Shown: in pieces, positions 1 to 46,531 of the stretch
How the letters are laid out: each line of letters begins with the position of its first letter
Numbering within the stretch: the first letter of the stretch is position 1
NCBI GenBank assembly: GCA_964528215.1
Contig: CAZGSA010000001.1
Span: 1 to 46,531, forward strand
Reading direction: 5' to 3'
Length of the DNA stretch: 46,531 nucleotides
Source: Candidatus Woesearchaeota archaeon
Lineage (GTDB): Archaea; Nanobdellota; Nanobdellia; Pacearchaeales; GW2011-AR1
Made by a program: the position numbers and the translations under genes
Notes under the pieces: generated by a model
Told to the model about the DNA's origin: nothing
Databases searched by the model: none
Seen by the model: the letters and a program-made list of their open reading frames with translations, nothing else

Positions 1-141
1 CTCAGGAAGAGCATCATGGAAACCTACACCTTTAGGTGTAGGAGGAAGTCATATTCTCTTTCTTTTATTTAAATGATGAATAGCACTTCCCATTTTAACC
101 TCTTTTCTTAGAATATCATAACTCAAAATTGATTTAAATAG

Positions 142-546
142 TTATCCTTCTTTACAATAACAACTTCTTCCTTCAGAAACACAATTGCCTTTTTGACAAT
201 ATCCTGCACATATTTCATAATCTCCCGAATAAAAACCACAAGGTCTTTTATCTATATCTTCTGGAAGCATAGTTTGATTTTCTTTACTCTTATTAATCTC
301 AAACCCACCATTTTCATCTAAATTTTCTTTAGTCCTTAATCCACTCTTGCTATCTTCTACTATTTTTTTATAATCATTTTTTTCAATATTATCTTCATTC
401 CCTACGATTTTGTCTATAGGATTTATATCTGTCTCTGTTTTTTGTTTTCCATTCTCATTATAAGTTAAAAATTTGTAAGAAGCAAAAACAAACAAGGCTA
501 GAAAGATGAATATTATTATCATAATAATTATTTTTTTTATTTCCAT
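142..546 (-). CDS. Membrane-anchored or secreted small protein with a C-terminal six-cysteine module
   Basis: 134-aa ORF. N-terminal hydrophobic anchor IIIMIIIFIFLALFVFA. C-terminus PCGFYSGDYEICAGYCQKGNCVSEGRSCYC has the spacing C..CxxxC..GxC..CxC. Last gene of the minus-strand pilin operon. Confidence 0.6.
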   Translation of the reverse strand: MEIKKIIIMIIIFIFLALFVFASYKFLTYNENGKQKTETDINPIDKIVGNEDNIEKNDYKKIVEDSKSGLRTKENLDENGGFEINKSKENQTMLPEDIDKRPCGFYSGDYEICAGYCQKGNCVSEGRSCYCKEG

Positions 547-627
547 TTTGCAATCCTATCCTTATTCTCCATACCTATTGTTTTTTGATTATTAATATTT
601 TAAACATCCAAATTATAAAAGTTTATT

Positions 628-1584
628 CTAAATTAATATATTTCCAACATTATAAACATCTATATGATTTTCATCTAACCTAAACCAATTTGGCATACCC
701 AAAATATTTCTCGTAGTAGGATTATTATCTGAAAAATAAATATAATCAACAACAGACTTATCTTTTGTAATTATGCTTTGATTAATAAATTCTGGAAGAT
801 AAACTAGAGATTCTATTCCATAAGGATTTGGATTTAAAACAGGGCTTGTTTTCCCCTCAAGTCTCTCTAAAAAGTTGGGTCCTGTGCTTGAAGTTAAATA
901 ATAAGAATTTTCAACATGGTTAATTAAATTAGAGACATCTTCTACAACGACAAATTCTTCATAAGGGCTTTTAATAATCTTGTTTGTAATTTTTCCATTA
1001 GTATTAACTACATAAAGAGGGTCTTCAAAATTATTAATAGGAATAGAAACAACCTTAAAAGAGGTCTTATTCCAGGAAACAAGATTATTATTATCTTCTA
1101 TTAATAAATTAAATTTTAGACTTATCTGGATATTCCAAGAATCAACCTGAGTAATATTAACTTCTGGATTTGAAAAAGTTAAATTAATATTTACAATTCT
1201 GGCTTTTTCATTTAAATCCCCTTGGATATCTGAAAAAATTATTCCTTCCAATAACTGATTCTCTTCTTCAGAAACCGTCTCTTTAATAGTCCCATTAAAA
1301 AAAGCTTCTTGAAACCTATACTCTACATCATCAATATAATCTCCAGTGGTAATTATTCTTTTTTCAAATAAAAATATAATCCTAAATCCAGAGATATATA
1401 ACTTTCTAGGAATATTTTGTTCCAGTGAAAAGATAAAATTATTCATAGTATTTACCCTATTATTAATATTTTTCCCATCTTTAGAAACATTATAGATTTC
1501 ATAGGATACCAAAAAAAAAGAAAGTAAAACTAAGACTAAGATTGTAAAAAACATTGCTTTTTTATTCCATTTTTTTCTTATCAT
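628..1584 (-). CDS. Pilus-operon protein with prepilin-like N-terminal anchor, function unknown
   Basis: 318-aa ORF. N-terminus MIRKKWNKKA/MFFTILVLVLLSFFLV has the charged-then-hydrophobic layout of its operon neighbours. No catalytic motif recognised. Confidence 0.55.
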   Translation of the reverse strand: MIRKKWNKKAMFFTILVLVLLSFFLVSYEIYNVSKDGKNINNRVNTMNNFIFSLEQNIPRKLYISGFRIIFLFEKRIITTGDYIDDVEYRFQEAFFNGTIKETVSEEENQLLEGIIFSDIQGDLNEKARIVNINLTFSNPEVNITQVDSWNIQISLKFNLLIEDNNNLVSWNKTSFKVVSIPINNFEDPLYVVNTNGKITNKIIKSPYEEFVVVEDVSNLINHVENSYYLTSSTGPNFLERLEGKTSPVLNPNPYGIESLVYLPEFINQSIITKDKSVVDYIYFSDNNPTTRNILGMPNWFRLDENHIDVYNVGNILI

Positions 1585-1762
1585 CTTTGTTATTTTCTAT
1601 ACCTTTTATTTTATCTCAATATTTATTATACTGCTCATCTTCTTTATTTATTGTGGATATTTTTCCTATACTTACCTTCTACTATCCTCCTGTTTTATTA
1701 GTTATGGATATCTACTGTGATTGTTTATCTGATTTTGTATTTCATTGACATTTTCAGATCAT

Positions 1763-4543
1763 CTAATCCCATTTTCTAACCTGGACCTCTGTTGATTCTT
1801 CATAGGGAATTCCAGTTATTTGTGAAGCACTAATCTCAAAATCTTGTTCTGTAAATTTAACATCTAATAATTCATTTAAATCAAAATCTAATAATCTTAA
1901 TAAATTATAAACCGCTGTTTGAATAGCATCATTTTCATTATGAGTATACCCTTGATTATCAGGATAAAAACAAATTTCACTACCCGTATAATTTCTAGGA
2001 ATATTTGTAGTAAGATTACTTCCATCTTCAAATTCTAGATACCATTTACAACCACTAGCATAAGATGAGATAGGAGAATAAGATATCATTATCCTAATTA
2101 CCTTGTAAATAATCTTATTAGATAAAGAACCCTGTGTTGAATTTAAAGGATTTAAACCAGTTGTTAAGGTTACTGTGTTATTCATCTGAATAAAAGAATT
2201 TGGAATATTAATTACATAGGGGTCTCCCAATTCAATATAATCTGATTTATAACTACTTAAAGAATAAACATTATTTCCATTTATTTCCACATTATCAGTC
2301 CATCTTGGTCCTGAATAAGAAATCACATTTGTCTCAAATATAGTTGAGTTTTTAGGAATATTAAAACTTCCATTATAAGCATTATCAAATAATTTTTCAT
2401 TTGCTATGATTAATCCATAGGGCTCTTCTTCCTCACTATAATCAAATTTTATATAAGAATCTGGATATAAGATGCTAAATATATCTCCCTCTGTAATAGC
2501 TTTCTGAGTTCCATAGGTTATGTTTATTATGTTTCCAGCTATAGTCAAGATAATGCCCTCAATTCCTTCTGTTTCAGTATAATTATAAAACTTTCCGCCT
2601 GTGACATTAGTCATATTATCTGCCATTATTCTATTGTCACATAATCCCTTATCCCAACTATAATCTCCTTCTTTATTAATATAAAAAAAAGTTATATCAT
2701 TATTTACTAACTCTCCTATCATATCTTGTACATATTTAGGGCCTGCATTGCAATTTTCATCAGTATTATCAGGATAACCCCCCGCAGTATAGGCGCAATC
2801 AAGTGCATGTGGTGGAGCATCGGTTACTAAAATATCAAATTTTTTTGCACCGCTTCTCCAATCTAAAAATAAAGATTGGTTTATTGCTGTTAGATGAGAT
2901 TCAGGTCCGTCCATACCTCCTGTTGCCTCTATAATATTTACTTTATTCTTATATTCACTAACATTTGTAGTAAAATCTCCTGTTGAGAAATTATAAACCA
3001 AATAAGGAAAGTCAGAATAAAAAAAAGCATTACAAGATTCACAATTAGTTTTTTCCATACACCCTGCCCAAGGATCCCCATCACCCAAATTTGAACAACA
3101 ATCTAAAATAGGATTCTCTGACCAATAATCACAATAACTCCCTGTCCAGATTCCTCCACAGATTTCACAATTCAATTGATTATAATAACATCCTATATAG
3201 GTATCTCCCCCAAGATTAGCACAACATAATTGAATAGGGCTAGTGCTCAAATAATCACACCATGAGCTTCCACAAGGATATTCTTTATGATCTTTAAATT
3301 CAATTAAAGCCAACCTATAATCAACAGAACTATTCTCTAAAACATCTACAAAATCTCCGATAATCTCATAGACATCATTAATCTCATCATACATACTCCC
3401 TGTTGAATCAATTAAAAAAGCAATATCAACAATACCTCCCCCAAAAGTTCCAGAAATCTCTTCTAATCCTAGTCTTATTGGAATAGTTTTATTGCTTAAA
3501 TAATTATAATCTAATTTACTATTTAATTCAACATTATTAATTATTTCAGTAGATTCCCCACTACTGCTTTTATTAAAGACAGTTATATTTCCTATATTCA
3601 AAAAAACGGTATAATTGCTGTTATAATGCAAAAAAACATCCATAGAATTTAAAGTTCCAGGTATATAAAATCCATCATATAGATTAATAATCCCTTCTAT
3701 GCCTGGGAAATAATATTCATTTGGTTTTTTATACCCTTTAGAATTTTTATAGATAATCTTTAAATATCCTCCTGCAATAAATAATTCTTCTGCAACAAAT
3801 TTAATAGTATTTTCTCCAATTTTAAAATTATTAGTATATGAAGAGATATCATATTGAGCAGGAGTAAACTGTGTTGAAGAATTCTGATAATGCCCTGAAA
3901 AATTATTATTAATATAAAAATCAAAATCATTGTTTGTTGCTATTTCAAGTTTTATATCTTCAATTTCTTCTGTTGCATTTATTTTTATAGAGATATTTCC
4001 CTCTCCAATATATCCTCCAAAATAAAAATATTCCTTAGGAATATTTCCAGAAAGATAAGCTCGGGCAGAGAAACCTGTAACACTTTCATTATTAATATTA
4101 TCTCCATTTATACCACTAATAAATTGCCTTTCTACTTCTATATTCTTAGCAGATTCAAAACTACTGCTATTCTTAGAAGCTAATAATTTGTTTCCATACC
4201 ACAACCCAATATTCTTATTAGTATCTAAATTAATAAAAATAATCTGAGCAAGATTTTCAGCAATAGTTAAATTTTCAATATAAAATTCCCCAATTTGTTC
4301 TAAAACTGTATTGTTTAAATCACTTATTAAACCATCTGCAATCAGTTGCTTAACATAGGAATTATTAATCTCTCCAATTTTTAATGCAGAGAAAGAACTG
4401 ATTATATCTTGTTGAAGATAATTATCTTGGTGAGAATATTTAATTACAGGATAAATAATTAATACGCTTAAAAATATGATTATCATAGCTATCAATGCAT
4501 CTGTGCTAAAAAATACCGCCCTTTTATTTATCCTCTTTTTCAT
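1763..4543 (-). CDS. Large prepilin-like vWA-domain protein (pilus adhesin candidate)
   Basis: 926-aa ORF. N-terminus MKKRINKRA/VFFSTDALIAMIIIFLSVLII is class III signal-like. vWA markers are DIAFLIDSTGSM (MIDAS DxSxS), TGGMDGPES and ILVTDAPPH. Two tandem ~40-aa Cys-rich modules are inserted inside the vWA domain. Confidence 0.75.
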   Translation of the reverse strand: MKKRINKRAVFFSTDALIAMIIIFLSVLIIYPVIKYSHQDNYLQQDIISSFSALKIGEINNSYVKQLIADGLISDLNNTVLEQIGEFYIENLTIAENLAQIIFINLDTNKNIGLWYGNKLLASKNSSSFESAKNIEVERQFISGINGDNINNESVTGFSARAYLSGNIPKEYFYFGGYIGEGNISIKINATEEIEDIKLEIATNNDFDFYINNNFSGHYQNSSTQFTPAQYDISSYTNNFKIGENTIKFVAEELFIAGGYLKIIYKNSKGYKKPNEYYFPGIEGIINLYDGFYIPGTLNSMDVFLHYNSNYTVFLNIGNITVFNKSSSGESTEIINNVELNSKLDYNYLSNKTIPIRLGLEEISGTFGGGIVDIAFLIDSTGSMYDEINDVYEIIGDFVDVLENSSVDYRLALIEFKDHKEYPCGSSWCDYLSTSPIQLCCANLGGDTYIGCYYNQLNCEICGGIWTGSYCDYWSENPILDCCSNLGDGDPWAGCMEKTNCESCNAFFYSDFPYLVYNFSTGDFTTNVSEYKNKVNIIEATGGMDGPESHLTAINQSLFLDWRSGAKKFDILVTDAPPHALDCAYTAGGYPDNTDENCNAGPKYVQDMIGELVNNDITFFYINKEGDYSWDKGLCDNRIMADNMTNVTGGKFYNYTETEGIEGIILTIAGNIINITYGTQKAITEGDIFSILYPDSYIKFDYSEEEEPYGLIIANEKLFDNAYNGSFNIPKNSTIFETNVISYSGPRWTDNVEINGNNVYSLSSYKSDYIELGDPYVINIPNSFIQMNNTVTLTTGLNPLNSTQGSLSNKIIYKVIRIMISYSPISSYASGCKWYLEFEDGSNLTTNIPRNYTGSEICFYPDNQGYTHNENDAIQTAVYNLLRLLDFDLNELLDVKFTEQDFEISASQITGIPYEESTEVQVRKWD

Positions 4544-4653
4544 TTTTTCTTTCGATATCTGTATCTTTTTGATAAGGGTAATTTACCCCTTATTTAATTT
4601 AATATTCTTCATAACATCTAAGTTTATATCTTAAAAATATCTTCCCATTTTAT

Positions 4654-5160
4654 CTACTCTTCCCAAATATAAACATAAGCTGTAACAGGTTTATTTTTAT
4701 AAATAGAAAATCTTGTGATTTTCACAAGATTAGAAGAATCAAGATTAACATTGTCTTTATCAATCTCTGGCTTACCAATTCCCTCAACAATTGCTCCATC
4801 AATAGTCATATTTACATTTAAGAAAAAATAATAATCAAACCGAGTCTTGAAATGATTTTTTGTATTTGCATAATTTGCCTGAACAATATCATAAAAATAT
4901 TTTAGTTTGCTCTCATTTATTTTGTCCTCACTTAATAAACCAATCTTAGTATAATCTTCTGGATTCCAGTTCTTTGGATATCCGTCAGAAAATAAAGAAT
5001 TTACAATAATCTCTCCATCATAACTTAGTTGTTCAAAGTTTTCCTCTGCTTCTCCTGAATAATTTGTAGAATAAATAAAGAAAACTAAAATTCCAATTGA
5101 AAAAATCATGACTGCAACCATTAAATCTATCCCCCAGGACTGAGCTTTTTTGTTTTTCAT
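4654..5160 (-). CDS. Archaeal type IV pilin-like protein (minor pilin candidate)
   Basis: 168-aa ORF. MKNKKAQ/SWGIDLMVAVMIFSIGILVFFIY is a basic stretch, a small residue and then a hydrophobic helix, as in class III signal peptides. Confidence 0.65.
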   Translation of the reverse strand: MKNKKAQSWGIDLMVAVMIFSIGILVFFIYSTNYSGEAEENFEQLSYDGEIIVNSLFSDGYPKNWNPEDYTKIGLLSEDKINESKLKYFYDIVQANYANTKNHFKTRFDYYFFLNVNMTIDGAIVEGIGKPEIDKDNVNLDSSNLVKITRFSIYKNKPVTAYVYIWEE

Positions 5161-5369
5161 TTAATATTTATTTTTTTATTACGCTACCCCTTTATTTTTC
5201 ATTTTTTTGATATCTAATGTTTTGTTTATACTTATGTTCTTTATACCCTATTATCTGATTTCTTATCTTAATAACATTTTTTTTATTAATTCCTAATAGT
5301 TTTATATTCAATACCCTCTTCTGATTTTAAGCCTTAATTTTATTGTTTTTTTGATAATCTTTATTTTAA

Positions 5370-5771
5370 TTAGGGATTTAAATAAACAATTCCCTCCTTT
5401 TTCTCTATAATATTTTCTCCCAATACCACTTGTCCACTGATTGGCAAAATAGGCAATGCTATTGCATACTTATTATTTAATGTTTTAACATAAATCATTT
5501 CATTTATTACACTAAGATTATAGGCTTGTCCATTAATATCTTTTGAAACCCTAAATTTTCTATAATATCCCTCACTTGATTCAGAAGCAAGATTAATTTC
5601 ATCCTGAACAACAAATGCTATATATTTTATCTCAAGATTATTTTTTTCAGCAATCCTACTCCCTGTTTTTTCACTAATCACAACAAAAAAGATAGCAAAG
5701 AAAAAGATAATAACGCTAACTAGAAGAACAAATTCCATTGCACTCTGGCTCTTTTTTTTAATTTTTATCAT
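5370..5771 (-). CDS. Archaeal type IV pilin-like protein
   Basis: 133-aa ORF. MIKIKKKSQS/AMEFVLLVSVIIFFFAIFFVV. The AMEF motif matches the pilin at 12077-12553. Confidence 0.65.
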   Translation of the reverse strand: MIKIKKKSQSAMEFVLLVSVIIFFFAIFFVVISEKTGSRIAEKNNLEIKYIAFVVQDEINLASESSEGYYRKFRVSKDINGQAYNLSVINEMIYVKTLNNKYAIALPILPISGQVVLGENIIEKKEGIVYLNP

Positions 5772-5777
5772 TTTGAT

Positions 5778-6194
5778 TTAGCTAACTAGGCCTATAGTAG
5801 CTTTATCTTCCTCTGCAACAATCTCAATTTTTTTAATACCAGAATTAATTGATAAGGTTCCTTCAATAGGAACTTTACTTGTAAATGAAGTCTTTTCCAA
5901 ACCAGAAGAAGTCTGAGAAGTAATAAATAAATTGTTTTCACTTATGGTTATTTCTCTAACATTTTCTGGAAGATAGACAGAAATTGTTGCTTTTGATGGT
6001 CGCCCATAATAATAAACAGATTCAGAAGTTGAAATAATTTTATTTGCAAAATTATTTAGTTGAACAACTCTTATTTTGTCTTTAATTCCCCCACTATAAT
6101 AAAATGCAACTCCCAAAATACTAATTAAGATAAATGTGACAAATCCTATAATTATAAGATACTCTATACTTATCTGGGATTTTTTAACTTTCAT
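5778..6194 (-). CDS. Archaeal type IV pilin-like protein
   Basis: 138-aa ORF. MKVKKSQ/ISIEYLIIIGFVTFILISILGV is a class III signal-like N-terminus. First gene of the minus-strand operon. Confidence 0.65.
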   Translation of the reverse strand: MKVKKSQISIEYLIIIGFVTFILISILGVAFYYSGGIKDKIRVVQLNNFANKIISTSESVYYYGRPSKATISVYLPENVREITISENNLFITSQTSSGLEKTSFTSKVPIEGTLSINSGIKKIEIVAEEDKATIGLVS

Positions 6195-6324
6195 GATTAT
6201 TAATCCTCTTCTTTACACTATAGCAACTAAAAATATGTTAATAAAGATTGTCATTTTAATTGAACAATAAGTTTATAAGATTGTTTGATTATGATATATA
6301 AAGAAGTCTATAAATGAAAAAAAG

Positions 6325-7194
6325 ATGGTAAAAGTGAAAAAACTATTATTCACAAAAGTATTTATAATCGTATTAATAGTAGTTTTCTTTAATGCAGGAT
6401 TTTTAGTTTATCAATATAGGGGGGGTGGATTAACAGGGTTTTCAGTTAAGACCTTGGAAACTACAATAAATAAAACCCTTGAAATGCCCTTCACAACAAA
6501 GATATTTCTCATAGTTCAGTGGAGTATTCTTCTTTTTATTTTAATGTTTGCAAGTGTAAGAGATAGATTAACTATTAGTGAAAGAAAAGAAATCCAAAAC
6601 ATACATTTACATAAAAAATCAGGAAAAAACAAAACAGATATTGATTCTCTTTACGATATTTTACAAAAAACAAAAAAGATTAGAATTTCTACAATTGCTA
6701 AAGTTTTTAATGTAAAAGAAGAAATTGCAGCAGAATGGTCTAAGATTTTAGAGTCTAGTAATCTTGCAGTTATTGACTACCCCGGTTTTGGACAACCAGT
6801 TTTAAAATCTAAAGATTACGAAGAAGAAGAGAAAATAAAAAAAGCAATGAGAAAAGAAAGAGAAATAAAGAAAGAGGAAAAGAAAAAAAGAAAAGAATCA
6901 GAAAAGAACACAAAAAATATTGATTTTAAGAAACTAAAACCAATTCATCTTAATGTAATAAAAACTCAAAAAAAGAAAGAGTTAAAATTAATAAAAAAAG
7001 AAGAAAAGAGAAAAGCAAAACAATTAAAAAAAACAAAAAAGCAACAGATAAAACAACAAAAAAGAAAACATAAATTTCAATTAAAATTATTTAAAAAATT
7101 ACAAAAAAGAGAGAAAAAGAATGAAAAAAAGAAAAGAAAAGAAGAAAAAAAGAAATCAAAAAAAATAAAAAATATTAAGAAAAAGAAAAGATAA
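6325..7194 (+). CDS. Membrane protein with long Lys/Glu-rich low-complexity tail, pilus-operon associated
   Basis: 289-aa ORF. N-terminal TM helices, a short globular segment, then a long K/E/R-rich tail. Its stop at 7194 abuts the ATPase start at 7197. Confidence 0.55.
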   Translation: MVKVKKLLFTKVFIIVLIVVFFNAGFLVYQYRGGGLTGFSVKTLETTINKTLEMPFTTKIFLIVQWSILLFILMFASVRDRLTISERKEIQNIHLHKKSGKNKTDIDSLYDILQKTKKIRISTIAKVFNVKEEIAAEWSKILESSNLAVIDYPGFGQPVLKSKDYEEEEKIKKAMRKEREIKKEEKKKRKESEKNTKNIDFKKLKPIHLNVIKTQKKKELKLIKKEEKRKAKQLKKTKKQQIKQQKRKHKFQLKLFKKLQKREKKNEKKKRKEEKKKSKKIKNIKKKKR

Positions 7195-7196
7195 AA

Positions 7197-8888
7197 ATGT
7201 CTAAGAAAAATAAAAACAAAAGCTATCAGCATCATGAAAATGAAAAGCATAACCCTGACAAGTATAATCCTGACAAGCATGATGAACTTCACAATCACAA
7301 AAAACATAAGGGGTTTAAATTTATAAATAAATTGTCAGTTCATAAAAAATTAGATACTGAACAGGAAATAATTCATGAATTAAAAGATATTAAAAGGGAC
7401 AAGAACAGCTTAGAATATTATGAAATTGAGGTTGATAAAGCAAAGGTAAGGGCTGAGATTAGAAAAGAAGCTTCTGGAAATGTCTACAATCTTTATGTTC
7501 CTCAAATCTCTGTTGCAACAGCTTCACTATTGGAAGAAGTAAGAAATGAGTTAATTACTGCAACAACAATTGGAATGAAAGAGATAATAGATCCTAATGC
7601 CTTTAAAGATATTAAAAAGAGATTTATGAGTGAAACAATTAATTTACTAAAAGATAAACTTCCTCATCTTCAAAAATCAACAGAAGATTTTTTAGTTGGT
7701 AAATTAATGCAGGATATGCTAGGTTTGGGAGAAATTGAGTTCTTAGTAAATGACCCTAATTTAGAAGAAGTTATTATTCCCTCATCTAAAGAATCAATAA
7801 GAGTTTACCATAAAAAATATGGATGGTTATTGACAAACATAAGAATAGGAAGAGAAGACCAGATAACTAATTATGCAAATATTATTGCAAGAAGAGTTGG
7901 AAGACAAATTACTGTTCTGACCCCCTTACTTGATGCCCACCTTGTCTCAGGAGATAGGGTTAATGCAATCCTTTACCCAGTTTCAACAAAAGGAAATACC
8001 ATTACTATCCGGAAATTTGCAAGAGACCCTTACACTATTATTGATATGATTAATAATAAAACTTGTGATTTAGATAGTGCAGCCCTAATCTGGCTGGGTA
8101 TAGAATATGAGATGAACATTTTAATCTCTGGAGGAACAGCCTCTGGAAAAACTTCTTTTTTAAATGCCTGCATGCCATTTATCCCTCCAAATCATAGAAT
8201 AATTAGTGTTGAAGATACAAGAGAGTTAATGTTACCAGAATTTTTATACTGGTCCCCATTAGTGACAAGAACTCCTAATCCTGAGGGAAAAGGAGGAGTT
8301 AGTATGCTTGATTTATTAGTAAATTCTCTAAGAATGAGACCAGATAGAATAATTTTAGGAGAAATGAGAAGAAAAGAAGAAGCAATGGTCTTGTTTGAAG
8401 CAATGCATACAGGTCATTCAGTGTATGCAACTCTTCATGCAGATTCTGCAGCAGAGACAATCTCAAGATTGACAAATCCTCCTCTAAGTGTTCCACCAAA
8501 TTTGCTAAAAGCAGTTAACTTAAACATAGTCATGTTTAGAGATAGAAAAAAAGGAATCCGAAGAATCTTACAGATAGCAGAATTTGAAGTAGGTCAGAAT
8601 TTAACAAGAGCTAATATAATTTATAGATGGATACATGAAGAAGACAAACTAATCAAACATTCTGAAACATCTAGATTTTTTGAAGATATTTCAAGAAATA
8701 CAGGCATGTCTCAGGGAGAAATTAATAAGGATATGGGAGATAAGAAAAAGATTTTAGAATGGCTTGTAAAAAATAATATAAGGGCATTAAAAGATTTTGG
8801 CAAGGTTATGAATCAATACTATATTAATAAAGAAGATTTGTTAAGAGATATGTCTAGGAATGATTTAAAAAAAGTTTTAGGAAGATAG
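7197..8888 (+). CDS. FlaI/ArlI-VirB11-type secretion ATPase (type IV pilus or archaellum assembly ATPase family)
   Basis: 563-aa ORF. Walker A SGGTASGKTS, Walker B-like DRIILGEMR, His-box GHSVYATLHA. Lys/His-rich low-complexity N-terminal extension. Confidence 0.9.
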   Translation: MSKKNKNKSYQHHENEKHNPDKYNPDKHDELHNHKKHKGFKFINKLSVHKKLDTEQEIIHELKDIKRDKNSLEYYEIEVDKAKVRAEIRKEASGNVYNLYVPQISVATASLLEEVRNELITATTIGMKEIIDPNAFKDIKKRFMSETINLLKDKLPHLQKSTEDFLVGKLMQDMLGLGEIEFLVNDPNLEEVIIPSSKESIRVYHKKYGWLLTNIRIGREDQITNYANIIARRVGRQITVLTPLLDAHLVSGDRVNAILYPVSTKGNTITIRKFARDPYTIIDMINNKTCDLDSAALIWLGIEYEMNILISGGTASGKTSFLNACMPFIPPNHRIISVEDTRELMLPEFLYWSPLVTRTPNPEGKGGVSMLDLLVNSLRMRPDRIILGEMRRKEEAMVLFEAMHTGHSVYATLHADSAAETISRLTNPPLSVPPNLLKAVNLNIVMFRDRKKGIRRILQIAEFEVGQNLTRANIIYRWIHEEDKLIKHSETSRFFEDISRNTGMSQGEINKDMGDKKKILEWLVKNNIRALKDFGKVMNQYYINKEDLLRDMSRNDLKKVLGR

Positions 8889-9165
8889 ATTTAGAAAGAA
8901 ATTTAAAATACCTTTTGTATTCTCAGATGTAAAAAAATTAAAAAAAAAATCCAGGTTTTTTATTGCTAAACTAAGATATAAAAAAGAATCAAGATTAGGC
9001 AATAATTTAAAAGATGTAGGAGTAGATTTAACAAGAGAAGAATATTTAGGAATCTGTTTAAGGTCTTTTACATTTAATTTTATTGCTTTATTTATCTTTT
9101 CAACAACAGCTCTAGCATTAATCCAGATAAAAAAATTTTATATTTTTGGTTTTCTTCTTGCTCTA

Positions 9166-9777
9166 ATGTTTTCTATGTTTGCTTATTTTAGCCAGAGAAT
9201 TTATCCAAAAATATATCTTTCTAGAAAACAAAGAGATATTGAGAAAAATTTAATACCAGCTTTAGAAGATATGTTTATTCAGTTAAATTCTGGAATACCT
9301 CTTTTTGATATTATGACAAATATTTCTGATGCAGATTATGGTATTCTGAGTGAAGAGTTTAAAAAAGCAGTAAAAAGGATTAATGCCGGAGAACCAGAGG
9401 CAGAAGTTTTAGATGATTTAGGAAAAAGAAATCCCTCTGTTTTTTTTAGAAGAACTTTATGGCAGATTAGTAATTCAATGAGGGCTGGAAGTGATATGGC
9501 CATTGTTGTTAAAGATAGTATTAAGGCATTAAATGAAGAACAGTTTATTCAGATACAAACTTATGGAAGCAAGTTAAATCCTCTTATAGTCCTTTATATG
9601 CTAATTGCAGTTATAATCCCCGCACTTTCAATAACCTTTTTGACAATCTTATCTTCAATGATTAACCTTCCTCAAAACATGATAACTTTACTCTTCATAA
9701 GTTTGTTTGTTTTTGATGTTTTAGTTCAAATCATGTTTTTAGGATTAATTAGAGCAAAGAGGCCAAGTTTATTGTAA
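9166..9777 (+). CDS. T2SSF/FlaJ-TadC-like pilus platform membrane protein (start unresolved)
   Basis: ATG-bounded 203-aa ORF with a T2SSF-like domain (IPALEDMFIQLNSGIPLFDIM, NPSVFFRRTLWQISNSMRAGSDM) and C-terminal TM helices. The frame is open from 8881. The upstream 95 codons encode two more TM helices but contain no ATG, GTG or TTG. Confidence 0.75.
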   Translation: MFSMFAYFSQRIYPKIYLSRKQRDIEKNLIPALEDMFIQLNSGIPLFDIMTNISDADYGILSEEFKKAVKRINAGEPEAEVLDDLGKRNPSVFFRRTLWQISNSMRAGSDMAIVVKDSIKALNEEQFIQIQTYGSKLNPLIVLYMLIAVIIPALSITFLTILSSMINLPQNMITLLFISLFVFDVLVQIMFLGLIRAKRPSLL

Positions 9778-10059
9778 AATGGAAATCAGTGAAATACTAA
9801 TAACACCTAAAATAAAACAATATGAAAGAAGGAAGTATAATATCAATAACCCAATAAATATAACAATATTCAAAAGAGAAGATTAAGTTAAACATCAATA
9901 TCTGATAATATATGATGCTATGCAGAAGAAGAGATTAAGGCAAATAAAAAAATAAAGAGGATAAATAAGATATTAATAAGAATATAAACAACAAATAATG
10001 AGATGAAGATTAACAGAAGAAAAGGAGAGCATAATAAAAAATAAATATTAAATAAAAAA

Positions 10060-10977
10060 ATGGAAAAACACAAAAGAAAACCAATGACTAATCAGGAAAA
10101 ATCAAGAATGAAAAAGATAAATATAATTGCAATTGTGTTAGGATTAGCAATAAGTTCAACAAGTTTTTTAATTTATAAAAATATTCTAGTATCAGTAATA
10201 AGTTTTTTTGTGATAATAATCTTAATTTTCTTGTTTTTTCATTTTAAGAGGAGTTTAGAAATAACAGCAAGGATTAAAAAAATAGAAGGTGTATTTCCAG
10301 ATTTTCTGCAGTTAATGTCTAGTAATCTAAGGGCAGGAATGACCATTGATAAAGCAATGTTATTAAGTTCTCGTCCAGAATTTGCTCCATTAGACAAGGA
10401 AATTTTGCAAGCTGGAAAAGATATTTCAACAGGAAAGAATATAGAAAGAGCTTTATTAGATATGTCTAAAAGAATGAATTCTTCAAAAGTTCACAAGATA
10501 ATCCTTTTAATAATTTCAGGAATCAAGGCAGGAGGAGATTTAGCAATATTATTAGAAGAGACTTCTATAAGTATGAGGGAAAGAGAAATGCTTGAGAAAA
10601 AAGCAGCTTCAAGTGTATTGATGTATGTTATATTCATTTTCTTAGCAGTATCAATTTTTGCCCCTGCATTATTCTCGCTTTCAACAATTTTAGTTGAAAT
10701 ACTGACCAAGATATTCTCAGGAATACCAGATACCCCTTCCTCAATAGCACTACCATTCACATTATCAAAGATAAATGTGTCTGTAAGTTTTATAAAATAT
10801 TTTTCAGTTTTTTTTATGATTGTAATTGATGTTCTAGCATCCCTAGTATTAGGGTTAGTAAGCAAAGGTGATGAAAAACAAGGCTTAAGATATCTTCCTA
10901 TAATGATAATCTTAAGTCTAGGAATATTTTTCATTGCAAGAATTTTTATTAATAATTTTATGAAGGGGTTGTTTTGA
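10060..10977 (+). CDS. T2SSF/FlaJ-TadC-like pilus platform membrane protein (second single-domain paralogue)
   Basis: 305-aa ORF. Two N-terminal TM helices, a T2SSF-like domain (FPDFLQLMSSNLRAGMTIDKAM, IERALLDMSKRM, GGDLAILLEETS), then further TM helices. Confidence 0.8.
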   Translation: MEKHKRKPMTNQEKSRMKKINIIAIVLGLAISSTSFLIYKNILVSVISFFVIIILIFLFFHFKRSLEITARIKKIEGVFPDFLQLMSSNLRAGMTIDKAMLLSSRPEFAPLDKEILQAGKDISTGKNIERALLDMSKRMNSSKVHKIILLIISGIKAGGDLAILLEETSISMREREMLEKKAASSVLMYVIFIFLAVSIFAPALFSLSTILVEILTKIFSGIPDTPSSIALPFTLSKINVSVSFIKYFSVFFMIVIDVLASLVLGLVSKGDEKQGLRYLPIMIILSLGIFFIARIFINNFMKGLF

Positions 10978-11151
10978 GATTATCAAAGCTTATACCTCAA
11001 GAATATTTTACTAAATTCTAACCTATTAAACTTAAAAGAAATTAACATCTTTTAAAATTTAACATCAATATCTTACAAAACTTTAAATCTTTTTTGATAA
11101 ACTATTGGATTCACATTTTAGTAGAAGATATTTTATAGGGCTATCGAATTT

Positions 11152-11919
11152 TTAACCATCACCCAACCCCCCAGAAAAAGCATTTTTACTGACTTCAATC
11201 CCTTTCTTTCCAATACTAAATAAATGGGTTTTTGTTGAATGTGCTGTCCCTCTCATCTTTAAAACTTCTAAAAACCTCTGTCTCTGGCTCTTGTTTCTTG
11301 AAAAATAAAGATAAGTAACAGAATCAGATTCAAATTCTAAAATACGGGAAGTTGTCTTTTTTTCAGCAGGGTCTCTAGCATAAGTTAGTATGGAAGTGGC
11401 ATCCCATTTTCTTAAAATATTTAACAAAGATATTACTGCCTCTCTTCCTTCTGTTTCATTTTCAAATAATAGGACAAAAGAAGTTAGACTATCCATAACA
11501 ATCCTAGAGATATTTTTTCTTAAGACTAAACTCTCAATAATGCCTCCCCCTTCCTCTAACATAGTCTTAACCTTTTGAGGAGCATATTCAATAAAAAAGA
11601 ACTTGCCTTTTCTTTCTAACTCTTCTAAATCTAATCCTAACACCTTCATATTCTCATAAAACTCGTTTTTTCTTTCTTCAAAACTTATGTACAAACAAGT
11701 TTCTCCTTTTTTACAACCCTCAATCAAAAATTGAGTGGAAAATATAGTTTTTCCAGAACCAGTCCCTCCAACAATAAGATTTGTAGAACTTTTTACAAAT
11801 CCTCTATCAATTAGCTTATCAAAGTTAGAAATTCCAGAACAAACTCTCTTGCTAGAATCAACTGCTCTTTTCATCTTTTTCACACTCTTTTTGTTAGGCA
11901 TTTTAACAGGCAATCTCAA
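11152..11919 (-). CDS. KaiC/ArlH(FlaH)-like RecA-superfamily ATPase
   Basis: 255-aa ORF. Walker A GGTGSGKTIFSTQF and Walker B-like RIVMDSLTS. Single KaiC-like domain. Confidence 0.8.
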   Translation of the reverse strand: MRLPVKMPNKKSVKKMKRAVDSSKRVCSGISNFDKLIDRGFVKSSTNLIVGGTGSGKTIFSTQFLIEGCKKGETCLYISFEERKNEFYENMKVLGLDLEELERKGKFFFIEYAPQKVKTMLEEGGGIIESLVLRKNISRIVMDSLTSFVLLFENETEGREAVISLLNILRKWDATSILTYARDPAEKKTTSRILEFESDSVTYLYFSRNKSQRQRFLEVLKMRGTAHSTKTHLFSIGKKGIEVSKNAFSGGLGDG

Positions 11920-12076
11920 TAGCTTAAATCAATAACATGATGCATCATCAACTCAACATTGGATTTTATTAAGTTATTAATTATTAAAAGATAATCCTGC
12001 TTAAAAATCTATTGTTATGTTTTAAATATATCCAAATCTAAGAAGTTCAATAAAAGTTAAAAATAAAAAAATAAAT

Positions 12077-12553
12077 TTATGCTACTACTTTTTGTGCAAT
12101 AGTTCCTGTTGATGTCAAATCTACATCAATTCCTTCTTTTCTATAAGTTATGGTAATATCTCCTTTAATAGTGTCTCCATCACTAATACTATTTGCAGAA
12201 GTACATTCCACAGTTATTGTAGATCTTTCATCAGTTCCAATATCAGTTACAGTAGTATAAGAACCACAATTTGTTACATTAACTCTTTGAAGTTCATAAT
12301 CTTCACCACCATTGTTTTTCAAGGAAAACTGAACACCACCATAAGAACCATAACTTTCTTTTGCATTTGCAGCATCAATATAAAATGGAGGATTAACAAT
12401 AGCATTACCTGTTATATATTTTCCAGGACTAAAAACTCCAAAATATGCTAAAACTCCAATTGCAATAACTGCAGCAAGAATAGCCCAACCATAAGTCATA
12501 AGGAATTCCATAGCTGCCTGTCCTTTTTTATTCATTTTATAACCTCCTTTCAT
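12077..12553 (-). CDS. Archaeal type IV pilin (major pilin candidate)
   Basis: 158-aa ORF. (MKGGYK)MNKKGQ/AAMEFLMTYGWAILAAVIAIGVLAYF is a textbook class III signal peptide plus pilin helix. The remainder is G/T/S-rich. Confidence 0.8.
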   Translation of the reverse strand: MKGGYKMNKKGQAAMEFLMTYGWAILAAVIAIGVLAYFGVFSPGKYITGNAIVNPPFYIDAANAKESYGSYGGVQFSLKNNGGEDYELQRVNVTNCGSYTTVTDIGTDERSTITVECTSANSISDGDTIKGDITITYRKEGIDVDLTSTGTIAQKVVA

Positions 12554-12625
12554 TTATTTATTTAATTGTCTATATTCAATAAAGATAAATTTACTATATA
12601 AACATTTCTATAATTTTTGTTAATA

Positions 12626-12886
12626 CTAATAACTTCTCCAAATAATTGTAAGATTTACAATTATGATAAAAAATAAAGTAATTGTCGCTGGGAATTTATA
12701 ATTAAAACTAATAAGGGGAATAGGGGATATTGAAATTGCTAGAATAAAACAGATAATAGTAATAATAATAAGTCTTTTTTTCCAGGCTCTAATTTCATCT
12801 GAGCAAAGATGGCTTAAAATATATCCAACTAAAAAACCAGTGAGTAATAATAATATGAAAAATAAATTTTGTATCATTTTGAACAC
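12626..12886 (-). CDS. Small hydrophobic membrane protein, unknown function
   Basis: 86-aa ORF with three hydrophobic helices. No family recognised. Confidence 0.4.
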   Translation of the reverse strand: MFKMIQNLFFILLLLTGFLVGYILSHLCSDEIRAWKKRLIIITIICFILAISISPIPLISFNYKFPATITLFFIIIVNLTIIWRSY

Positions 12887-12919
12887 AATTTATTTAAAAC
12901 AAAGGCGTATTTAAAACTT

Positions 12920-13459
12920 ATGAGAAAAATAAGAATCAATAAACCAGATATTATTAAAGAAATAAAAAAAGGAAGAATATTTATTTACCCAACAGACACT
13001 ATTTATGGGCTTGGATGTGATGCAACAAACAATAAATCTGTGGATAAAATTAAACAAATCAAAAAAAGAGATTTAGATAAACCCTTATCAATTATTGCTC
13101 CAAGTATAAGGTGGATAAAACAACCTTGTGTAATTTCTGAAGATTTTAGTTTAGATAAATACCTTCCAGGGCCCTACACCATTATTTTAAAAAAGAAAAA
13201 AAAGAATTTTCTCAGGAATATATCTAAAAATGAGACAATTGGAATAAGGATTCCTGATAATTATTTTACTAAGATAATTCAACAATCTAAATTACCTTTT
13301 GTAACAACTTCTGTTAATCTTTCAGGAGAAAAACCTATCCAAGAGATAAGTCAAATAACAGAAGAAATAAAAAAACAAATAGATATTATAGTAGATATTG
13401 GTAAATTAAATGGAAGATCTTCAACATTGATAATCAAAGGCAAGAAAATAAAAAGATAA
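12920..13459 (+). CDS. tsaC: L-threonylcarbamoyladenylate synthase (YrdC/Sua5 family, t6A pathway)
   Basis: Motifs YPTDTIYGLGCDA, KKRDLDKPLSII, PGPYTIIL, IGIRIPD and TSVNLSGE. The ATG at 12920 is preferred over the 12869 start, which would overlap the opposite-strand ORF. Confidence 0.85.
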   Translation: MRKIRINKPDIIKEIKKGRIFIYPTDTIYGLGCDATNNKSVDKIKQIKKRDLDKPLSIIAPSIRWIKQPCVISEDFSLDKYLPGPYTIILKKKKKNFLRNISKNETIGIRIPDNYFTKIIQQSKLPFVTTSVNLSGEKPIQEISQITEEIKKQIDIIVDIGKLNGRSSTLIIKGKKIKR

Positions 13460-13460
13460 A

Positions 13461-14282
13461 ATGAGATTTGCAATAGCATATTCAAAAAAAGATTTAGCAG
13501 GAGTAAACATAGTTAATCAAATTAAGAATTCAGGATTTATACCTCAGATTCCCATAATTGAATTAAAAAAAGAAACTATTTTTTCAGAAGATTTAAGCAA
13601 AGATAATTATCCTCAATTAAGAAACCTAGATTTTTTAGTTTTTGCAAGTAAACATCAATCTAAGAAAAAATTCCCTTCTTTATGTCTTCATGCTCCTGGG
13701 AACTGGAGAAATGCAGATTTAGGAGGGCAATCTGGAAAAGTCTGCAATACATCTGCATTTGTTCTAAAATATCTGTTTCAACAATTAAATAAAAATTCAG
13801 AACAAGCAAAAAATAATAATCAGTTAAATAAAGATTACAATATAACTTTGGAAGTAACTCATCATGGACCTTTAATTGAAATGCCTTGTTGTTTTATTGA
13901 AGTAGGAAGTTCAGAAAAAGAGTGGAATGATGGACAAGCAGGGAAAGTAGTTGCAAAAGCTATATTATCTCTTCAGAACTTTAGTTCTAATGATTACAAT
14001 AACTGGATTCCTGCAATTGGGGTTGGAGGACCTCATTATGCTCCTAGTTTCAGCAAAATACAACTAAATTCAGGCTATGCCCTCTCACATATAATCCCAG
14101 AGTATTCAATGCCTGTAACAGAATCAATGTTAAAAGAATGTGAGAAAAAAACCAAAGAGCAAATCAAATTAGTATTGCTTGATTGGAAAGGTATGGGAAA
14201 ATCAGAACAAAAACAACAAACAATAGATTTATTAAATAAATTTGATTTAATCTATAAAAGAACATCTCATATTGAAAAGTGA
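13461..14282 (+). CDS. dtdA: D-aminoacyl-tRNA deacylase, archaeal DTD2 type
   Basis: 273-aa ORF with LEVTHHGP, FIEVGSSEKEW and GVGGPHYAP motifs. Confidence 0.8.
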   Translation: MRFAIAYSKKDLAGVNIVNQIKNSGFIPQIPIIELKKETIFSEDLSKDNYPQLRNLDFLVFASKHQSKKKFPSLCLHAPGNWRNADLGGQSGKVCNTSAFVLKYLFQQLNKNSEQAKNNNQLNKDYNITLEVTHHGPLIEMPCCFIEVGSSEKEWNDGQAGKVVAKAILSLQNFSSNDYNNWIPAIGVGGPHYAPSFSKIQLNSGYALSHIIPEYSMPVTESMLKECEKKTKEQIKLVLLDWKGMGKSEQKQQTIDLLNKFDLIYKRTSHIEK

Positions 14283-14454
14283 AAAAAGAAATTAATATCA
14301 ATAGCTCTTAAAATTAGAATCTATGAATAAGATGAGATTGAACCTAACATAAGGATAGGTTATTGAAATTAACTAACATATAAATCTATAAAGAAGAGTA
14401 GATTAAACCTAATATAAACATACAAATAAAAGAGTATTACAATTAATAAAAAAG

Positions 14455-14928
14455 ATGGTTAAGATAGGATTATTTTCATTTACCTGTTGCGAAGGATGTA
14501 TGGTTGTATTTGTAGAGGCTTTAAATAAAAAATATGATGAATGGATTAAGAGCAATAAAATAGAGATAGTAAATTTTAGAGCATTGAAAAAAGTTCTTCC
14601 CATATCAGAAATGGATATTGCTTTTGTCGAAGGAGCAATTTCAACTCAATCTGAAGTAAAAAAATTAAAGCTTATCAGAGAAAACACAAAAAAGCTTGTT
14701 GCTTTTGGAAGTGGAGCATGCACAGGTTATCCTTCAAATCAGAGAAACAAATTCAGCAAAAAAATAAAAACAGAAATTCAGCCCATAATTCAACAACTGC
14801 ATCAAAATAATTCAATCCAGCCAATAACAGCTTTTGTAGTTGTAGATGATAAAATAAATGGATGCCCAGTTGATGAAAATACTGTAATTAAAAAAATAGA
14901 TGGATGGTTAAAAAATGCACCAATTTGA
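14455..14928 (+). CDS. [NiFe] hydrogenase small subunit, short cytoplasmic (group 3-like) type
   Basis: 157-aa ORF. Cysteines at FTCCEGC, GSGAC and NGCP are consistent with a small subunit carrying only the proximal cluster. Overlaps the large-subunit start by 14 nt. Confidence 0.8.
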   Translation: MVKIGLFSFTCCEGCMVVFVEALNKKYDEWIKSNKIEIVNFRALKKVLPISEMDIAFVEGAISTQSEVKKLKLIRENTKKLVAFGSGACTGYPSNQRNKFSKKIKTEIQPIIQQLHQNNSIQPITAFVVVDDKINGCPVDENTVIKKIDGWLKNAPI

Positions 14929-16210
14929 TATAAATATTAAAAATATTTCAAAAATAGAAGGACATACCCATTTAGATGCAAAAGTAAAAGATGGAAAAGT
15001 TGTTGAATGTAAATTAAAAATATCTGAAAACAAAAGATTTTTTACACAGGCAATTTTGGGTAAGGATATTAATATAGTCCCCTCAACAATGTCAAGAATA
15101 TGTGGAACTTGCAGTGCTGCTCATGCTTTATGTTCCACAGAAGCAATTGAAAAAGCTTTAAAATTAGATGTTTCTGAACAAACTAGTAAATTAAGACATC
15201 TATTAACAAATGCAGGACATTTAAGAGACCATGCCATGCATCTTTATTTTTTCTGCTTACCAGATTTATACAATAAAGATTCAATACTTGATTTTAAATC
15301 AGAAGAAGAACACCAGCTGGTTCATGATGGATTAGACATAAAAGAAGCAGGAAATTATCTCTCAACTATTATCGGTGGAAGAGCAGTCCATCCTCCTAAT
15401 ACTGTTATTGGAGGTTTTATAAAACTTCCAACAAAACAAGAAATTCAGGAAGCAAGAAAAAAAATAAAATCAATCAGAGAAAAAGTTTTAAAGATAATCG
15501 ATATTTTTTCAAAACAAAAAGAAGTTTTTAAAAGAAAGATAAATTATGTTGGTTTAATAAATTATGATTATAATTTTTTGCAAGGGGCAATCAAGACTTC
15601 TTATGGAACAACAATTCAAGAAGAAGATTATGCAGAGCATCTAGAAAGAATTGTATTGCCATATTCAACAGCAACAGCATTTACATGGGAATCTGTTGAT
15701 TATATGGTTGGAGCTTTAGCAAGATTAAATCTTAACAAAAAAAATCTTCATGAAAAAACAAAAAAAGATGCAGAAAAATATCTGAAAATGTTTCCATCAG
15801 ATAATATTTTTTATAATAATCTTGCTCAGGCAATTGAAATGTTGCATATAATAGATACAAGCATAGAGATTTTAAATGCTCTTGAAACAGATATTAAATC
15901 AGAAACTCCAGTTAAAATAAAACTTCCAAAAAAACAAGTAACAGGCGTAGGAGTTATTGAAGCCCCTCGTGGAACTTTATATTACAGATTAGACATAAAC
16001 CCAGAAGGAAAAATAATATTTGCAGACCTATGCATTCCCACCCAACAAAACATAATTCACATGGAAAAAGGGATTGCAGGATATATTGAAAAACTTCTTC
16101 AAAATAATTTCACTAAACAACAAATATCTTTAGAAATTGAAAAGATGATAAGAGCCTATGACCCTTGCATGTCTTGTGCAACTCATTTTCTCAAGATTAA
16201 CTGGATTTGA
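14915..16210 (+). CDS. [NiFe] hydrogenase large subunit
   Basis: 431-aa ORF. N-terminal RICGTCSAAH (RxCGxCxxxH) and C-terminal DPCMSCATH (DPCxxCxxH), followed by the short extension FLKINWI. Confidence 0.9.
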   Translation: MHQFDINIKNISKIEGHTHLDAKVKDGKVVECKLKISENKRFFTQAILGKDINIVPSTMSRICGTCSAAHALCSTEAIEKALKLDVSEQTSKLRHLLTNAGHLRDHAMHLYFFCLPDLYNKDSILDFKSEEEHQLVHDGLDIKEAGNYLSTIIGGRAVHPPNTVIGGFIKLPTKQEIQEARKKIKSIREKVLKIIDIFSKQKEVFKRKINYVGLINYDYNFLQGAIKTSYGTTIQEEDYAEHLERIVLPYSTATAFTWESVDYMVGALARLNLNKKNLHEKTKKDAEKYLKMFPSDNIFYNNLAQAIEMLHIIDTSIEILNALETDIKSETPVKIKLPKKQVTGVGVIEAPRGTLYYRLDINPEGKIIFADLCIPTQQNIIHMEKGIAGYIEKLLQNNFTKQQISLEIEKMIRAYDPCMSCATHFLKINWI

Positions 16211-16575
16211 TTAAATGCCTCTTCTTCTTCAATATTCATCGGAACACAGATTATCTCTACTCTATCAATCATCTCCATCTTCCTAAGCAATTTTAAGTTA
16301 TACCCTAAATCAAAATCATGCATAGAATACACCTTGCCTAATTCAAGTTTTTCAAAATCACCCTCTGTTTCAAGTTTAATCTTCTTCACTTCATCAATAT
16401 CTGTAACACAATCAATAATTTTTAAATCTCTTCCATAATTTTGCAAATCTTCTGTAGGATCTAATTCAATAAACTCAATATCTTCAAACATTTCTTGTAG
16501 TCTTGGAATCAGCTTAATAGGAACAGCATCTTGCTTAACTAAAAAGTTTCCAAAAACAAGGATTTTATCTGCCAT
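16183..16575 (-). CDS. Hydrogenase maturation endopeptidase (HycI/HybD-like) candidate
   Basis: 130-aa ORF. The spacing of GNFLVKQD, IIDCV and SMHDFD resembles the metal ligands of the maturation protease family. Convergent with the large-subunit gene and overlapping it by 28 nt. Confidence 0.55.
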   Translation of the reverse strand: MADKILVFGNFLVKQDAVPIKLIPRLQEMFEDIEFIELDPTEDLQNYGRDLKIIDCVTDIDEVKKIKLETEGDFEKLELGKVYSMHDFDLGYNLKLLRKMEMIDRVEIICVPMNIEEEEAFNQIQLILRK

Positions 16576-16672
16576 TTTGTATTAGAAATTAATAATCTAT
16601 TCTAAATAAATCTATCTTCTTTTGCACAACCTCAGATATTTAAGAATTATTTATATTAATGAGTTATCAGTC

Positions 16673-17191
16673 TTAACCACTATTTTTTTCAACATCAACT
16701 ACTTCTCCACCATGTATATAAACAACATCTCCTAATTCTAATTCTTCTGAATCTGCAATATTAAATTGTTTTATCCTTTGCATTTGCCTCTGATTTAGAG
16801 TAATAGAAAACAATTTATCAGGAAAATTGTCATAATCATCCAAAAAATCTTCTTTAACTCTTAGTTTAATTTTTTCTTGCGCATTTACAATAGGGTAAGG
16901 AATAAGCATATGAAAATAAGATTTTGGATTTTGTTGAGCATTAGCAAAGGTTTTTTCATTATGTATTCCATAAAAATAATCAAAAACAGCTTCTTGACTC
17001 TTATCTCCATTTAAGTATTTAGAGGGAACAAAATCTGGAGATTGCTTTAGCCTGTTATAATATTCTATATTCCCACCATGACAGGGCAACATATAAAGAA
17101 ATAACCATCTATCTTCTTCAGGCAGTTCTAAGAATCCCTCAAGTTTTTCCATCCTATTTTTTTCTTTTTTAAATCTAAAAGTTGAGGCCAC
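16673..17191 (-). CDS. Hypothetical protein
   Basis: 172-aa ORF downstream of the OFOR beta gene. The annotated start overlaps that gene by 64 nt, so an internal ATG (about 17152 or 17092) may be the real start. No family recognised. Confidence 0.4.
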   Translation of the reverse strand: MASTFRFKKEKNRMEKLEGFLELPEEDRWLFLYMLPCHGGNIEYYNRLKQSPDFVPSKYLNGDKSQEAVFDYFYGIHNEKTFANAQQNPKSYFHMLIPYPIVNAQEKIKLRVKEDFLDDYDNFPDKLFSITLNQRQMQRIKQFNIADSEELELGDVVYIHGGEVVDVEKNSG

Positions 17192-17979
17192 TCTTGGTCT
17201 AGGCTTGGTCTTAATTCTTGATAAATAATTCCTAATGGAATTTTTCCCTTTTTAGAATTATAATCCCATTCATCAGCTAATTGTTCTGCTTTTTTCTTAT
17301 CTTTATTATCTGGAATCTTATACATCAGACTATCTTTATTATTAATGTCTAAATTAAATATTAAACAGTCTTGTATAATTTCAATATAACTAAAACCCTG
17401 ATGTTTAATTGCTTTTTCAATAATCTCTGCAGTATGTTTAATATCTTTTGCATTGCATCTTGCAATAAAACTTATATTAGAAGCAAGAGCAATTTTAATT
17501 GGATTTATTGGCTTATTTAATTCTCCTAATGGCTCTGCCTTTGTTTTAAATCCTTGCTGAGAGGTTGCAGTTGCCTGCCCTGTTGTTAAAGAAAAACTTT
17601 GATTATCATGAACAATCAAGGTCATATTTGAATTATATCTTCCAGCATGCATAAAGTGCCCAATTCCTTCACAATATAATGCTCCATCCCCTATAAAACT
17701 TAGAACCTGCAGATTAGGATTTCCTAATGTAATCCCTAATGCAGTTGGCAAGGCTCTTCCATGAAGGCAATATATTCCACTAATATTAAGATAATCAAAA
17801 ATTTTAGCATGACATCCAATATCTGTTGTCATTGCAAATTCCTCTTGTTTATAACCTTTATTTATCAAGTTTGCAAGAGTCTGTTTAACACTTTCAAGTA
17901 TCATAAAGTTTGGACATCCAGGACACCAAGTGTTTTCATTGGTTGTCCCTAATTTTTGTTTTATTTGGTTTATATCCAT
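17128..17979 (-). CDS. 2-oxoacid:ferredoxin oxidoreductase beta (TPP-binding) subunit
   Basis: 283-aa ORF. WCPGCPNFMI and GDGALYCEGIGHFMHAGRYNSNMTLIVHDNQSFSLTTGQ. Confidence 0.85.
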   Translation of the reverse strand: MDINQIKQKLGTTNENTWCPGCPNFMILESVKQTLANLINKGYKQEEFAMTTDIGCHAKIFDYLNISGIYCLHGRALPTALGITLGNPNLQVLSFIGDGALYCEGIGHFMHAGRYNSNMTLIVHDNQSFSLTTGQATATSQQGFKTKAEPLGELNKPINPIKIALASNISFIARCNAKDIKHTAEIIEKAIKHQGFSYIEIIQDCLIFNLDINNKDSLMYKIPDNKDKKKAEQLADEWDYNSKKGKIPLGIIYQELRPSLDQEWPQLLDLKKKKIGWKNLRDS

Positions 17980-18041
17980 TTTTATCCTAAATCTCTATTG
18001 TCCTTATATTTAATATCTATTTTAAACATTATATTTTTGAT

Positions 18042-18290
18042 TTATTTTTTCTTAGTTTTTTTATTCAATTTTTTCTCAACATTTTTATCTTTCTCAGCAA
18101 AAATATGTGATTCAAATCCACAATCTAAACATTTCTTTTTTTGAGGAAAACCCCAAGCAGTTGAAAGTGTTATTTTATTTATAATATTATTTGATTTACA
18201 TTTTGGACATATTTTCATTTTTTTACTCTCAATATCTATTGTTATTTTGTATTTATAGATTTTTTTAAATATCCTGCTCCCTTGCTCCAA
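18042..18290 (-). CDS. Small zinc-ribbon protein with Lys-rich tail
   Basis: 82 aa, or 58 aa from the internal ATG (MKICPKCKSNN). CPKC...CLDC pattern. Lies between the two OFOR genes. Confidence 0.45.
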   Translation of the reverse strand: MEQGSRIFKKIYKYKITIDIESKKMKICPKCKSNNIINKITLSTAWGFPQKKKCLDCGFESHIFAEKDKNVEKKLNKKTKKK

Positions 18291-18436
18291 TTAGATTATT
18301 GATATTTTTTATTTTCCTTGATTAATATCTAATTAAATATCTTTATCTATCGAGAGTCATATTTTTGATTTATTATTTTATTTAATGCTCATCATCTCCA
18401 TAACATCCTATTTATTGTGCTACAGATATCCTAACC

Positions 18437-20002
18437 TCAATCTATATTTGATATCTCTATTTTTAATTCATCACTATAAAAAGGCCTAGAATCATATTTT
18501 AAGATTCTATTATCAATCAAAATTCCTGTTTTTTCTCTTATTAAACGACCAAGTTGCCCTGTAACATTATTTTCAACTAAAATAACTTTTTTTGCTTTTT
18601 GAATCTCACTTTTAATCTCATTTGAAAGAGGCTTCATATAAAGAACCTGTAAAACCTTGTAATCCCCTTTTTTTGTTTTTATAGAATTATCAATTAAATC
18701 TACAGCATCTAAAACAGCAGTCTTTGTTGAACCCCAACAAATAATAAGATTTTTAGCATCTGAATTTCCATAAGTCTTAATCATCTGAAATTTATTACAC
18801 TCTTGTTTTATTTTTTTATATTTTTCTAATCTTTTTTCTGCTCCTTGTTTAGTTAGCAAAGCATCTTCAGTAGTATTCCCAGATTCATCATGTTCATAGC
18901 TACTTGCTTTAACAATTCCCTCTCCTGGAACTTTTCTATTTACTTTTATACTTATTTTTTTGTTAGATTTTCTATCAGAACTAAACTCACTTTCTGCTAA
19001 ATGTTTATCTGAAAGAATTATAGAAAGAGTTTTGAATTTTTCAGCTAAATAAAAAGCCTCATTTGTTTTTTCAATACATTCTATGGGGTCTCCTGGAGCA
19101 ATTACAATTCTAGGAAATTCTCCATGCCCTCCCCTTAATGCAATATCTAAATCACACTGGGTTGAATAAGTTGGAACTCCTGTTCCAGGACCAGGACGAG
19201 AGGCTAAATAAACTACTAAAGGTATCTCAGACATTCCTTGCAAACTTAAACCTTCTGTCATTAAATCATAACCCCCTCCTGAAGTGCCCACCATAACTTT
19301 AGCACCTGCAAAACTTGCCCCTAAACCAGCATTAACAACTGCAATTTCATTTTCAGGTTGAAAAACCATGCAATTTTTGTCTAAACCATTATTAAGTTGT
19401 TTACTTGCTATCTCATGCATAACTCCTGTTGCAGGAGTCATTGGATATGCAAGATATAAATTAATATTAGAATTAATAGCACCATCTGCAATTGCCTTGC
19501 TTCCAGACATTATTTTAATATTTTTATTATTTAATTTGTTTAATTTAAATTTAGATTCAATCTCACTTTCATAACCTTTTTCAGCAATAGAATCAGACAC
19601 TTTATTGTGAAATTCTTTTTCAATCTCATCTATTAAAACCTGTTTATCAATGCCTAAAATTTTTATCAAAGCACCTGCTAAAGCAATATTAAGATTTCTT
19701 CCTAAATCTTCTTTAAATTTATCAAAACTGATTATAAATCCATTTTTTTTCAATTTATTTTCATGAACTTTAATAGTATTTTCATCCATAGCAATAATTC
19801 CATCTAGTTTTGATTCAATACTCCCAATCCTAGAATCACTAATAGAAAGAACATTGAAATTATGCCCACCCCTAATTAAACTTGGATAATCTCTATAATT
19901 AAAAGTAAAATAACCTTGTTTATTTAAGATAGTTGAAACAATAATAGAAATCTTATTAATCCCTTGTCCTGCTCTTCCGCCAATTAAAATATTTAGCCTC
20001 AT
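18437..20002 (-). CDS. 2-oxoacid:ferredoxin oxidoreductase fused gamma-alpha subunit
   Basis: N-terminal gamma-like ILIGGRAGQGINKIS, then alpha-like YPMTPAT and GGGYDLMTEGL. The track start at 20017 is GTG. The ATG at 20002, preceded by GGTGAT, is more likely. Confidence 0.85.
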   Translation of the reverse strand: MRLNILIGGRAGQGINKISIIVSTILNKQGYFTFNYRDYPSLIRGGHNFNVLSISDSRIGSIESKLDGIIAMDENTIKVHENKLKKNGFIISFDKFKEDLGRNLNIALAGALIKILGIDKQVLIDEIEKEFHNKVSDSIAEKGYESEIESKFKLNKLNNKNIKIMSGSKAIADGAINSNINLYLAYPMTPATGVMHEIASKQLNNGLDKNCMVFQPENEIAVVNAGLGASFAGAKVMVGTSGGGYDLMTEGLSLQGMSEIPLVVYLASRPGPGTGVPTYSTQCDLDIALRGGHGEFPRIVIAPGDPIECIEKTNEAFYLAEKFKTLSIILSDKHLAESEFSSDRKSNKKISIKVNRKVPGEGIVKASSYEHDESGNTTEDALLTKQGAEKRLEKYKKIKQECNKFQMIKTYGNSDAKNLIICWGSTKTAVLDAVDLIDNSIKTKKGDYKVLQVLYMKPLSNEIKSEIQKAKKVILVENNVTGQLGRLIREKTGILIDNRILKYDSRPFYSDELKIEISNID

Positions 20003-20221
20003 TTTAAAAACAATCACCTTTATTATAAAATTTTACAACATATTTAAATATATCTGATAATTTTATAACATAGATTAAAAAGATAGATTAGCCCTATTAA
20101 AAGAGAGAATATCAATATCCCTCAATAATTTATAAACCTTTGATTTATAAATTTAAAAAATCAAAAGTTTTATTTTATAATTAAGAACATAAAATAAATT
20201 ATCAAGGCTAAATATAAAAAA

Positions 20222-20683
20222 ATGAAATCAAAATACAGAAAAGCAGTTTTTGTCATTGTTTATAGAATAGAAAAAAATAATATTAAATATCTTTTATTAA
20301 AAAGAAAACTTCACTGGAAAGGATGGGAGTTTCCAAAAGGAGGCATAAAAGATAAAGAGAGTTTATTAAAAACAGTCAAAAGAGAAATAAAAGAAGAAAC
20401 ATCTCAAGATACATTTAATATAAAAGATTATAAATTATCTGGAAAATATAAATATAATAAGATTTATCCAGATAGGCCTGGAATTATTGGGCAAACTTAT
20501 AAATTATTTTCAGCAGAAATTAAGAACAAAAAAGTAAAGATTAGTAAAAAAGAACATTCTTCTTATGTTTGGAAAGATTATAAAAACACTTTAAAACTTT
20601 TAACATGGTCAAATCAGAGAAAATGTTTAAAATATGTAAATAAAAGATTAGAAGAATTATATAACTCTCCTAAAAGAAAATAA
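20222..20683 (+). CDS. Nudix hydrolase
   Basis: 153-aa ORF with Nudix box GGIKDKESLLKTVKREIKEETS (Gx5Ex7REUxEExxU). Confidence 0.85.
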   Translation: MKSKYRKAVFVIVYRIEKNNIKYLLLKRKLHWKGWEFPKGGIKDKESLLKTVKREIKEETSQDTFNIKDYKLSGKYKYNKIYPDRPGIIGQTYKLFSAEIKNKKVKISKKEHSSYVWKDYKNTLKLLTWSNQRKCLKYVNKRLEELYNSPKRK

Positions 20684-20903
20684 CCAATACAAAGGTATTA
20701 ATATAATATAAATTTTAGAATTAAAAGAGATAAATAAAATTTAGAATATAATCCCTCAAGTTATTCAGGTAGAAGAATTAGGAAAATATTAAATTTAGTG
20801 TAAGGATTTAAGAGAATATAGAAAAAATCTATACATTATTATAAAGAAAACTAAGATTATTAAATGTAAGGAAATATCAAAAAAAATATCAGAATAAAAC
20901 AAA

Positions 20904-22445
20904 ATGGAAATAAATGAATTTTGGAAAGAAAAAGAAAAAAATATCATTCTTCATAACAATAAAATGAATATTATTGAATCTTGTATAGATAGACACTCTC
21001 AAAAAACACCAGACAAAATAGCTTTATTTTTTAAAGATGAAACCAATGAAATAAAATATACTTATAGGCAATTGCAAGAGGAAATAAGCAAGTTTTCAAA
21101 TTTATTAAATTCATTAGAAATTAAAAAGAATTCAAGAATATTTATCTTTCTTCCAAAAATACCAGAATTATATATTAATTTTCTAGGCACAATTAAACAA
21201 GGAAGCATAGCAATACCTTTATTTGAAGCTTTTCAAGAACAAGGATTAGAACTAAGACTAAAAAAAGGAGATGCAGAGGTTTTAATAACAAACAAAGAAC
21301 TCTTAAAAAGAGTCTCAAAAGATATAAAACAAAAAATTCCTTCTTTAAAACATATTTTAGTTGTAGATTCTGAAGATTATAAAAATAAGATAAAAGAGCA
21401 AGCATTAGAATTTAAAACAGTTTTAAAAGAAAAACAAGATACAAGTTTAATGATTTTCACATCTTCAACAGCAGGAACTCCTGTTGCAGGAATAGAAATT
21501 TCTCACTATGCACTAGTTCAACAGTATTTTACAGCAGAATTTGCTCTAGGGTTAAATAAAGATTCTAACTATTGGTGCACAGCACATCCAGGATGGGTTA
21601 CTGGAAGCATCTATGGGATAATAGCCCCACTATCTATTGGATGTTCTATTTTTATTCTAGAACAGCATTTTGATGCTAAAAAATGGATTGAATTTGCAAA
21701 TAATAATAAAATTAATATTCTCTATACTGCACCTACTGCACTAAGATTGTTAAAACCAGTTATTAAAAAACAAGATTTAAAATTTGTAGAAAAAATAAAT
21801 TCAGTTGGAGAAGCACTTACAAAAGCAACATTTGATTTTTATAATGATTTAGGGATTAAAATAACAGATACTTATTGGCAGACAGAAACAGGGGCAATTG
21901 TTATTGCAAATACAGAACATAAATATGCAAGTATGGGAAAACCAATCCCAGGTATAACTGCTGAAATTAAGGATAATGCAATTGCCTTAAAACCTGATTT
22001 CCCATCACTAATGACAGGGATTTATAAACATCCTAAAATGTTTGATAGTTATTTTAAAGACAATTGGTTTAAAACAAATGATAATGCAACCCTAGAAAAT
22101 GGATATTTCTTTTTTATAGGCAGAGGAGATGATATTATTAAAACTTCTGGAGAAAGAGTAAGCCCTATTGAAATAGAATCTATTTTAATGAAACATAAAT
22201 CAGTTCATGAAGCAGCAGTCATAGGAGTTCCAGATAAAATTAAAGGAAGTATTTTAAAAGCATTTATTGTTTTGAATTCAAACATTAAACAAACTAAAGA
22301 ATTAAAAGAAGAGCTAAGCATGTTTGTAAAAGAGAATTATGCAGGTCATTCTTATCCCAAACAGATTCAATTTATAGAATCTCTTCCAAAAACAAATTCT
22401 GGCAAAATTATAAGAATGGAATTAAGAAATCTTGAAAAATCTTAA
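20904..22445 (+). CDS. AMP-forming acyl-CoA/acetyl-CoA synthetase family enzyme
   Basis: 513-aa ORF. Adenylate-forming motifs YWQTETG, GRGDDIIKTSGERVSPIEIES and LPKTNSGKIIR. The P-loop-like motif TSSTAGTPVAG is degenerate. Confidence 0.85.
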   Translation: MEINEFWKEKEKNIILHNNKMNIIESCIDRHSQKTPDKIALFFKDETNEIKYTYRQLQEEISKFSNLLNSLEIKKNSRIFIFLPKIPELYINFLGTIKQGSIAIPLFEAFQEQGLELRLKKGDAEVLITNKELLKRVSKDIKQKIPSLKHILVVDSEDYKNKIKEQALEFKTVLKEKQDTSLMIFTSSTAGTPVAGIEISHYALVQQYFTAEFALGLNKDSNYWCTAHPGWVTGSIYGIIAPLSIGCSIFILEQHFDAKKWIEFANNNKINILYTAPTALRLLKPVIKKQDLKFVEKINSVGEALTKATFDFYNDLGIKITDTYWQTETGAIVIANTEHKYASMGKPIPGITAEIKDNAIALKPDFPSLMTGIYKHPKMFDSYFKDNWFKTNDNATLENGYFFFIGRGDDIIKTSGERVSPIEIESILMKHKSVHEAAVIGVPDKIKGSILKAFIVLNSNIKQTKELKEELSMFVKENYAGHSYPKQIQFIESLPKTNSGKIIRMELRNLEKS

Positions 22446-22578
22446 ATCAGATTTTTCAGATAAAAAATAGTCTTTTATTGAAGAAAGATTTTTTGAATAT
22501 GAGAAGGTTGAATTTTACTGAAAATTATTAATAATAATTTAACGAAAGCTTTTTATATAGTATTTTGTAATATATATT

Positions 22579-24012
22579 ATGAAAAAGTTAGTAATATTGT
22601 TAGGAATGTTAATGGTATTAGTTAGCACTTTAAATTTTGTTCTTGCAACTGAATTTACTGAACCAGGAACTTATGAAATTAAACCAGGAGATACTATAAC
22701 TTTTAATGATTTAACTGTTCAAGTTATAGATATAAAAACTAATGATAATAATGTTTCATGGGAGGAAGATTTTGGTAGGGAAATGGTTTATTTGGGTACA
22801 CCTGGATTAGGTTTTTATGTTTATGTCGATGAGAAAATGGAACTTGTTAAGGCAAAATATTCTAGTGAGAAACCAATAGCAGTTATTGTAAATTCTATTG
22901 ATATAGAAAATAAAAAAGCAGAAGTTCAATTTATTGATAACTATGATGATTGCATATTAGAATATAAGAAGAAATGTCAAGATTCTGATGTTTATTGGGA
23001 AGATAGTTGTGGAAGAACTGGAGAACTTTTAGAAGATTGTGACAGTGAAGGGTGCGAAACAACTTATGGTTCAGGAAAATGTATTAATCAAGGAAGCAAT
23101 TGTATTCCAAATTATACATCCTATTGTTATCATTTAGATGCTTATTGGAGAGATAGTTGTGGAAATGAAGGCGGTTTAAAAAAGGACTGTAGAGATGGAT
23201 GTTTAGAGGGGGAATGTAAAGAGAATATTTTAATAGAAAAAGATAGCCCAACATGTGGAGATGGAATATGCAATTTTAAGGATTTTGAATCAATTTATAT
23301 GGGTAGTAAAGATGGACAAGCACAATTTGAAGGGTGTTTTGAAGACTGTCCAAGTGATATAAATGACCCTCTTGACATGATTGTGGAATATCATATGAGG
23401 TATGATTCAGAAGGAAAAAGAGAGAATTCTGAAGATTATTATTATTTAAGAATAAATAACGAAGGTAATGAAAGAGTAGATATTGCTGATTTAATATTTG
23501 TTGTTACTGGAATAGATAGGGGAATAACCCAATATAATTTGTTCAATGAATTTTCTGGTGAAATTAACTCTGGAGAGAAAAAAGAATTTAAAGTAAAAAC
23601 TGGCTTTTCGGGCTCTTTGTCTGAAAGTTTATGTGGAGAAGAATTTTCATTTGCTCTAAGAAAGAAAGATACTGATAGACTATATCATTTTAATGGTGGT
23701 AAATTTTTAAAATGTGTTGATTCATATCCTGTAGAACCTGTTGAAAATAAACCTTTAGATATTCCAGAAGTAGATGAAAAGAAATTTTATGATTGTCAAG
23801 GTTGTGAATTAGATAAAAAATGTTATTCATTTGGATATAGAAAATCAAAAAAATATTGTTCTGATGAGGGAGATTTTAAACTTCAGTTAAAAACAGAAAG
23901 TACTTGTGAGAATAACTTTGAATGTGATAGTAATGTCTGTGTTGATGATAAGTGCGTAAGTGGTAGTTTAATATGGAAGATTATTAACTGGTTTAAAAGA
24001 TTATTTAGTTAA
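22579..24012 (+). CDS. Secreted cysteine-rich protein, unknown function
   Basis: 477-aa ORF. Signal peptide MKKLVILLGMLMVLVSTLNFVLA. Repeated C..D.YW.DSCG motif, a CGDGIC motif, and C-terminal Cys modules. Confidence 0.7.
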   Translation: MKKLVILLGMLMVLVSTLNFVLATEFTEPGTYEIKPGDTITFNDLTVQVIDIKTNDNNVSWEEDFGREMVYLGTPGLGFYVYVDEKMELVKAKYSSEKPIAVIVNSIDIENKKAEVQFIDNYDDCILEYKKKCQDSDVYWEDSCGRTGELLEDCDSEGCETTYGSGKCINQGSNCIPNYTSYCYHLDAYWRDSCGNEGGLKKDCRDGCLEGECKENILIEKDSPTCGDGICNFKDFESIYMGSKDGQAQFEGCFEDCPSDINDPLDMIVEYHMRYDSEGKRENSEDYYYLRINNEGNERVDIADLIFVVTGIDRGITQYNLFNEFSGEINSGEKKEFKVKTGFSGSLSESLCGEEFSFALRKKDTDRLYHFNGGKFLKCVDSYPVEPVENKPLDIPEVDEKKFYDCQGCELDKKCYSFGYRKSKKYCSDEGDFKLQLKTESTCENNFECDSNVCVDDKCVSGSLIWKIINWFKRLFS

Positions 24013-24112
24013 GATTATTTTTCTAACCCCTGCCTTTAAAATCAATTCATCATTCTGGATAATTTTTCATATAACCCTGACATTCTTTTGAACTTCTTGT
24101 GGTTGATAATTT

Positions 24113-24352
24113 TTATCTTTTCTTAGAAATCTTTTTAAGATTTCTTGCAAGAATTGCTCTTTCTTCTAAAAGTCTTGTTACTTTAATCTTTTTCTTCCCT
24201 ATTTTGGTAGGATTAGTAATTGTATCTCCAGCCCTTGCATTAATTATTGCATCTAACAAACTAACTGGAATCTTCTTATTATTAGGAATTTCTAATTGTT
24301 TATGCAAGGCCCCTTTCTTAACCCCTATCTTCTGAATCCATTTTATTGCCAT
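24113..24352 (-). CDS. Small basic protein, unknown function
   Basis: 79-aa Lys-rich ORF (KKGALHKQLEIP...). Preferred over the hydrophobic antisense ORF at 24099-24335. Confidence 0.5.
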   Translation of the reverse strand: MAIKWIQKIGVKKGALHKQLEIPNNKKIPVSLLDAIINARAGDTITNPTKIGKKKIKVTRLLEERAILARNLKKISKKR

Positions 24353-24560
24353 TTTAATTTCATCATTTAGTTATCTAAACTAGTAATTAAATATTTATAA
24401 ATTTATTGAGATATCAGCAAATATCAATAATCTAATGTAAATCTGTTCTCATCAGATAATTGCTAATCATCCACGCAACATAAATAAAAGATATCAGAAT
24501 CCCAGATTCATAACTTTTCTTCTAATAGATTATTAACATGTAGCACATCATCAGAATAAA

Positions 24561-25340
24561 TTACCATCTCCAGTTATAAGTTTGTGTTGCAAATTCATAT
24601 CTTGGTTTGTAATAATAATTATCATAATACTTATCTTCACACTCCCACTCTTCACACTCCCAATCAATACATTCATAGTCATAACATCTTCTCCCATAAT
24701 AAGAACTATAACCAGTATTCCAGCTAGAACATCTTTTTTCTACACAATTCCATTTCTCGCAAACACAATCTTTATAGTCCTGAGTTTTGTAAGGCTCTTT
24801 ATATCTCCAGTTTGAGTTATAGATAGGAACACTATAATCTGGTTTTTGACTATAATCTTTATAATCCTTTTTAGAATTTCCACTGCCTAATTTTAAAACA
24901 TACTGGTCTTTTTTTCTATTACTTGTATCCCATAAAAAATCCCAATCAATCCAGTTATAATCCTCATATCCATAATCATCCCCCCTATCTTCATATTTTT
25001 TATAATCTATCTCAACATCTCTTTTCTCTTTAATAGAAATTTTCTCTTTTTCATAACCTTCTTTATCCCTTTTTTCATATTCTGCTATTTTCTCATAATC
25101 ACTTGATTCTTTATAATAATCACTATTAGAGTAATCTTTATTATCCCAATTAAGATATATAGACTTAGAATTTCTTAAATTATCTGTGTCACTATATTTA
25201 TTATAATCTGTAGGAATTCCACAATCATAATAATATCCCCCTGTTCCCTTGCATAAATAAGCAGCAACAAAGTTAGTAGAAAATATAACTAGTATTAATC
25301 CAATGACTAAAATTAATAGAGAGAATAGATTTTTATTCAT
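24561..25340 (-). CDS. Secreted Tyr/Asp/Lys-rich protein with Cys/Trp-rich C-terminus
   Basis: 259-aa ORF. Signal peptide MNKNLFSLLILVIGLILVIFSTNFVAA. Low-complexity Y/D/K/E core. C-terminal WNCVEKRC and IDWECEEWECED. Confidence 0.65.
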   Translation of the reverse strand: MNKNLFSLLILVIGLILVIFSTNFVAAYLCKGTGGYYYDCGIPTDYNKYSDTDNLRNSKSIYLNWDNKDYSNSDYYKESSDYEKIAEYEKRDKEGYEKEKISIKEKRDVEIDYKKYEDRGDDYGYEDYNWIDWDFLWDTSNRKKDQYVLKLGSGNSKKDYKDYSQKPDYSVPIYNSNWRYKEPYKTQDYKDCVCEKWNCVEKRCSSWNTGYSSYYGRRCYDYECIDWECEEWECEDKYYDNYYYKPRYEFATQTYNWRW

Positions 25341-25415
25341 AAAAATAACAAAATTATGAAATATTTAAGCATTATTATATTGCAGGATAATAAGGGAAAA
25401 ATAATAAAATAAAAA

Positions 25416-25496
25416 CGCCACCAGTAGGAATCGAACCTACGAGCCCCGGAGGGCGAAGCTTAGCAAGCTCCTGCAATACCATTATGCGATGGTGGC
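25416..25496 (-). tRNA. tRNA-Ser (anticodon GCU)
   Basis: 81-nt cloverleaf. Acceptor GCCACCA/TGGTGGC, anticodon stem GGAGC/GCTTC with loop TTGCTAA, long variable arm GCCCTCCGGGGC, T-arm GTAGG-TTCGATT-CCTAC, discriminator G. TATA-like tatataaaaa lies 22-31 nt upstream and a T-tract follows downstream. Confidence 0.9.
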
Positions 25497-25602
25497 TTAG
25501 ATATTAAGATATTTTACTATATAAAAAGTTAATTGTTACAGATTTTTAAAGTTGATTTTTGTAATAAGTTAATTTTATTAAACCACTTTTCTTCAAAAGA
25601 CT

Positions 25603-26268
25603 ATGAAATTAGGAATCTTATTTTCAGGAGGCAAGGATAGTGTATTTGCAACTTATCTTGCAAAAAAATTAGGATATGAAGTCCCTTGTTTAATCAGTAT
25701 TATCTCTGAAAATAAAGAAAGTTACATGTTTCATACCCCTTCAATTTCAAAAGTTGAAAAACAAGCAAAAGCTATGAACATCCCTTTAATTCTAGAAAAA
25801 ACCAGGGGGAAAAAAGAAATTGAATTAAAAGACTTAGAAAGAGCAATTAAAATTGCTGTAGATAAATATCAAATTCAAGGGATTGTAACAGGAGCAATTG
25901 ATTCTATTTATCAATCCTCAAGAATTCAAAAGATTTGTAATAAATTAAAATTAGAATGTTTTAATCCCTTATGGCAAAAAGATCAAATAGAGCTTTTAGA
26001 GGATTTGATTAAAAACAAATTCAAGGTTATTATTTCAGGGGTTTTTGCATACCCTTTAACAAAAGAATGGTTGGGAAAACAAATAAACAAAGACTTTCTT
26101 ACCCAGATAAGAAAATTAAATGAAAAATATAAAATAAATCCTGCAGGAGAAGGTGGAGAATTTGAGACTTTTGTTCTTGATTGTCCTTTATTCAGAAAAT
26201 CTCTAAAAATAAAAAATAAAAAAATAACAGGTGAAAAAAATTCTTGGGTGATGGAGATAACAATATGA
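25603..26268 (+). CDS. dph6: Dph6/MJ0570-type PP-loop ATP pyrophosphatase (diphthine-ammonia ligase family)
   Basis: 221-aa ORF. PP-loop FSGGKDS and family hallmark GEGGEFETFVLD. Confidence 0.8.
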   Translation: MKLGILFSGGKDSVFATYLAKKLGYEVPCLISIISENKESYMFHTPSISKVEKQAKAMNIPLILEKTRGKKEIELKDLERAIKIAVDKYQIQGIVTGAIDSIYQSSRIQKICNKLKLECFNPLWQKDQIELLEDLIKNKFKVIISGVFAYPLTKEWLGKQINKDFLTQIRKLNEKYKINPAGEGGEFETFVLDCPLFRKSLKIKNKKITGEKNSWVMEITI

Positions 26269-26810
26269 AAAAAGTATTAATAGTAAATGTTTGTAAGGAG
26301 AAATTACATTATCTTGAATTTGTAAAACCTATTGAAGATATTTTAAAAAATAATAAGATTAAATTTAAAACTTTAATTTATAAAAATATTAATAAATCTC
26401 AATTAATTAAATACAATAAAATAATTATTAGTGGAACTTCTTTAAAAGATAATTATTTTCTAAAAGATATAGGCAAGTTTTCTTGGATTAAGGATACTGA
26501 GATACCTATTCTTGGAATTTGTTCTGGGATGCAGATAATAGGGTTAGAATTTGGAGGTAGATTAAAAAAGAAAACAGAAATAGGATTTTTTAAGGAAAAT
26601 TTTAAAAAAGATTTACTTGGATTAAAAAGAGAGCAAGAAGTTTACCATTTACACAATAATTATATAGAATTTACAGAACATTTTGAGATAATCTCTAAAA
26701 ATAATATAACTCAAGCAGTAAAACATAAATCAAAAGAAATATATGGGGTATTATTTCATCCAGAGGTTAGAAATAAGAAATTAATCTTAAATTTTATAGA
26801 TAAAAAATAG
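26265..26810 (+). CDS. Class I glutamine amidotransferase (GuaA subunit A-like)
   Basis: Catalytic Cys in ILGICSGMQIIG and His-Glu in LFHPEV. The ATG at 26265 overlaps the Dph6 stop (ATGA). The track start at 26244 is TTG. Confidence 0.75.
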   Translation: MKKVLIVNVCKEKLHYLEFVKPIEDILKNNKIKFKTLIYKNINKSQLIKYNKIIISGTSLKDNYFLKDIGKFSWIKDTEIPILGICSGMQIIGLEFGGRLKKKTEIGFFKENFKKDLLGLKREQEVYHLHNNYIEFTEHFEIISKNNITQAVKHKSKEIYGVLFHPEVRNKKLILNFIDKK

Positions 26811-26830
26811 GCTTTCTAGTTTTTATATCT

Positions 26831-26949
26831 CTTGCCAACCCTGAAGGGCGTGGCTTAGCAATCCTACTCCTCAAAGCAATTTCTTATTTTATCTATTCAC
26901 TAAATACTAAAATTGCTTTTGCTCGACAACACCACTATGCGATGTGGGC
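26831..26949 (-). ncRNA. Truncated tRNA-Ser-like element 1 (5' two-thirds of the tRNA, no T-arm; possible pseudogene)
   Basis: Minus strand reads GCCCACATCGCATAGTGGTGTTGTCGAGC, then a 60-nt hairpin module, then AGGATTGCTAAGCCACGCCCTTCAGGG. This is homologous to the tRNA-Ser from position 1 through the variable arm. A TATA-like box lies 26-31 nt upstream. Confidence 0.6.
26865..26924 (-). repeat. 60-nt hairpin module inserted in tRNA-like element 1
   Basis: GAGC-AAAAGCAATTTT...AAATTGCTTTG-AGGAGTA. The stem AAAGCAATT/AATTGCTTT encloses an AT-rich loop. The same module is present twice in element 3. Confidence 0.8.
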
Positions 26950-26964
26950 ATGTGAAGATAGATT

Positions 26965-26985
26965 ATTTTAAGAATTTAAAGGTTT
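26965..26985 (-). promoter_or_regulatory. Conserved BRE/TATA-like promoter motif of tRNA-like element 1
   Basis: The 21-mer attttaagaatttaaaggttt is identical at 28033-28053. The TATA core tttaaa lies 26-31 nt from the first G of the element. Confidence 0.55.
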
Positions 26986-27016
26986 GTTTTTTTATTATTT
27001 TATCCAAACCATCACC

Positions 27017-27211
27017 TTATCTACTAACTGCCCTCAACAACCTTATCTTTTCCTTACCCTCTTCAGTTTCAGCTAGCTTTGAATAAAATCTTCTTGCCAT
27101 GATTATCTGAGCATTAACAAAATCCTTAAATTTTGATTTCCATTTATCAGGATTATCACGAACATATTCTGCCCATCTTTCAATTTGTTCTGAATGTGTT
27201 TTATCTCTCAT
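27017..27211 (-). CDS. Small helical protein, partner of the NTase-fold protein
   Basis: 64-aa ORF whose ATG overlaps the stop of 27208-27783 by 4 nt (ATGA). Confidence 0.5.
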   Translation of the reverse strand: MRDKTHSEQIERWAEYVRDNPDKWKSKFKDFVNAQIIMARRFYSKLAETEEGKEKIRLLRAVSR

Positions 27212-27783
27212 TTTCTAAATCTCCTTATCTTTTCTTTAATAACCTCTATCTCATTCTCATCCAATTTATTTTTATATATTATCCTAAGATGTTTTGCATC
27301 TTCAACATCCTTATCTGAACCTAAATATTCCTCTTTAAATGCAATATTTGATTCTATGGTTGAAAAATAAACCTCAACTTCAGTAAGAGGAAGTTTGATT
27401 CTATTTTTAATTTGTTCTCTATCCAATTCATCTTTTGGAAATTTGATTTCCATTTCTGGTGGAAAATAGCCCTCTTCGTCCTCCACATATCTTACACTAT
27501 CTCCTTTATTAAGATAATCCACATAGATTACTTCTGGTTTTTCTGATTGCATGCAAGTAAATCCTTTTTCTTTTAGTTCTCTGTGCATTTTTAAAAATTC
27601 TTTTTCAGACATTTTTTCAATAATCATATCAATATCCTCAGTCCCTCTTGTCCTGCCATGAGCAATAGCAACAAAACCAGAACAGATAATATACCTCGCA
27701 TATTTATCAATAACTTCACAAAAGTCCTCTACAAATTTATCCAAAATGGTTCTATTATCTACTCTTCTTTCAAACTTTTCCAT
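27208..27783 (-). CDS. Minimal nucleotidyltransferase-fold protein (MNT/AbiEii-like)
   Basis: 191-aa ORF. SGFVAIAHGRTRGTEDIDMII fits the G-x(n)-D-x-D NTase signature. Confidence 0.6.
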   Translation of the reverse strand: MEKFERRVDNRTILDKFVEDFCEVIDKYARYIICSGFVAIAHGRTRGTEDIDMIIEKMSEKEFLKMHRELKEKGFTCMQSEKPEVIYVDYLNKGDSVRYVEDEEGYFPPEMEIKFPKDELDREQIKNRIKLPLTEVEVYFSTIESNIAFKEEYLGSDKDVEDAKHLRIIYKNKLDENEIEVIKEKIRRFRK

Positions 27784-27885
27784 AATATACTTAACTTCAA
27801 TATCTATATAATATTTTCTATAGAAAATTTTAGTAAACCTTCTTTAAAGATTTTCCCTTTACAATAAATTTAAAAATAAAAAATA

Positions 27886-28013
27886 GGAGCTTAGTTCTAA
27901 GAATCACCTTAATAGGTCCTTGGTTAGTTGGAAGAAAGTGATATTTTTTACTAACAGTTACAATTTTATGACCTATTTTAGCAACACCACTACAATACAT
28001 ATATAGTGTGGGC
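27886..28013 (-). ncRNA. Truncated tRNA-like element 2 (more degenerate; possible pseudogene)
   Basis: GCCCACAC...GTGGTGTTGC, then an unrelated hairpin (AATAGGTC at 27911-27918 pairs with GACCTATT at 27970-27977), then ...CTAAGCTCC followed by a T-tract. Shares the 21-nt promoter motif with element 1. Confidence 0.5.
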
Positions 28014-28032
28014 TTATTCTAGATTAATAAAA

Positions 28033-28053
28033 ATTTTAAGAATTTAAAGGTTT
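28033..28053 (-). promoter_or_regulatory. Conserved BRE/TATA-like promoter motif of tRNA-like element 2
   Basis: Identical 21-mer attttaagaatttaaaggttt, 20 nt upstream of the element's 5' end. Confidence 0.5.
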
Positions 28054-28110
28054 ACGCCCTAATATTTTCATTACATAAATTTTATATAATCTATTTAATA
28101 TATAACTATT

Positions 28111-28311
28111 ATGAACACTCTAAGCAGAACAATCACAGGAACTATTGCAATTATTTTAGGATTATTTTTAATTATACTTAGTATTTTTAAAGAATATTTC
28201 ATATTAATCTATGGAATACCCATTCTTATTATTGGGATTTTTATTCTTTTAAATAAAAAAGAAGATGATATAGAAACTATAAAAACTAAAAGAAAAGGAG
28301 GTGAAAAATAA
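28111..28311 (+). CDS. Small two-TM membrane protein
   Basis: 66-aa ORF. Its stop overlaps the YbjQ start (TAATG). GGAGGTG lies upstream of the next start. Confidence 0.55.
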   Translation: MNTLSRTITGTIAIILGLFLIILSIFKEYFILIYGIPILIIGIFILLNKKEDDIETIKTKRKGGEK

Positions 28312-28634
28312 TGGTAGATATAATTATTACAACTGGAAATGAAATTCCTGAAAAAAAGATTACTAAAATTCTTGGAGTTGTAAGAGGCAGCACTGTAAGG
28401 GCAAGAAATATTGGAAGGGATATTGGAGCTGGATTTAAAAATATTATCGGTGGAGAAGTCAAAACCTATACAGAGATGACAAAACAATCAAGAGATGAAG
28501 CATTTAATAGAATGGTTAATGAAGCCTTGGATTTAAAGGCTGATGCAGTTATTGGTGTTAGATTTACAACTTCTATGGTAATGGCAGGAGCTTCTGAAAT
28601 GCTTGCATATGGAACTGCAATTAAAATTAGTTAA
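28311..28634 (+). CDS. YbjQ/UPF0145 family protein
   Basis: 107-aa ORF. ILGVVRGSTVRARNIGRDIGAGFKNIIGGE...AVIGVRF...AYGTAIKI is typical of the family. Confidence 0.85.
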   Translation: MVDIIITTGNEIPEKKITKILGVVRGSTVRARNIGRDIGAGFKNIIGGEVKTYTEMTKQSRDEAFNRMVNEALDLKADAVIGVRFTTSMVMAGASEMLAYGTAIKIS

Positions 28635-28635
28635 T

Positions 28636-28725
28636 TTATTTCTTTAATTTTCTTTGCTTAGATTTTCTACGTTGAGCTTGCTTACTTCTTGCTTTAATTT
28701 TTCTTGTTACCCTATTTCTTGGCAT
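28636..28725 (-). CDS. 29-aa highly basic peptide (not in ORF track)
   Basis: MPRNRVTRKIKARSKQAQRRKSKQRKLKK. The ATG is preceded by AGGAGGAAAA. Lies directly downstream of tRNA-like element 3 on the same strand. Confidence 0.4.
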   Translation of the reverse strand: MPRNRVTRKIKARSKQAQRRKSKQRKLKK

Positions 28726-28776
28726 TTTTCCTCCTAAATTAAATTATTTTTAATTATTATTAATATTTTCTACTAT

Positions 28777-28953
28777 GGGCTCACTTTTGTACCCTTATTA
28801 GCAACCTTACTTCCCAAAGCAATTTCTTATTTTATCTATTTACTAAATACTAAAATTGCTTTTGCTCTACTCCCCAAAACAATTTCTTATTTTATCTATT
28901 TACTAAATACTAAAATTGCTTTTGCTCAACAATAACCATTATGCGATGCGGGC
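28777..28953 (-). ncRNA. Truncated tRNA-Ser-like element 3 with duplicated hairpin module (possible pseudogene)
   Basis: GCCCGCATCGCATAATGGTTATTGTT, then two 60-nt modules, then AGGTTGCTAATAAGGGTACAAAAGTGAGCCC. No T-arm or 3' acceptor strand. TATA-like tttaaa lies 28-33 nt upstream. Confidence 0.6.
28808..28927 (-). repeat. Tandem 2 x 60-nt hairpin module
   Basis: Units 28808-28867 and 28868-28927 differ at 2 positions. Homologous to 26865-26924. Confidence 0.85.
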
Positions 28954-29054
28954 TTATAGAAATATATAATATTTTATGATTTTAAATGTTTGTGTTTTAA
29001 ACATTTTTTCTACACAAGATTTAAAAAATAATTTATCTTAATCATCTTAATTTT

Positions 29055-30452
29055 ATGGAAATTAAATCACAAAAAGAGGCGGTTGAAAAACTTAGAGAAA
29101 AGACTAAGAAAATAAGCATAATTGAAGCAAGTGCCTATAGTGTTCATGAAGGTTTTGGTATAAAATACATAACCCCCTTTGCACTTGCAATTGGAAAAAA
29201 TAATCCTCAGATAAACACATTTATAGGTTTATTGACTTCTATTCCTTCTTTAATAGGAAATCTTTCACAACTCTTTACAATAAAGGCAATTGAAAATCAT
29301 AGGAGAAAGAATATACTAACCCTAGGGATTATTCTCCAGGCAATCATGTGGTGGGGAGTAATCTTTGCAGGAAGCTTGTTTTTTATTTTTAAACTTAATT
29401 CAAGTGTTGCTTTGACAGCCCTAATCCTGTTTTATACATTGCTTATTTTAATGGGTGCATTTGTAGGTCCTGCATGGGTATCTCTAATGAAAGAGATTGT
29501 TACTGATAAAGAAGGAAGTTATTTTGGAAACAGAAATAGGATTGCAGGAATCTTTGCAATAATCTCTGCATTGATTGCAGGATATCTTTTAGATTACCTA
29601 ACAACTAAGGATTTGTTCTTGGGATTTGTAATCCTATTTTTAATAGCTTTCCTCTTTAGATTTATTTCCGGGTTGCTCTTCACTATTCATTATGAGCCTA
29701 AACTAGAGTTTGATAAATCAAACTATTTTAGCTTTTACAAGTTTATAAAAAAGATTCCAAGTAGTAATTTTGGGAAGTTCAGTCTTTTTATCTCTTTATT
29801 TATCCTTGCAACTTCTATTGCTTCACCATTTTTTTCAGTTTATATGTTAAGAGACCTTGGGTTTAATTACTCAACCTGGATGATAATAACCTTGGCAGGA
29901 CCTTTATCTTCACTTTTTTTTATGCCAATGTGGGGATATTTTGCCGACAAGTTTGGAAATATTAAAATATTAAAAATAACAGGGTTAGTAATACCCACTA
30001 TTCCTATCTTATGGATTTTTTCAATCTTTTTTAATAACTCTTTTTACCTCTTGTTCTATCTAATAATCTTGGAATTCTTCTCAGGCTTTTTATGGGCAGG
30101 ATTTAATCTATCTTACGCAAACTTTATCTATGATGCAGTTACAAAGCAGAAGACAGCTCTTTGTTCAGCTTATTTTAATATTCTTCAAGGATTTGGAGTT
30201 TTTATAGGAGCAACATTAGGAGGATTTATATCTTCATTAAATATTTTTATTTTTGGTCTCAGTTCATTACTGTTTGTCTTTGCACTATCAGGTATAGCCA
30301 GATTTTTATCCTACATCCTGATTATATTTAGGATTAAAGAGATAAGAGATGTTAAACCTTTCAGGCTAGAAGAATTAAAGAAAATTCATATAAAACCTTT
30401 CCTAGATATTTTCAATCTTAAGATAATCCATCCAAGACCAAATGGGAATTAA
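29055..30452 (+). CDS. MFS-type transporter
   Basis: 465-aa ORF with about 12 hydrophobic helices arranged in two halves. Confidence 0.7.
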   Translation: MEIKSQKEAVEKLREKTKKISIIEASAYSVHEGFGIKYITPFALAIGKNNPQINTFIGLLTSIPSLIGNLSQLFTIKAIENHRRKNILTLGIILQAIMWWGVIFAGSLFFIFKLNSSVALTALILFYTLLILMGAFVGPAWVSLMKEIVTDKEGSYFGNRNRIAGIFAIISALIAGYLLDYLTTKDLFLGFVILFLIAFLFRFISGLLFTIHYEPKLEFDKSNYFSFYKFIKKIPSSNFGKFSLFISLFILATSIASPFFSVYMLRDLGFNYSTWMIITLAGPLSSLFFMPMWGYFADKFGNIKILKITGLVIPTIPILWIFSIFFNNSFYLLFYLIILEFFSGFLWAGFNLSYANFIYDAVTKQKTALCSAYFNILQGFGVFIGATLGGFISSLNIFIFGLSSLLFVFALSGIARFLSYILIIFRIKEIRDVKPFRLEELKKIHIKPFLDIFNLKIIHPRPNGN

Positions 30453-30539
30453 GGTATTTTAAAGATTTGTGTTTTAAATGCCATCAGATTTAAACAAATT
30501 TTCCATAAGACTTATATACTAATTTTTGTTAATTAAAAT

Positions 30540-30893
30540 ATGAAAAAGGTGATATTATTTTTATTAGTAGGAATATTTCTTATGAGTTTTGTAGTTGCAC
30601 AAGGACAAGGAATTCACAATCCTGGAACAGGAATTGAAAATCCAGAGATTAAAGAAGCAGGACAAGGAACTGGACAAGGATTAGAAACAGATACTCAAAA
30701 TCAAGGGTTAGATACTAATTTACAAAATCAAATCAGAGTTAGAGATGGAGATTATATAGGAGAAAAAGGACAACAAATAAAAATCCAGAAACAATCAAAT
30801 AATAGAGTAAGATTAGAAGTTGGTGGAATTGGGGTAAATTGTGATTGCAATATGACTCAGGAACAAATTCAGAATAAAACAAAATGGAAATAA
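30540..30893 (+). pseudogene. Truncated copy of the secreted Gln/Gly-rich protein gene, cut by the duplication junction
   Basis: Identical to 40520-41179 up to ...QIQNKT. It then reads KWK-stop across the junction, giving 117 aa instead of 219 aa. Confidence 0.85.
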
Positions 30894-32425
30894 ATGAATT
30901 TTGGAAAGAAAAAGAAAAAAATATCATTCTTCATAACAATAAAATGAATATTATTGAATCTTGTATAGATAGACACTCTCAAAAAACACCAGACAAAATA
31001 GCTTTATTTTTTAAAGATGAAACCAATGAAATAAAATATACTTATAGGCAATTGCAAGAGGAAATAAGCAAGTTTTCAAATTTATTAAATTCATTAGAAA
31101 TTAAAAAGAATTCAAGAATATTTATCTTTCTTCCAAAAATACCAGAATTATATATTAATTTTCTAGGCACAATTAAACAAGGAAGCATAGCAATACCTTT
31201 ATTTGAAGCTTTTCAAGAACAAGGATTAGAACTAAGACTAAAAAAAGGAGATGCAGAGGTTTTAATAACAAACAAAGAACTCTTAAAAAGAGTCTCAAAA
31301 GATATAAAACAAAAAATTCCTTCTTTAAAACATATTTTAGTTGTAGATTCTGAAGATTATAAAAATAAGATAAAAGAGCAAGCATTAGAATTTAAAACAG
31401 TTTTAAAAGAAAAACAAGATACAAGTTTAATGATTTTCACATCTTCAACAGCAGGAACTCCTGTTGCAGGAATAGAAATTTCTCACTATGCACTAGTTCA
31501 ACAGTATTTTACAGCAGAATTTGCTCTAGGGTTAAATAAAGATTCTAACTATTGGTGCACAGCACATCCAGGATGGGTTACTGGAAGCATCTATGGGATA
31601 ATAGCCCCACTATCTATTGGATGTTCTATTTTTATTCTAGAACAGCATTTTGATGCTAAAAAATGGATTGAATTTGCAAATAATAATAAAATTAATATTC
31701 TCTATACTGCACCTACTGCACTAAGATTGTTAAAACCAGTTATTAAAAAACAAGATTTAAAATTTGTAGAAAAAATAAATTCAGTTGGAGAAGCACTTAC
31801 AAAAGCAACATTTGATTTTTATAATGATTTAGGGATTAAAATAACAGATACTTATTGGCAGACAGAAACAGGGGCAATTGTTATTGCAAATACAGAACAT
31901 AAATATGCAAGTATGGGAAAACCAATCCCAGGTATAACTGCTGAAATTAAGGATAATGCAATTGCCTTAAAACCTGATTTCCCATCACTAATGACAGGGA
32001 TTTATAAACATCCTAAAATGTTTGATAGTTATTTTAAAGACAATTGGTTTAAAACAAATGATAATGCAACCCTAGAAAATGGATATTTCTTTTTTATAGG
32101 CAGAGGAGATGATATTATTAAAACTTCTGGAGAAAGAGTAAGCCCTATTGAAATAGAATCTATTTTAATGAAACATAAATCAGTTCATGAAGCAGCAGTC
32201 ATAGGAGTTCCAGATAAAATTAAAGGAAGTATTTTAAAAGCATTTATTGTTTTGAATTCAAACATTAAACAAACTAAAGAATTAAAAGAAGAGCTAAGCA
32301 TGTTTGTAAAAGAGAATTATGCAGGTCATTCTTATCCCAAACAGATTCAATTTATAGAATCTCTTCCAAAAACAAATTCTGGCAAAATTATAAGAATGGA
32401 ATTAAGAAATCTTGAAAAATCTTAA
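30884..32425 (+). CDS. AMP-forming acyl-CoA synthetase family enzyme (copy 2)
   Basis: Translation identical to 20904-22445. Only 15 nt of the native upstream sequence are retained. Confidence 0.85.
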   Translation: MEINEFWKEKEKNIILHNNKMNIIESCIDRHSQKTPDKIALFFKDETNEIKYTYRQLQEEISKFSNLLNSLEIKKNSRIFIFLPKIPELYINFLGTIKQGSIAIPLFEAFQEQGLELRLKKGDAEVLITNKELLKRVSKDIKQKIPSLKHILVVDSEDYKNKIKEQALEFKTVLKEKQDTSLMIFTSSTAGTPVAGIEISHYALVQQYFTAEFALGLNKDSNYWCTAHPGWVTGSIYGIIAPLSIGCSIFILEQHFDAKKWIEFANNNKINILYTAPTALRLLKPVIKKQDLKFVEKINSVGEALTKATFDFYNDLGIKITDTYWQTETGAIVIANTEHKYASMGKPIPGITAEIKDNAIALKPDFPSLMTGIYKHPKMFDSYFKDNWFKTNDNATLENGYFFFIGRGDDIIKTSGERVSPIEIESILMKHKSVHEAAVIGVPDKIKGSILKAFIVLNSNIKQTKELKEELSMFVKENYAGHSYPKQIQFIESLPKTNSGKIIRMELRNLEKS

Positions 32426-32558
32426 ATCAGATTTTTCAGATAAAAAATAGTCTTTTATTGAAGAAAGATTTTTTGAATATGAGAAGGTTGAATTTTACTG
32501 AAAATTATTAATAATAATTTAACGAAAGCTTTTTATATAGTATTTTGTAATATATATT

Positions 32559-33992
32559 ATGAAAAAGTTAGTAATATTGTTAGGAATGTTAATGGTATTA
32601 GTTAGCACTTTAAATTTTGTTCTTGCAACTGAATTTACTGAACCAGGAACTTATGAAATTAAACCAGGAGATACTATAACTTTTAATGATTTAACTGTTC
32701 AAGTTATAGATATAAAAACTAATGATAATAATGTTTCATGGGAGGAAGATTTTGGTAGGGAAATGGTTTATTTGGGTACACCTGGATTAGGTTTTTATGT
32801 TTATGTCGATGAGAAAATGGAACTTGTTAAGGCAAAATATTCTAGTGAGAAACCAATAGCAGTTATTGTAAATTCTATTGATATAGAAAATAAAAAAGCA
32901 GAAGTTCAATTTATTGATAACTATGATGATTGCATATTAGAATATAAGAAGAAATGTCAAGATTCTGATGTTTATTGGGAAGATAGTTGTGGAAGAACTG
33001 GAGAACTTTTAGAAGATTGTGACAGTGAAGGGTGCGAAACAACTTATGGTTCAGGAAAATGTATTAATCAAGGAAGCAATTGTATTCCAAATTATACATC
33101 CTATTGTTATCATTTAGATGCTTATTGGAGAGATAGTTGTGGAAATGAAGGCGGTTTAAAAAAGGACTGTAGAGATGGATGTTTAGAGGGGGAATGTAAA
33201 GAGAATATTTTAATAGAAAAAGATAGCCCAACATGTGGAGATGGAATATGCAATTTTAAGGATTTTGAATCAATTTATATGGGTAGTAAAGATGGACAAG
33301 CACAATTTGAAGGGTGTTTTGAAGACTGTCCAAGTGATATAAATGACCCTCTTGACATGATTGTGGAATATCATATGAGGTATGATTCAGAAGGAAAAAG
33401 AGAGAATTCTGAAGATTATTATTATTTAAGAATAAATAACGAAGGTAATGAAAGAGTAGATATTGCTGATTTAATATTTGTTGTTACTGGAATAGATAGG
33501 GGAATAACCCAATATAATTTGTTCAATGAATTTTCTGGTGAAATTAACTCTGGAGAGAAAAAAGAATTTAAAGTAAAAACTGGCTTTTCGGGCTCTTTGT
33601 CTGAAAGTTTATGTGGAGAAGAATTTTCATTTGCTCTAAGAAAGAAAGATACTGATAGACTATATCATTTTAATGGTGGTAAATTTTTAAAATGTGTTGA
33701 TTCATATCCTGTAGAACCTGTTGAAAATAAACCTTTAGATATTCCAGAAGTAGATGAAAAGAAATTTTATGATTGTCAAGGTTGTGAATTAGATAAAAAA
33801 TGTTATTCATTTGGATATAGAAAATCAAAAAAATATTGTTCTGATGAGGGAGATTTTAAACTTCAGTTAAAAACAGAAAGTACTTGTGAGAATAACTTTG
33901 AATGTGATAGTAATGTCTGTGTTGATGATAAGTGCGTAAGTGGTAGTTTAATATGGAAGATTATTAACTGGTTTAAAAGATTATTTAGTTAA
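32559..33992 (+). CDS. Secreted cysteine-rich protein (copy 2)
   Basis: Identical to 22579-24012 at +9,980. Confidence 0.7.
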   Translation: MKKLVILLGMLMVLVSTLNFVLATEFTEPGTYEIKPGDTITFNDLTVQVIDIKTNDNNVSWEEDFGREMVYLGTPGLGFYVYVDEKMELVKAKYSSEKPIAVIVNSIDIENKKAEVQFIDNYDDCILEYKKKCQDSDVYWEDSCGRTGELLEDCDSEGCETTYGSGKCINQGSNCIPNYTSYCYHLDAYWRDSCGNEGGLKKDCRDGCLEGECKENILIEKDSPTCGDGICNFKDFESIYMGSKDGQAQFEGCFEDCPSDINDPLDMIVEYHMRYDSEGKRENSEDYYYLRINNEGNERVDIADLIFVVTGIDRGITQYNLFNEFSGEINSGEKKEFKVKTGFSGSLSESLCGEEFSFALRKKDTDRLYHFNGGKFLKCVDSYPVEPVENKPLDIPEVDEKKFYDCQGCELDKKCYSFGYRKSKKYCSDEGDFKLQLKTESTCENNFECDSNVCVDDKCVSGSLIWKIINWFKRLFS

Positions 33993-34092
33993 GATTATTT
34001 TTCTAACCCCTGCCTTTAAAATCAATTCATCATTCTGGATAATTTTTCATATAACCCTGACATTCTTTTGAACTTCTTGTGGTTGATAATTT

Positions 34093-34332
34093 TTATCTTT
34101 TCTTAGAAATCTTTTTAAGATTTCTTGCAAGAATTGCTCTTTCTTCTAAAAGTCTTGTTACTTTAATCTTTTTCTTCCCTATTTTGGTAGGATTAGTAAT
34201 TGTATCTCCAGCCCTTGCATTAATTATTGCATCTAACAAACTAACTGGAATCTTCTTATTATTAGGAATTTCTAATTGTTTATGCAAGGCCCCTTTCTTA
34301 ACCCCTATCTTCTGAATCCATTTTATTGCCAT
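34093..34332 (-). CDS. Small basic protein (copy 2)
   Basis: Identical to 24113-24352 at +9,980. Confidence 0.5.
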   Translation of the reverse strand: MAIKWIQKIGVKKGALHKQLEIPNNKKIPVSLLDAIINARAGDTITNPTKIGKKKIKVTRLLEERAILARNLKKISKKR

Positions 34333-34540
34333 TTTAATTTCATCATTTAGTTATCTAAACTAGTAATTAAATATTTATAAATTTATTGAGATATCAGCAA
34401 ATATCAATAATCTAATGTAAATCTGTTCTCATCAGATAATTGCTAATCATCCACGCAACATAAATAAAAGATATCAGAATCCCAGATTCATAACTTTTCT
34501 TCTAATAGATTATTAACATGTAGCACATCATCAGAATAAA

Positions 34541-35320
34541 TTACCATCTCCAGTTATAAGTTTGTGTTGCAAATTCATATCTTGGTTTGTAATAATAATT
34601 ATCATAATACTTATCTTCACACTCCCACTCTTCACACTCCCAATCAATACATTCATAGTCATAACATCTTCTCCCATAATAAGAACTATAACCAGTATTC
34701 CAGCTAGAACATCTTTTTTCTACACAATTCCATTTCTCGCAAACACAATCTTTATAGTCCTGAGTTTTGTAAGGCTCTTTATATCTCCAGTTTGAGTTAT
34801 AGATAGGAACACTATAATCTGGTTTTTGACTATAATCTTTATAATCCTTTTTAGAATTTCCACTGCCTAATTTTAAAACATACTGGTCTTTTTTTCTATT
34901 ACTTGTATCCCATAAAAAATCCCAATCAATCCAGTTATAATCCTCATATCCATAATCATCCCCCCTATCTTCATATTTTTTATAATCTATCTCAACATCT
35001 CTTTTCTCTTTAATAGAAATTTTCTCTTTTTCATAACCTTCTTTATCCCTTTTTTCATATTCTGCTATTTTCTCATAATCACTTGATTCTTTATAATAAT
35101 CACTATTAGAGTAATCTTTATTATCCCAATTAAGATATATAGACTTAGAATTTCTTAAATTATCTGTGTCACTATATTTATTATAATCTGTAGGAATTCC
35201 ACAATCATAATAATATCCCCCTGTTCCCTTGCATAAATAAGCAGCAACAAAGTTAGTAGAAAATATAACTAGTATTAATCCAATGACTAAAATTAATAGA
35301 GAGAATAGATTTTTATTCAT
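34541..35320 (-). CDS. Secreted Tyr/Asp/Lys-rich protein (copy 2)
   Basis: Identical to 24561-25340 at +9,980. Confidence 0.65.
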   Translation of the reverse strand: MNKNLFSLLILVIGLILVIFSTNFVAAYLCKGTGGYYYDCGIPTDYNKYSDTDNLRNSKSIYLNWDNKDYSNSDYYKESSDYEKIAEYEKRDKEGYEKEKISIKEKRDVEIDYKKYEDRGDDYGYEDYNWIDWDFLWDTSNRKKDQYVLKLGSGNSKKDYKDYSQKPDYSVPIYNSNWRYKEPYKTQDYKDCVCEKWNCVEKRCSSWNTGYSSYYGRRCYDYECIDWECEEWECEDKYYDNYYYKPRYEFATQTYNWRW

Positions 35321-35395
35321 AAAAATAACAAAATTATGAAATATTTAAGCATTATTATATTGCAGGATAATAAGGGAAAAATAATAAAATAAAAA

Positions 35396-35476
35396 CGCCA
35401 CCAGTAGGAATCGAACCTACGAGCCCCGGAGGGCGAAGCTTAGCAAGCTCCTGCAATACCATTATGCGATGGTGGC
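35396..35476 (-). tRNA. tRNA-Ser (anticodon GCU), copy 2
   Basis: Identical to 25416-25496 at +9,980. Confidence 0.9.
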
Positions 35477-35582
35477 TTAGATATTAAGATATTTTACTAT
35501 ATAAAAAGTTAATTGTTACAGATTTTTAAAGTTGATTTTTGTAATAAGTTAATTTTATTAAACCACTTTTCTTCAAAAGACT

Positions 35583-36248
35583 ATGAAATTAGGAATCTTA
35601 TTTTCAGGAGGCAAGGATAGTGTATTTGCAACTTATCTTGCAAAAAAATTAGGATATGAAGTCCCTTGTTTAATCAGTATTATCTCTGAAAATAAAGAAA
35701 GTTACATGTTTCATACCCCTTCAATTTCAAAAGTTGAAAAACAAGCAAAAGCTATGAACATCCCTTTAATTCTAGAAAAAACCAGGGGGAAAAAAGAAAT
35801 TGAATTAAAAGACTTAGAAAGAGCAATTAAAATTGCTGTAGATAAATATCAAATTCAAGGGATTGTAACAGGAGCAATTGATTCTATTTATCAATCCTCA
35901 AGAATTCAAAAGATTTGTAATAAATTAAAATTAGAATGTTTTAATCCCTTATGGCAAAAAGATCAAATAGAGCTTTTAGAGGATTTGATTAAAAACAAAT
36001 TCAAGGTTATTATTTCAGGGGTTTTTGCATACCCTTTAACAAAAGAATGGTTGGGAAAACAAATAAACAAAGACTTTCTTACCCAGATAAGAAAATTAAA
36101 TGAAAAATATAAAATAAATCCTGCAGGAGAAGGTGGAGAATTTGAGACTTTTGTTCTTGATTGTCCTTTATTCAGAAAATCTCTAAAAATAAAAAATAAA
36201 AAAATAACAGGTGAAAAAAATTCTTGGGTGATGGAGATAACAATATGA
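35583..36248 (+). CDS. dph6: Dph6/MJ0570-type PP-loop ATP pyrophosphatase (copy 2)
   Basis: Identical to 25603-26268 at +9,980. Confidence 0.8.
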   Translation: MKLGILFSGGKDSVFATYLAKKLGYEVPCLISIISENKESYMFHTPSISKVEKQAKAMNIPLILEKTRGKKEIELKDLERAIKIAVDKYQIQGIVTGAIDSIYQSSRIQKICNKLKLECFNPLWQKDQIELLEDLIKNKFKVIISGVFAYPLTKEWLGKQINKDFLTQIRKLNEKYKINPAGEGGEFETFVLDCPLFRKSLKIKNKKITGEKNSWVMEITI

Positions 36249-36790
36249 AAAAAGTATTAATAGTAAATGTTTGTAAGGAGAAATTACATTATCTTGAATT
36301 TGTAAAACCTATTGAAGATATTTTAAAAAATAATAAGATTAAATTTAAAACTTTAATTTATAAAAATATTAATAAATCTCAATTAATTAAATACAATAAA
36401 ATAATTATTAGTGGAACTTCTTTAAAAGATAATTATTTTCTAAAAGATATAGGCAAGTTTTCTTGGATTAAGGATACTGAGATACCTATTCTTGGAATTT
36501 GTTCTGGGATGCAGATAATAGGGTTAGAATTTGGAGGTAGATTAAAAAAGAAAACAGAAATAGGATTTTTTAAGGAAAATTTTAAAAAAGATTTACTTGG
36601 ATTAAAAAGAGAGCAAGAAGTTTACCATTTACACAATAATTATATAGAATTTACAGAACATTTTGAGATAATCTCTAAAAATAATATAACTCAAGCAGTA
36701 AAACATAAATCAAAAGAAATATATGGGGTATTATTTCATCCAGAGGTTAGAAATAAGAAATTAATCTTAAATTTTATAGATAAAAAATAG
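36245..36790 (+). CDS. Class I glutamine amidotransferase (copy 2)
   Basis: Identical to 26265-26810 at +9,980. Confidence 0.75.
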   Translation: MKKVLIVNVCKEKLHYLEFVKPIEDILKNNKIKFKTLIYKNINKSQLIKYNKIIISGTSLKDNYFLKDIGKFSWIKDTEIPILGICSGMQIIGLEFGGRLKKKTEIGFFKENFKKDLLGLKREQEVYHLHNNYIEFTEHFEIISKNNITQAVKHKSKEIYGVLFHPEVRNKKLILNFIDKK

Positions 36791-36810
36791 GCTTTCTAGT
36801 TTTTATATCT

Positions 36811-36929
36811 CTTGCCAACCCTGAAGGGCGTGGCTTAGCAATCCTACTCCTCAAAGCAATTTCTTATTTTATCTATTCACTAAATACTAAAATTGCTTTT
36901 GCTCGACAACACCACTATGCGATGTGGGC
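36811..36929 (-). ncRNA. Truncated tRNA-Ser-like element 1, copy 2
   Basis: Identical to 26831-26949 at +9,980. Hairpin module at 36845-36904. Confidence 0.6.
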
Positions 36930-36996
36930 ATGTGAAGATAGATTATTTTAAGAATTTAAAGGTTTGTTTTTTTATTATTTTATCCAAACCATCACC

Positions 36997-37191
36997 TTAT
37001 CTACTAACTGCCCTCAACAACCTTATCTTTTCCTTACCCTCTTCAGTTTCAGCTAGCTTTGAATAAAATCTTCTTGCCATGATTATCTGAGCATTAACAA
37101 AATCCTTAAATTTTGATTTCCATTTATCAGGATTATCACGAACATATTCTGCCCATCTTTCAATTTGTTCTGAATGTGTTTTATCTCTCAT
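36997..37191 (-). CDS. Small helical partner of the NTase-fold protein (copy 2)
   Basis: Identical to 27017-27211 at +9,980. Confidence 0.5.
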   Translation of the reverse strand: MRDKTHSEQIERWAEYVRDNPDKWKSKFKDFVNAQIIMARRFYSKLAETEEGKEKIRLLRAVSR

Positions 37192-37763
37192 TTTCTAAAT
37201 CTCCTTATCTTTTCTTTAATAACCTCTATCTCATTCTCATCCAATTTATTTTTATATATTATCCTAAGATGTTTTGCATCTTCAACATCCTTATCTGAAC
37301 CTAAATATTCCTCTTTAAATGCAATATTTGATTCTATGGTTGAAAAATAAACCTCAACTTCAGTAAGAGGAAGTTTGATTCTATTTTTAATTTGTTCTCT
37401 ATCCAATTCATCTTTTGGAAATTTGATTTCCATTTCTGGTGGAAAATAGCCCTCTTCGTCCTCCACATATCTTACACTATCTCCTTTATTAAGATAATCC
37501 ACATAGATTACTTCTGGTTTTTCTGATTGCATGCAAGTAAATCCTTTTTCTTTTAGTTCTCTGTGCATTTTTAAAAATTCTTTTTCAGACATTTTTTCAA
37601 TAATCATATCAATATCCTCAGTCCCTCTTGTCCTGCCATGAGCAATAGCAACAAAACCAGAACAGATAATATACCTCGCATATTTATCAATAACTTCACA
37701 AAAGTCCTCTACAAATTTATCCAAAATGGTTCTATTATCTACTCTTCTTTCAAACTTTTCCAT
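37188..37763 (-). CDS. Minimal nucleotidyltransferase-fold protein (copy 2)
   Basis: Identical to 27208-27783 at +9,980. Confidence 0.6.
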   Translation of the reverse strand: MEKFERRVDNRTILDKFVEDFCEVIDKYARYIICSGFVAIAHGRTRGTEDIDMIIEKMSEKEFLKMHRELKEKGFTCMQSEKPEVIYVDYLNKGDSVRYVEDEEGYFPPEMEIKFPKDELDREQIKNRIKLPLTEVEVYFSTIESNIAFKEEYLGSDKDVEDAKHLRIIYKNKLDENEIEVIKEKIRRFRK

Positions 37764-37865
37764 AATATACTTAACTTCAATATCTATATAATATTTTCTA
37801 TAGAAAATTTTAGTAAACCTTCTTTAAAGATTTTCCCTTTACAATAAATTTAAAAATAAAAAATA

Positions 37866-37993
37866 GGAGCTTAGTTCTAAGAATCACCTTAATAGGTCCT
37901 TGGTTAGTTGGAAGAAAGTGATATTTTTTACTAACAGTTACAATTTTATGACCTATTTTAGCAACACCACTACAATACATATATAGTGTGGGC
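37866..37993 (-). ncRNA. Truncated tRNA-like element 2, copy 2
   Basis: Identical to 27886-28013 at +9,980. Confidence 0.5.
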
Positions 37994-38090
37994 TTATTCT
38001 AGATTAATAAAAATTTTAAGAATTTAAAGGTTTACGCCCTAATATTTTCATTACATAAATTTTATATAATCTATTTAATATATAACTATT

Positions 38091-38291
38091 ATGAACACTC
38101 TAAGCAGAACAATCACAGGAACTATTGCAATTATTTTAGGATTATTTTTAATTATACTTAGTATTTTTAAAGAATATTTCATATTAATCTATGGAATACC
38201 CATTCTTATTATTGGGATTTTTATTCTTTTAAATAAAAAAGAAGATGATATAGAAACTATAAAAACTAAAAGAAAAGGAGGTGAAAAATAA
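38091..38291 (+). CDS. Small two-TM membrane protein (copy 2)
   Basis: Identical to 28111-28311 at +9,980. Confidence 0.55.
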   Translation: MNTLSRTITGTIAIILGLFLIILSIFKEYFILIYGIPILIIGIFILLNKKEDDIETIKTKRKGGEK

Positions 38292-38614
38292 TGGTAGATA
38301 TAATTATTACAACTGGAAATGAAATTCCTGAAAAAAAGATTACTAAAATTCTTGGAGTTGTAAGAGGCAGCACTGTAAGGGCAAGAAATATTGGAAGGGA
38401 TATTGGAGCTGGATTTAAAAATATTATCGGTGGAGAAGTCAAAACCTATACAGAGATGACAAAACAATCAAGAGATGAAGCATTTAATAGAATGGTTAAT
38501 GAAGCCTTGGATTTAAAGGCTGATGCAGTTATTGGTGTTAGATTTACAACTTCTATGGTAATGGCAGGAGCTTCTGAAATGCTTGCATATGGAACTGCAA
38601 TTAAAATTAGTTAA
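38291..38614 (+). CDS. YbjQ/UPF0145 family protein (copy 2)
   Basis: Identical to 28311-28634 at +9,980. Confidence 0.85.
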   Translation: MVDIIITTGNEIPEKKITKILGVVRGSTVRARNIGRDIGAGFKNIIGGEVKTYTEMTKQSRDEAFNRMVNEALDLKADAVIGVRFTTSMVMAGASEMLAYGTAIKIS

Positions 38615-38615
38615 T

Positions 38616-38705
38616 TTATTTCTTTAATTTTCTTTGCTTAGATTTTCTACGTTGAGCTTGCTTACTTCTTGCTTTAATTTTTCTTGTTACCCTATTTCTT
38701 GGCAT
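38616..38705 (-). CDS. 29-aa highly basic peptide (copy 2)
   Basis: Identical to 28636-28725 at +9,980. Confidence 0.4.
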   Translation of the reverse strand: MPRNRVTRKIKARSKQAQRRKSKQRKLKK

Positions 38706-38756
38706 TTTTCCTCCTAAATTAAATTATTTTTAATTATTATTAATATTTTCTACTAT

Positions 38757-38933
38757 GGGCTCACTTTTGTACCCTTATTAGCAACCTTACTTCCCAAAGC
38801 AATTTCTTATTTTATCTATTTACTAAATACTAAAATTGCTTTTGCTCTACTCCCCAAAACAATTTCTTATTTTATCTATTTACTAAATACTAAAATTGCT
38901 TTTGCTCAACAATAACCATTATGCGATGCGGGC
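38757..38933 (-). ncRNA. Truncated tRNA-Ser-like element 3, copy 2
   Basis: Identical to 28777-28953 at +9,980. The 2 x 60-nt module lies at 38788-38907. Confidence 0.6.
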
Positions 38934-39034
38934 TTATAGAAATATATAATATTTTATGATTTTAAATGTTTGTGTTTTAAACATTTTTTCTACACAAGAT
39001 TTAAAAAATAATTTATCTTAATCATCTTAATTTT

Positions 39035-40432
39035 ATGGAAATTAAATCACAAAAAGAGGCGGTTGAAAAACTTAGAGAAAAGACTAAGAAAATAAGCATA
39101 ATTGAAGCAAGTGCCTATAGTGTTCATGAAGGTTTTGGTATAAAATACATAACCCCCTTTGCACTTGCAATTGGAAAAAATAATCCTCAGATAAACACAT
39201 TTATAGGTTTATTGACTTCTATTCCTTCTTTAATAGGAAATCTTTCACAACTCTTTACAATAAAGGCAATTGAAAATCATAGGAGAAAGAATATACTAAC
39301 CCTAGGGATTATTCTCCAGGCAATCATGTGGTGGGGAGTAATCTTTGCAGGAAGCTTGTTTTTTATTTTTAAACTTAATTCAAGTGTTGCTTTGACAGCC
39401 CTAATCCTGTTTTATACATTGCTTATTTTAATGGGTGCATTTGTAGGTCCTGCATGGGTATCTCTAATGAAAGAGATTGTTACTGATAAAGAAGGAAGTT
39501 ATTTTGGAAACAGAAATAGGATTGCAGGAATCTTTGCAATAATCTCTGCATTGATTGCAGGATATCTTTTAGATTACCTAACAACTAAGGATTTGTTCTT
39601 GGGATTTGTAATCCTATTTTTAATAGCTTTCCTCTTTAGATTTATTTCCGGGTTGCTCTTCACTATTCATTATGAGCCTAAACTAGAGTTTGATAAATCA
39701 AACTATTTTAGCTTTTACAAGTTTATAAAAAAGATTCCAAGTAGTAATTTTGGGAAGTTCAGTCTTTTTATCTCTTTATTTATCCTTGCAACTTCTATTG
39801 CTTCACCATTTTTTTCAGTTTATATGTTAAGAGACCTTGGGTTTAATTACTCAACCTGGATGATAATAACCTTGGCAGGACCTTTATCTTCACTTTTTTT
39901 TATGCCAATGTGGGGATATTTTGCCGACAAGTTTGGAAATATTAAAATATTAAAAATAACAGGGTTAGTAATACCCACTATTCCTATCTTATGGATTTTT
40001 TCAATCTTTTTTAATAACTCTTTTTACCTCTTGTTCTATCTAATAATCTTGGAATTCTTCTCAGGCTTTTTATGGGCAGGATTTAATCTATCTTACGCAA
40101 ACTTTATCTATGATGCAGTTACAAAGCAGAAGACAGCTCTTTGTTCAGCTTATTTTAATATTCTTCAAGGATTTGGAGTTTTTATAGGAGCAACATTAGG
40201 AGGATTTATATCTTCATTAAATATTTTTATTTTTGGTCTCAGTTCATTACTGTTTGTCTTTGCACTATCAGGTATAGCCAGATTTTTATCCTACATCCTG
40301 ATTATATTTAGGATTAAAGAGATAAGAGATGTTAAACCTTTCAGGCTAGAAGAATTAAAGAAAATTCATATAAAACCTTTCCTAGATATTTTCAATCTTA
40401 AGATAATCCATCCAAGACCAAATGGGAATTAA
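39035..40432 (+). CDS. MFS-type transporter (copy 2)
   Basis: Identical to 29055-30452 at +9,980. Confidence 0.7.
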   Translation: MEIKSQKEAVEKLREKTKKISIIEASAYSVHEGFGIKYITPFALAIGKNNPQINTFIGLLTSIPSLIGNLSQLFTIKAIENHRRKNILTLGIILQAIMWWGVIFAGSLFFIFKLNSSVALTALILFYTLLILMGAFVGPAWVSLMKEIVTDKEGSYFGNRNRIAGIFAIISALIAGYLLDYLTTKDLFLGFVILFLIAFLFRFISGLLFTIHYEPKLEFDKSNYFSFYKFIKKIPSSNFGKFSLFISLFILATSIASPFFSVYMLRDLGFNYSTWMIITLAGPLSSLFFMPMWGYFADKFGNIKILKITGLVIPTIPILWIFSIFFNNSFYLLFYLIILEFFSGFLWAGFNLSYANFIYDAVTKQKTALCSAYFNILQGFGVFIGATLGGFISSLNIFIFGLSSLLFVFALSGIARFLSYILIIFRIKEIRDVKPFRLEELKKIHIKPFLDIFNLKIIHPRPNGN

Positions 40433-40519
40433 GGTATTTTAAAGATTTGTGTTTTAAATGCCATCAGATTTAAACAAATTTTCCATAAGACTTATATACT
40501 AATTTTTGTTAATTAAAAT

Positions 40520-41179
40520 ATGAAAAAGGTGATATTATTTTTATTAGTAGGAATATTTCTTATGAGTTTTGTAGTTGCACAAGGACAAGGAATTCACAAT
40601 CCTGGAACAGGAATTGAAAATCCAGAGATTAAAGAAGCAGGACAAGGAACTGGACAAGGATTAGAAACAGATACTCAAAATCAAGGGTTAGATACTAATT
40701 TACAAAATCAAATCAGAGTTAGAGATGGAGATTATATAGGAGAAAAAGGACAACAAATAAAAATCCAGAAACAATCAAATAATAGAGTAAGATTAGAAGT
40801 TGGTGGAATTGGGGTAAATTGTGATTGCAATATGACTCAGGAACAAATTCAGAATAAAACAAGATTAAGAACAATTTTAAGTAATGGAAGAAATGCAGAG
40901 ATTAAGATAATGCCAAATACTGCTTCAGAAACTGCCTTAGAAAGATTAAGATTAAGAAATTGCAGTAAAGAAGAATGTTCTATTGAATTAAAAGAAGTTG
41001 GACAAGGCCAGCAAGCAAGACTTGCCTATGAACTAAAAACACAAAAACAATCAATGGTTTTTGGTTTATTTAAAAAAAGAATGCAAGTTCAGGCACAAGT
41101 AGATGCAGAATCTGGGGAAATTATAAGGGTTCAAAAACCTTGGTGGGCTTTTTTAGCAAGTGAATCTGATAAAGAATAA
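40520..41179 (+). CDS. Secreted Gln/Gly-rich protein, full length
   Basis: 219-aa ORF. Signal peptide MKKVILFLLVGIFLMSFVVAQG, a Q/G/N-rich region, and C-terminal ...KPWWAFLASESDKE. Confidence 0.65.
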   Translation: MKKVILFLLVGIFLMSFVVAQGQGIHNPGTGIENPEIKEAGQGTGQGLETDTQNQGLDTNLQNQIRVRDGDYIGEKGQQIKIQKQSNNRVRLEVGGIGVNCDCNMTQEQIQNKTRLRTILSNGRNAEIKIMPNTASETALERLRLRNCSKEECSIELKEVGQGQQARLAYELKTQKQSMVFGLFKKRMQVQAQVDAESGEIIRVQKPWWAFLASESDKE

Positions 41180-41323
41180 AGTTCATAATAATCTTGGAAT
41201 TCTAGTGTTTTTTATAAACTATTTTCAATGTCAAGAATTGAAGACCATATCTCTTAAGAAGCGATTGCATATTGTTTTTTTGATATTCTTAATTTAGGCC
41301 AACAAAAACCTTTATAAACTCTA

Positions 41324-41363
41324 ATGCATTAATGCTTAACATTAAAGCAAGGCATTAATGCAT
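41324..41363. promoter_or_regulatory. Paired palindromic operator candidates in front of the wHTH gene
   Basis: atgcattaatgc (41324-41335) and gcattaatgcat (41352-41363) each contain the 10-bp palindrome gcattaatgc. Both lie between the TATA-like box (aaacctttataaa, about 41306-41318) and the ATG at 41365. Confidence 0.55.
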
Positions 41364-41364
41364 A

Positions 41365-41565
41365 ATGAACAAGACAAAAAAAGAATTAGTAACTGAACTT
41401 TTAAAAAAAAATACAGAAGGACTTACAATTATTGAAATAGCAAGACTTCTTAAGATTTCTAGAAATACTGTTCCAGTTATTCTTGCAGAGTTAAAGGGAG
41501 CAGAATTAATAAGAATCCGTCCAATTGGAAAAGCTAAATTACATTATTGGGGAAAGAAAAAATGA
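41365..41565 (+). CDS. Small winged-helix (HTH) transcriptional regulator
   Basis: 66-aa ORF. LTIIEIARLLKISRNTVPVILAELKGAELIRIRPIGKAKLHYW is HTH plus wing. Its stop overlaps the next ATG (ATGA). Confidence 0.7.
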   Translation: MNKTKKELVTELLKKNTEGLTIIEIARLLKISRNTVPVILAELKGAELIRIRPIGKAKLHYWGKKK

Positions 41566-44500
41566 ATAAAAATCATTTAATCTTTTTAATATTCTGCATT
41601 TTGATTTTAACATTTATATTTATTGAAAATACAATTCCTGTTCTTGCTTTGGTTACAAATATAACCGGAACTACTCATACTTATTCTTCAAGCACCTATG
41701 GAGCAGTTGCCTATGATGAAAACTATGTTTATTTAGGTTATATGAGTGCAGGTCCTTTTGCCCTCTATAAAAATAATCTTACCCTAGTCAGTTCTTTTAC
41801 AGCTTATCATCCTGCAACAATGGTTTCAGATGGAACATTTCTTTATGTAGAAGCTTATTCAGATAGCACTCTTAAAAAAATAAGAATTGATAATGGAAGC
41901 ATAGAATGGTCTATTGCAGGAGGCTGGCAACAATTTAATTGGATGGATATAGATGATAATGGGAATATCTATGTCCCTTTTTATTCACAAAGTAAATATA
42001 AAAAAATCTATAATAATGGAACAACTGCTTGGGAATATCAAGATTCTCAATCTTCAAGGTCAATGAGTGCTTCAGATGATGGAGAATATGTATATGGAAT
42101 AGGAAATGCAGGAACCTTATATAGATTAAATTCTACAAATGGAAATGTTATTTGCAGCACTTCTACTCCTAGTCAATATGGCCAGATAGCAGTAGTAAGC
42201 AGTGGAGATTATAATGGGTATGCATTTATTGCTTCAAGTGTAAATAACAGGTGGTATTTTGTAGCTCCTAATTGCACTATCATGTGGAATTATATCTGCA
42301 CAGATTCTAGCTCTAGTCATTATCCTCTAGGAGCTCTTGTTGATGGGGATTCACAATTAATAGGTGGAGGAGGTAAAACTGTTGTAATCCTTAGCACTAA
42401 TGGAAGTTTAATTCAAAGCAGAGCTGTAACCCAGTCAATTCATGAGATGAGGCTTGATTTAACCGGACAGGCAATTTATACTTCTTCAAATTCAGTAGGA
42501 ACTTACCAAAGAATAGGCATTACTGTTTCTGGTCTTTCTATAATCTCACCAGAATCTGATTTTTATACTAACAATAACAACCTGAATATTAGTTATACTA
42601 TCTCAGAAAATACACAATCTTGTTGGTATTCTAATGATACCAGGTCTAGAAATATTTCTTTAGGCAATAATGGAAATTGTCAAAATATAACAACAGTGTT
42701 TTGGACAGAAGGACAGCATAATGTAACAATCTGGGCAAATGATTCTAATGGACATATAAACACAAATTCTGTTACGTTTAATATTGATAATACCTCTCCT
42801 TTACTAAACATAACTTATCCATTAAATACAACTTATGATACAAGAGCAACAAATTTAAATTATACTTATTCAGATATTGATGCAGGTTATTGCTGGTATT
42901 CAACTGATAATGGAGCTAATAATTCAACATTACTATCTGCTGGAGAAAATTTCACAGGACTTAGTAGTTCTGGGGGAAGTAATCTTTGGACTCTTTACTG
43001 CAATGATTCTTCTGGAAACATTAATTTAACTTCAATAGCTTTTACAACCACCTTTCCTATTATTGAATTAGAATTAGTTTCTCCTACTGAAAGTATAAAT
43101 GTAACTCAAAATCAATTTTTTGAAGTCAGAGCAAGAATTAGCTGTTCAAATAATAATTGTGGTGAAGTTAATGTTACTCTAGACCCTATCTATGGAGCAG
43201 GGACAAATTATACATTATATAATGATTCAGAAAGTTTAGGAGATAATTATGAATGGAATGATATAAGCGAAGATGGAACTTTAGTTTCATTTTCAAGTAA
43301 TGATGATGGAACATCAACTGCAAACATAGATTTTAATTTTTCTTTTTATGAGGTAAATTATACTACGGCTTATCTTTCTTCAAATGGGAGAATCCACTTT
43401 ACAACAACAAGTGCAGGAAACACACAATTATCAATTCCTTCATCCTCCTATAAATTAATTGCTCCAGTAAATAATGATATGTATGTTAGAGCCCTTACAA
43501 AGGTTTATGTTAAAAATGCTACTAACCCAACTCGGATGATTATACAGTATAGTAATTTATCTTATTTTAGTTATAGCACAACTTATATTTCTTATCAGGT
43601 AATCTTATATGAGGCTGGGAAAATTATAATTCAATATCATCCAGATAATCAAGATTACTATGCAAGCAATAACCTTGGTTTAAATCATAATTCTTCAGAT
43701 TATCTAATGTTGGGAGCTGATGCTCCAGATCAATATAAGGGAATGGCATTAACCTTTCTTCCACTAGGATATAATTCTGCTACAGCCAAGGGAGGCACTA
43801 TTTCAACAAACCCAAATACAACTCCATTTTATACAAATATAACAAATCCATATAATTTAACATTAAATAATGGAGATTCAGATACAATAATCTGGTGGGT
43901 AAATGCAACCGGAGATATAAATGAAACCTATGAGTTTTTTATTTATACAAATAAAACTTCTGATTTAGATAATTCAGATATAACTTCCAAATGGAATGTA
44001 ACAATACTTTCAAATGGAACTTATGTTAGTGGGGTAGATGAATCTGCTCCAACAATTACATTTAATTCTCCTGCAAATAATTCTTTTTCATCAGACACTG
44101 GATTAGATATAGACCTTACCATCTCAGACCCTAATCTAGATTCTTGCTGGTATACCTATGATAATGTTAATATTAATACAAGTTTAGGCAGTGGTGGAAG
44201 CTGTTCAGATATAACCTCCTTAACTTGGACAGAAGGAAAACATAATATAACAATCTGGGCAAATGATACAGGAGGATATGGGGGAAGTTCTTTATTAAGT
44301 TTTAGGATAGACACAACAAATCCCTTGATAGGCTATAGTTTAGAAACAGAAGAAGATAATGCTAAACTTACTAGAAATAATCTTTATGTAGAAGTAAGTG
44401 TAACAGAAGCAAATAAGAAAAACATAACATTTAATTTATATTACTTAAATGGAACATCACTAAACAGCACAACTTATTTAGATTCAACTTATAATATAAA

Positions 44501-46531
44501 CTGGGCAGGATTATCTGATGAAAGCTATAAATTTAATACTACAACCTATGATAATGCAAGCAACTCAAATTCAACAGACACAAGAACAGTCTTAATAGAC
44601 ACAACAAATCCTCTGATAACAATACTCTCTCCAACTACTCAGACCTATACAACTTCTTCTATTAATTTTAACATAAGTGCTAGTGAGAATTTAAGCTCTT
44701 GCTTAGTTAGCATTAATAACTGGAAGACAAATCATACAATGAGTTTAAATTCTAGTTTAATAGGGGCTGGCCATACAAATTCTTCTATGACAGATGGAAA
44801 TCATACTGCAAGATTCTCATGCAATGATACATTAGGAAATAGGAATAATACAGAATCAATAAGTTTTACAATTGACACAACAAATCCTGTAGTAAACATT
44901 CATTCTCCATTAGATAATCAGTATTTTAATTATAATGAAAGCATAGCCTTAAACTATAGTATTTTAACAAATGATACTGACTCTTGTTGGTATTCTATAA
45001 ATAATCAAGAAAATCAATCAATTCCAAGTTGTATAAACATAACTTTGAATTTATCAGAAGGAAATAATCTAATTAATCTCTGGATTAATGATTCTGCAAG
45101 TCTTAAGGGAAGTGATAGTGTTAACCTCACAATTGATTTGACTTTACCTATAATTCATCTGATATCTCCTTCAAATAATACTCAGAATAATACTGCAAAT
45201 ACTATTGATTTTTATTATGATGTTTTAGATGCAAATCCAATATCTAACTGCAGTTTGATTATCAATGAAGTTTTAAACACAACAATTCATAATCCATTAA
45301 AAGAACAGACAAATAATATAACAATTTATCTTTTAAACGGAGAATATAATTGGAGTATAAATTGCACAGATATTGCAAAAAATAAAAATTTAAGTAAAAC
45401 AAGAAATCTTAGTATAGATTATTCTATTATTATTGATGATTCTGAATTTGATGGAAACTCTACTAGTTTTCCTGCTCCTACTGCCGGAGGTGGTGGGGAA
45501 GGTGTAAGTGGTACTGAGAGGACAGATACAAGTAATCTAATCTCAATTGCTAATTTAACTCTAGAAAAAAGAGCCTATGGAAAAATAAATTTTTTAGAAA
45601 ATTTAGATTTATCTAAAGATATTGAGAATTCAGTTCTTAATTTTAGTAAATATGTTAATATATCTCAAAATAGGATTGAAGTAAATTCAACAGCATTAAC
45701 AGGATTAAATACAAATGCAAGATTAATACTCTATAATTTAACATTTAATAATCCTCAAGTCTTAAGAGATAGTGTTGTTTGTACTGATTGTGTTGAAGAA
45801 GATTATACAAATAATATTTTAACTTTTACAGTTCCTGGTTTTTCAGTTTATTCTGCAAGGGAGACTCCCGTTGTTATTGAAACTCCGGGTTCAACAGGGG
45901 GTAATTCTATTAGTAATTCTGGAAGAGATGTAAGAATTCCTGGAATATGTTACAAAGATGCAGATTGTGATAAAGGTTATAGTTGCTATGAATCCAAATG
46001 TGTCAAATTATTTGATGTAGAAATAAAAGTGATTAATTCACTAATAGAACATCTTAATTTTGAATTAGAATATCTTGTAAAAGGTATGGCTGAAATTAAT
46101 AGTGATGTTGTAATAGAATTTTGGATTGAAGATTCAGGAAAAAAAATAATGTTGGGAAAAGACACTATTTATTTAGGGAGTTTTGAAGAAAAAAGGAAAA
46201 CAACACAGTTAAATCTTCCCTATGAAATTTCAGATGGAGCCTATGATTTATATGTTCAATCAGGTTATGGAGATTATAGGGCTCAATCTTTTAGAAAAAT
46301 AAATATAAAAATTCCTGAAAAAATAAGAAATAAAGAAAAATCAGGAGAATCCTCAGGAACACTTTATACAAATAATAATATCACCCTGTTATTGTTAATC
46401 TTAATTTTATTCTTGATAATTTCCATAATTTTCCTAGTAATAAAAAAGACAAGAACTTTAATTTTAAAAGGATTAGCTTATATTGTCTATAAAATTAAAC
46501 ACCCTAAAATAGAAATTTCTTTTGAAGATAT
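41562..46531 (+). CDS. Giant surface protein (partial, runs off the window): N-terminal anchor, beta-propeller-like region, tandem Ig-like repeats, C-proximal TM helix
   Basis: My manual translation from the ATG at 41562 finds no in-frame stop to 46531 (1,656 codons). It is absent from the ORF track, presumably because it has no stop. N-terminus MNKNHLIFLIFCILILTFIFI. Repeated motif DSCWYS...NIT..W.EG.HN.TIWAND. Hydrophobic helix ITLLLLILILFLIISIIFLVI near the end. Very many N-x-S/T sequons. Confidence 0.85.
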   Translation, partial: MNKNHLIFLIFCILILTFIFIENTIPVLALVTNITGTTHTYSSSTYGAVAYDENYVYLGYMSAGPFALYKNNLTLVSSFTAYHPATMVSDGTFLYVEAYSDSTLKKIRIDNGSIEWSIAGGWQQFNWMDIDDNGNIYVPFYSQSKYKKIYNNGTTAWEYQDSQSSRSMSASDDGEYVYGIGNAGTLYRLNSTNGNVICSTSTPSQYGQIAVVSSGDYNGYAFIASSVNNRWYFVAPNCTIMWNYICTDSSSSHYPLGALVDGDSQLIGGGGKTVVILSTNGSLIQSRAVTQSIHEMRLDLTGQAIYTSSNSVGTYQRIGITVSGLSIISPESDFYTNNNNLNISYTISENTQSCWYSNDTRSRNISLGNNGNCQNITTVFWTEGQHNVTIWANDSNGHINTNSVTFNIDNTSPLLNITYPLNTTYDTRATNLNYTYSDIDAGYCWYSTDNGANNSTLLSAGENFTGLSSSGGSNLWTLYCNDSSGNINLTSIAFTTTFPIIELELVSPTESINVTQNQFFEVRARISCSNNNCGEVNVTLDPIYGAGTNYTLYNDSESLGDNYEWNDISEDGTLVSFSSNDDGTSTANIDFNFSFYEVNYTTAYLSSNGRIHFTTTSAGNTQLSIPSSSYKLIAPVNNDMYVRALTKVYVKNATNPTRMIIQYSNLSYFSYSTTYISYQVILYEAGKIIIQYHPDNQDYYASNNLGLNHNSSDYLMLGADAPDQYKGMALTFLPLGYNSATAKGGTISTNPNTTPFYTNITNPYNLTLNNGDSDTIIWWVNATGDINETYEFFIYTNKTSDLDNSDITSKWNVTILSNGTYVSGVDESAPTITFNSPANNSFSSDTGLDIDLTISDPNLDSCWYTYDNVNINTSLGSGGSCSDITSLTWTEGKHNITIWANDTGGYGGSSLLSFRIDTTNPLIGYSLETEEDNAKLTRNNLYVEVSVTEANKKNITFNLYYLNGTSLNSTTYLDSTYNINWAGLSDESYKFNTTTYDNASNSNSTDTRTVLIDTTNPLITILSPTTQTYTTSSINFNISASENLSSCLVSINNWKTNHTMSLNSSLIGAGHTNSSMTDGNHTARFSCNDTLGNRNNTESISFTIDTTNPVVNIHSPLDNQYFNYNESIALNYSILTNDTDSCWYSINNQENQSIPSCINITLNLSEGNNLINLWINDSASLKGSDSVNLTIDLTLPIIHLISPSNNTQNNTANTIDFYYDVLDANPISNCSLIINEVLNTTIHNPLKEQTNNITIYLLNGEYNWSINCTDIAKNKNLSKTRNLSIDYSIIIDDSEFDGNSTSFPAPTAGGGGEGVSGTERTDTSNLISIANLTLEKRAYGKINFLENLDLSKDIENSVLNFSKYVNISQNRIEVNSTALTGLNTNARLILYNLTFNNPQVLRDSVVCTDCVEEDYTNNILTFTVPGFSVYSARETPVVIETPGSTGGNSISNSGRDVRIPGICYKDADCDKGYSCYESKCVKLFDVEIKVINSLIEHLNFELEYLVKGMAEINSDVVIEFWIEDSGKKIMLGKDTIYLGSFEEKRKTTQLNLPYEISDGAYDLYVQSGYGDYRAQSFRKINIKIPEKIRNKEKSGESSGTLYTNNNITLLLLILILFLIISIIFLVIKKTRTLILKGLAYIVYKIKHPKIEISFED

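What the first reader, a model, noticed from the sequence alone, without database searches (positions are those of the whole stretch)
20889..40862. 9,980-bp head-to-tail tandem duplication (no differences seen) joined through a 14-bp microhomology
Every ORF from 20904 to 30893 recurs with an identical translation exactly 9,980 nt downstream (20904/30884, 22579/32559, 25603/35583, 29055/39035 and so on). Every intergenic stretch I compared is also identical. Identity starts at 20889, since 20888 is a and 30868 is t. It ends at 30882/40862, since 30883 is a and 40863 is g. The 14-mer tcagaataaaacaa sits at the left edge (20889-20902), the junction (30869-30882) and the right edge (40849-40862). 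That arrangement is expected if a short homology between the acyl-CoA synthetase leader and the interior of the secreted-protein gene mediated the duplication. Unique sequence flanks both sides (20.9 kb on the left, 5.7 kb on the right), so this is not a circular-contig terminal overlap. Zero divergence over about 10 kb means either a very recent amplification or an assembly error. A real amplification would double the acyl-CoA synthetase, MFS transporter, tRNA-Ser, Dph6/GATase and secreted proteins. Such structures are unstable, so an amplified state may be under selection or heterogeneous in the population.
Basis: seen in the sequence. Interest (0 to 1): 0.8.

Follow-up and report, generated by a model that had tools for sequence, protein, structure and literature searches.

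The report
Exact 10-kb tandem duplication, DPANN contig
One assembled contig of an uncultured DPANN archaeon carries a perfect head-to-tail duplication of a 10-kb block of ordinary genes, joined through 14 shared bases; this is a well-known kind of rearrangement, it appears in no other assembly of the same population, and it cannot be confirmed without the raw reads.

Summary
Window 20889-30882 equals 30869-40862 (9,994 nt, no mismatch, offset 9,980). The 14-mer TCAGAATAAAACAA occurs only at the left edge, the junction and the right edge. The window is a complete 46,531-nt NCBI contig of a low-GC DPANN archaeon; the closest genome relatives are labelled "uncultured archaeon" and "Nanoarchaeota archaeon". 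The unit carries an acetate-CoA-ligase-like gene, two secreted proteins, tRNA-Ser(GCU), Dph6, a GATase, YbjQ and an MFS transporter. It has no integrase, Rep or transposase. The right breakpoint truncates a conserved secreted-protein gene. The resulting chimeric ORF overlaps the start of the second ligase copy, which keeps only 15 nt of its own leader. Near-identical contigs from three other samples cross the left or right edge without a break, as the single-copy allele would. The chimeric junction protein is on record only for this contig. The most likely explanation (about 0.6) is a microhomology-mediated tandem duplication present in that sample. Zero divergence is uninformative if the assembler printed one collapsed graph edge twice. 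Copy number and frequency are unknown. This is a known kind of event and of modest interest.

The parts
20889..30868 (+). Copy 1 of the 9,980-bp unit. It keeps the native upstream context (POR - NUDIX - ligase).
   Evidence: identity run. POR-NUDIX-ligase synteny is conserved in relatives L006 and L007, so this is the ancestral position.
30869..40848 (+). Copy 2 of the unit, identical to copy 1.
   Evidence: 0 mismatches.
20889..20902 (+). 14-mer TCAGAATAAAACAA at the left edge. It ends one base before the ligase ATG (20904).
30869..30882 (+). 14-mer at the novel junction (end of unit joined to start of unit).
40849..40862 (+). 14-mer at the right edge, inside the intact secreted-protein gene (codons for ..IQNKT..).
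30540..30893 (+). Chimeric ORF. It has the first 114 residues of the secreted protein plus KWK and a stop. Its stop (30891-30893) overlaps the ATG (30884) of ligase copy 2.
   Evidence: The product P0122 (103-aa call from 30582) is on record only for the 46,531-nt NCBI contig.
40520..41179 (+). Intact secreted-protein gene (219 aa, signal peptide). It belongs to a conserved DPANN family with no Pfam model. The right breakpoint lies inside it.
   Evidence: 1,192 homologues, mostly named Nanoarchaeota, Pacearchaeota or Woesearchaeota. (no significant Pfam match).
20904..22445 (+). Acetate-CoA-ligase-like AMP-forming acyl-CoA synthetase, copy 1 (native promoter region 20684-20903).
   Evidence: best NCBIfam match PRK04319, 523 bits, below the 729 cutoff.
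30884..32425 (+). Ligase copy 2. Only 15 nt of the native leader are retained. Everything further upstream is coding sequence of the truncated secreted-protein gene.
   Evidence: The loss of the promoter is inferred.
25416..25496 (-). tRNA-Ser(GCU), copy 1 (copy 2 at 35396-35476). It is internal to the unit, more than 4.5 kb from either edge.
25603..26810 (+). Dph6 (diphthine-ammonia ligase) followed by a class-I glutamine amidotransferase. Second copy at +9,980.
   Evidence: TIGR03679, 270 bits against a cutoff of 197.
29055..30452 (+). MFS transporter, copy 1 (copy 2 at 39035-40432).

Best explanation
This is a microhomology-mediated tandem duplication of a 9,980-bp chromosomal segment in a DPANN archaeon. 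It was present in the DNA of the sample behind this contig, in all cells or in a clonally expanded subpopulation. The parental chromosome happened to carry the same AT-rich 14-mer once in the leader of the acyl-CoA synthetase gene and once, 9,980 bp downstream, inside a secreted-protein gene. Mispairing of these two copies between sister chromosomes joined the end of the segment to its start. The route could have been template switching, single-strand annealing or microhomology-mediated end joining; which one is inferred, not shown. The result doubles ten or so housekeeping genes. It leaves one truncated and one intact secreted-protein gene. It also places the second synthetase copy, stripped of its own upstream region, directly behind the truncated gene, where it would be transcribed from that gene's promoter (inferred). 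Shown here: the exact structure, the microhomology, the parental allele in other samples, the absence of mobile-element genes, and the uniqueness of the junction. Inferred: that junction reads exist in the source sample, the true copy number, the recombination route, and any effect on expression or selection.
For: The structure is exact and the 14-mer sits at all three diagnostic positions. Homology stops abruptly on both sides of the 14-mer, so no long flanking repeat or IS could have mediated homologous recombination. The parental allele with one 14-mer at each edge exists. L001, L002 and L022 run from the NUDIX flank into the unit. L023 and L024 run from the MFS gene through the intact secreted-protein gene into the giant gene. 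All are at least 99.98% identical to the window. Relatives keep POR-NUDIX-ligase. A 14-nt overlap is not chance (p about 4e-8). It is also too short for any usual assembler to join on. The single-copy sequence holds 165 14-mer pairs at least 100 nt apart, so an assembler that accepted 14-nt overlaps could not have built a 46-kb contig. The junction therefore came from reads. The unit has no integrase, Rep or transposase. MDA chimeras are typically inverted, with 5-8 nt of overlap and less than 5 kb apart (PMC4595205). This junction is direct, has 14 nt of overlap and spans 9,980 nt. There is a precedent of the same size and type: 7-13 kb sdrM amplifications in S. aureus, with microhomology or no-homology junctions and higher expression from upstream highly expressed loci (PMC11721125).
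Against: No read-level evidence is available. The junction and its chimeric product occur only on this one contig. MEGAHIT and Logan contigs from three other samples of the same population cross the left or right edge with no fork there, so the duplication was absent or rare in those samples. Perfect identity of the copies, including at sites that vary in the population, is also what a loop traversal in an assembly graph prints. The two-copy state is therefore an assembler's estimate and not a measurement. The sequencing and assembly method of the source MAG is unknown.
Confidence: 0.6

Rival explanations
1. Artefact of library preparation or assembly. In this reading a few chimeric molecules joined the two 14-mers in vitro, through phi29/MDA template switching or PCR jumping. 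They created a loop edge in the assembly graph, and a repeat-resolving assembler walked the loop once. The organism itself is single-copy.
For: The junction is seen on one contig only. Every other assembly of the population is compatible with a single copy. The identical copies are what a graph-loop traversal would produce. Direct MDA chimeras with overlap segments do exist (PMC4595205). An AT-rich 14-mer (about 34 C by the Wallace rule, my calculation) could anneal at the 30 C used for MDA.
Against: Typical MDA chimeras are inverted, have 5-8 nt of overlap and span less than 5 kb. A 14-mer with 3 G/C would not prime at PCR annealing temperatures (inference). Sporadic chimeric reads are individually unique and are normally removed as low-coverage edges (my knowledge of de Bruijn assemblers, not tested). 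Nothing indicates that the sample was amplified.
Confidence: 0.25
2. The chromosome is single-copy and an excised 9,980-bp circle is also present. Recombination between the two 14-mers loops out the segment. The circle junction is identical to a tandem junction, and the assembler threaded it into the chromosome.
For: A circle gives the same junction sequence. The 14-mers flank the segment as direct repeats in the parental allele.
Against: The unit has no integrase, recombinase or replication gene. The tRNA is internal and not at an edge. The right 'att' would lie inside a conserved gene. Pairs of 14-mers like this are at chance frequency in this DNA. A non-replicating circle could not reach assembly-level coverage (inference). 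The reciprocal deletion would remove Dph6 and tRNA-Ser(GCU).
Confidence: 0.05
3. An older, stably inherited segmental duplication (paralogous blocks) characteristic of this lineage.
For: None beyond the presence of two copies.
Against: There are no differences over 9,994 nt, although the population shows about 2-4 SNPs per 10 kb and a VNTR between samples. Assemblies from other samples cross the breakpoints as a single copy would. Relatives L006 and L007 carry one ligase gene within +/-10 kb.
Confidence: 0.03

Closest known systems
RecA-independent (illegitimate, microhomology-mediated) tandem duplication and gene amplification in bacteria, e.g. the sdrM (MFS pump) amplifications in S. aureus reviewed in PMC11721125
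   Same: Head-to-tail repeat of a 7-13 kb chromosomal block. A single novel junction with a few to about 15 nt of microhomology. No IS or rrn flanks. The unit contains an MFS transporter. The junction places a gene behind a foreign promoter. Such structures are expected to be unstable and heterogeneous in a population.
   Different: This case is an uncultivated DPANN archaeon known only from one metagenome-derived contig. No selective agent is known, copy number and frequency are unmeasured, and only two copies are written.
Homologous-recombination (R-D-R-D-R) tandem duplications between IS elements, rrn operons or REP sequences, the class with a homologous-recombination (HR) signature in the 'Tandem' classifier (bioRxiv 10.64898/2026.05.22.727201)
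   Same: The same overall geometry: repeat at the left edge, at the junction and at the right edge.
   Different: That classifier requires at least 35 bp at 92% identity or more. Here the repeat is 14 bp with mismatches immediately on both sides, so this case falls in the microhomology class with no HR signature.
Integrated mobile element bounded by att direct repeats
   Same: A roughly 10-kb segment bounded by a short direct repeat in the parental allele, with a tRNA gene inside the region.
   Different: There is no integrase, excisionase or replication gene. The tRNA is 4.5 kb from the nearest edge. One boundary lies inside a conserved chromosomal gene. The content is housekeeping.
phi29 MDA chimeric junctions (PMC4595205)
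   Same: A join between nearby genomic positions through a short overlap segment.
   Different: Those are typically inverted, with 5-8 nt of overlap and a distance peaking at 250-300 nt and ranging to about 5 kb. This one is direct, has 14 nt of overlap and spans 9,980 nt.

Membership tests
Microhomology-mediated tandem duplication (no-HR class) | Two contiguous head-to-tail copies of one chromosomal segment with unique flanks | tested here: met
   20889-30882 = 30869-40862. The flanks of 20.9 kb and 5.7 kb are unique.
Microhomology-mediated tandem duplication (no-HR class) | A short exact overlap at the junction that is present once at each edge of the parental single-copy allele | tested here: met
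   The 14-mer lies at 20889, 30869 and 40849. Parental edges are seen in L001, L002 and L022 (left) and L023 and L024 (right).
Microhomology-mediated tandem duplication (no-HR class) | No extended flanking homology (35 bp or more at 92% or more), IS element or rrn operon at the boundaries | tested here: met
   Identity ends immediately outside the 14-mer on both sides. No transposase was found.
Microhomology-mediated tandem duplication (no-HR class) | Independent reads spanning the junction and raised depth over the unit | not testable with these tools
   No reads are available. The junction pattern is absent from viral contigs. The chimeric product is on record once only, on this contig.
Microhomology-mediated tandem duplication (no-HR class) | Instability or heterogeneity: a single-copy allele co-exists in the population | tested here: inconclusive
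   Contigs from three other samples cross the breakpoints as the single-copy allele would. Co-existence within the source sample itself cannot be tested.
Integrative mobile element / excised circle | An integrase, recombinase or replication gene within the segment | tested here: not met
   Pfam, PHROGs and NCBIfam scans of the unit's ORFs gave none.
Integrative mobile element / excised circle | An att repeat that is part of a tRNA gene at the element's edge | tested here: not met
   tRNA-Ser lies at 25416-25496, 4.5 kb from the left edge and 5.4 kb from the right. The 14-mer lies in a gene leader and inside a coding sequence.
Terminal overlap of a circular contig | The repeat lies at the two ends of the contig | tested here: not met
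   The window is the whole 46,531-nt contig. The repeat is internal.
MDA chimera | Typical signature: inverted orientation, 5-8 nt overlap, distance under about 5 kb | tested here: not met
   The junction is direct, has 14 nt of overlap and spans 9,980 nt (against PMC4595205). This makes an MDA chimera atypical but does not exclude it.
Ancient paralogous segmental duplication | Sequence divergence between the copies | tested here: not met
   There are 0 differences in 9,994 nt, while samples differ at 25683, 26871, 26932, 28580 and in a VNTR.

The most novel reading that the evidence does not exclude
The duplication is real and rose to high frequency in one natural population because it was selected. 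The junction creates a new two-gene transcription unit in which a second acetyl/acyl-CoA synthetase is driven by the promoter of a conserved, probably abundant, secreted DPANN protein. The adjacent MFS transporter and tRNA-Ser(GCU) are doubled as well. This would be a naturally caught example of adaptive gene amplification with promoter capture in an uncultivated, genome-reduced DPANN archaeon.
Probability: 0.15. Interest if true: 0.5.

Novelty: new member of a known kind. Interest (0 to 1): 0.3.

Why it matters
If real, this shows that genome-reduced DPANN archaea undergo the same transient, microhomology-driven amplifications that underlie rapid adaptation and heteroresistance in bacteria. 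It would also offer a concrete locus (synthetase plus MFS transporter) where dosage or promoter rewiring may be under selection in the wild. If it is an artefact, it is a useful warning in two ways. Exact internal tandem duplications in MAG contigs can be loop traversals, and zero divergence between the copies then says nothing about age. Either way it doubles the apparent gene count for about ten genes in this MAG, which matters for copy-number-based metabolic or completeness and contamination estimates.

Tried and rejected
(1) I looked for the junction elsewhere.
- Exact look-ups of the chimeric ORF with both possible starts found nothing in the gene-position index.
- A 36-nt junction pattern is absent from viral contigs.
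- The cluster look-up found the chimeric product only on the window's own contig.

(2) Scans of genome contigs and metagenome contigs with the ligase gave only relatives at 70% identity or less, and no copy of this population.

(3) I rejected the mobile-element and circle hypothesis. The unit has no integrase, Rep or transposase. The 14-mer repeat is at chance frequency. The tRNA is internal.

(4) I checked contig ends as indirect evidence of a graph fork at the breakpoints.
- L003 ends at 40866, 4 nt past the right breakpoint. It carries the normal continuation (GATT), so it does not match a fork at 40862.
- L019, L020 and L021 end at 20727-20747, inside an inverted repeat.
- L022 ends at 20931.
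- None of these supports the junction.

(5) I tried to infer the assembler's k from contig ends in the giant gene. No internal repeat explained them, so I dropped this.

(6) I looked for a divergent haplotype of the secreted protein that would explain the forks at 40866 and 41134. The best other homologue is 77% identical and no near-identical variant was found.

(7) I searched for the sample and project identifiers in the literature. Only LFW-165_1 was traced, to a DPANN MAG from the Little Forest Legacy Site (PMC8561730).

(8) I tested whether the 85-nt repeated element is an intron-bearing tRNA. ARAGORN with introns allowed and Rfam at E<=1 both found nothing.
Full report
**Observation**

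A base-by-base comparison at offset 9,980 gives a single uninterrupted identity run, 20889-30882 = 30869-40862 (9,994 nt, no mismatch, no N). The structure is therefore flank, 14-mer, unit, 14-mer, unit, 14-mer, flank, with a period of 9,980 bp. All ORFs and a tRNA-Ser(GCU) recur at +9,980. At 28% GC, two arbitrary sites share 14 consecutive bases with p of about 4e-8. The join was homology-guided.

**Source and organism**

- Every protein looked up by exact sequence reports a longest contig of 46,531 nt from NCBI. The window is therefore a complete GenBank contig and not a slice of a longer one.
- The closest genomes in the species-representative collection are 'uncultured archaeon LFW-165_1' (70% identity for the ligase) and 'Nanoarchaeota archaeon E14' (66%).
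- Homologues of the secreted protein are mostly named Nanoarchaeota, Pacearchaeota or Woesearchaeota. This is a low-GC DPANN archaeon.
- Both relatives conserve POR - NUDIX - ligase. Copy 1 therefore sits in the ancestral context.

**Content of the unit**

- The unit holds an acetate-CoA-ligase-like AMP-forming synthetase (best NCBIfam match PRK04319, below cutoff).
- It holds a 477-aa Cys-rich and a 259-aa secreted protein, and tRNA-Ser(GCU).
- It holds Dph6 (TIGR03679, above cutoff) and a class-I GATase.
- It holds a small DUF8150 protein plus a 191-aa protein.
- It holds YbjQ and an MFS transporter.
- No integrase, recombinase, Rep or transposase was detected with Pfam, PHROGs or NCBIfam.

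**Anatomy of the breakpoints**

- The left breakpoint lies 15 nt upstream of the ligase ATG.
- The right breakpoint lies at codon 114 of a 219-aa signal-peptide protein. That protein belongs to a large DPANN family with no Pfam model (1,192 homologues).
- At the junction the truncated gene reads ...IQNKT-KWK-stop. Its stop codon (30891-30893) overlaps the ATG of ligase copy 2 at 30884.
- Copy 2 keeps only 15 nt of its native upstream region. I infer that it has lost its own promoter and would be expressed by read-through from the secreted-protein promoter. An AT-rich TATA-like box, CTTATATAC, lies about 25 nt before the ATG at 30540. I read this by eye and it is not tested.

**The parental allele in the population**

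Exact-protein look-ups retrieved contigs at least 99.9% identical to the window from ENA assemblies ERZ27248895, ERZ27248920, ERZ27248937 and ERZ27248953, from Logan SRR8437287 and from JGI 3300028156.

| Contig | Sample | Window coordinates | What it crosses |
|---|---|---|---|
| L001 | ERZ27248920 | 17709-30480 | left edge |
| L002 | SRR8437287 | 19340-28849 | left edge |
| L022 | ERZ27248895 | 19857-20931 | left edge |
| L023 | ERZ27248920 | 40433 onward | right edge, on through the intact secreted-protein gene |
| L024 | ERZ27248895 | 39504-42102 | right edge, on through the intact secreted-protein gene |

- Each contig alone is compatible with either allele. However, a tandem repeat collapsed in a de Bruijn graph forks at both edges and should break contigs there. 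This is my knowledge of such assemblers and was not tested.
- These contigs cross without a break, so the junction was absent or rare in those samples.
- The chimeric junction protein is not in the gene-position index. Among about 15 billion proteins it occurs once, on the window's own contig (P0122).

**Is the junction real DNA?**

- The single-copy reconstruction contains 165 pairs of identical 14-mers at least 100 nt apart, against 39 expected under a first-order Markov model.
- This has two consequences. The pre-existing repeat is an ordinary chance feature and not a dedicated site. And no assembler that joined on 14-nt overlaps could have produced a 46-kb contig from this DNA.
- Usual k-mer or overlap lengths exceed 14, so reads containing the junction must have existed.
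- phi29 MDA chimeras do use overlap segments. They are mostly inverted, with a 5-8 nt overlap and distances peaking at 250-300 nt and reaching about 5 kb (PMC4595205). This junction is direct, has 14 nt of overlap and spans 9,980 nt.
- A 14-mer with three G/C (about 34 C by the Wallace rule) would not support PCR jumping at normal annealing temperatures (inference).
- A looped-out circle would give the same junction. It would lack replication and recombination genes and could not reach assembly-level depth (inference).

**What zero divergence means**

- Samples differ at 25683, 26871, 26932 and 28580 and in a 60-bp VNTR. The two copies in the window agree at all of these sites.
- If the contig came from short reads, a 10-kb exact repeat cannot be spanned. 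A repeat-resolving assembler prints the same graph edge twice, so identity is by construction and says nothing about age. The copy number 'two' is then only an estimate. MEGAHIT-style unitig output could not contain the repeat at all. All of this is my knowledge of assemblers and was not tested.
- If the contig came from long reads, the identity is real and the event is recent.
- The method used for this MAG is unknown to me.

**Verdict**

- The most likely reading (about 0.6) is a genuine microhomology-mediated tandem duplication in the source sample. It is private to that sample or lineage, and its frequency and copy number are unknown.
- An in-vitro or assembly artefact remains a serious rival (about 0.25). 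A circle (about 0.05) and an old paralogous duplication (about 0.03) are unlikely.
- The event belongs to a well-described class. Bacterial amplifications of 7-13 kb with microhomology or no-homology junctions and promoter capture are documented, for example the MFS pump sdrM in S. aureus (PMC11721125).
- Current classifiers would put this case in the microhomology class with no homologous-recombination (HR) signature, because the repeat is far below 35 bp (bioRxiv 10.64898/2026.05.22.727201).
- The modest novelty lies in the host, an uncultivated DPANN archaeon, and in the junction that rewires a second synthetase gene.
- Interest is 0.3.

Noticed in passing
window 26850-26950 and 28798-28950 (and +9,980): An element of about 85 nt is repeated inside the unit. 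The second site holds a 60-bp x2 tandem array (28808-28927) that is a VNTR in the population: contig L003 has one copy. On the minus strand each element begins GCCC(A/G)CATCGCATA(G/A)TGGT. It shares 14 nt with the 5' part of tRNA-Ser(GCU). A long AT-rich hairpin follows, then TTGCTAA, which is the Ser-GCU anticodon loop. ARAGORN with introns allowed and Rfam at E<=1 find nothing. It may be tRNA-derived or a disrupted tRNA-like sequence.
   Followed up: partly
window 40866-41135: Contig L003 (ERZ27248953) ends at 40866, 4 nt past the right breakpoint. Contigs L025 (SRR8437287, k=31) and L027 (ERZ27248953, k=141) start at 41134 and 41135. This suggests a fork-bounded stretch, possibly an alternative haplotype, in the 3' half of the secreted-protein gene in two samples. 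No near-identical variant protein was found. The closeness to the breakpoint is unexplained and may be coincidence.
   Followed up: partly
window 40520-41179: The 219-aa signal-peptide protein has more than 1,000 homologues of about 200-250 aa across DPANN archaea (Nanoarchaeota, Pacearchaeota, Woesearchaeota) and no Pfam family. JGI names a few of them 'archaellum component FlaG'. The only Pfam hint is a sub-threshold PepSY match (E=0.015) at the C-terminus.
   Followed up: partly
window 41538-46531 (continues in L023 to 1,849 aa): A giant secreted protein with Big_13 and Big_7 Ig-like domains and PQQ_2/BamB-like repeats lies immediately downstream of the duplication. The contig ends inside it.
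   Followed up: no
window 20702-20750: A 16-nt inverted repeat (88% complementary, 17-nt spacer) lies in the NUDIX-ligase intergenic region. Three short contigs from three different samples end inside it (20727, 20732, 20747).
   Followed up: no
window 27017-27783 (minus strand): A 64-aa DUF8150 protein overlaps the start of a 191-aa protein with no family match. The overlapping two-gene arrangement looks like a toxin-antitoxin pair, but this is unannotated.
   Followed up: no
window 6825-7193: A-rich imperfect tandem repeats (periods 19-33) lie at the 3' end of ORF 6325-7194. They would encode a Lys/Glu-rich low-complexity tail.
   Followed up: no
clusters of window proteins (P0128, P0132): A sister strain with roughly 95-98% identical proteins (NUDIX, 477-aa secreted protein) co-occurs in the ENA samples. 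This probably explains many of the contig breaks.
   Followed up: no

What the first reader, a model, noticed from the sequence alone, without database searches (positions are those of the whole stretch)
25416..28953. Array of one intact tRNA-Ser(GCU) plus three promoter-bearing, T-arm-less tRNA-Ser-like elements separating 1-3-gene cassettes
An intact tRNA-Ser(GCU) lies at 25416-25496 on the minus strand. On its 5' side, at roughly 1-kb intervals, three elements begin like the same tRNA: GCCCACATCGCATAGTGGTG (5' end at 26949), GCCCACAC..GTGGTGTTGC (28013) and GCCCGCATCGCATAATGGTTA (28953). Elements 1 and 3 keep the anticodon-loop sequence TTGCTAA and a variable-arm-like hairpin (GCCCTTCAGGG and GGGTACAAAAGTGAGCCC). 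None has a T-arm or a 3' acceptor strand, and the anticodon stem can no longer pair. Each has a TATA-like box about 26-35 nt upstream of its first G. They delimit small cassettes: Dph6 plus GATase; NTase plus a 64-aa ORF; and the TM protein, YbjQ and the 29-aa peptide. I see three readings. (a) They are footprints of serial site-specific integration or recombination at tRNA-Ser, each event duplicating the promoter and the 5' two-thirds of the gene. (b) They are 5' halves of split tRNAs, as described for Nanoarchaeum equitans, with the 3' halves encoded elsewhere. (c) They are tRNA-derived ncRNAs or leaders for the minus-strand genes downstream of them. I cannot decide between these from this window. 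The whole array is present twice because of the 9,980-bp duplication.
Basis: partly seen in the sequence, partly recalled or inferred. Interest (0 to 1): 0.75.

Follow-up and report, generated by a model that had tools for sequence, protein, structure and literature searches.

The report
Recombination scars upstream of tRNA-Ser gene
Three promoter-bearing front halves of a serine tRNA gene sit upstream of the intact gene in a tiny (Pacearchaeota-type) archaeon; they are most likely scars left when foreign DNA repeatedly recombined into the gene's anticodon loop, which is one proposed way for split tRNA genes to arise.

Summary
An intact tRNA-Ser(GCU) lies at 25416-25496(-). Three co-oriented, promoter-bearing, T-arm-less copies start at 26949, 28013 and 28953, and all are repeated by a perfect 9,980-bp tandem duplication. 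A 60-nt hairpin unit occurs once in element 1 and twice in element 3. In elements 2 and 3, tRNA homology stops exactly after the anticodon loop TTGCTAA and is followed by a conserved ~35-nt tail.

The same architecture recurs in relatives. All five loci carrying this tRNA have at least one co-oriented upstream copy: 7 on one 17-kb contig, 3, 1, 1, and the window. None was found in about 85 loci without it. There are three tail types shared between genomes. Left halves and tails are shuffled exactly at TTGCTAA. The left halves vary as functional tRNA-Ser genes of different lineages do.

In one relative a tyrosine recombinase gene ends 29 nt before the tRNA, and an orphan 3' half beginning at TTGCTAA follows it. 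No 3' halves, complementary leaders or cloverleaves were found.

Split-tRNA halves are unlikely. An active cassette platform or functional small RNAs are not excluded.

The parts
25416..25496 (-). Intact tRNA-Ser(GCU), at the 3' end of the array. Sequence: GCCACCA TC GCAT AATGGTA TTGC A GGAGC TTGCTAA GCTTC, variable arm, T-arm, TGGTGGC G.
   Evidence: ARAGORN; Rfam RF00005, 54 bits.
25497..25535 (-). Promoter of the intact tRNA (TTTTTATATA box about 21-30 nt upstream of +1). There is no 5' leader.
   Evidence: Read from the sequence; aligned with the element promoters.
26800..26949 (-). Element 1. It has tRNA positions 1-26 (GCCCACATCGCATAGTGGTGTTGTC), then the 60-nt unit, then TTGCTAA (26855-26861). 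After that come a degenerate anticodon-stem 3' strand plus a variable-arm hairpin (GCCAC GCCCTTCAGGGTTGGC) and a T-run. There is no T-arm and no 3' acceptor strand.
26950..26990 (-). Element 1 promoter (AAACCTTTAAATTCTTAAAAT). These 21 nt are identical to the element 2 promoter.
26862..26924 (-). 60-nt hairpin unit inside element 1 (GAGCAAAAGCAATTT...AAATTGCTTTGAGGAGTAGGA). It replaces the 5' strand of the anticodon stem.
   Evidence: Repeat family D1; hairpin in the fold; homologues at L132 1621-1669, 6451-6501 and 5564-5584.
27943..28013 (-). Element 2. It has GCCCACA, a decayed D-arm, GTGGTG, TTGCTAA (27978-27984) and a type-B tail, AATAGGTCATAAAATTGTAACTGTTAGTAAAAAA (27943-27977).
   Evidence: Covariance model R1, 70 bits. 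The tail is 92% identical over 25 nt to the L019 element; alignment A3.
28014..28055 (-). Element 2 promoter (AAACCTTTAAATTCTTAAAAT).
28765..28953 (-). Element 3. It has tRNA positions 1-26 (GCCCGCATCGCATAATGGTTATTGTT), two tandem 60-nt units (28868-28927 and 28805-28867), TTGCTAA (28798-28804) and a type-C tail, TAAGGGTACAAAAGTGAGCCCATAGTAGAAAAT (28765-28797).
   Evidence: The tail is 92% identical over 25 nt to L131 element E_c. A same-species contig, L012, has only one unit.
28954..28995 (-). Element 3 promoter (AAACATTTAAAATCATAAAAT).
25603..26810 (+). Segment between element 1 and the tRNA: Dph6-like diphthine-ammonia ligase (25603-26268) and a class-I glutamine amidotransferase (26244-26810). 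This gene pair is conserved in many other genomic contexts.
   Evidence: Pfam; same pair elsewhere.
27017..27783 (-). Segment between elements 2 and 1: a 191-aa nucleotidyltransferase-like protein (27208-27783) and a 64-aa DUF8150 protein (27017-27211). The pair is conserved and co-oriented with the elements.
28111..28725 (.). Segment between elements 3 and 2: a 66-aa membrane protein (28111-28311, +), YbjQ (28311-28634, +) and a 29-aa basic protein (28636-28725, -, with a GGAGG Shine-Dalgarno).
   Evidence: A homologue of the 29-aa protein is at L132 1459-1548.
35396..38975 (-). Second, identical copy of the whole array: tRNA at 35396-35476, and elements with 5' ends at 36929, 37993 and 38933. 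It was created by the 9,980-bp tandem duplication.

Best explanation
The three elements are junction scars of the attL type, left by repeated site-specific recombination of incoming DNA into the anticodon loop (TTGCTAA) of the tRNA-Ser(GCU) gene.

In this model the incoming DNA carries a site made of three parts: a promoter plus tRNA-Ser 5' half, the TTGCTAA heptamer, and a ~35-nt 'tail'. Strand exchange within TTGCTAA has two results. The resident promoter and 5' half become fused to the incoming tail; that is the scar. The incoming promoter and 5' half become joined to the resident 3' half, which restores an intact gene.

Repetition of this process, and probably secondary recombination at old scars, stacks scars and the DNA between them on the 5' side of the gene, all in its orientation.

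The scars keep strong promoters and then decay. Decay includes hairpin insertions such as the 60-nt unit, loss of the D-arm in element 2, and slippage of the unit in element 3. Some scars may secondarily drive downstream genes.

Shown by the data: the architecture, the linkage to the tRNA, the junction position, the modular shuffling, and a recombinase next to the tRNA in one relative.

Inferred, not shown: the recombination reaction itself, the identity of the enzyme acting in this genome, and the order of events.
For: 1. Linkage. Every locus holding a tRNA-Ser(GCU) gene has at least one co-oriented partial copy upstream. These are the window, L019, L033, L131 and L132 (L135's upstream side is cut by the contig end). 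The regex and the covariance model found none in about 85 other loci, about 600 kb.

2. Layout. On the complete 17-kb contig L131, seven elements on one strand end with the intact tRNA at 11816-11896, as in the window.

3. Junction. tRNA homology ends exactly after TTGCTAA in 11 elements. Three tail families (A, B, C) are each shared between genomes, at 92-100% identity over 19-25 nt.

4. Modularity. The L131 trio shares one left part (..GGTATTGCACCGGCTTGCTAA) joined to tails A, B and C.

5. Origin of the left parts. They look like snapshots of working tRNAs. Mean pairwise difference per site is 0.26 in the acceptor strand, 0.03 in the D-arm and 0.52 in the anticodon-stem strand. Five intact tRNA-Ser genes give 0.23, 0.06 and 0.58.
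   - Some left parts fit their own host's 3' half fully (7/7 acceptor and 5/5 anticodon-stem pairs): L019e, L131_4133 and L131_5972.
   - L131 E_c fits the L132 tRNA fully.

6. Recombinase. In L135 a PF00589 tyrosine recombinase (400 aa) stops 29 nt before the tRNA-Ser(GCU). An orphan 3' half that begins at TTGCTAA lies about 55 nt downstream.

7. Precedent. In Caldiarchaeum, a 5' fragment of tRNA-Thr lies 1.8 kb upstream of the restored gene, separated from it by an insert with a putative recombinase (PMC3293823).

8. Plasticity of the region. The unit copy number differs between assemblies, and one strain variant breaks inside ybjQ.
Against: - No integrase or integrase remnant is present in the window, L131 or L132.
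- No free attP-bearing element was found in IMG/VR.
- The DNA between scars includes conserved housekeeping-like pairs (Dph6+GATase; NTase+DUF8150) that occur in other contexts elsewhere. The 'cargo' is therefore not obviously foreign, and rearrangement between scars has to be invoked.
- The window's own scars (GCCCACA, GCCCGCA) form only 5/7 acceptor pairs with the present 3' half.
- In L131 the scars nearest the tRNA are of the foreign type. Three of them are stacked with no cargo between them. A simple one-way serial model does not predict either point.
- Tails, promoters and an inserted hairpin are conserved across genomes. The hairpin shows at least one clear compensatory change, though only 3 sequences are available. 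This could equally mean that the sites are still functional.
Confidence: 0.6

Rival explanations
1. An active, integron-like cassette platform. Each 'promoter + tRNA 5' half + TTGCTAA + tail' would be a live recombination site, the equivalent of attC. The intact tRNA's anticodon loop would be the primary insertion site. Cassettes of the form tail - genes - promoter - 5' half would be inserted, excised and reshuffled by a recombinase encoded elsewhere. The built-in promoters would express the next cassette.
For: - Homology ends sharply on both sides of each ~120-nt site, while the DNA in between differs.
- Left and right arms recombine freely at TTGCTAA.
- 'Empty' units exist in the L131 trio.
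- The inserted hairpins keep their structure, with a compensatory change.
- The next gene downstream is co-oriented in 10 of 13 cases (p=0.046).
Against: - No recombinase lies next to any array except in L135.
- No excised circles or presence/absence variants bounded by the sites were seen among the same-species contigs.
- Several sites are visibly decayed: the element 2 D-arm, element 1, and L132_5540.
- The segments contain conserved core-like gene pairs.
Confidence: 0.13
2. Functional tRNA-half-like small RNAs or 5' leaders. The elements would be transcribed from their strong promoters and act as RNAs, for example as regulators, decoys or stabilising leaders for the downstream minus-strand genes.
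For: - All elements keep a well-placed BRE/TATA box.
- The D-arm, the anticodon loop and the tails are conserved across genomes.
- In the window the 29-aa gene has no other recognisable promoter between element 3 and its Shine-Dalgarno sequence.
Against: - No conserved secondary structure could be found for the tails; the candidate pairings fail in type A (inspection of alignment A3).
- Orthologues of the NTase and of the 29-aa gene in other genomes have ordinary promoters and no tRNA-like leader.
- The strict linkage to, and orientation with, the tRNA-Ser gene is not expected for independent sRNA genes.
- There is no Rfam match.
Confidence: 0.12
3. Ordinary local duplication of the tRNA gene followed by random truncation and decay, giving pseudogenes, with no site-specific recombination involved.
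For: - Tandem duplication is active here: the 9,980-bp repeat and the tandem 60-nt unit.
- Element 1 keeps tRNA similarity up to the variable arm.
- Elements 1 and 2 share a 21-nt promoter block.
Against: - Random truncation would not end at the same nucleotide (after TTGCTAA) in 11 copies from four genomes.
- It would not attach three conserved tail families.
- It would not produce left halves that match the tRNA-Ser genes of other lineages.
Confidence: 0.1
4. 5' halves of split (trans-spliced) tRNA-Ser(GCU) genes, as in Nanoarchaeum equitans, with the 3' halves encoded elsewhere in the genome.
For: - Each has its own promoter.
- The end at position 37/38 is the classic split site.
- A non-tRNA tail follows that could pair with a leader.
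- An orphan 3' half starting at the same position exists in L135.
- The host is a DPANN archaeon.
Against: - An intact tRNA-Ser(GCU) gene with the same anticodon is present in every locus.
- No orphan T-arm, no matching 3' acceptor strand and no sequence complementary to any tail was found in about 700 kb of loci, including contigs that carry 3-7 elements.
- The window elements have lost the anticodon-stem strand or the D-arm.
- Up to seven different 5' halves for one anticodon is implausible in a genome that, going by complete genomes of this phylum, carries about 35 tRNA genes (median).
Confidence: 0.04

Closest known systems
tRNA-Thr(GGU) 5' fragment plus 1.8-kb recombinase-bearing insert in 'Candidatus Caldiarchaeum subterraneum' (Sugahara et al. 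2012, PLoS One, PMC3293823)
   Same: A 5' fragment of a tRNA gene, with its upstream sequence, sits upstream of and co-oriented with a restored gene. The inserted DNA supplies a new 5' part. The locus is heterogeneous in the population. The authors explain it by a mobile element recombining into the tRNA gene.
   Different: - That case is a single event with a junction at positions 24-27; here the arrays hold 3-7 copies and the junction is at the anticodon loop (37/38).
- Here there are three conserved ~35-nt tail families shared between genomes, and hairpin insertions.
- No recombinase lies inside the arrays.
- The lineage differs (Pacearchaeota-type DPANN) and so does the tRNA.
Tyrosine-recombinase integrative elements that target the anticodon loop of tRNA genes (sublocation classes of Williams 2002; archaeal SSV-type and pNOB8-type integrases). 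This comparison rests on my own knowledge.
   Same: Crossover occurs in the 7-nt anticodon loop. Partial tRNA copies lie in direct orientation and mark the ends of the inserted DNA. An integrase gene abuts the tRNA in relative L135, where an orphan 3' half starts at the loop.
   Different: Classical elements carry the 3' part of the tRNA and leave 3'-half repeats. Here the duplicated part is the promoter plus the 5' half. Scars pile up in arrays. Some units carry no cargo. No split SSV-type int gene was found across the sites.
Split tRNA genes of Nanoarchaeum equitans (Randau et al. 2005)
   Same: Promoter-bearing 5' half genes end at position 37/38 and are followed by a non-tRNA extension. 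Promoter spacing is leaderless. The host is a DPANN archaeon.
   Different: An intact gene for the same tRNA is present. No 3' halves or complementary leaders were found. Many of the halves are damaged. The tails are AT-rich, about 35 nt long and of only three types, rather than being unique to each tRNA.
Integron cassette arrays (attC sites, including the archaeal integrons of Ghaly et al. 2022, PMC9668308)
   Same: Discrete repeated sites separate segments of 0-3 genes. The sites are composite, with left and right arms exchanged at a fixed point. Cargo-less units exist.
   Different: There is no IntI next to the array. The sites are derived from a tRNA and carry promoters; they do not have the R''-L''/L'-R' architecture. 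The array is anchored on a tRNA gene rather than on attI. No activity has been shown.

Membership tests
Functional tRNA gene, with or without introns | A complete cloverleaf (acceptor stem, D-arm, anticodon arm, T-arm) that is recovered by tRNA models after any introns are removed. | tested here: not met
   Rfam RF00005 at E<=10 and ARAGORN in intron mode find only 25416-25496 and its duplicate. No T-arm or 3' acceptor strand exists for the elements.
Split tRNA 5'-half gene (N. equitans type) | An own promoter and a 5' half that ends at position 37/38. | tested here: met
   BRE/TATA boxes lie 25-32 nt upstream. In elements 2 and 3 homology to the tRNA ends after TTGCTAA. Element 1 runs on into the variable arm.
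Split tRNA 5'-half gene (N. equitans type) | A matching 3'-half gene whose leader is complementary to the 5' half's trailing sequence and whose acceptor and anticodon strands pair with the 5' half. | tested here: inconclusive
   None was found in the 46.5-kb window or in about 700 kb of related loci. The rest of this genome could not be searched.
Split tRNA 5'-half gene (N. equitans type) | The split gene is the only source of that tRNA, and the half keeps an intact D-arm and anticodon-stem strand. | tested here: not met
   An intact tRNA-Ser(GCU) is present. The element 2 D-arm has decayed. In elements 1 and 3 the 60-nt unit replaces the anticodon-stem strand.
att-type scar of a tRNA-targeting integrative element | A partial tRNA copy in direct orientation near the intact gene. 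| tested here: met
   This holds in the window and in 4 other loci. No such copy occurs in loci without tRNA-Ser(GCU).
att-type scar of a tRNA-targeting integrative element | A fixed crossover sublocation, with the same junction in independent copies. | tested here: met
   The junction falls after TTGCTAA in 11 elements. The L135 orphan 3' half begins at TTGCTAA.
att-type scar of a tRNA-targeting integrative element | An integrase gene within or next to the inserted DNA. | tested here: not met
   None is present in the window, L131 or L132. The feature is met only in relative L135, where a PF00589 protein ends 29 nt before the tRNA.
att-type scar of a tRNA-targeting integrative element | Foreign cargo between the repeats, and an empty site in related strains. 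| tested here: inconclusive
   The segments hold conserved gene pairs that are also found elsewhere. L132 lacks the trio + 64-aa + NYN2 block that L131 has between the NYN gene and the tRNA. No same-species empty site was seen.
Integron | An IntI-type integrase next to attI, and attC sites with R/L boxes. | tested here: not met
   No integrase lies in or beside the arrays. No Rfam family matches the sites. The sites are tRNA-derived.

The most novel reading that the evidence does not exclude
The sites are not dead scars. They would be the working recombination sites of a tRNA-anchored, integron-like gene-cassette system in DPANN archaea. Each site would be a promoter-bearing tRNA-Ser 5' half plus a ~35-nt tail, exchanged at the anticodon-loop heptamer. 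Cassettes, including empty ones, would be captured, reshuffled and expressed from the built-in tRNA promoters. A by-product would be free-standing, promoter-bearing 5' and 3' tRNA halves, the raw material for split tRNA genes.
Probability: 0.13. Interest if true: 0.85.

Novelty: new variant of a known kind. Interest (0 to 1): 0.55.

Why it matters
How split and disrupted tRNA genes arise in Archaea is a long-standing question. One proposal is that mobile DNA recombines into tRNA genes, but the evidence so far is essentially a single Caldiarchaeum locus.

These arrays add a lineage within DPANN, the group that includes Nanoarchaeum. In it, promoter-bearing 5' halves ending at position 37/38 are produced again and again at one tRNA gene. 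In one relative a 3' half beginning at the same point is seen as well. These are the intermediates that the mobile-DNA model requires.

The finding also marks the tRNA-Ser(GCU) locus as the variable-gene hotspot of these very small genomes.

It gives annotators a concrete signature: TTGCTAA followed by one of three tails. That signature separates scars from tRNA genes, from pseudogenes and from genuine split halves.

Tried and rejected
- **Intron-containing or permuted tRNAs.** Rejected: no cloverleaf, no T-arm and no 3' strand.
- **Known RNA families.** Rfam gave nothing but tRNA, both at gathering thresholds and at E<=10.
- **The 60-nt unit as a dispersed repeat.** The unit was not found in viral contigs.
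- **attP on a virus or plasmid.** Six IMG/VR scans with tail and junction patterns found only chance hits and phage-borne bacterial tRNA-Ser genes.
- **Element 2 as a conserved leader of the NTase operon.** NTase orthologues in L096 and L097 have no such leader.
- **A split SSV-type integrase gene reading through the sites.** No open frame longer than about 80 codons crosses any element on either strand. tblastn with the L135 integrase finds no remnants.
- **Tails as the 3' strand of the anticodon stem, a BHB partner, or a conserved hairpin.** The candidate pairings are not in register and fail in tail type A (manual analysis of A3).
- **Tails as coding sequence.** Only about 14 codons are shared, and the frame is closed in type A.
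- **K-turn or C/D-box reading of the unit.** This was only inspected by eye and is not supported.

Full report
**1. What is in the window**

The window is AT-rich (about 28% GC) and chromosomal. It carries an archaeal-type D-aminoacyl-tRNA deacylase and Sua5. It also carries a KaiC-like ATPase, secretion/pilus-type ATPase and membrane components (T2SSE/T2SSF), a hydrogenase and PFOR. Close protein homologues are labelled Pacearchaeota, Nanoarchaeota or Woesearchaeota.

ARAGORN and Rfam find one tRNA, tRNA-Ser(GCU), at 25416-25496(-), and a second copy at 35396-35476. The second copy exists because 20889-30882 is repeated at 30869-40862, at offset 9,980, without a single mismatch.

- The shared start GCCCRCATCGCATA is far above chance: 6 matches against 0.66 expected, with 0 of 100 shuffles reaching 6.
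- Each has a BRE/TATA-like box 25-32 nt upstream. Elements 1 and 2 share an identical 21-nt promoter block.
- None has a T-arm or a 3' acceptor strand.
- No tRNA model recovers a cloverleaf, even at E<=10 or with introns allowed.

**2.

- Elements 1 and 3 contain a 60-nt hairpin unit: GAGCAAAAGCAATTT, a loop, then AAATTGCTTTG. It occurs once in element 1 and twice in tandem in element 3, and it sits where the 5' strand of the anticodon stem should be. A same-species ENA contig has only one unit in element 3.
- Element 2 also carries the anticodon-loop heptamer.
- In elements 2 and 3, similarity to the tRNA stops exactly after TTGCTAA. It is followed by a ~35-nt tail that proved to be conserved in other genomes.
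- Element 1 differs. After TTGCTAA it keeps a degenerate anticodon-stem 3' strand and a variable-arm hairpin, and only then diverges.

**3. Relatives**

Anchoring on neighbouring proteins (Dph6, the NTase-like protein and a NYN protein) brought in about 100 loci from metagenomes.

Partial copies of the same kind appear in every locus that holds a tRNA-Ser(GCU) gene whose upstream side is available:
- L019 has one copy, about 180 nt upstream of the tRNA.
- L033 has one.
- L131 (the same contig as L104, complete at 17 kb) has seven copies on one strand, with the intact tRNA at the 3' end of the series.
- L132 has three upstream of the tRNA.

A junction regex and a covariance model built from the elements found none in about 85 loci (about 600 kb) that lack this tRNA. 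For the other tRNAs in these loci, no 5' copies were seen.

**4. Anatomy of the family**

A clean member has three parts:
- a promoter;
- tRNA-Ser positions 1-38, of the form [acceptor strand]TCGCATARTGGTATTGCA[5-nt anticodon-stem strand]TTGCTAA;
- one of three tails:
  - type A: TACAGTAC..GGCAC.ATACTAGAAATG;
  - type B: GATTGACCACAAAAGTGTAACAGTTAGTAGAAAA (element 2 and the L019 element belong here);
  - type C: ACTAGGCCTCAAAATTGGGCCCATAGTAGAAAAT (element 3 belongs here).

Homology between copies stops sharply at the end of the tail.

Left and right parts are combined freely. Three adjacent L131 elements share the same left part but carry tails A, B and C, with nothing but the next promoter between them.

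The left parts vary the way working tRNA-Ser genes vary between lineages. Stems change and the D-arm does not. Per-site differences are 0.26, 0.03 and 0.52 for the acceptor strand, D-arm and anticodon-stem strand of the elements. Five intact genes give 0.23, 0.06 and 0.58.

Several left parts pair perfectly with their own host's 3' half: L019e, L131_4133 and L131_5972. Others pair perfectly with the tRNA of a different genome: the L131 trio carries the L132-type strand CCGGC, and L131 E_c fits the L132 tRNA at all 7 acceptor and all 5 anticodon-stem pairs.

Some members carry hairpin insertions.
- A two-hairpin D-loop insert is shared by L019e, L131 E_a and L132_6372. Its first hairpin keeps pairing through at least one clear G-C to A-U double change, but only three sequences are available.
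- The 60-nt unit is shared by the window and L132.

Other members are visibly decayed: the element 2 D-arm, L132_5540 and L033e.

**5. A recombinase**

In L135 a 400-aa tyrosine recombinase (PF00589, E=2.5e-10) ends 29 nt before an intact tRNA-Ser(GCU). About 55 nt after that tRNA lies an orphan 3' half. Its tRNA homology begins at TTGCTAA and runs through the variable arm, the T-arm and TGGCGGC-G. The contig ends 1.7 kb upstream of the recombinase gene, so the expected 5' scar cannot be checked.

No recombinase or remnant of one is present in the window, L131 or L132. No free element carrying a tail was found in IMG/VR.

**6. Interpretation**

Six observations point to site-specific recombination in the anticodon loop:
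- strict linkage to one tRNA gene;
- constant orientation;
- position on the 5' side of the gene;
- a junction fixed at the anticodon-loop heptamer, for both the 5' scars and the one 3' scar;
- modular exchange of arms at that heptamer;
- left arms that are snapshots of functional tRNAs, some native and some foreign.

The incoming DNA would supply a promoter and a 5' half, and the displaced promoter and 5' half would stay behind fused to the incoming tail. This is the mirror image of classical tRNA-targeting elements, which duplicate the 3' half. It has one published precedent, in Caldiarchaeum (PMC3293823). I give it 0.6.

Weak points of this reading:
- The arrays contain no integrase.
- The DNA between scars includes conserved pairs that occur in other contexts in other genomes (Dph6+GATase; NTase+DUF8150), so rearrangement between scars must be assumed.
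- The window's scars pair poorly (5/7) with the present 3' half.
- L131 has cargo-less units, and its foreign-type scars lie nearest the gene.

Those same points, together with the conserved tails, promoters and hairpins, keep two functional readings open. One is an active integron-like cassette platform (0.13). The other is tRNA-half-like RNAs or leaders (0.12).

On the leader reading, the next gene downstream is co-oriented in 10 of 13 cases (p=0.046). In the window the 29-aa gene has no recognisable promoter other than element 3's, whereas its L132 orthologue has a plain promoter. Co-option of scar promoters is therefore plausible.

Plain duplication and decay (0.10) does not explain the fixed junction or the shared tails.

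Split-tRNA halves (0.04) are disfavoured by the intact gene, by the absence of 3' halves or complementary leaders in any locus, and by the damage to the window copies. The rest of this genome could not be searched.

**7. Novelty and verdict**

Scars at tRNA genes are well known, and a single 5'-fragment case has been published. The following are new as far as the searched literature and Rfam show:
- arrays of promoter-bearing 5' halves ending at position 37/38;
- three tail families conserved across genomes;
- hairpin insertions;
- cargo-less units;
- recurrence across Pacearchaeota-type genomes.

I classify the finding as a new variant of a known kind, of moderate interest. It bears directly on how split tRNA genes can originate in DPANN archaea.

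Noticed in passing
window 20889-30882 and 30869-40862: A perfect tandem duplication of 9,980 bp with 0 mismatches and about 14 bp of junction overlap. At the junction a 117-aa ORF (30540-30893) is a truncated form of the 219-aa ORF at 40520-41179. No independent contig of the same species crosses the junction, so it is either a very recent event or an assembly artefact.
   Followed up: partly
window 25497-25535, 26950-26990, 28014-28055, 28954-28995; also L019, L131, L132, L135: The tRNA-Ser gene and all partial copies have their BRE/TATA box about 25-32 nt upstream of mature position +1. This implies leaderless tRNA transcription, as in Nanoarchaeum equitans, which lacks RNase P. No RNase P RNA was looked for.
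   Followed up: no
window 28636-28725 (-); L132 1459-1548: A 29-aa very basic protein (MPRNRVTRKIKARSKQAQRRKSKQRKLKK) with a strong GGAGG Shine-Dalgarno sequence is conserved in another genome (84% nucleotide identity over 132 nt). It may be a small ribosomal-type protein. It has no Pfam match.
   Followed up: partly
window 27017-27783 (-): A 191-aa nucleotidyltransferase-fold protein (GRTRGTEDIDMII motif, no Pfam hit) and a 64-aa DUF8150 protein form a conserved two-gene unit. The 191-aa protein has more than 1,500 homologues, the best 120 of them at 62-85% identity, in Pacearchaeota and Woesearchaeota, in many genomic contexts. Its function is unknown.
   Followed up: partly
window 28805-28927 versus L012 1960-2019: The 60-nt hairpin unit in element 3 is present twice in the window but only once in an ENA contig of the same species. 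A Logan contig breaks inside it. This is either copy-number polymorphism or assembly collapse.
   Followed up: yes
window ~28526-28619 versus L014 1-260: A JGI contig of the same species is identical across elements 1 and 2. It then accumulates 23 mismatches in the last ~90 nt of ybjQ and continues into unrelated sequence with a different downstream gene. This is a strain-level recombination breakpoint inside the array region.
   Followed up: partly
L135 1688-3107: A tyrosine recombinase gene ends 29 nt before tRNA-Ser(GCU). It is followed by an orphan tRNA-Ser 3' half that starts at the anticodon loop. The orphan's anticodon-stem strand CCATG is complementary to the CATGG of element L131_3577.
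   Followed up: yes
L085 5256 and 9971; L082 9767 and 9662: The last 15 nt of tRNA-His (L085) recur 4.7 kb downstream, flanking genes for a 919-aa unknown protein and a dockerin-domain protein. The last 15 nt of tRNA-Ala (L082) recur about 100 nt downstream. These look like classical 3'-side att repeats. No integrase was seen in L085.
   Followed up: partly
L131 9721-11774; L132 2192-2737 and 5804-6346; L135 9997-10551: Genes for NYN (LabA/DUF88-like) nuclease-domain proteins flank the tRNA-Ser arrays in three genomes, and an acetyl-CoA-synthetase-type gene lies downstream. This is conserved synteny around a variable core. Any functional link to the elements is untested.
   Followed up: no
L097 493-951: An IS200/IS605-type Y1 transposase gene lies about 720 nt upstream of an NTase orthologue, with one gene in between. 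The downstream intergenic region (L097 2440-3030) is full of repeated GC-rich hairpin-like blocks.
   Followed up: no

Follow-up and report, generated by a model that had tools for sequence, protein, structure and literature searches.

A family of covarying hairpin modules in tRNA-like fragments and intergenic DNA of Pacearchaeota-type archaea

The 60-nt unit that interrupts two partial tRNA-Ser copies in a Candidatus Woesearchaeota archaeon is a member of an undescribed family of structured hairpin modules, 48–63 nt long and specific to Pacearchaeota-type DPANN archaea. The hairpin is maintained by compensatory changes across 68 copies, occurs in several contexts, lies in the tRNA sense orientation wherever its flanks are tRNA-like, and shows no bulge-helix-bulge (BHB) motif with a correct exon junction at its borders. 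As to its nature, we favor a mobile hairpin module, discrete and strand-specific, that is carried along in recombination-site fragments derived from tRNA, and we put the probability of this reading at about 0.5.

The interruption, splitting and fragmentation of archaeal tRNA genes, and the arrival of non-canonical intervening sequences within them, are open questions. The genus studied here offers dozens of copies of one constrained module, placed in tRNA fragments, one intact tRNA gene and a transposon end, together with clean filled and empty sites. Should the module move as DNA, it would represent a new hairpin repeat of archaea, one directed at recombination sites; should it be spliced, a tRNA intron without a BHB motif; and should it form part of an att site, it would point to hairpin-based cassette capture in DPANN archaea.

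Structure and distribution of the module

The window, that is, the whole 46,531-nt stretch of DNA that was analysed, contains three minus-strand units of 60 nt, one in a first tRNA-like element and two that abut in another (Table 1). Direct reading and a repeat search of the window both confirm this arrangement as the initial annotation had described it. The two abutting units differ from each other at 2 of 60 positions, and each differs from the single unit at 3. The repeat search recovered one repeat family, composed of the three units and of exact second copies (36835-36907 and 38778-38910), which are present because positions 20889-30882 are perfectly repeated 9,980 bp downstream, so that every element stands twice in the window. 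This perfect head-to-tail duplication (20889-40862) could be a true recent event or an assembly artefact. The tandem pair reads as a recent second copy that may have arisen by re-insertion or unequal exchange. The downstream member of the pair is followed by GTAAGGTTGCTAA, as is the module in the single-copy homologue of a related genome (G007).

Table 1. Module copies and the elements that carry them, in window coordinates.
Feature	Positions	Strand	Remarks
Intact tRNA-Ser(GCU)	25416..25496	-	Downstream end of the array; elements 1-3 lie upstream
Element 1	26806..26949	-	Promoter, tRNA-Ser-like 5' part, module at 26/27, TTGCTAA loop, variable arm, degenerate tail, T-run
Module copy, element 1	26865..26924	-	26867-26925 when measured between closing pairs; best R1 match, 98.9 bits
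Element 2	27877..28013	-	Degenerate tRNA-Ser-like 5' part without module, TTGCTAA, conserved tail 27945-27967
Element 3	28770..28955	-	tRNA-Ser-like 5' part, two modules, TTGCTAA, conserved tail (ACAAAAGTGAGCCCATAGTAGAAAA); followed by a 29-aa basic ORF
Module, downstream member of the element 3 tandem pair	28808..28867	-	R1 78.6 bits
Module, upstream member of the element 3 tandem pair	28868..28927	-	R1 74.3 bits
Exact second copy, element 1 module	36845..36904	-	Inside the 9,980-bp tandem duplication
Exact second copy, element 3 tandem pair	38788..38907	-	Inside the 9,980-bp tandem duplication

Folding of a single unit gives a stem of 11 bp and an A/U-rich loop (-11.2 kcal/mol, z = -2.9), and the tandem pair yields z = -5.0; the hairpin and its loop had been recognised earlier, but with a stem of 9 bp. 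The consensus of an alignment of 68 module copies is Y-GAG-Y-AAAAG(C/G/U)A(A/U/C)UUU ... AAA(U/A/G)U(G/A)CUUUU-R-NGA-R. Standard pairs occupy 95% of the cells in this alignment, 10 of the 14 pairs show compensatory changes on both sides, and doubly changed cells number 62 against 15.7 in shuffles. None of 500 shuffles reached the observed pairing values, and sliding the partners as a control lowers pairing to 62% or less. G·U cells outnumber A·C cells by 54 to 10, which shows that the fold is read on the sense strand of the tRNA-like flanks.

Each module measures 48–63 nt between its closing pairs (median 52) and comprises a 12–13-bp A/U-rich stem, a conserved foot loop (5'-GAG / 5'-NGA) and one outer covarying Y-R pair. 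The flanking GAGC and GGAG(T), which had been taken for a duplicated strand of the anticodon stem, are conserved in every context, including those without any tRNA. They constitute the two sides of a symmetric internal loop of G·A, A·G and then G·N, with tandem G·A mismatches. The pairs that close this loop covary: 51 rows have C-G and 7 have U-A at the inner pair, the counts at the outer pair (column 11 / column 85) are 40 C-G, 9 U-A and 3 U-G, and the switches from C-G to U-A occur in different sub-families. The feet are therefore part of the module and do not represent a target duplication.

The source genome is a 1.07-Mb MAG with 27% G+C and 73% completeness, in which the exact core occurs at this locus only. 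Related hairpins beside tRNA-Ser genes were returned from several genomes of the same genus by a 3.7-kb BLAST search of relatives. With a covariance model (R1) built from nine module copies, the module was detected in 29 of the 49 genomes of the genus, on different contigs and in up to 10 copies per genome, and once more in the source genome, on contig C118. A pattern scan of one genome per species across 185,579 species found 31 loci, all but two labelled Pacearchaeota, Woesearchaeota or Nanoarchaeota; of the remaining two, one is labelled 'archaeon' and the other is a 'bacterium' MAG. Six loci were found in JGI metagenomes with a narrower pattern that includes tRNA-Ser-type flanks, all of them of the tRNA-Ser-like type. 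The pattern scan of IMG/VR viral contigs found no module, and a viral origin was rejected on that ground. Likewise, Rfam gave matches to tRNA and 5S rRNA only in the window and 20 related loci and none to the module, which speaks against a known RNA family.

Sites that carry the module

Elements 1–3 are partial copies of tRNA-Ser, co-oriented with the nearby intact gene. Each begins with GCCC(A/G)CA about 25 nt past a BRE/TATA-like AAACCTTTAAATTC motif, and each contains TTGCTAA; T-runs terminate elements 1 and 2. The tRNA-Ser-like part of elements 1 and 3 consists of the 5' acceptor strand and the D arm, after which come the module(s) and (G/A)TTGCTAA, the equivalent of the GCU anticodon loop. 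The variable arm is retained in element 1. A T arm and a 3' acceptor strand are missing from both of these elements, their anticodon stems are unpaired, and they are unable to yield a functional tRNA. The separate hairpin of element 2 (27911-27977) had been placed at a position equivalent to that of the module. It sits on the other side of the loop, 3' of TTGCTAA (27978-27985) and overlapping the conserved tail, whereas the module in elements 1 and 3 lies 5' of TTGCTAA.

The possibility that the elements are split-tRNA halves joined by trans-splicing was rejected, as no T arm with a 3' acceptor strand complementary to GCCCRCA occurs in the 73% complete genome; the acceptor strands of the 3' fragments on C118 are TAGGCCC and ATCGCCC, neither of which fits GCCCRCA. 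Pairing of the tail with the 5' acceptor strand was also discarded, no consistent complementarity being visible by eye. Element 3 is followed at 28635-28723 on the minus strand by an Arg/Lys-rich ORF of 29 aa with a strong Shine-Dalgarno sequence. This ORF is found at 84–89% DNA identity in three related genomes, where it also adjoins tRNA-Ser-like elements.

Five contexts were distinguished among the copies. The first (a) is position 26/27 of tRNA-Ser-like 5' fragments, which occur in the window, in relatives and in metagenomes. These fragments always end with TTGCTAA and a conserved tail, A(C/U)AAAAGUGUAACAGUUAGUAGAAA or AUAAAAAUGGGCACUAUACUAAAAA, a combination common to several genomes, and they often bear two additional covarying hairpins in the D loop. 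Six such long-form elements have D-loop hairpins of the kind of CAGAAATTGAAAATTTCTG and TTCAAAACCCATAAAAGATTTTGAA, with stem covariation between genomes as seen by eye. The tRNA-like segments between the hairpins of long-form elements (GCATA, TAATGGTATTGC, CAGGATTGCTAA) show good conservation in genomes and metagenomes alike, which is not expected of inert scars.

The second context (b) is position 38/39 of a tRNA-Val(UAC)-like 3' fragment, of which a long and a short form are adjacent on C118; a tRNA-Val(UAC) gene was not found in the source assembly. The two fragments on C118 (1824-1875 and 1944-2085, the one without and the other with the module) consist of an anticodon loop TTTACAC, a T arm and an acceptor strand, and are preceded by a leader that is conserved in another genome (G025). 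The third context (c) comprises fragments made up of the T arm and the 3' acceptor strand just downstream of intact tRNAs, such as the tRNA-Gln of G067. Counted by eye, the distance from the end of the module to the tRNA 3' end is 11 nt in seven of these fragments, 12–13 nt in six and 16 nt in three, whatever part is kept upstream. Behind the tRNA-Gln (G067:C7, 415-760) stand three tandem non-coding units with a 140-nt period, two of them identical, each of which combines an inverted T-arm-like repeat with the module and the tRNA's final 11 nt.

Dispersed intergenic repeats form the fourth context (d). Their largest class is a hairpin whose 3' arm is split by the module, and which, once the module is taken away, corresponds to the end hairpin adjoining the IS200-type Y1 transposase gene of the source genome. 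The fifth context (e) is a single complete tRNA-Ser(GGA) gene in genome G062, with which element 1 shares homology through the variable arm. The initial annotation had inferred a preference for one tRNA position; this is too narrow, since about half of the module copies lie outside tRNA-like sequence. Where the flanks are tRNA-like, all of about 40 copies are in the tRNA sense orientation.

Several of these sites are available in filled and empty form. At the tRNA-Gln 3' end, fragments with AATCC[module]TGGTGGGGCTA compare with AATCC|TGGTGGGGCTA, and at the IS200-type end hairpin AAAGGT[module]GTGGG compares with AAAGGT|GTAGG; neither comparison reveals a target duplication. The long and short tRNA-Val-like fragments on C118 represent a further such pair. 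The genome G025 contains two abutting modules that differ in their stems and have the same feet. A fixed insertion target was rejected, as the bases 5' of the module vary with the context (ATCC, TTGC, AAGG, ACAC, TTCGA and others).

The elements that host the module fit serial site-specific integration in the tRNA-Ser anticodon loop and at the 3' ends of other tRNAs. The source genome, of about 1 Mb, encodes four different tRNA-Ser(GCU) genes, on contigs C7 (19652-19734), C35 (7787-7869) and C88 (3828-3910) and in the window. Phage_integrase-family genes adjoin two of them, on C35 (6413-7624) and on C7 (17836-18528 and 11407-12630), and next to one of these integrases there is a TTGCTAA flanked by the tail motif in inverted form. 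tRNA-Ser(GCU) looks like an integration hot spot. No integrase was found within the window, and none is consistently adjacent to the arrays examined. Fragment arrays in relatives separate small cassettes that carry toxin-antitoxin pairs, NYN and HD nucleases, and transporters.

At two loci in relatives (G015:C6, ~1150-1300, and G014:C7), a second copy of the tRNA's first 13 nt lies directly upstream of an intact tRNA-Ser gene; after this copy come two hairpins and a stretch complementary to it. The tRNA would therefore carry a structured leader of about 110 nt able to pair with its own 5' end.

The Y1_Tnp gene of the source genome (contig C6, 19521-19967; PF01797, E = 7e-25) is of the IS200/IS605 type and is flanked by hairpins. 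It is the only Y1 transposase gene found in this genome, and modules do not flank it. Its end hairpin differs from the hairpin of the module, which sits inside dispersed copies of that end hairpin. The hairpin downstream of the gene, CCTACACCTTTGGGTGTAGG, is a dispersed repeat in relatives, with a compensatory change.

Weighing the explanations

According to the reading that we prefer, the module would be a discrete unit that has been inserted many times, without target duplication and on one strand throughout. Its landing sites would be hairpin-forming DNA that serves recombination, namely tRNA-derived fragments by tRNA genes and the IS200/IS605-type end hairpin. Elements 1 and 3 would represent junction fragments of the att type, belonging to integrative elements whose site of recombination is the anticodon loop of tRNA-Ser (TTGCTAA), and the module in them would be a passenger rather than a spliced intron. 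We infer that it moves at the DNA level, as a folded single strand. Against this reading stand the lack of a conserved target sequence, the Y1 gene without flanking modules, the absence of an integrase from the window and the good conservation of the tRNA-like segments in long-form elements. Moreover, the complete gene of G062, a good tRNA-Ser(GGA) once the module is removed, fits an intron, or else a reconstituted att junction that needs splicing, and the near-fixed 11–13 nt between module and tRNA end in the 3'-end fragments could mean that the module is a built-in part of a recombination site.

The intron question was approached by in silico removal of the module from 72 copies, at all plausible borders, followed by ARAGORN. 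A tRNA was restored in one copy alone, the solitary tRNA-Ser(GGA) gene of G062. This gene has a promoter, the module exactly at 26/27, a paired anticodon stem and a G73 discriminator, together with one C·A mismatch in the T stem and C·U at the inner closing pair of the module; the 5 kb around it contain no further tRNA or module. ARAGORN misses the gene until the module is removed, a warning for annotation, as tRNA finders miss module-bearing genes of this kind. Run on the whole source genome, ARAGORN reports no tRNA-Ala, tRNA-Val(UAC), tRNA-Ser(GGA/CGA) or tRNA-Gln(UUG), which may reflect the 73% completeness or genes hidden by similarly unusual intervening sequences.

A purpose-made BHB scanner, positive on four of the five canonical introns of the source genome, detected at the module borders a BHB-like arrangement in a shifted register only, and no motif, relaxed BHB included, with the correct junction. 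The shifted register would leave 4 extra nucleotides in the tRNA and is contradicted by the covariation, which supports the symmetric loop. The BHB motif was rejected on both counts, in agreement with the earlier search by eye. The canonical introns of the source genome's tRNAs do not contain the module. A conventional archaeal tRNA intron is thus not supported by the sequences, and splicing of the G062 gene by a non-BHB route is possible. The initial annotation had proposed a mobile non-canonical tRNA intron or a miniature insertion element. Mobility of a discrete unit has held up, through the many contexts, the filled and empty sites and the sense-strand association with tRNA, but the conventional non-canonical intron has not, given the missing BHB motif and the single successful splice-out among 72.

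We consider it unlikely that the module is instead a tRNA intervening sequence of a new, non-BHB kind, removed, for instance, by a broad-specificity splicing endonuclease or by another RNase acting with a ligase. Such a sequence would have spread between tRNA positions, as the transposing introns of the Thermoproteales have, and elements 1 and 3 would be truncated intron-bearing copies of tRNA-Ser. This explanation accounts for the complete solitary gene of G062 and the homology of element 1 with it, and it would also accommodate the uniform sense orientation of the copies with tRNA-like flanks, the asymmetry of G·U over A·C on the sense strand and the conservation of the exon-like segments of long-form elements. 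The positions concerned (26/27, 38/39 and T loop 58-63) resemble those of non-canonical introns (review PMC4090602). However, a correct BHB or relaxed BHB junction is lacking, and the covariation favors a symmetric 3x3 loop over staggered bulges. Furthermore, 71 of the 72 copies leave no tRNA after removal, about half of all copies reside in non-tRNA DNA, including an IS end, and the G062 gene itself has the C·A and C·U mismatches.

Alternatively, the module could be the structured half of a hairpin-type recombination site, the folded hairpin being read by a recombinase as integron integrases read attC, an explanation that we hold to be rather unlikely. Cassettes carrying a tRNA-like arm, the module and a 9–12-nt core that matches a tRNA segment exactly would be taken up at tRNA genes, and elements 1 and 3 would be such sites. 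The near-constant spacing to the tRNA 3' end, as counted by eye, suggests as much, and so does the presence of one module beside cores from different tRNAs (Gln, Ser, Val and others). The fragment and cassette arrays with toxin-antitoxin, NYN and HD genes, the 140-nt tandem non-coding units behind tRNA-Gln and the several tyrosine recombinases encoded in the source genome likewise speak for it. Yet modules are missing from many fragments of these arrays, such as element 2, the short forms in three other genomes and the first of the two fragments on C118. Other copies occupy IS ends and promoter-proximal intergenic DNA without a tRNA core, an attC-like R/L box consensus is absent, and the arrays examined have no consistently adjacent integrase. 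More speculatively, and with a correspondingly low likelihood, DPANN archaea may possess a tRNA-anchored analogue of the integron, in which cassettes consisting of a hairpin and a 9–12-nt copy of a tRNA segment are captured at tRNA genes by a recombinase that reads the folded single strand. The G062 gene would then be a reconstituted junction, which also implies removal of the hairpin by a non-BHB route.

It is improbable that the module is an RNA motif recognised by a protein such as L7Ae or a different RNA chaperone, and that it stabilizes or marks small non-coding RNAs and has been recruited rather than mobilized. The G·A tandem, the non-Watson-Crick pair and the C-G pair match the non-canonical stem of a box C/D kink-turn. 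BRE/TATA-like promoters on elements 1–3, the T-runs that end elements 1 and 2 and selection of the structure on the transcribed strand agree with such a role. Nevertheless, the module lacks the 3-nt bulge that defines a kink-turn, the nucleotides on the 5' side of one GA and on the 3' side of the opposite GA covary and so pair directly, Rfam returns no match, and the filled and empty sites look like insertions. Lastly, a local duplication artefact of pseudogene decay, which the initial annotation would have accepted had the module been found nowhere else and shown no processing in RNA data, is hardly credible: the module is nearly confined to this locus within an incomplete genome, and the perfect 9,980-bp duplication is a possible assembly artefact, but copies on another contig of the source genome (C118) and in a further 28 genomes of the genus, among which compensatory changes are seen, refute it.

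Comparison with known systems

The foot of the module resembles a box C/D-type kink-turn in having sheared G·A pairs in tandem, next to which come a variable non-Watson-Crick pair and then a Watson-Crick pair. A kink-turn was rejected all the same, for the 3-nt bulge 5' of the tandem G·A is missing and the flanking nucleotides pair with each other (column 11/85), which leads to a symmetric 3x3 internal loop.

The module shares with integron attC sites a hairpin at cassette boundaries that is conserved in structure and variable in sequence, is read on one strand and has a short shared core next to it. It differs from them in having neither the R''/L''-L'/R' boxes nor the GTTRRRY core (the 68-copy consensus has YGAGY...RNGAR feet), and in having no IntI-type integrase adjacent; in addition, many cassette boundaries are without a module and many modules are away from cassette boundaries.

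The transposing non-canonical tRNA introns of the Thermoproteales occur in complete tRNA genes, have BHB or relaxed BHB borders and are substrates of the splicing endonuclease (Fujishima et al. 2010, according to the reviews PMC4090602 and PMC4033280). Like the module, they are short related sequences on the sense strand at various positions of various tRNA genes, including the T loop and the surroundings of the anticodon stem, which implies movement between tRNA sites. Unlike them, the module has no BHB motif, lies outside any complete tRNA in 71 of 72 copies and is also found in an IS end and in intergenic DNA.

Fragments of tRNA genes at the att sites of elements with tyrosine integrases are collected in the Islander database (PMC4383910), and a model of tRNA gene disruption by integration has been put forward (PMC3293823). 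The host elements described here are similar to such fragments: they are partial tRNA-Ser copies, co-oriented and beside an intact tRNA-Ser, with a TTGCTAA core and small accessory-gene cassettes between them, and integrases adjoin other tRNA-Ser(GCU) genes of the source genome. In contrast to the classical case, a conserved structured insertion is present in the tRNA-homologous segment and no integrase lies in the window; the att model covers the hosts of the hairpin but not the hairpin itself.

REP elements, PATEs and MITEs derived from IS200/IS605 are mobilized by Y1/HUH transposases. The module departs from these in its low number of 1–10 copies per genome, in the lack of a conserved target tetra- or pentanucleotide and in a Y1 gene that is not flanked by modules, and its hairpin is not that of the IS end, to which the transposase should bind. 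As they are, it is a short imperfect palindrome with a conserved 5'-foot motif, multi-copy, dispersed, strand-specific, inserted without target duplication and sometimes arranged in tandem. Finally, a Y1_Tnp gene is present in the genome, and dispersed copies of the end hairpin of its element contain the module.
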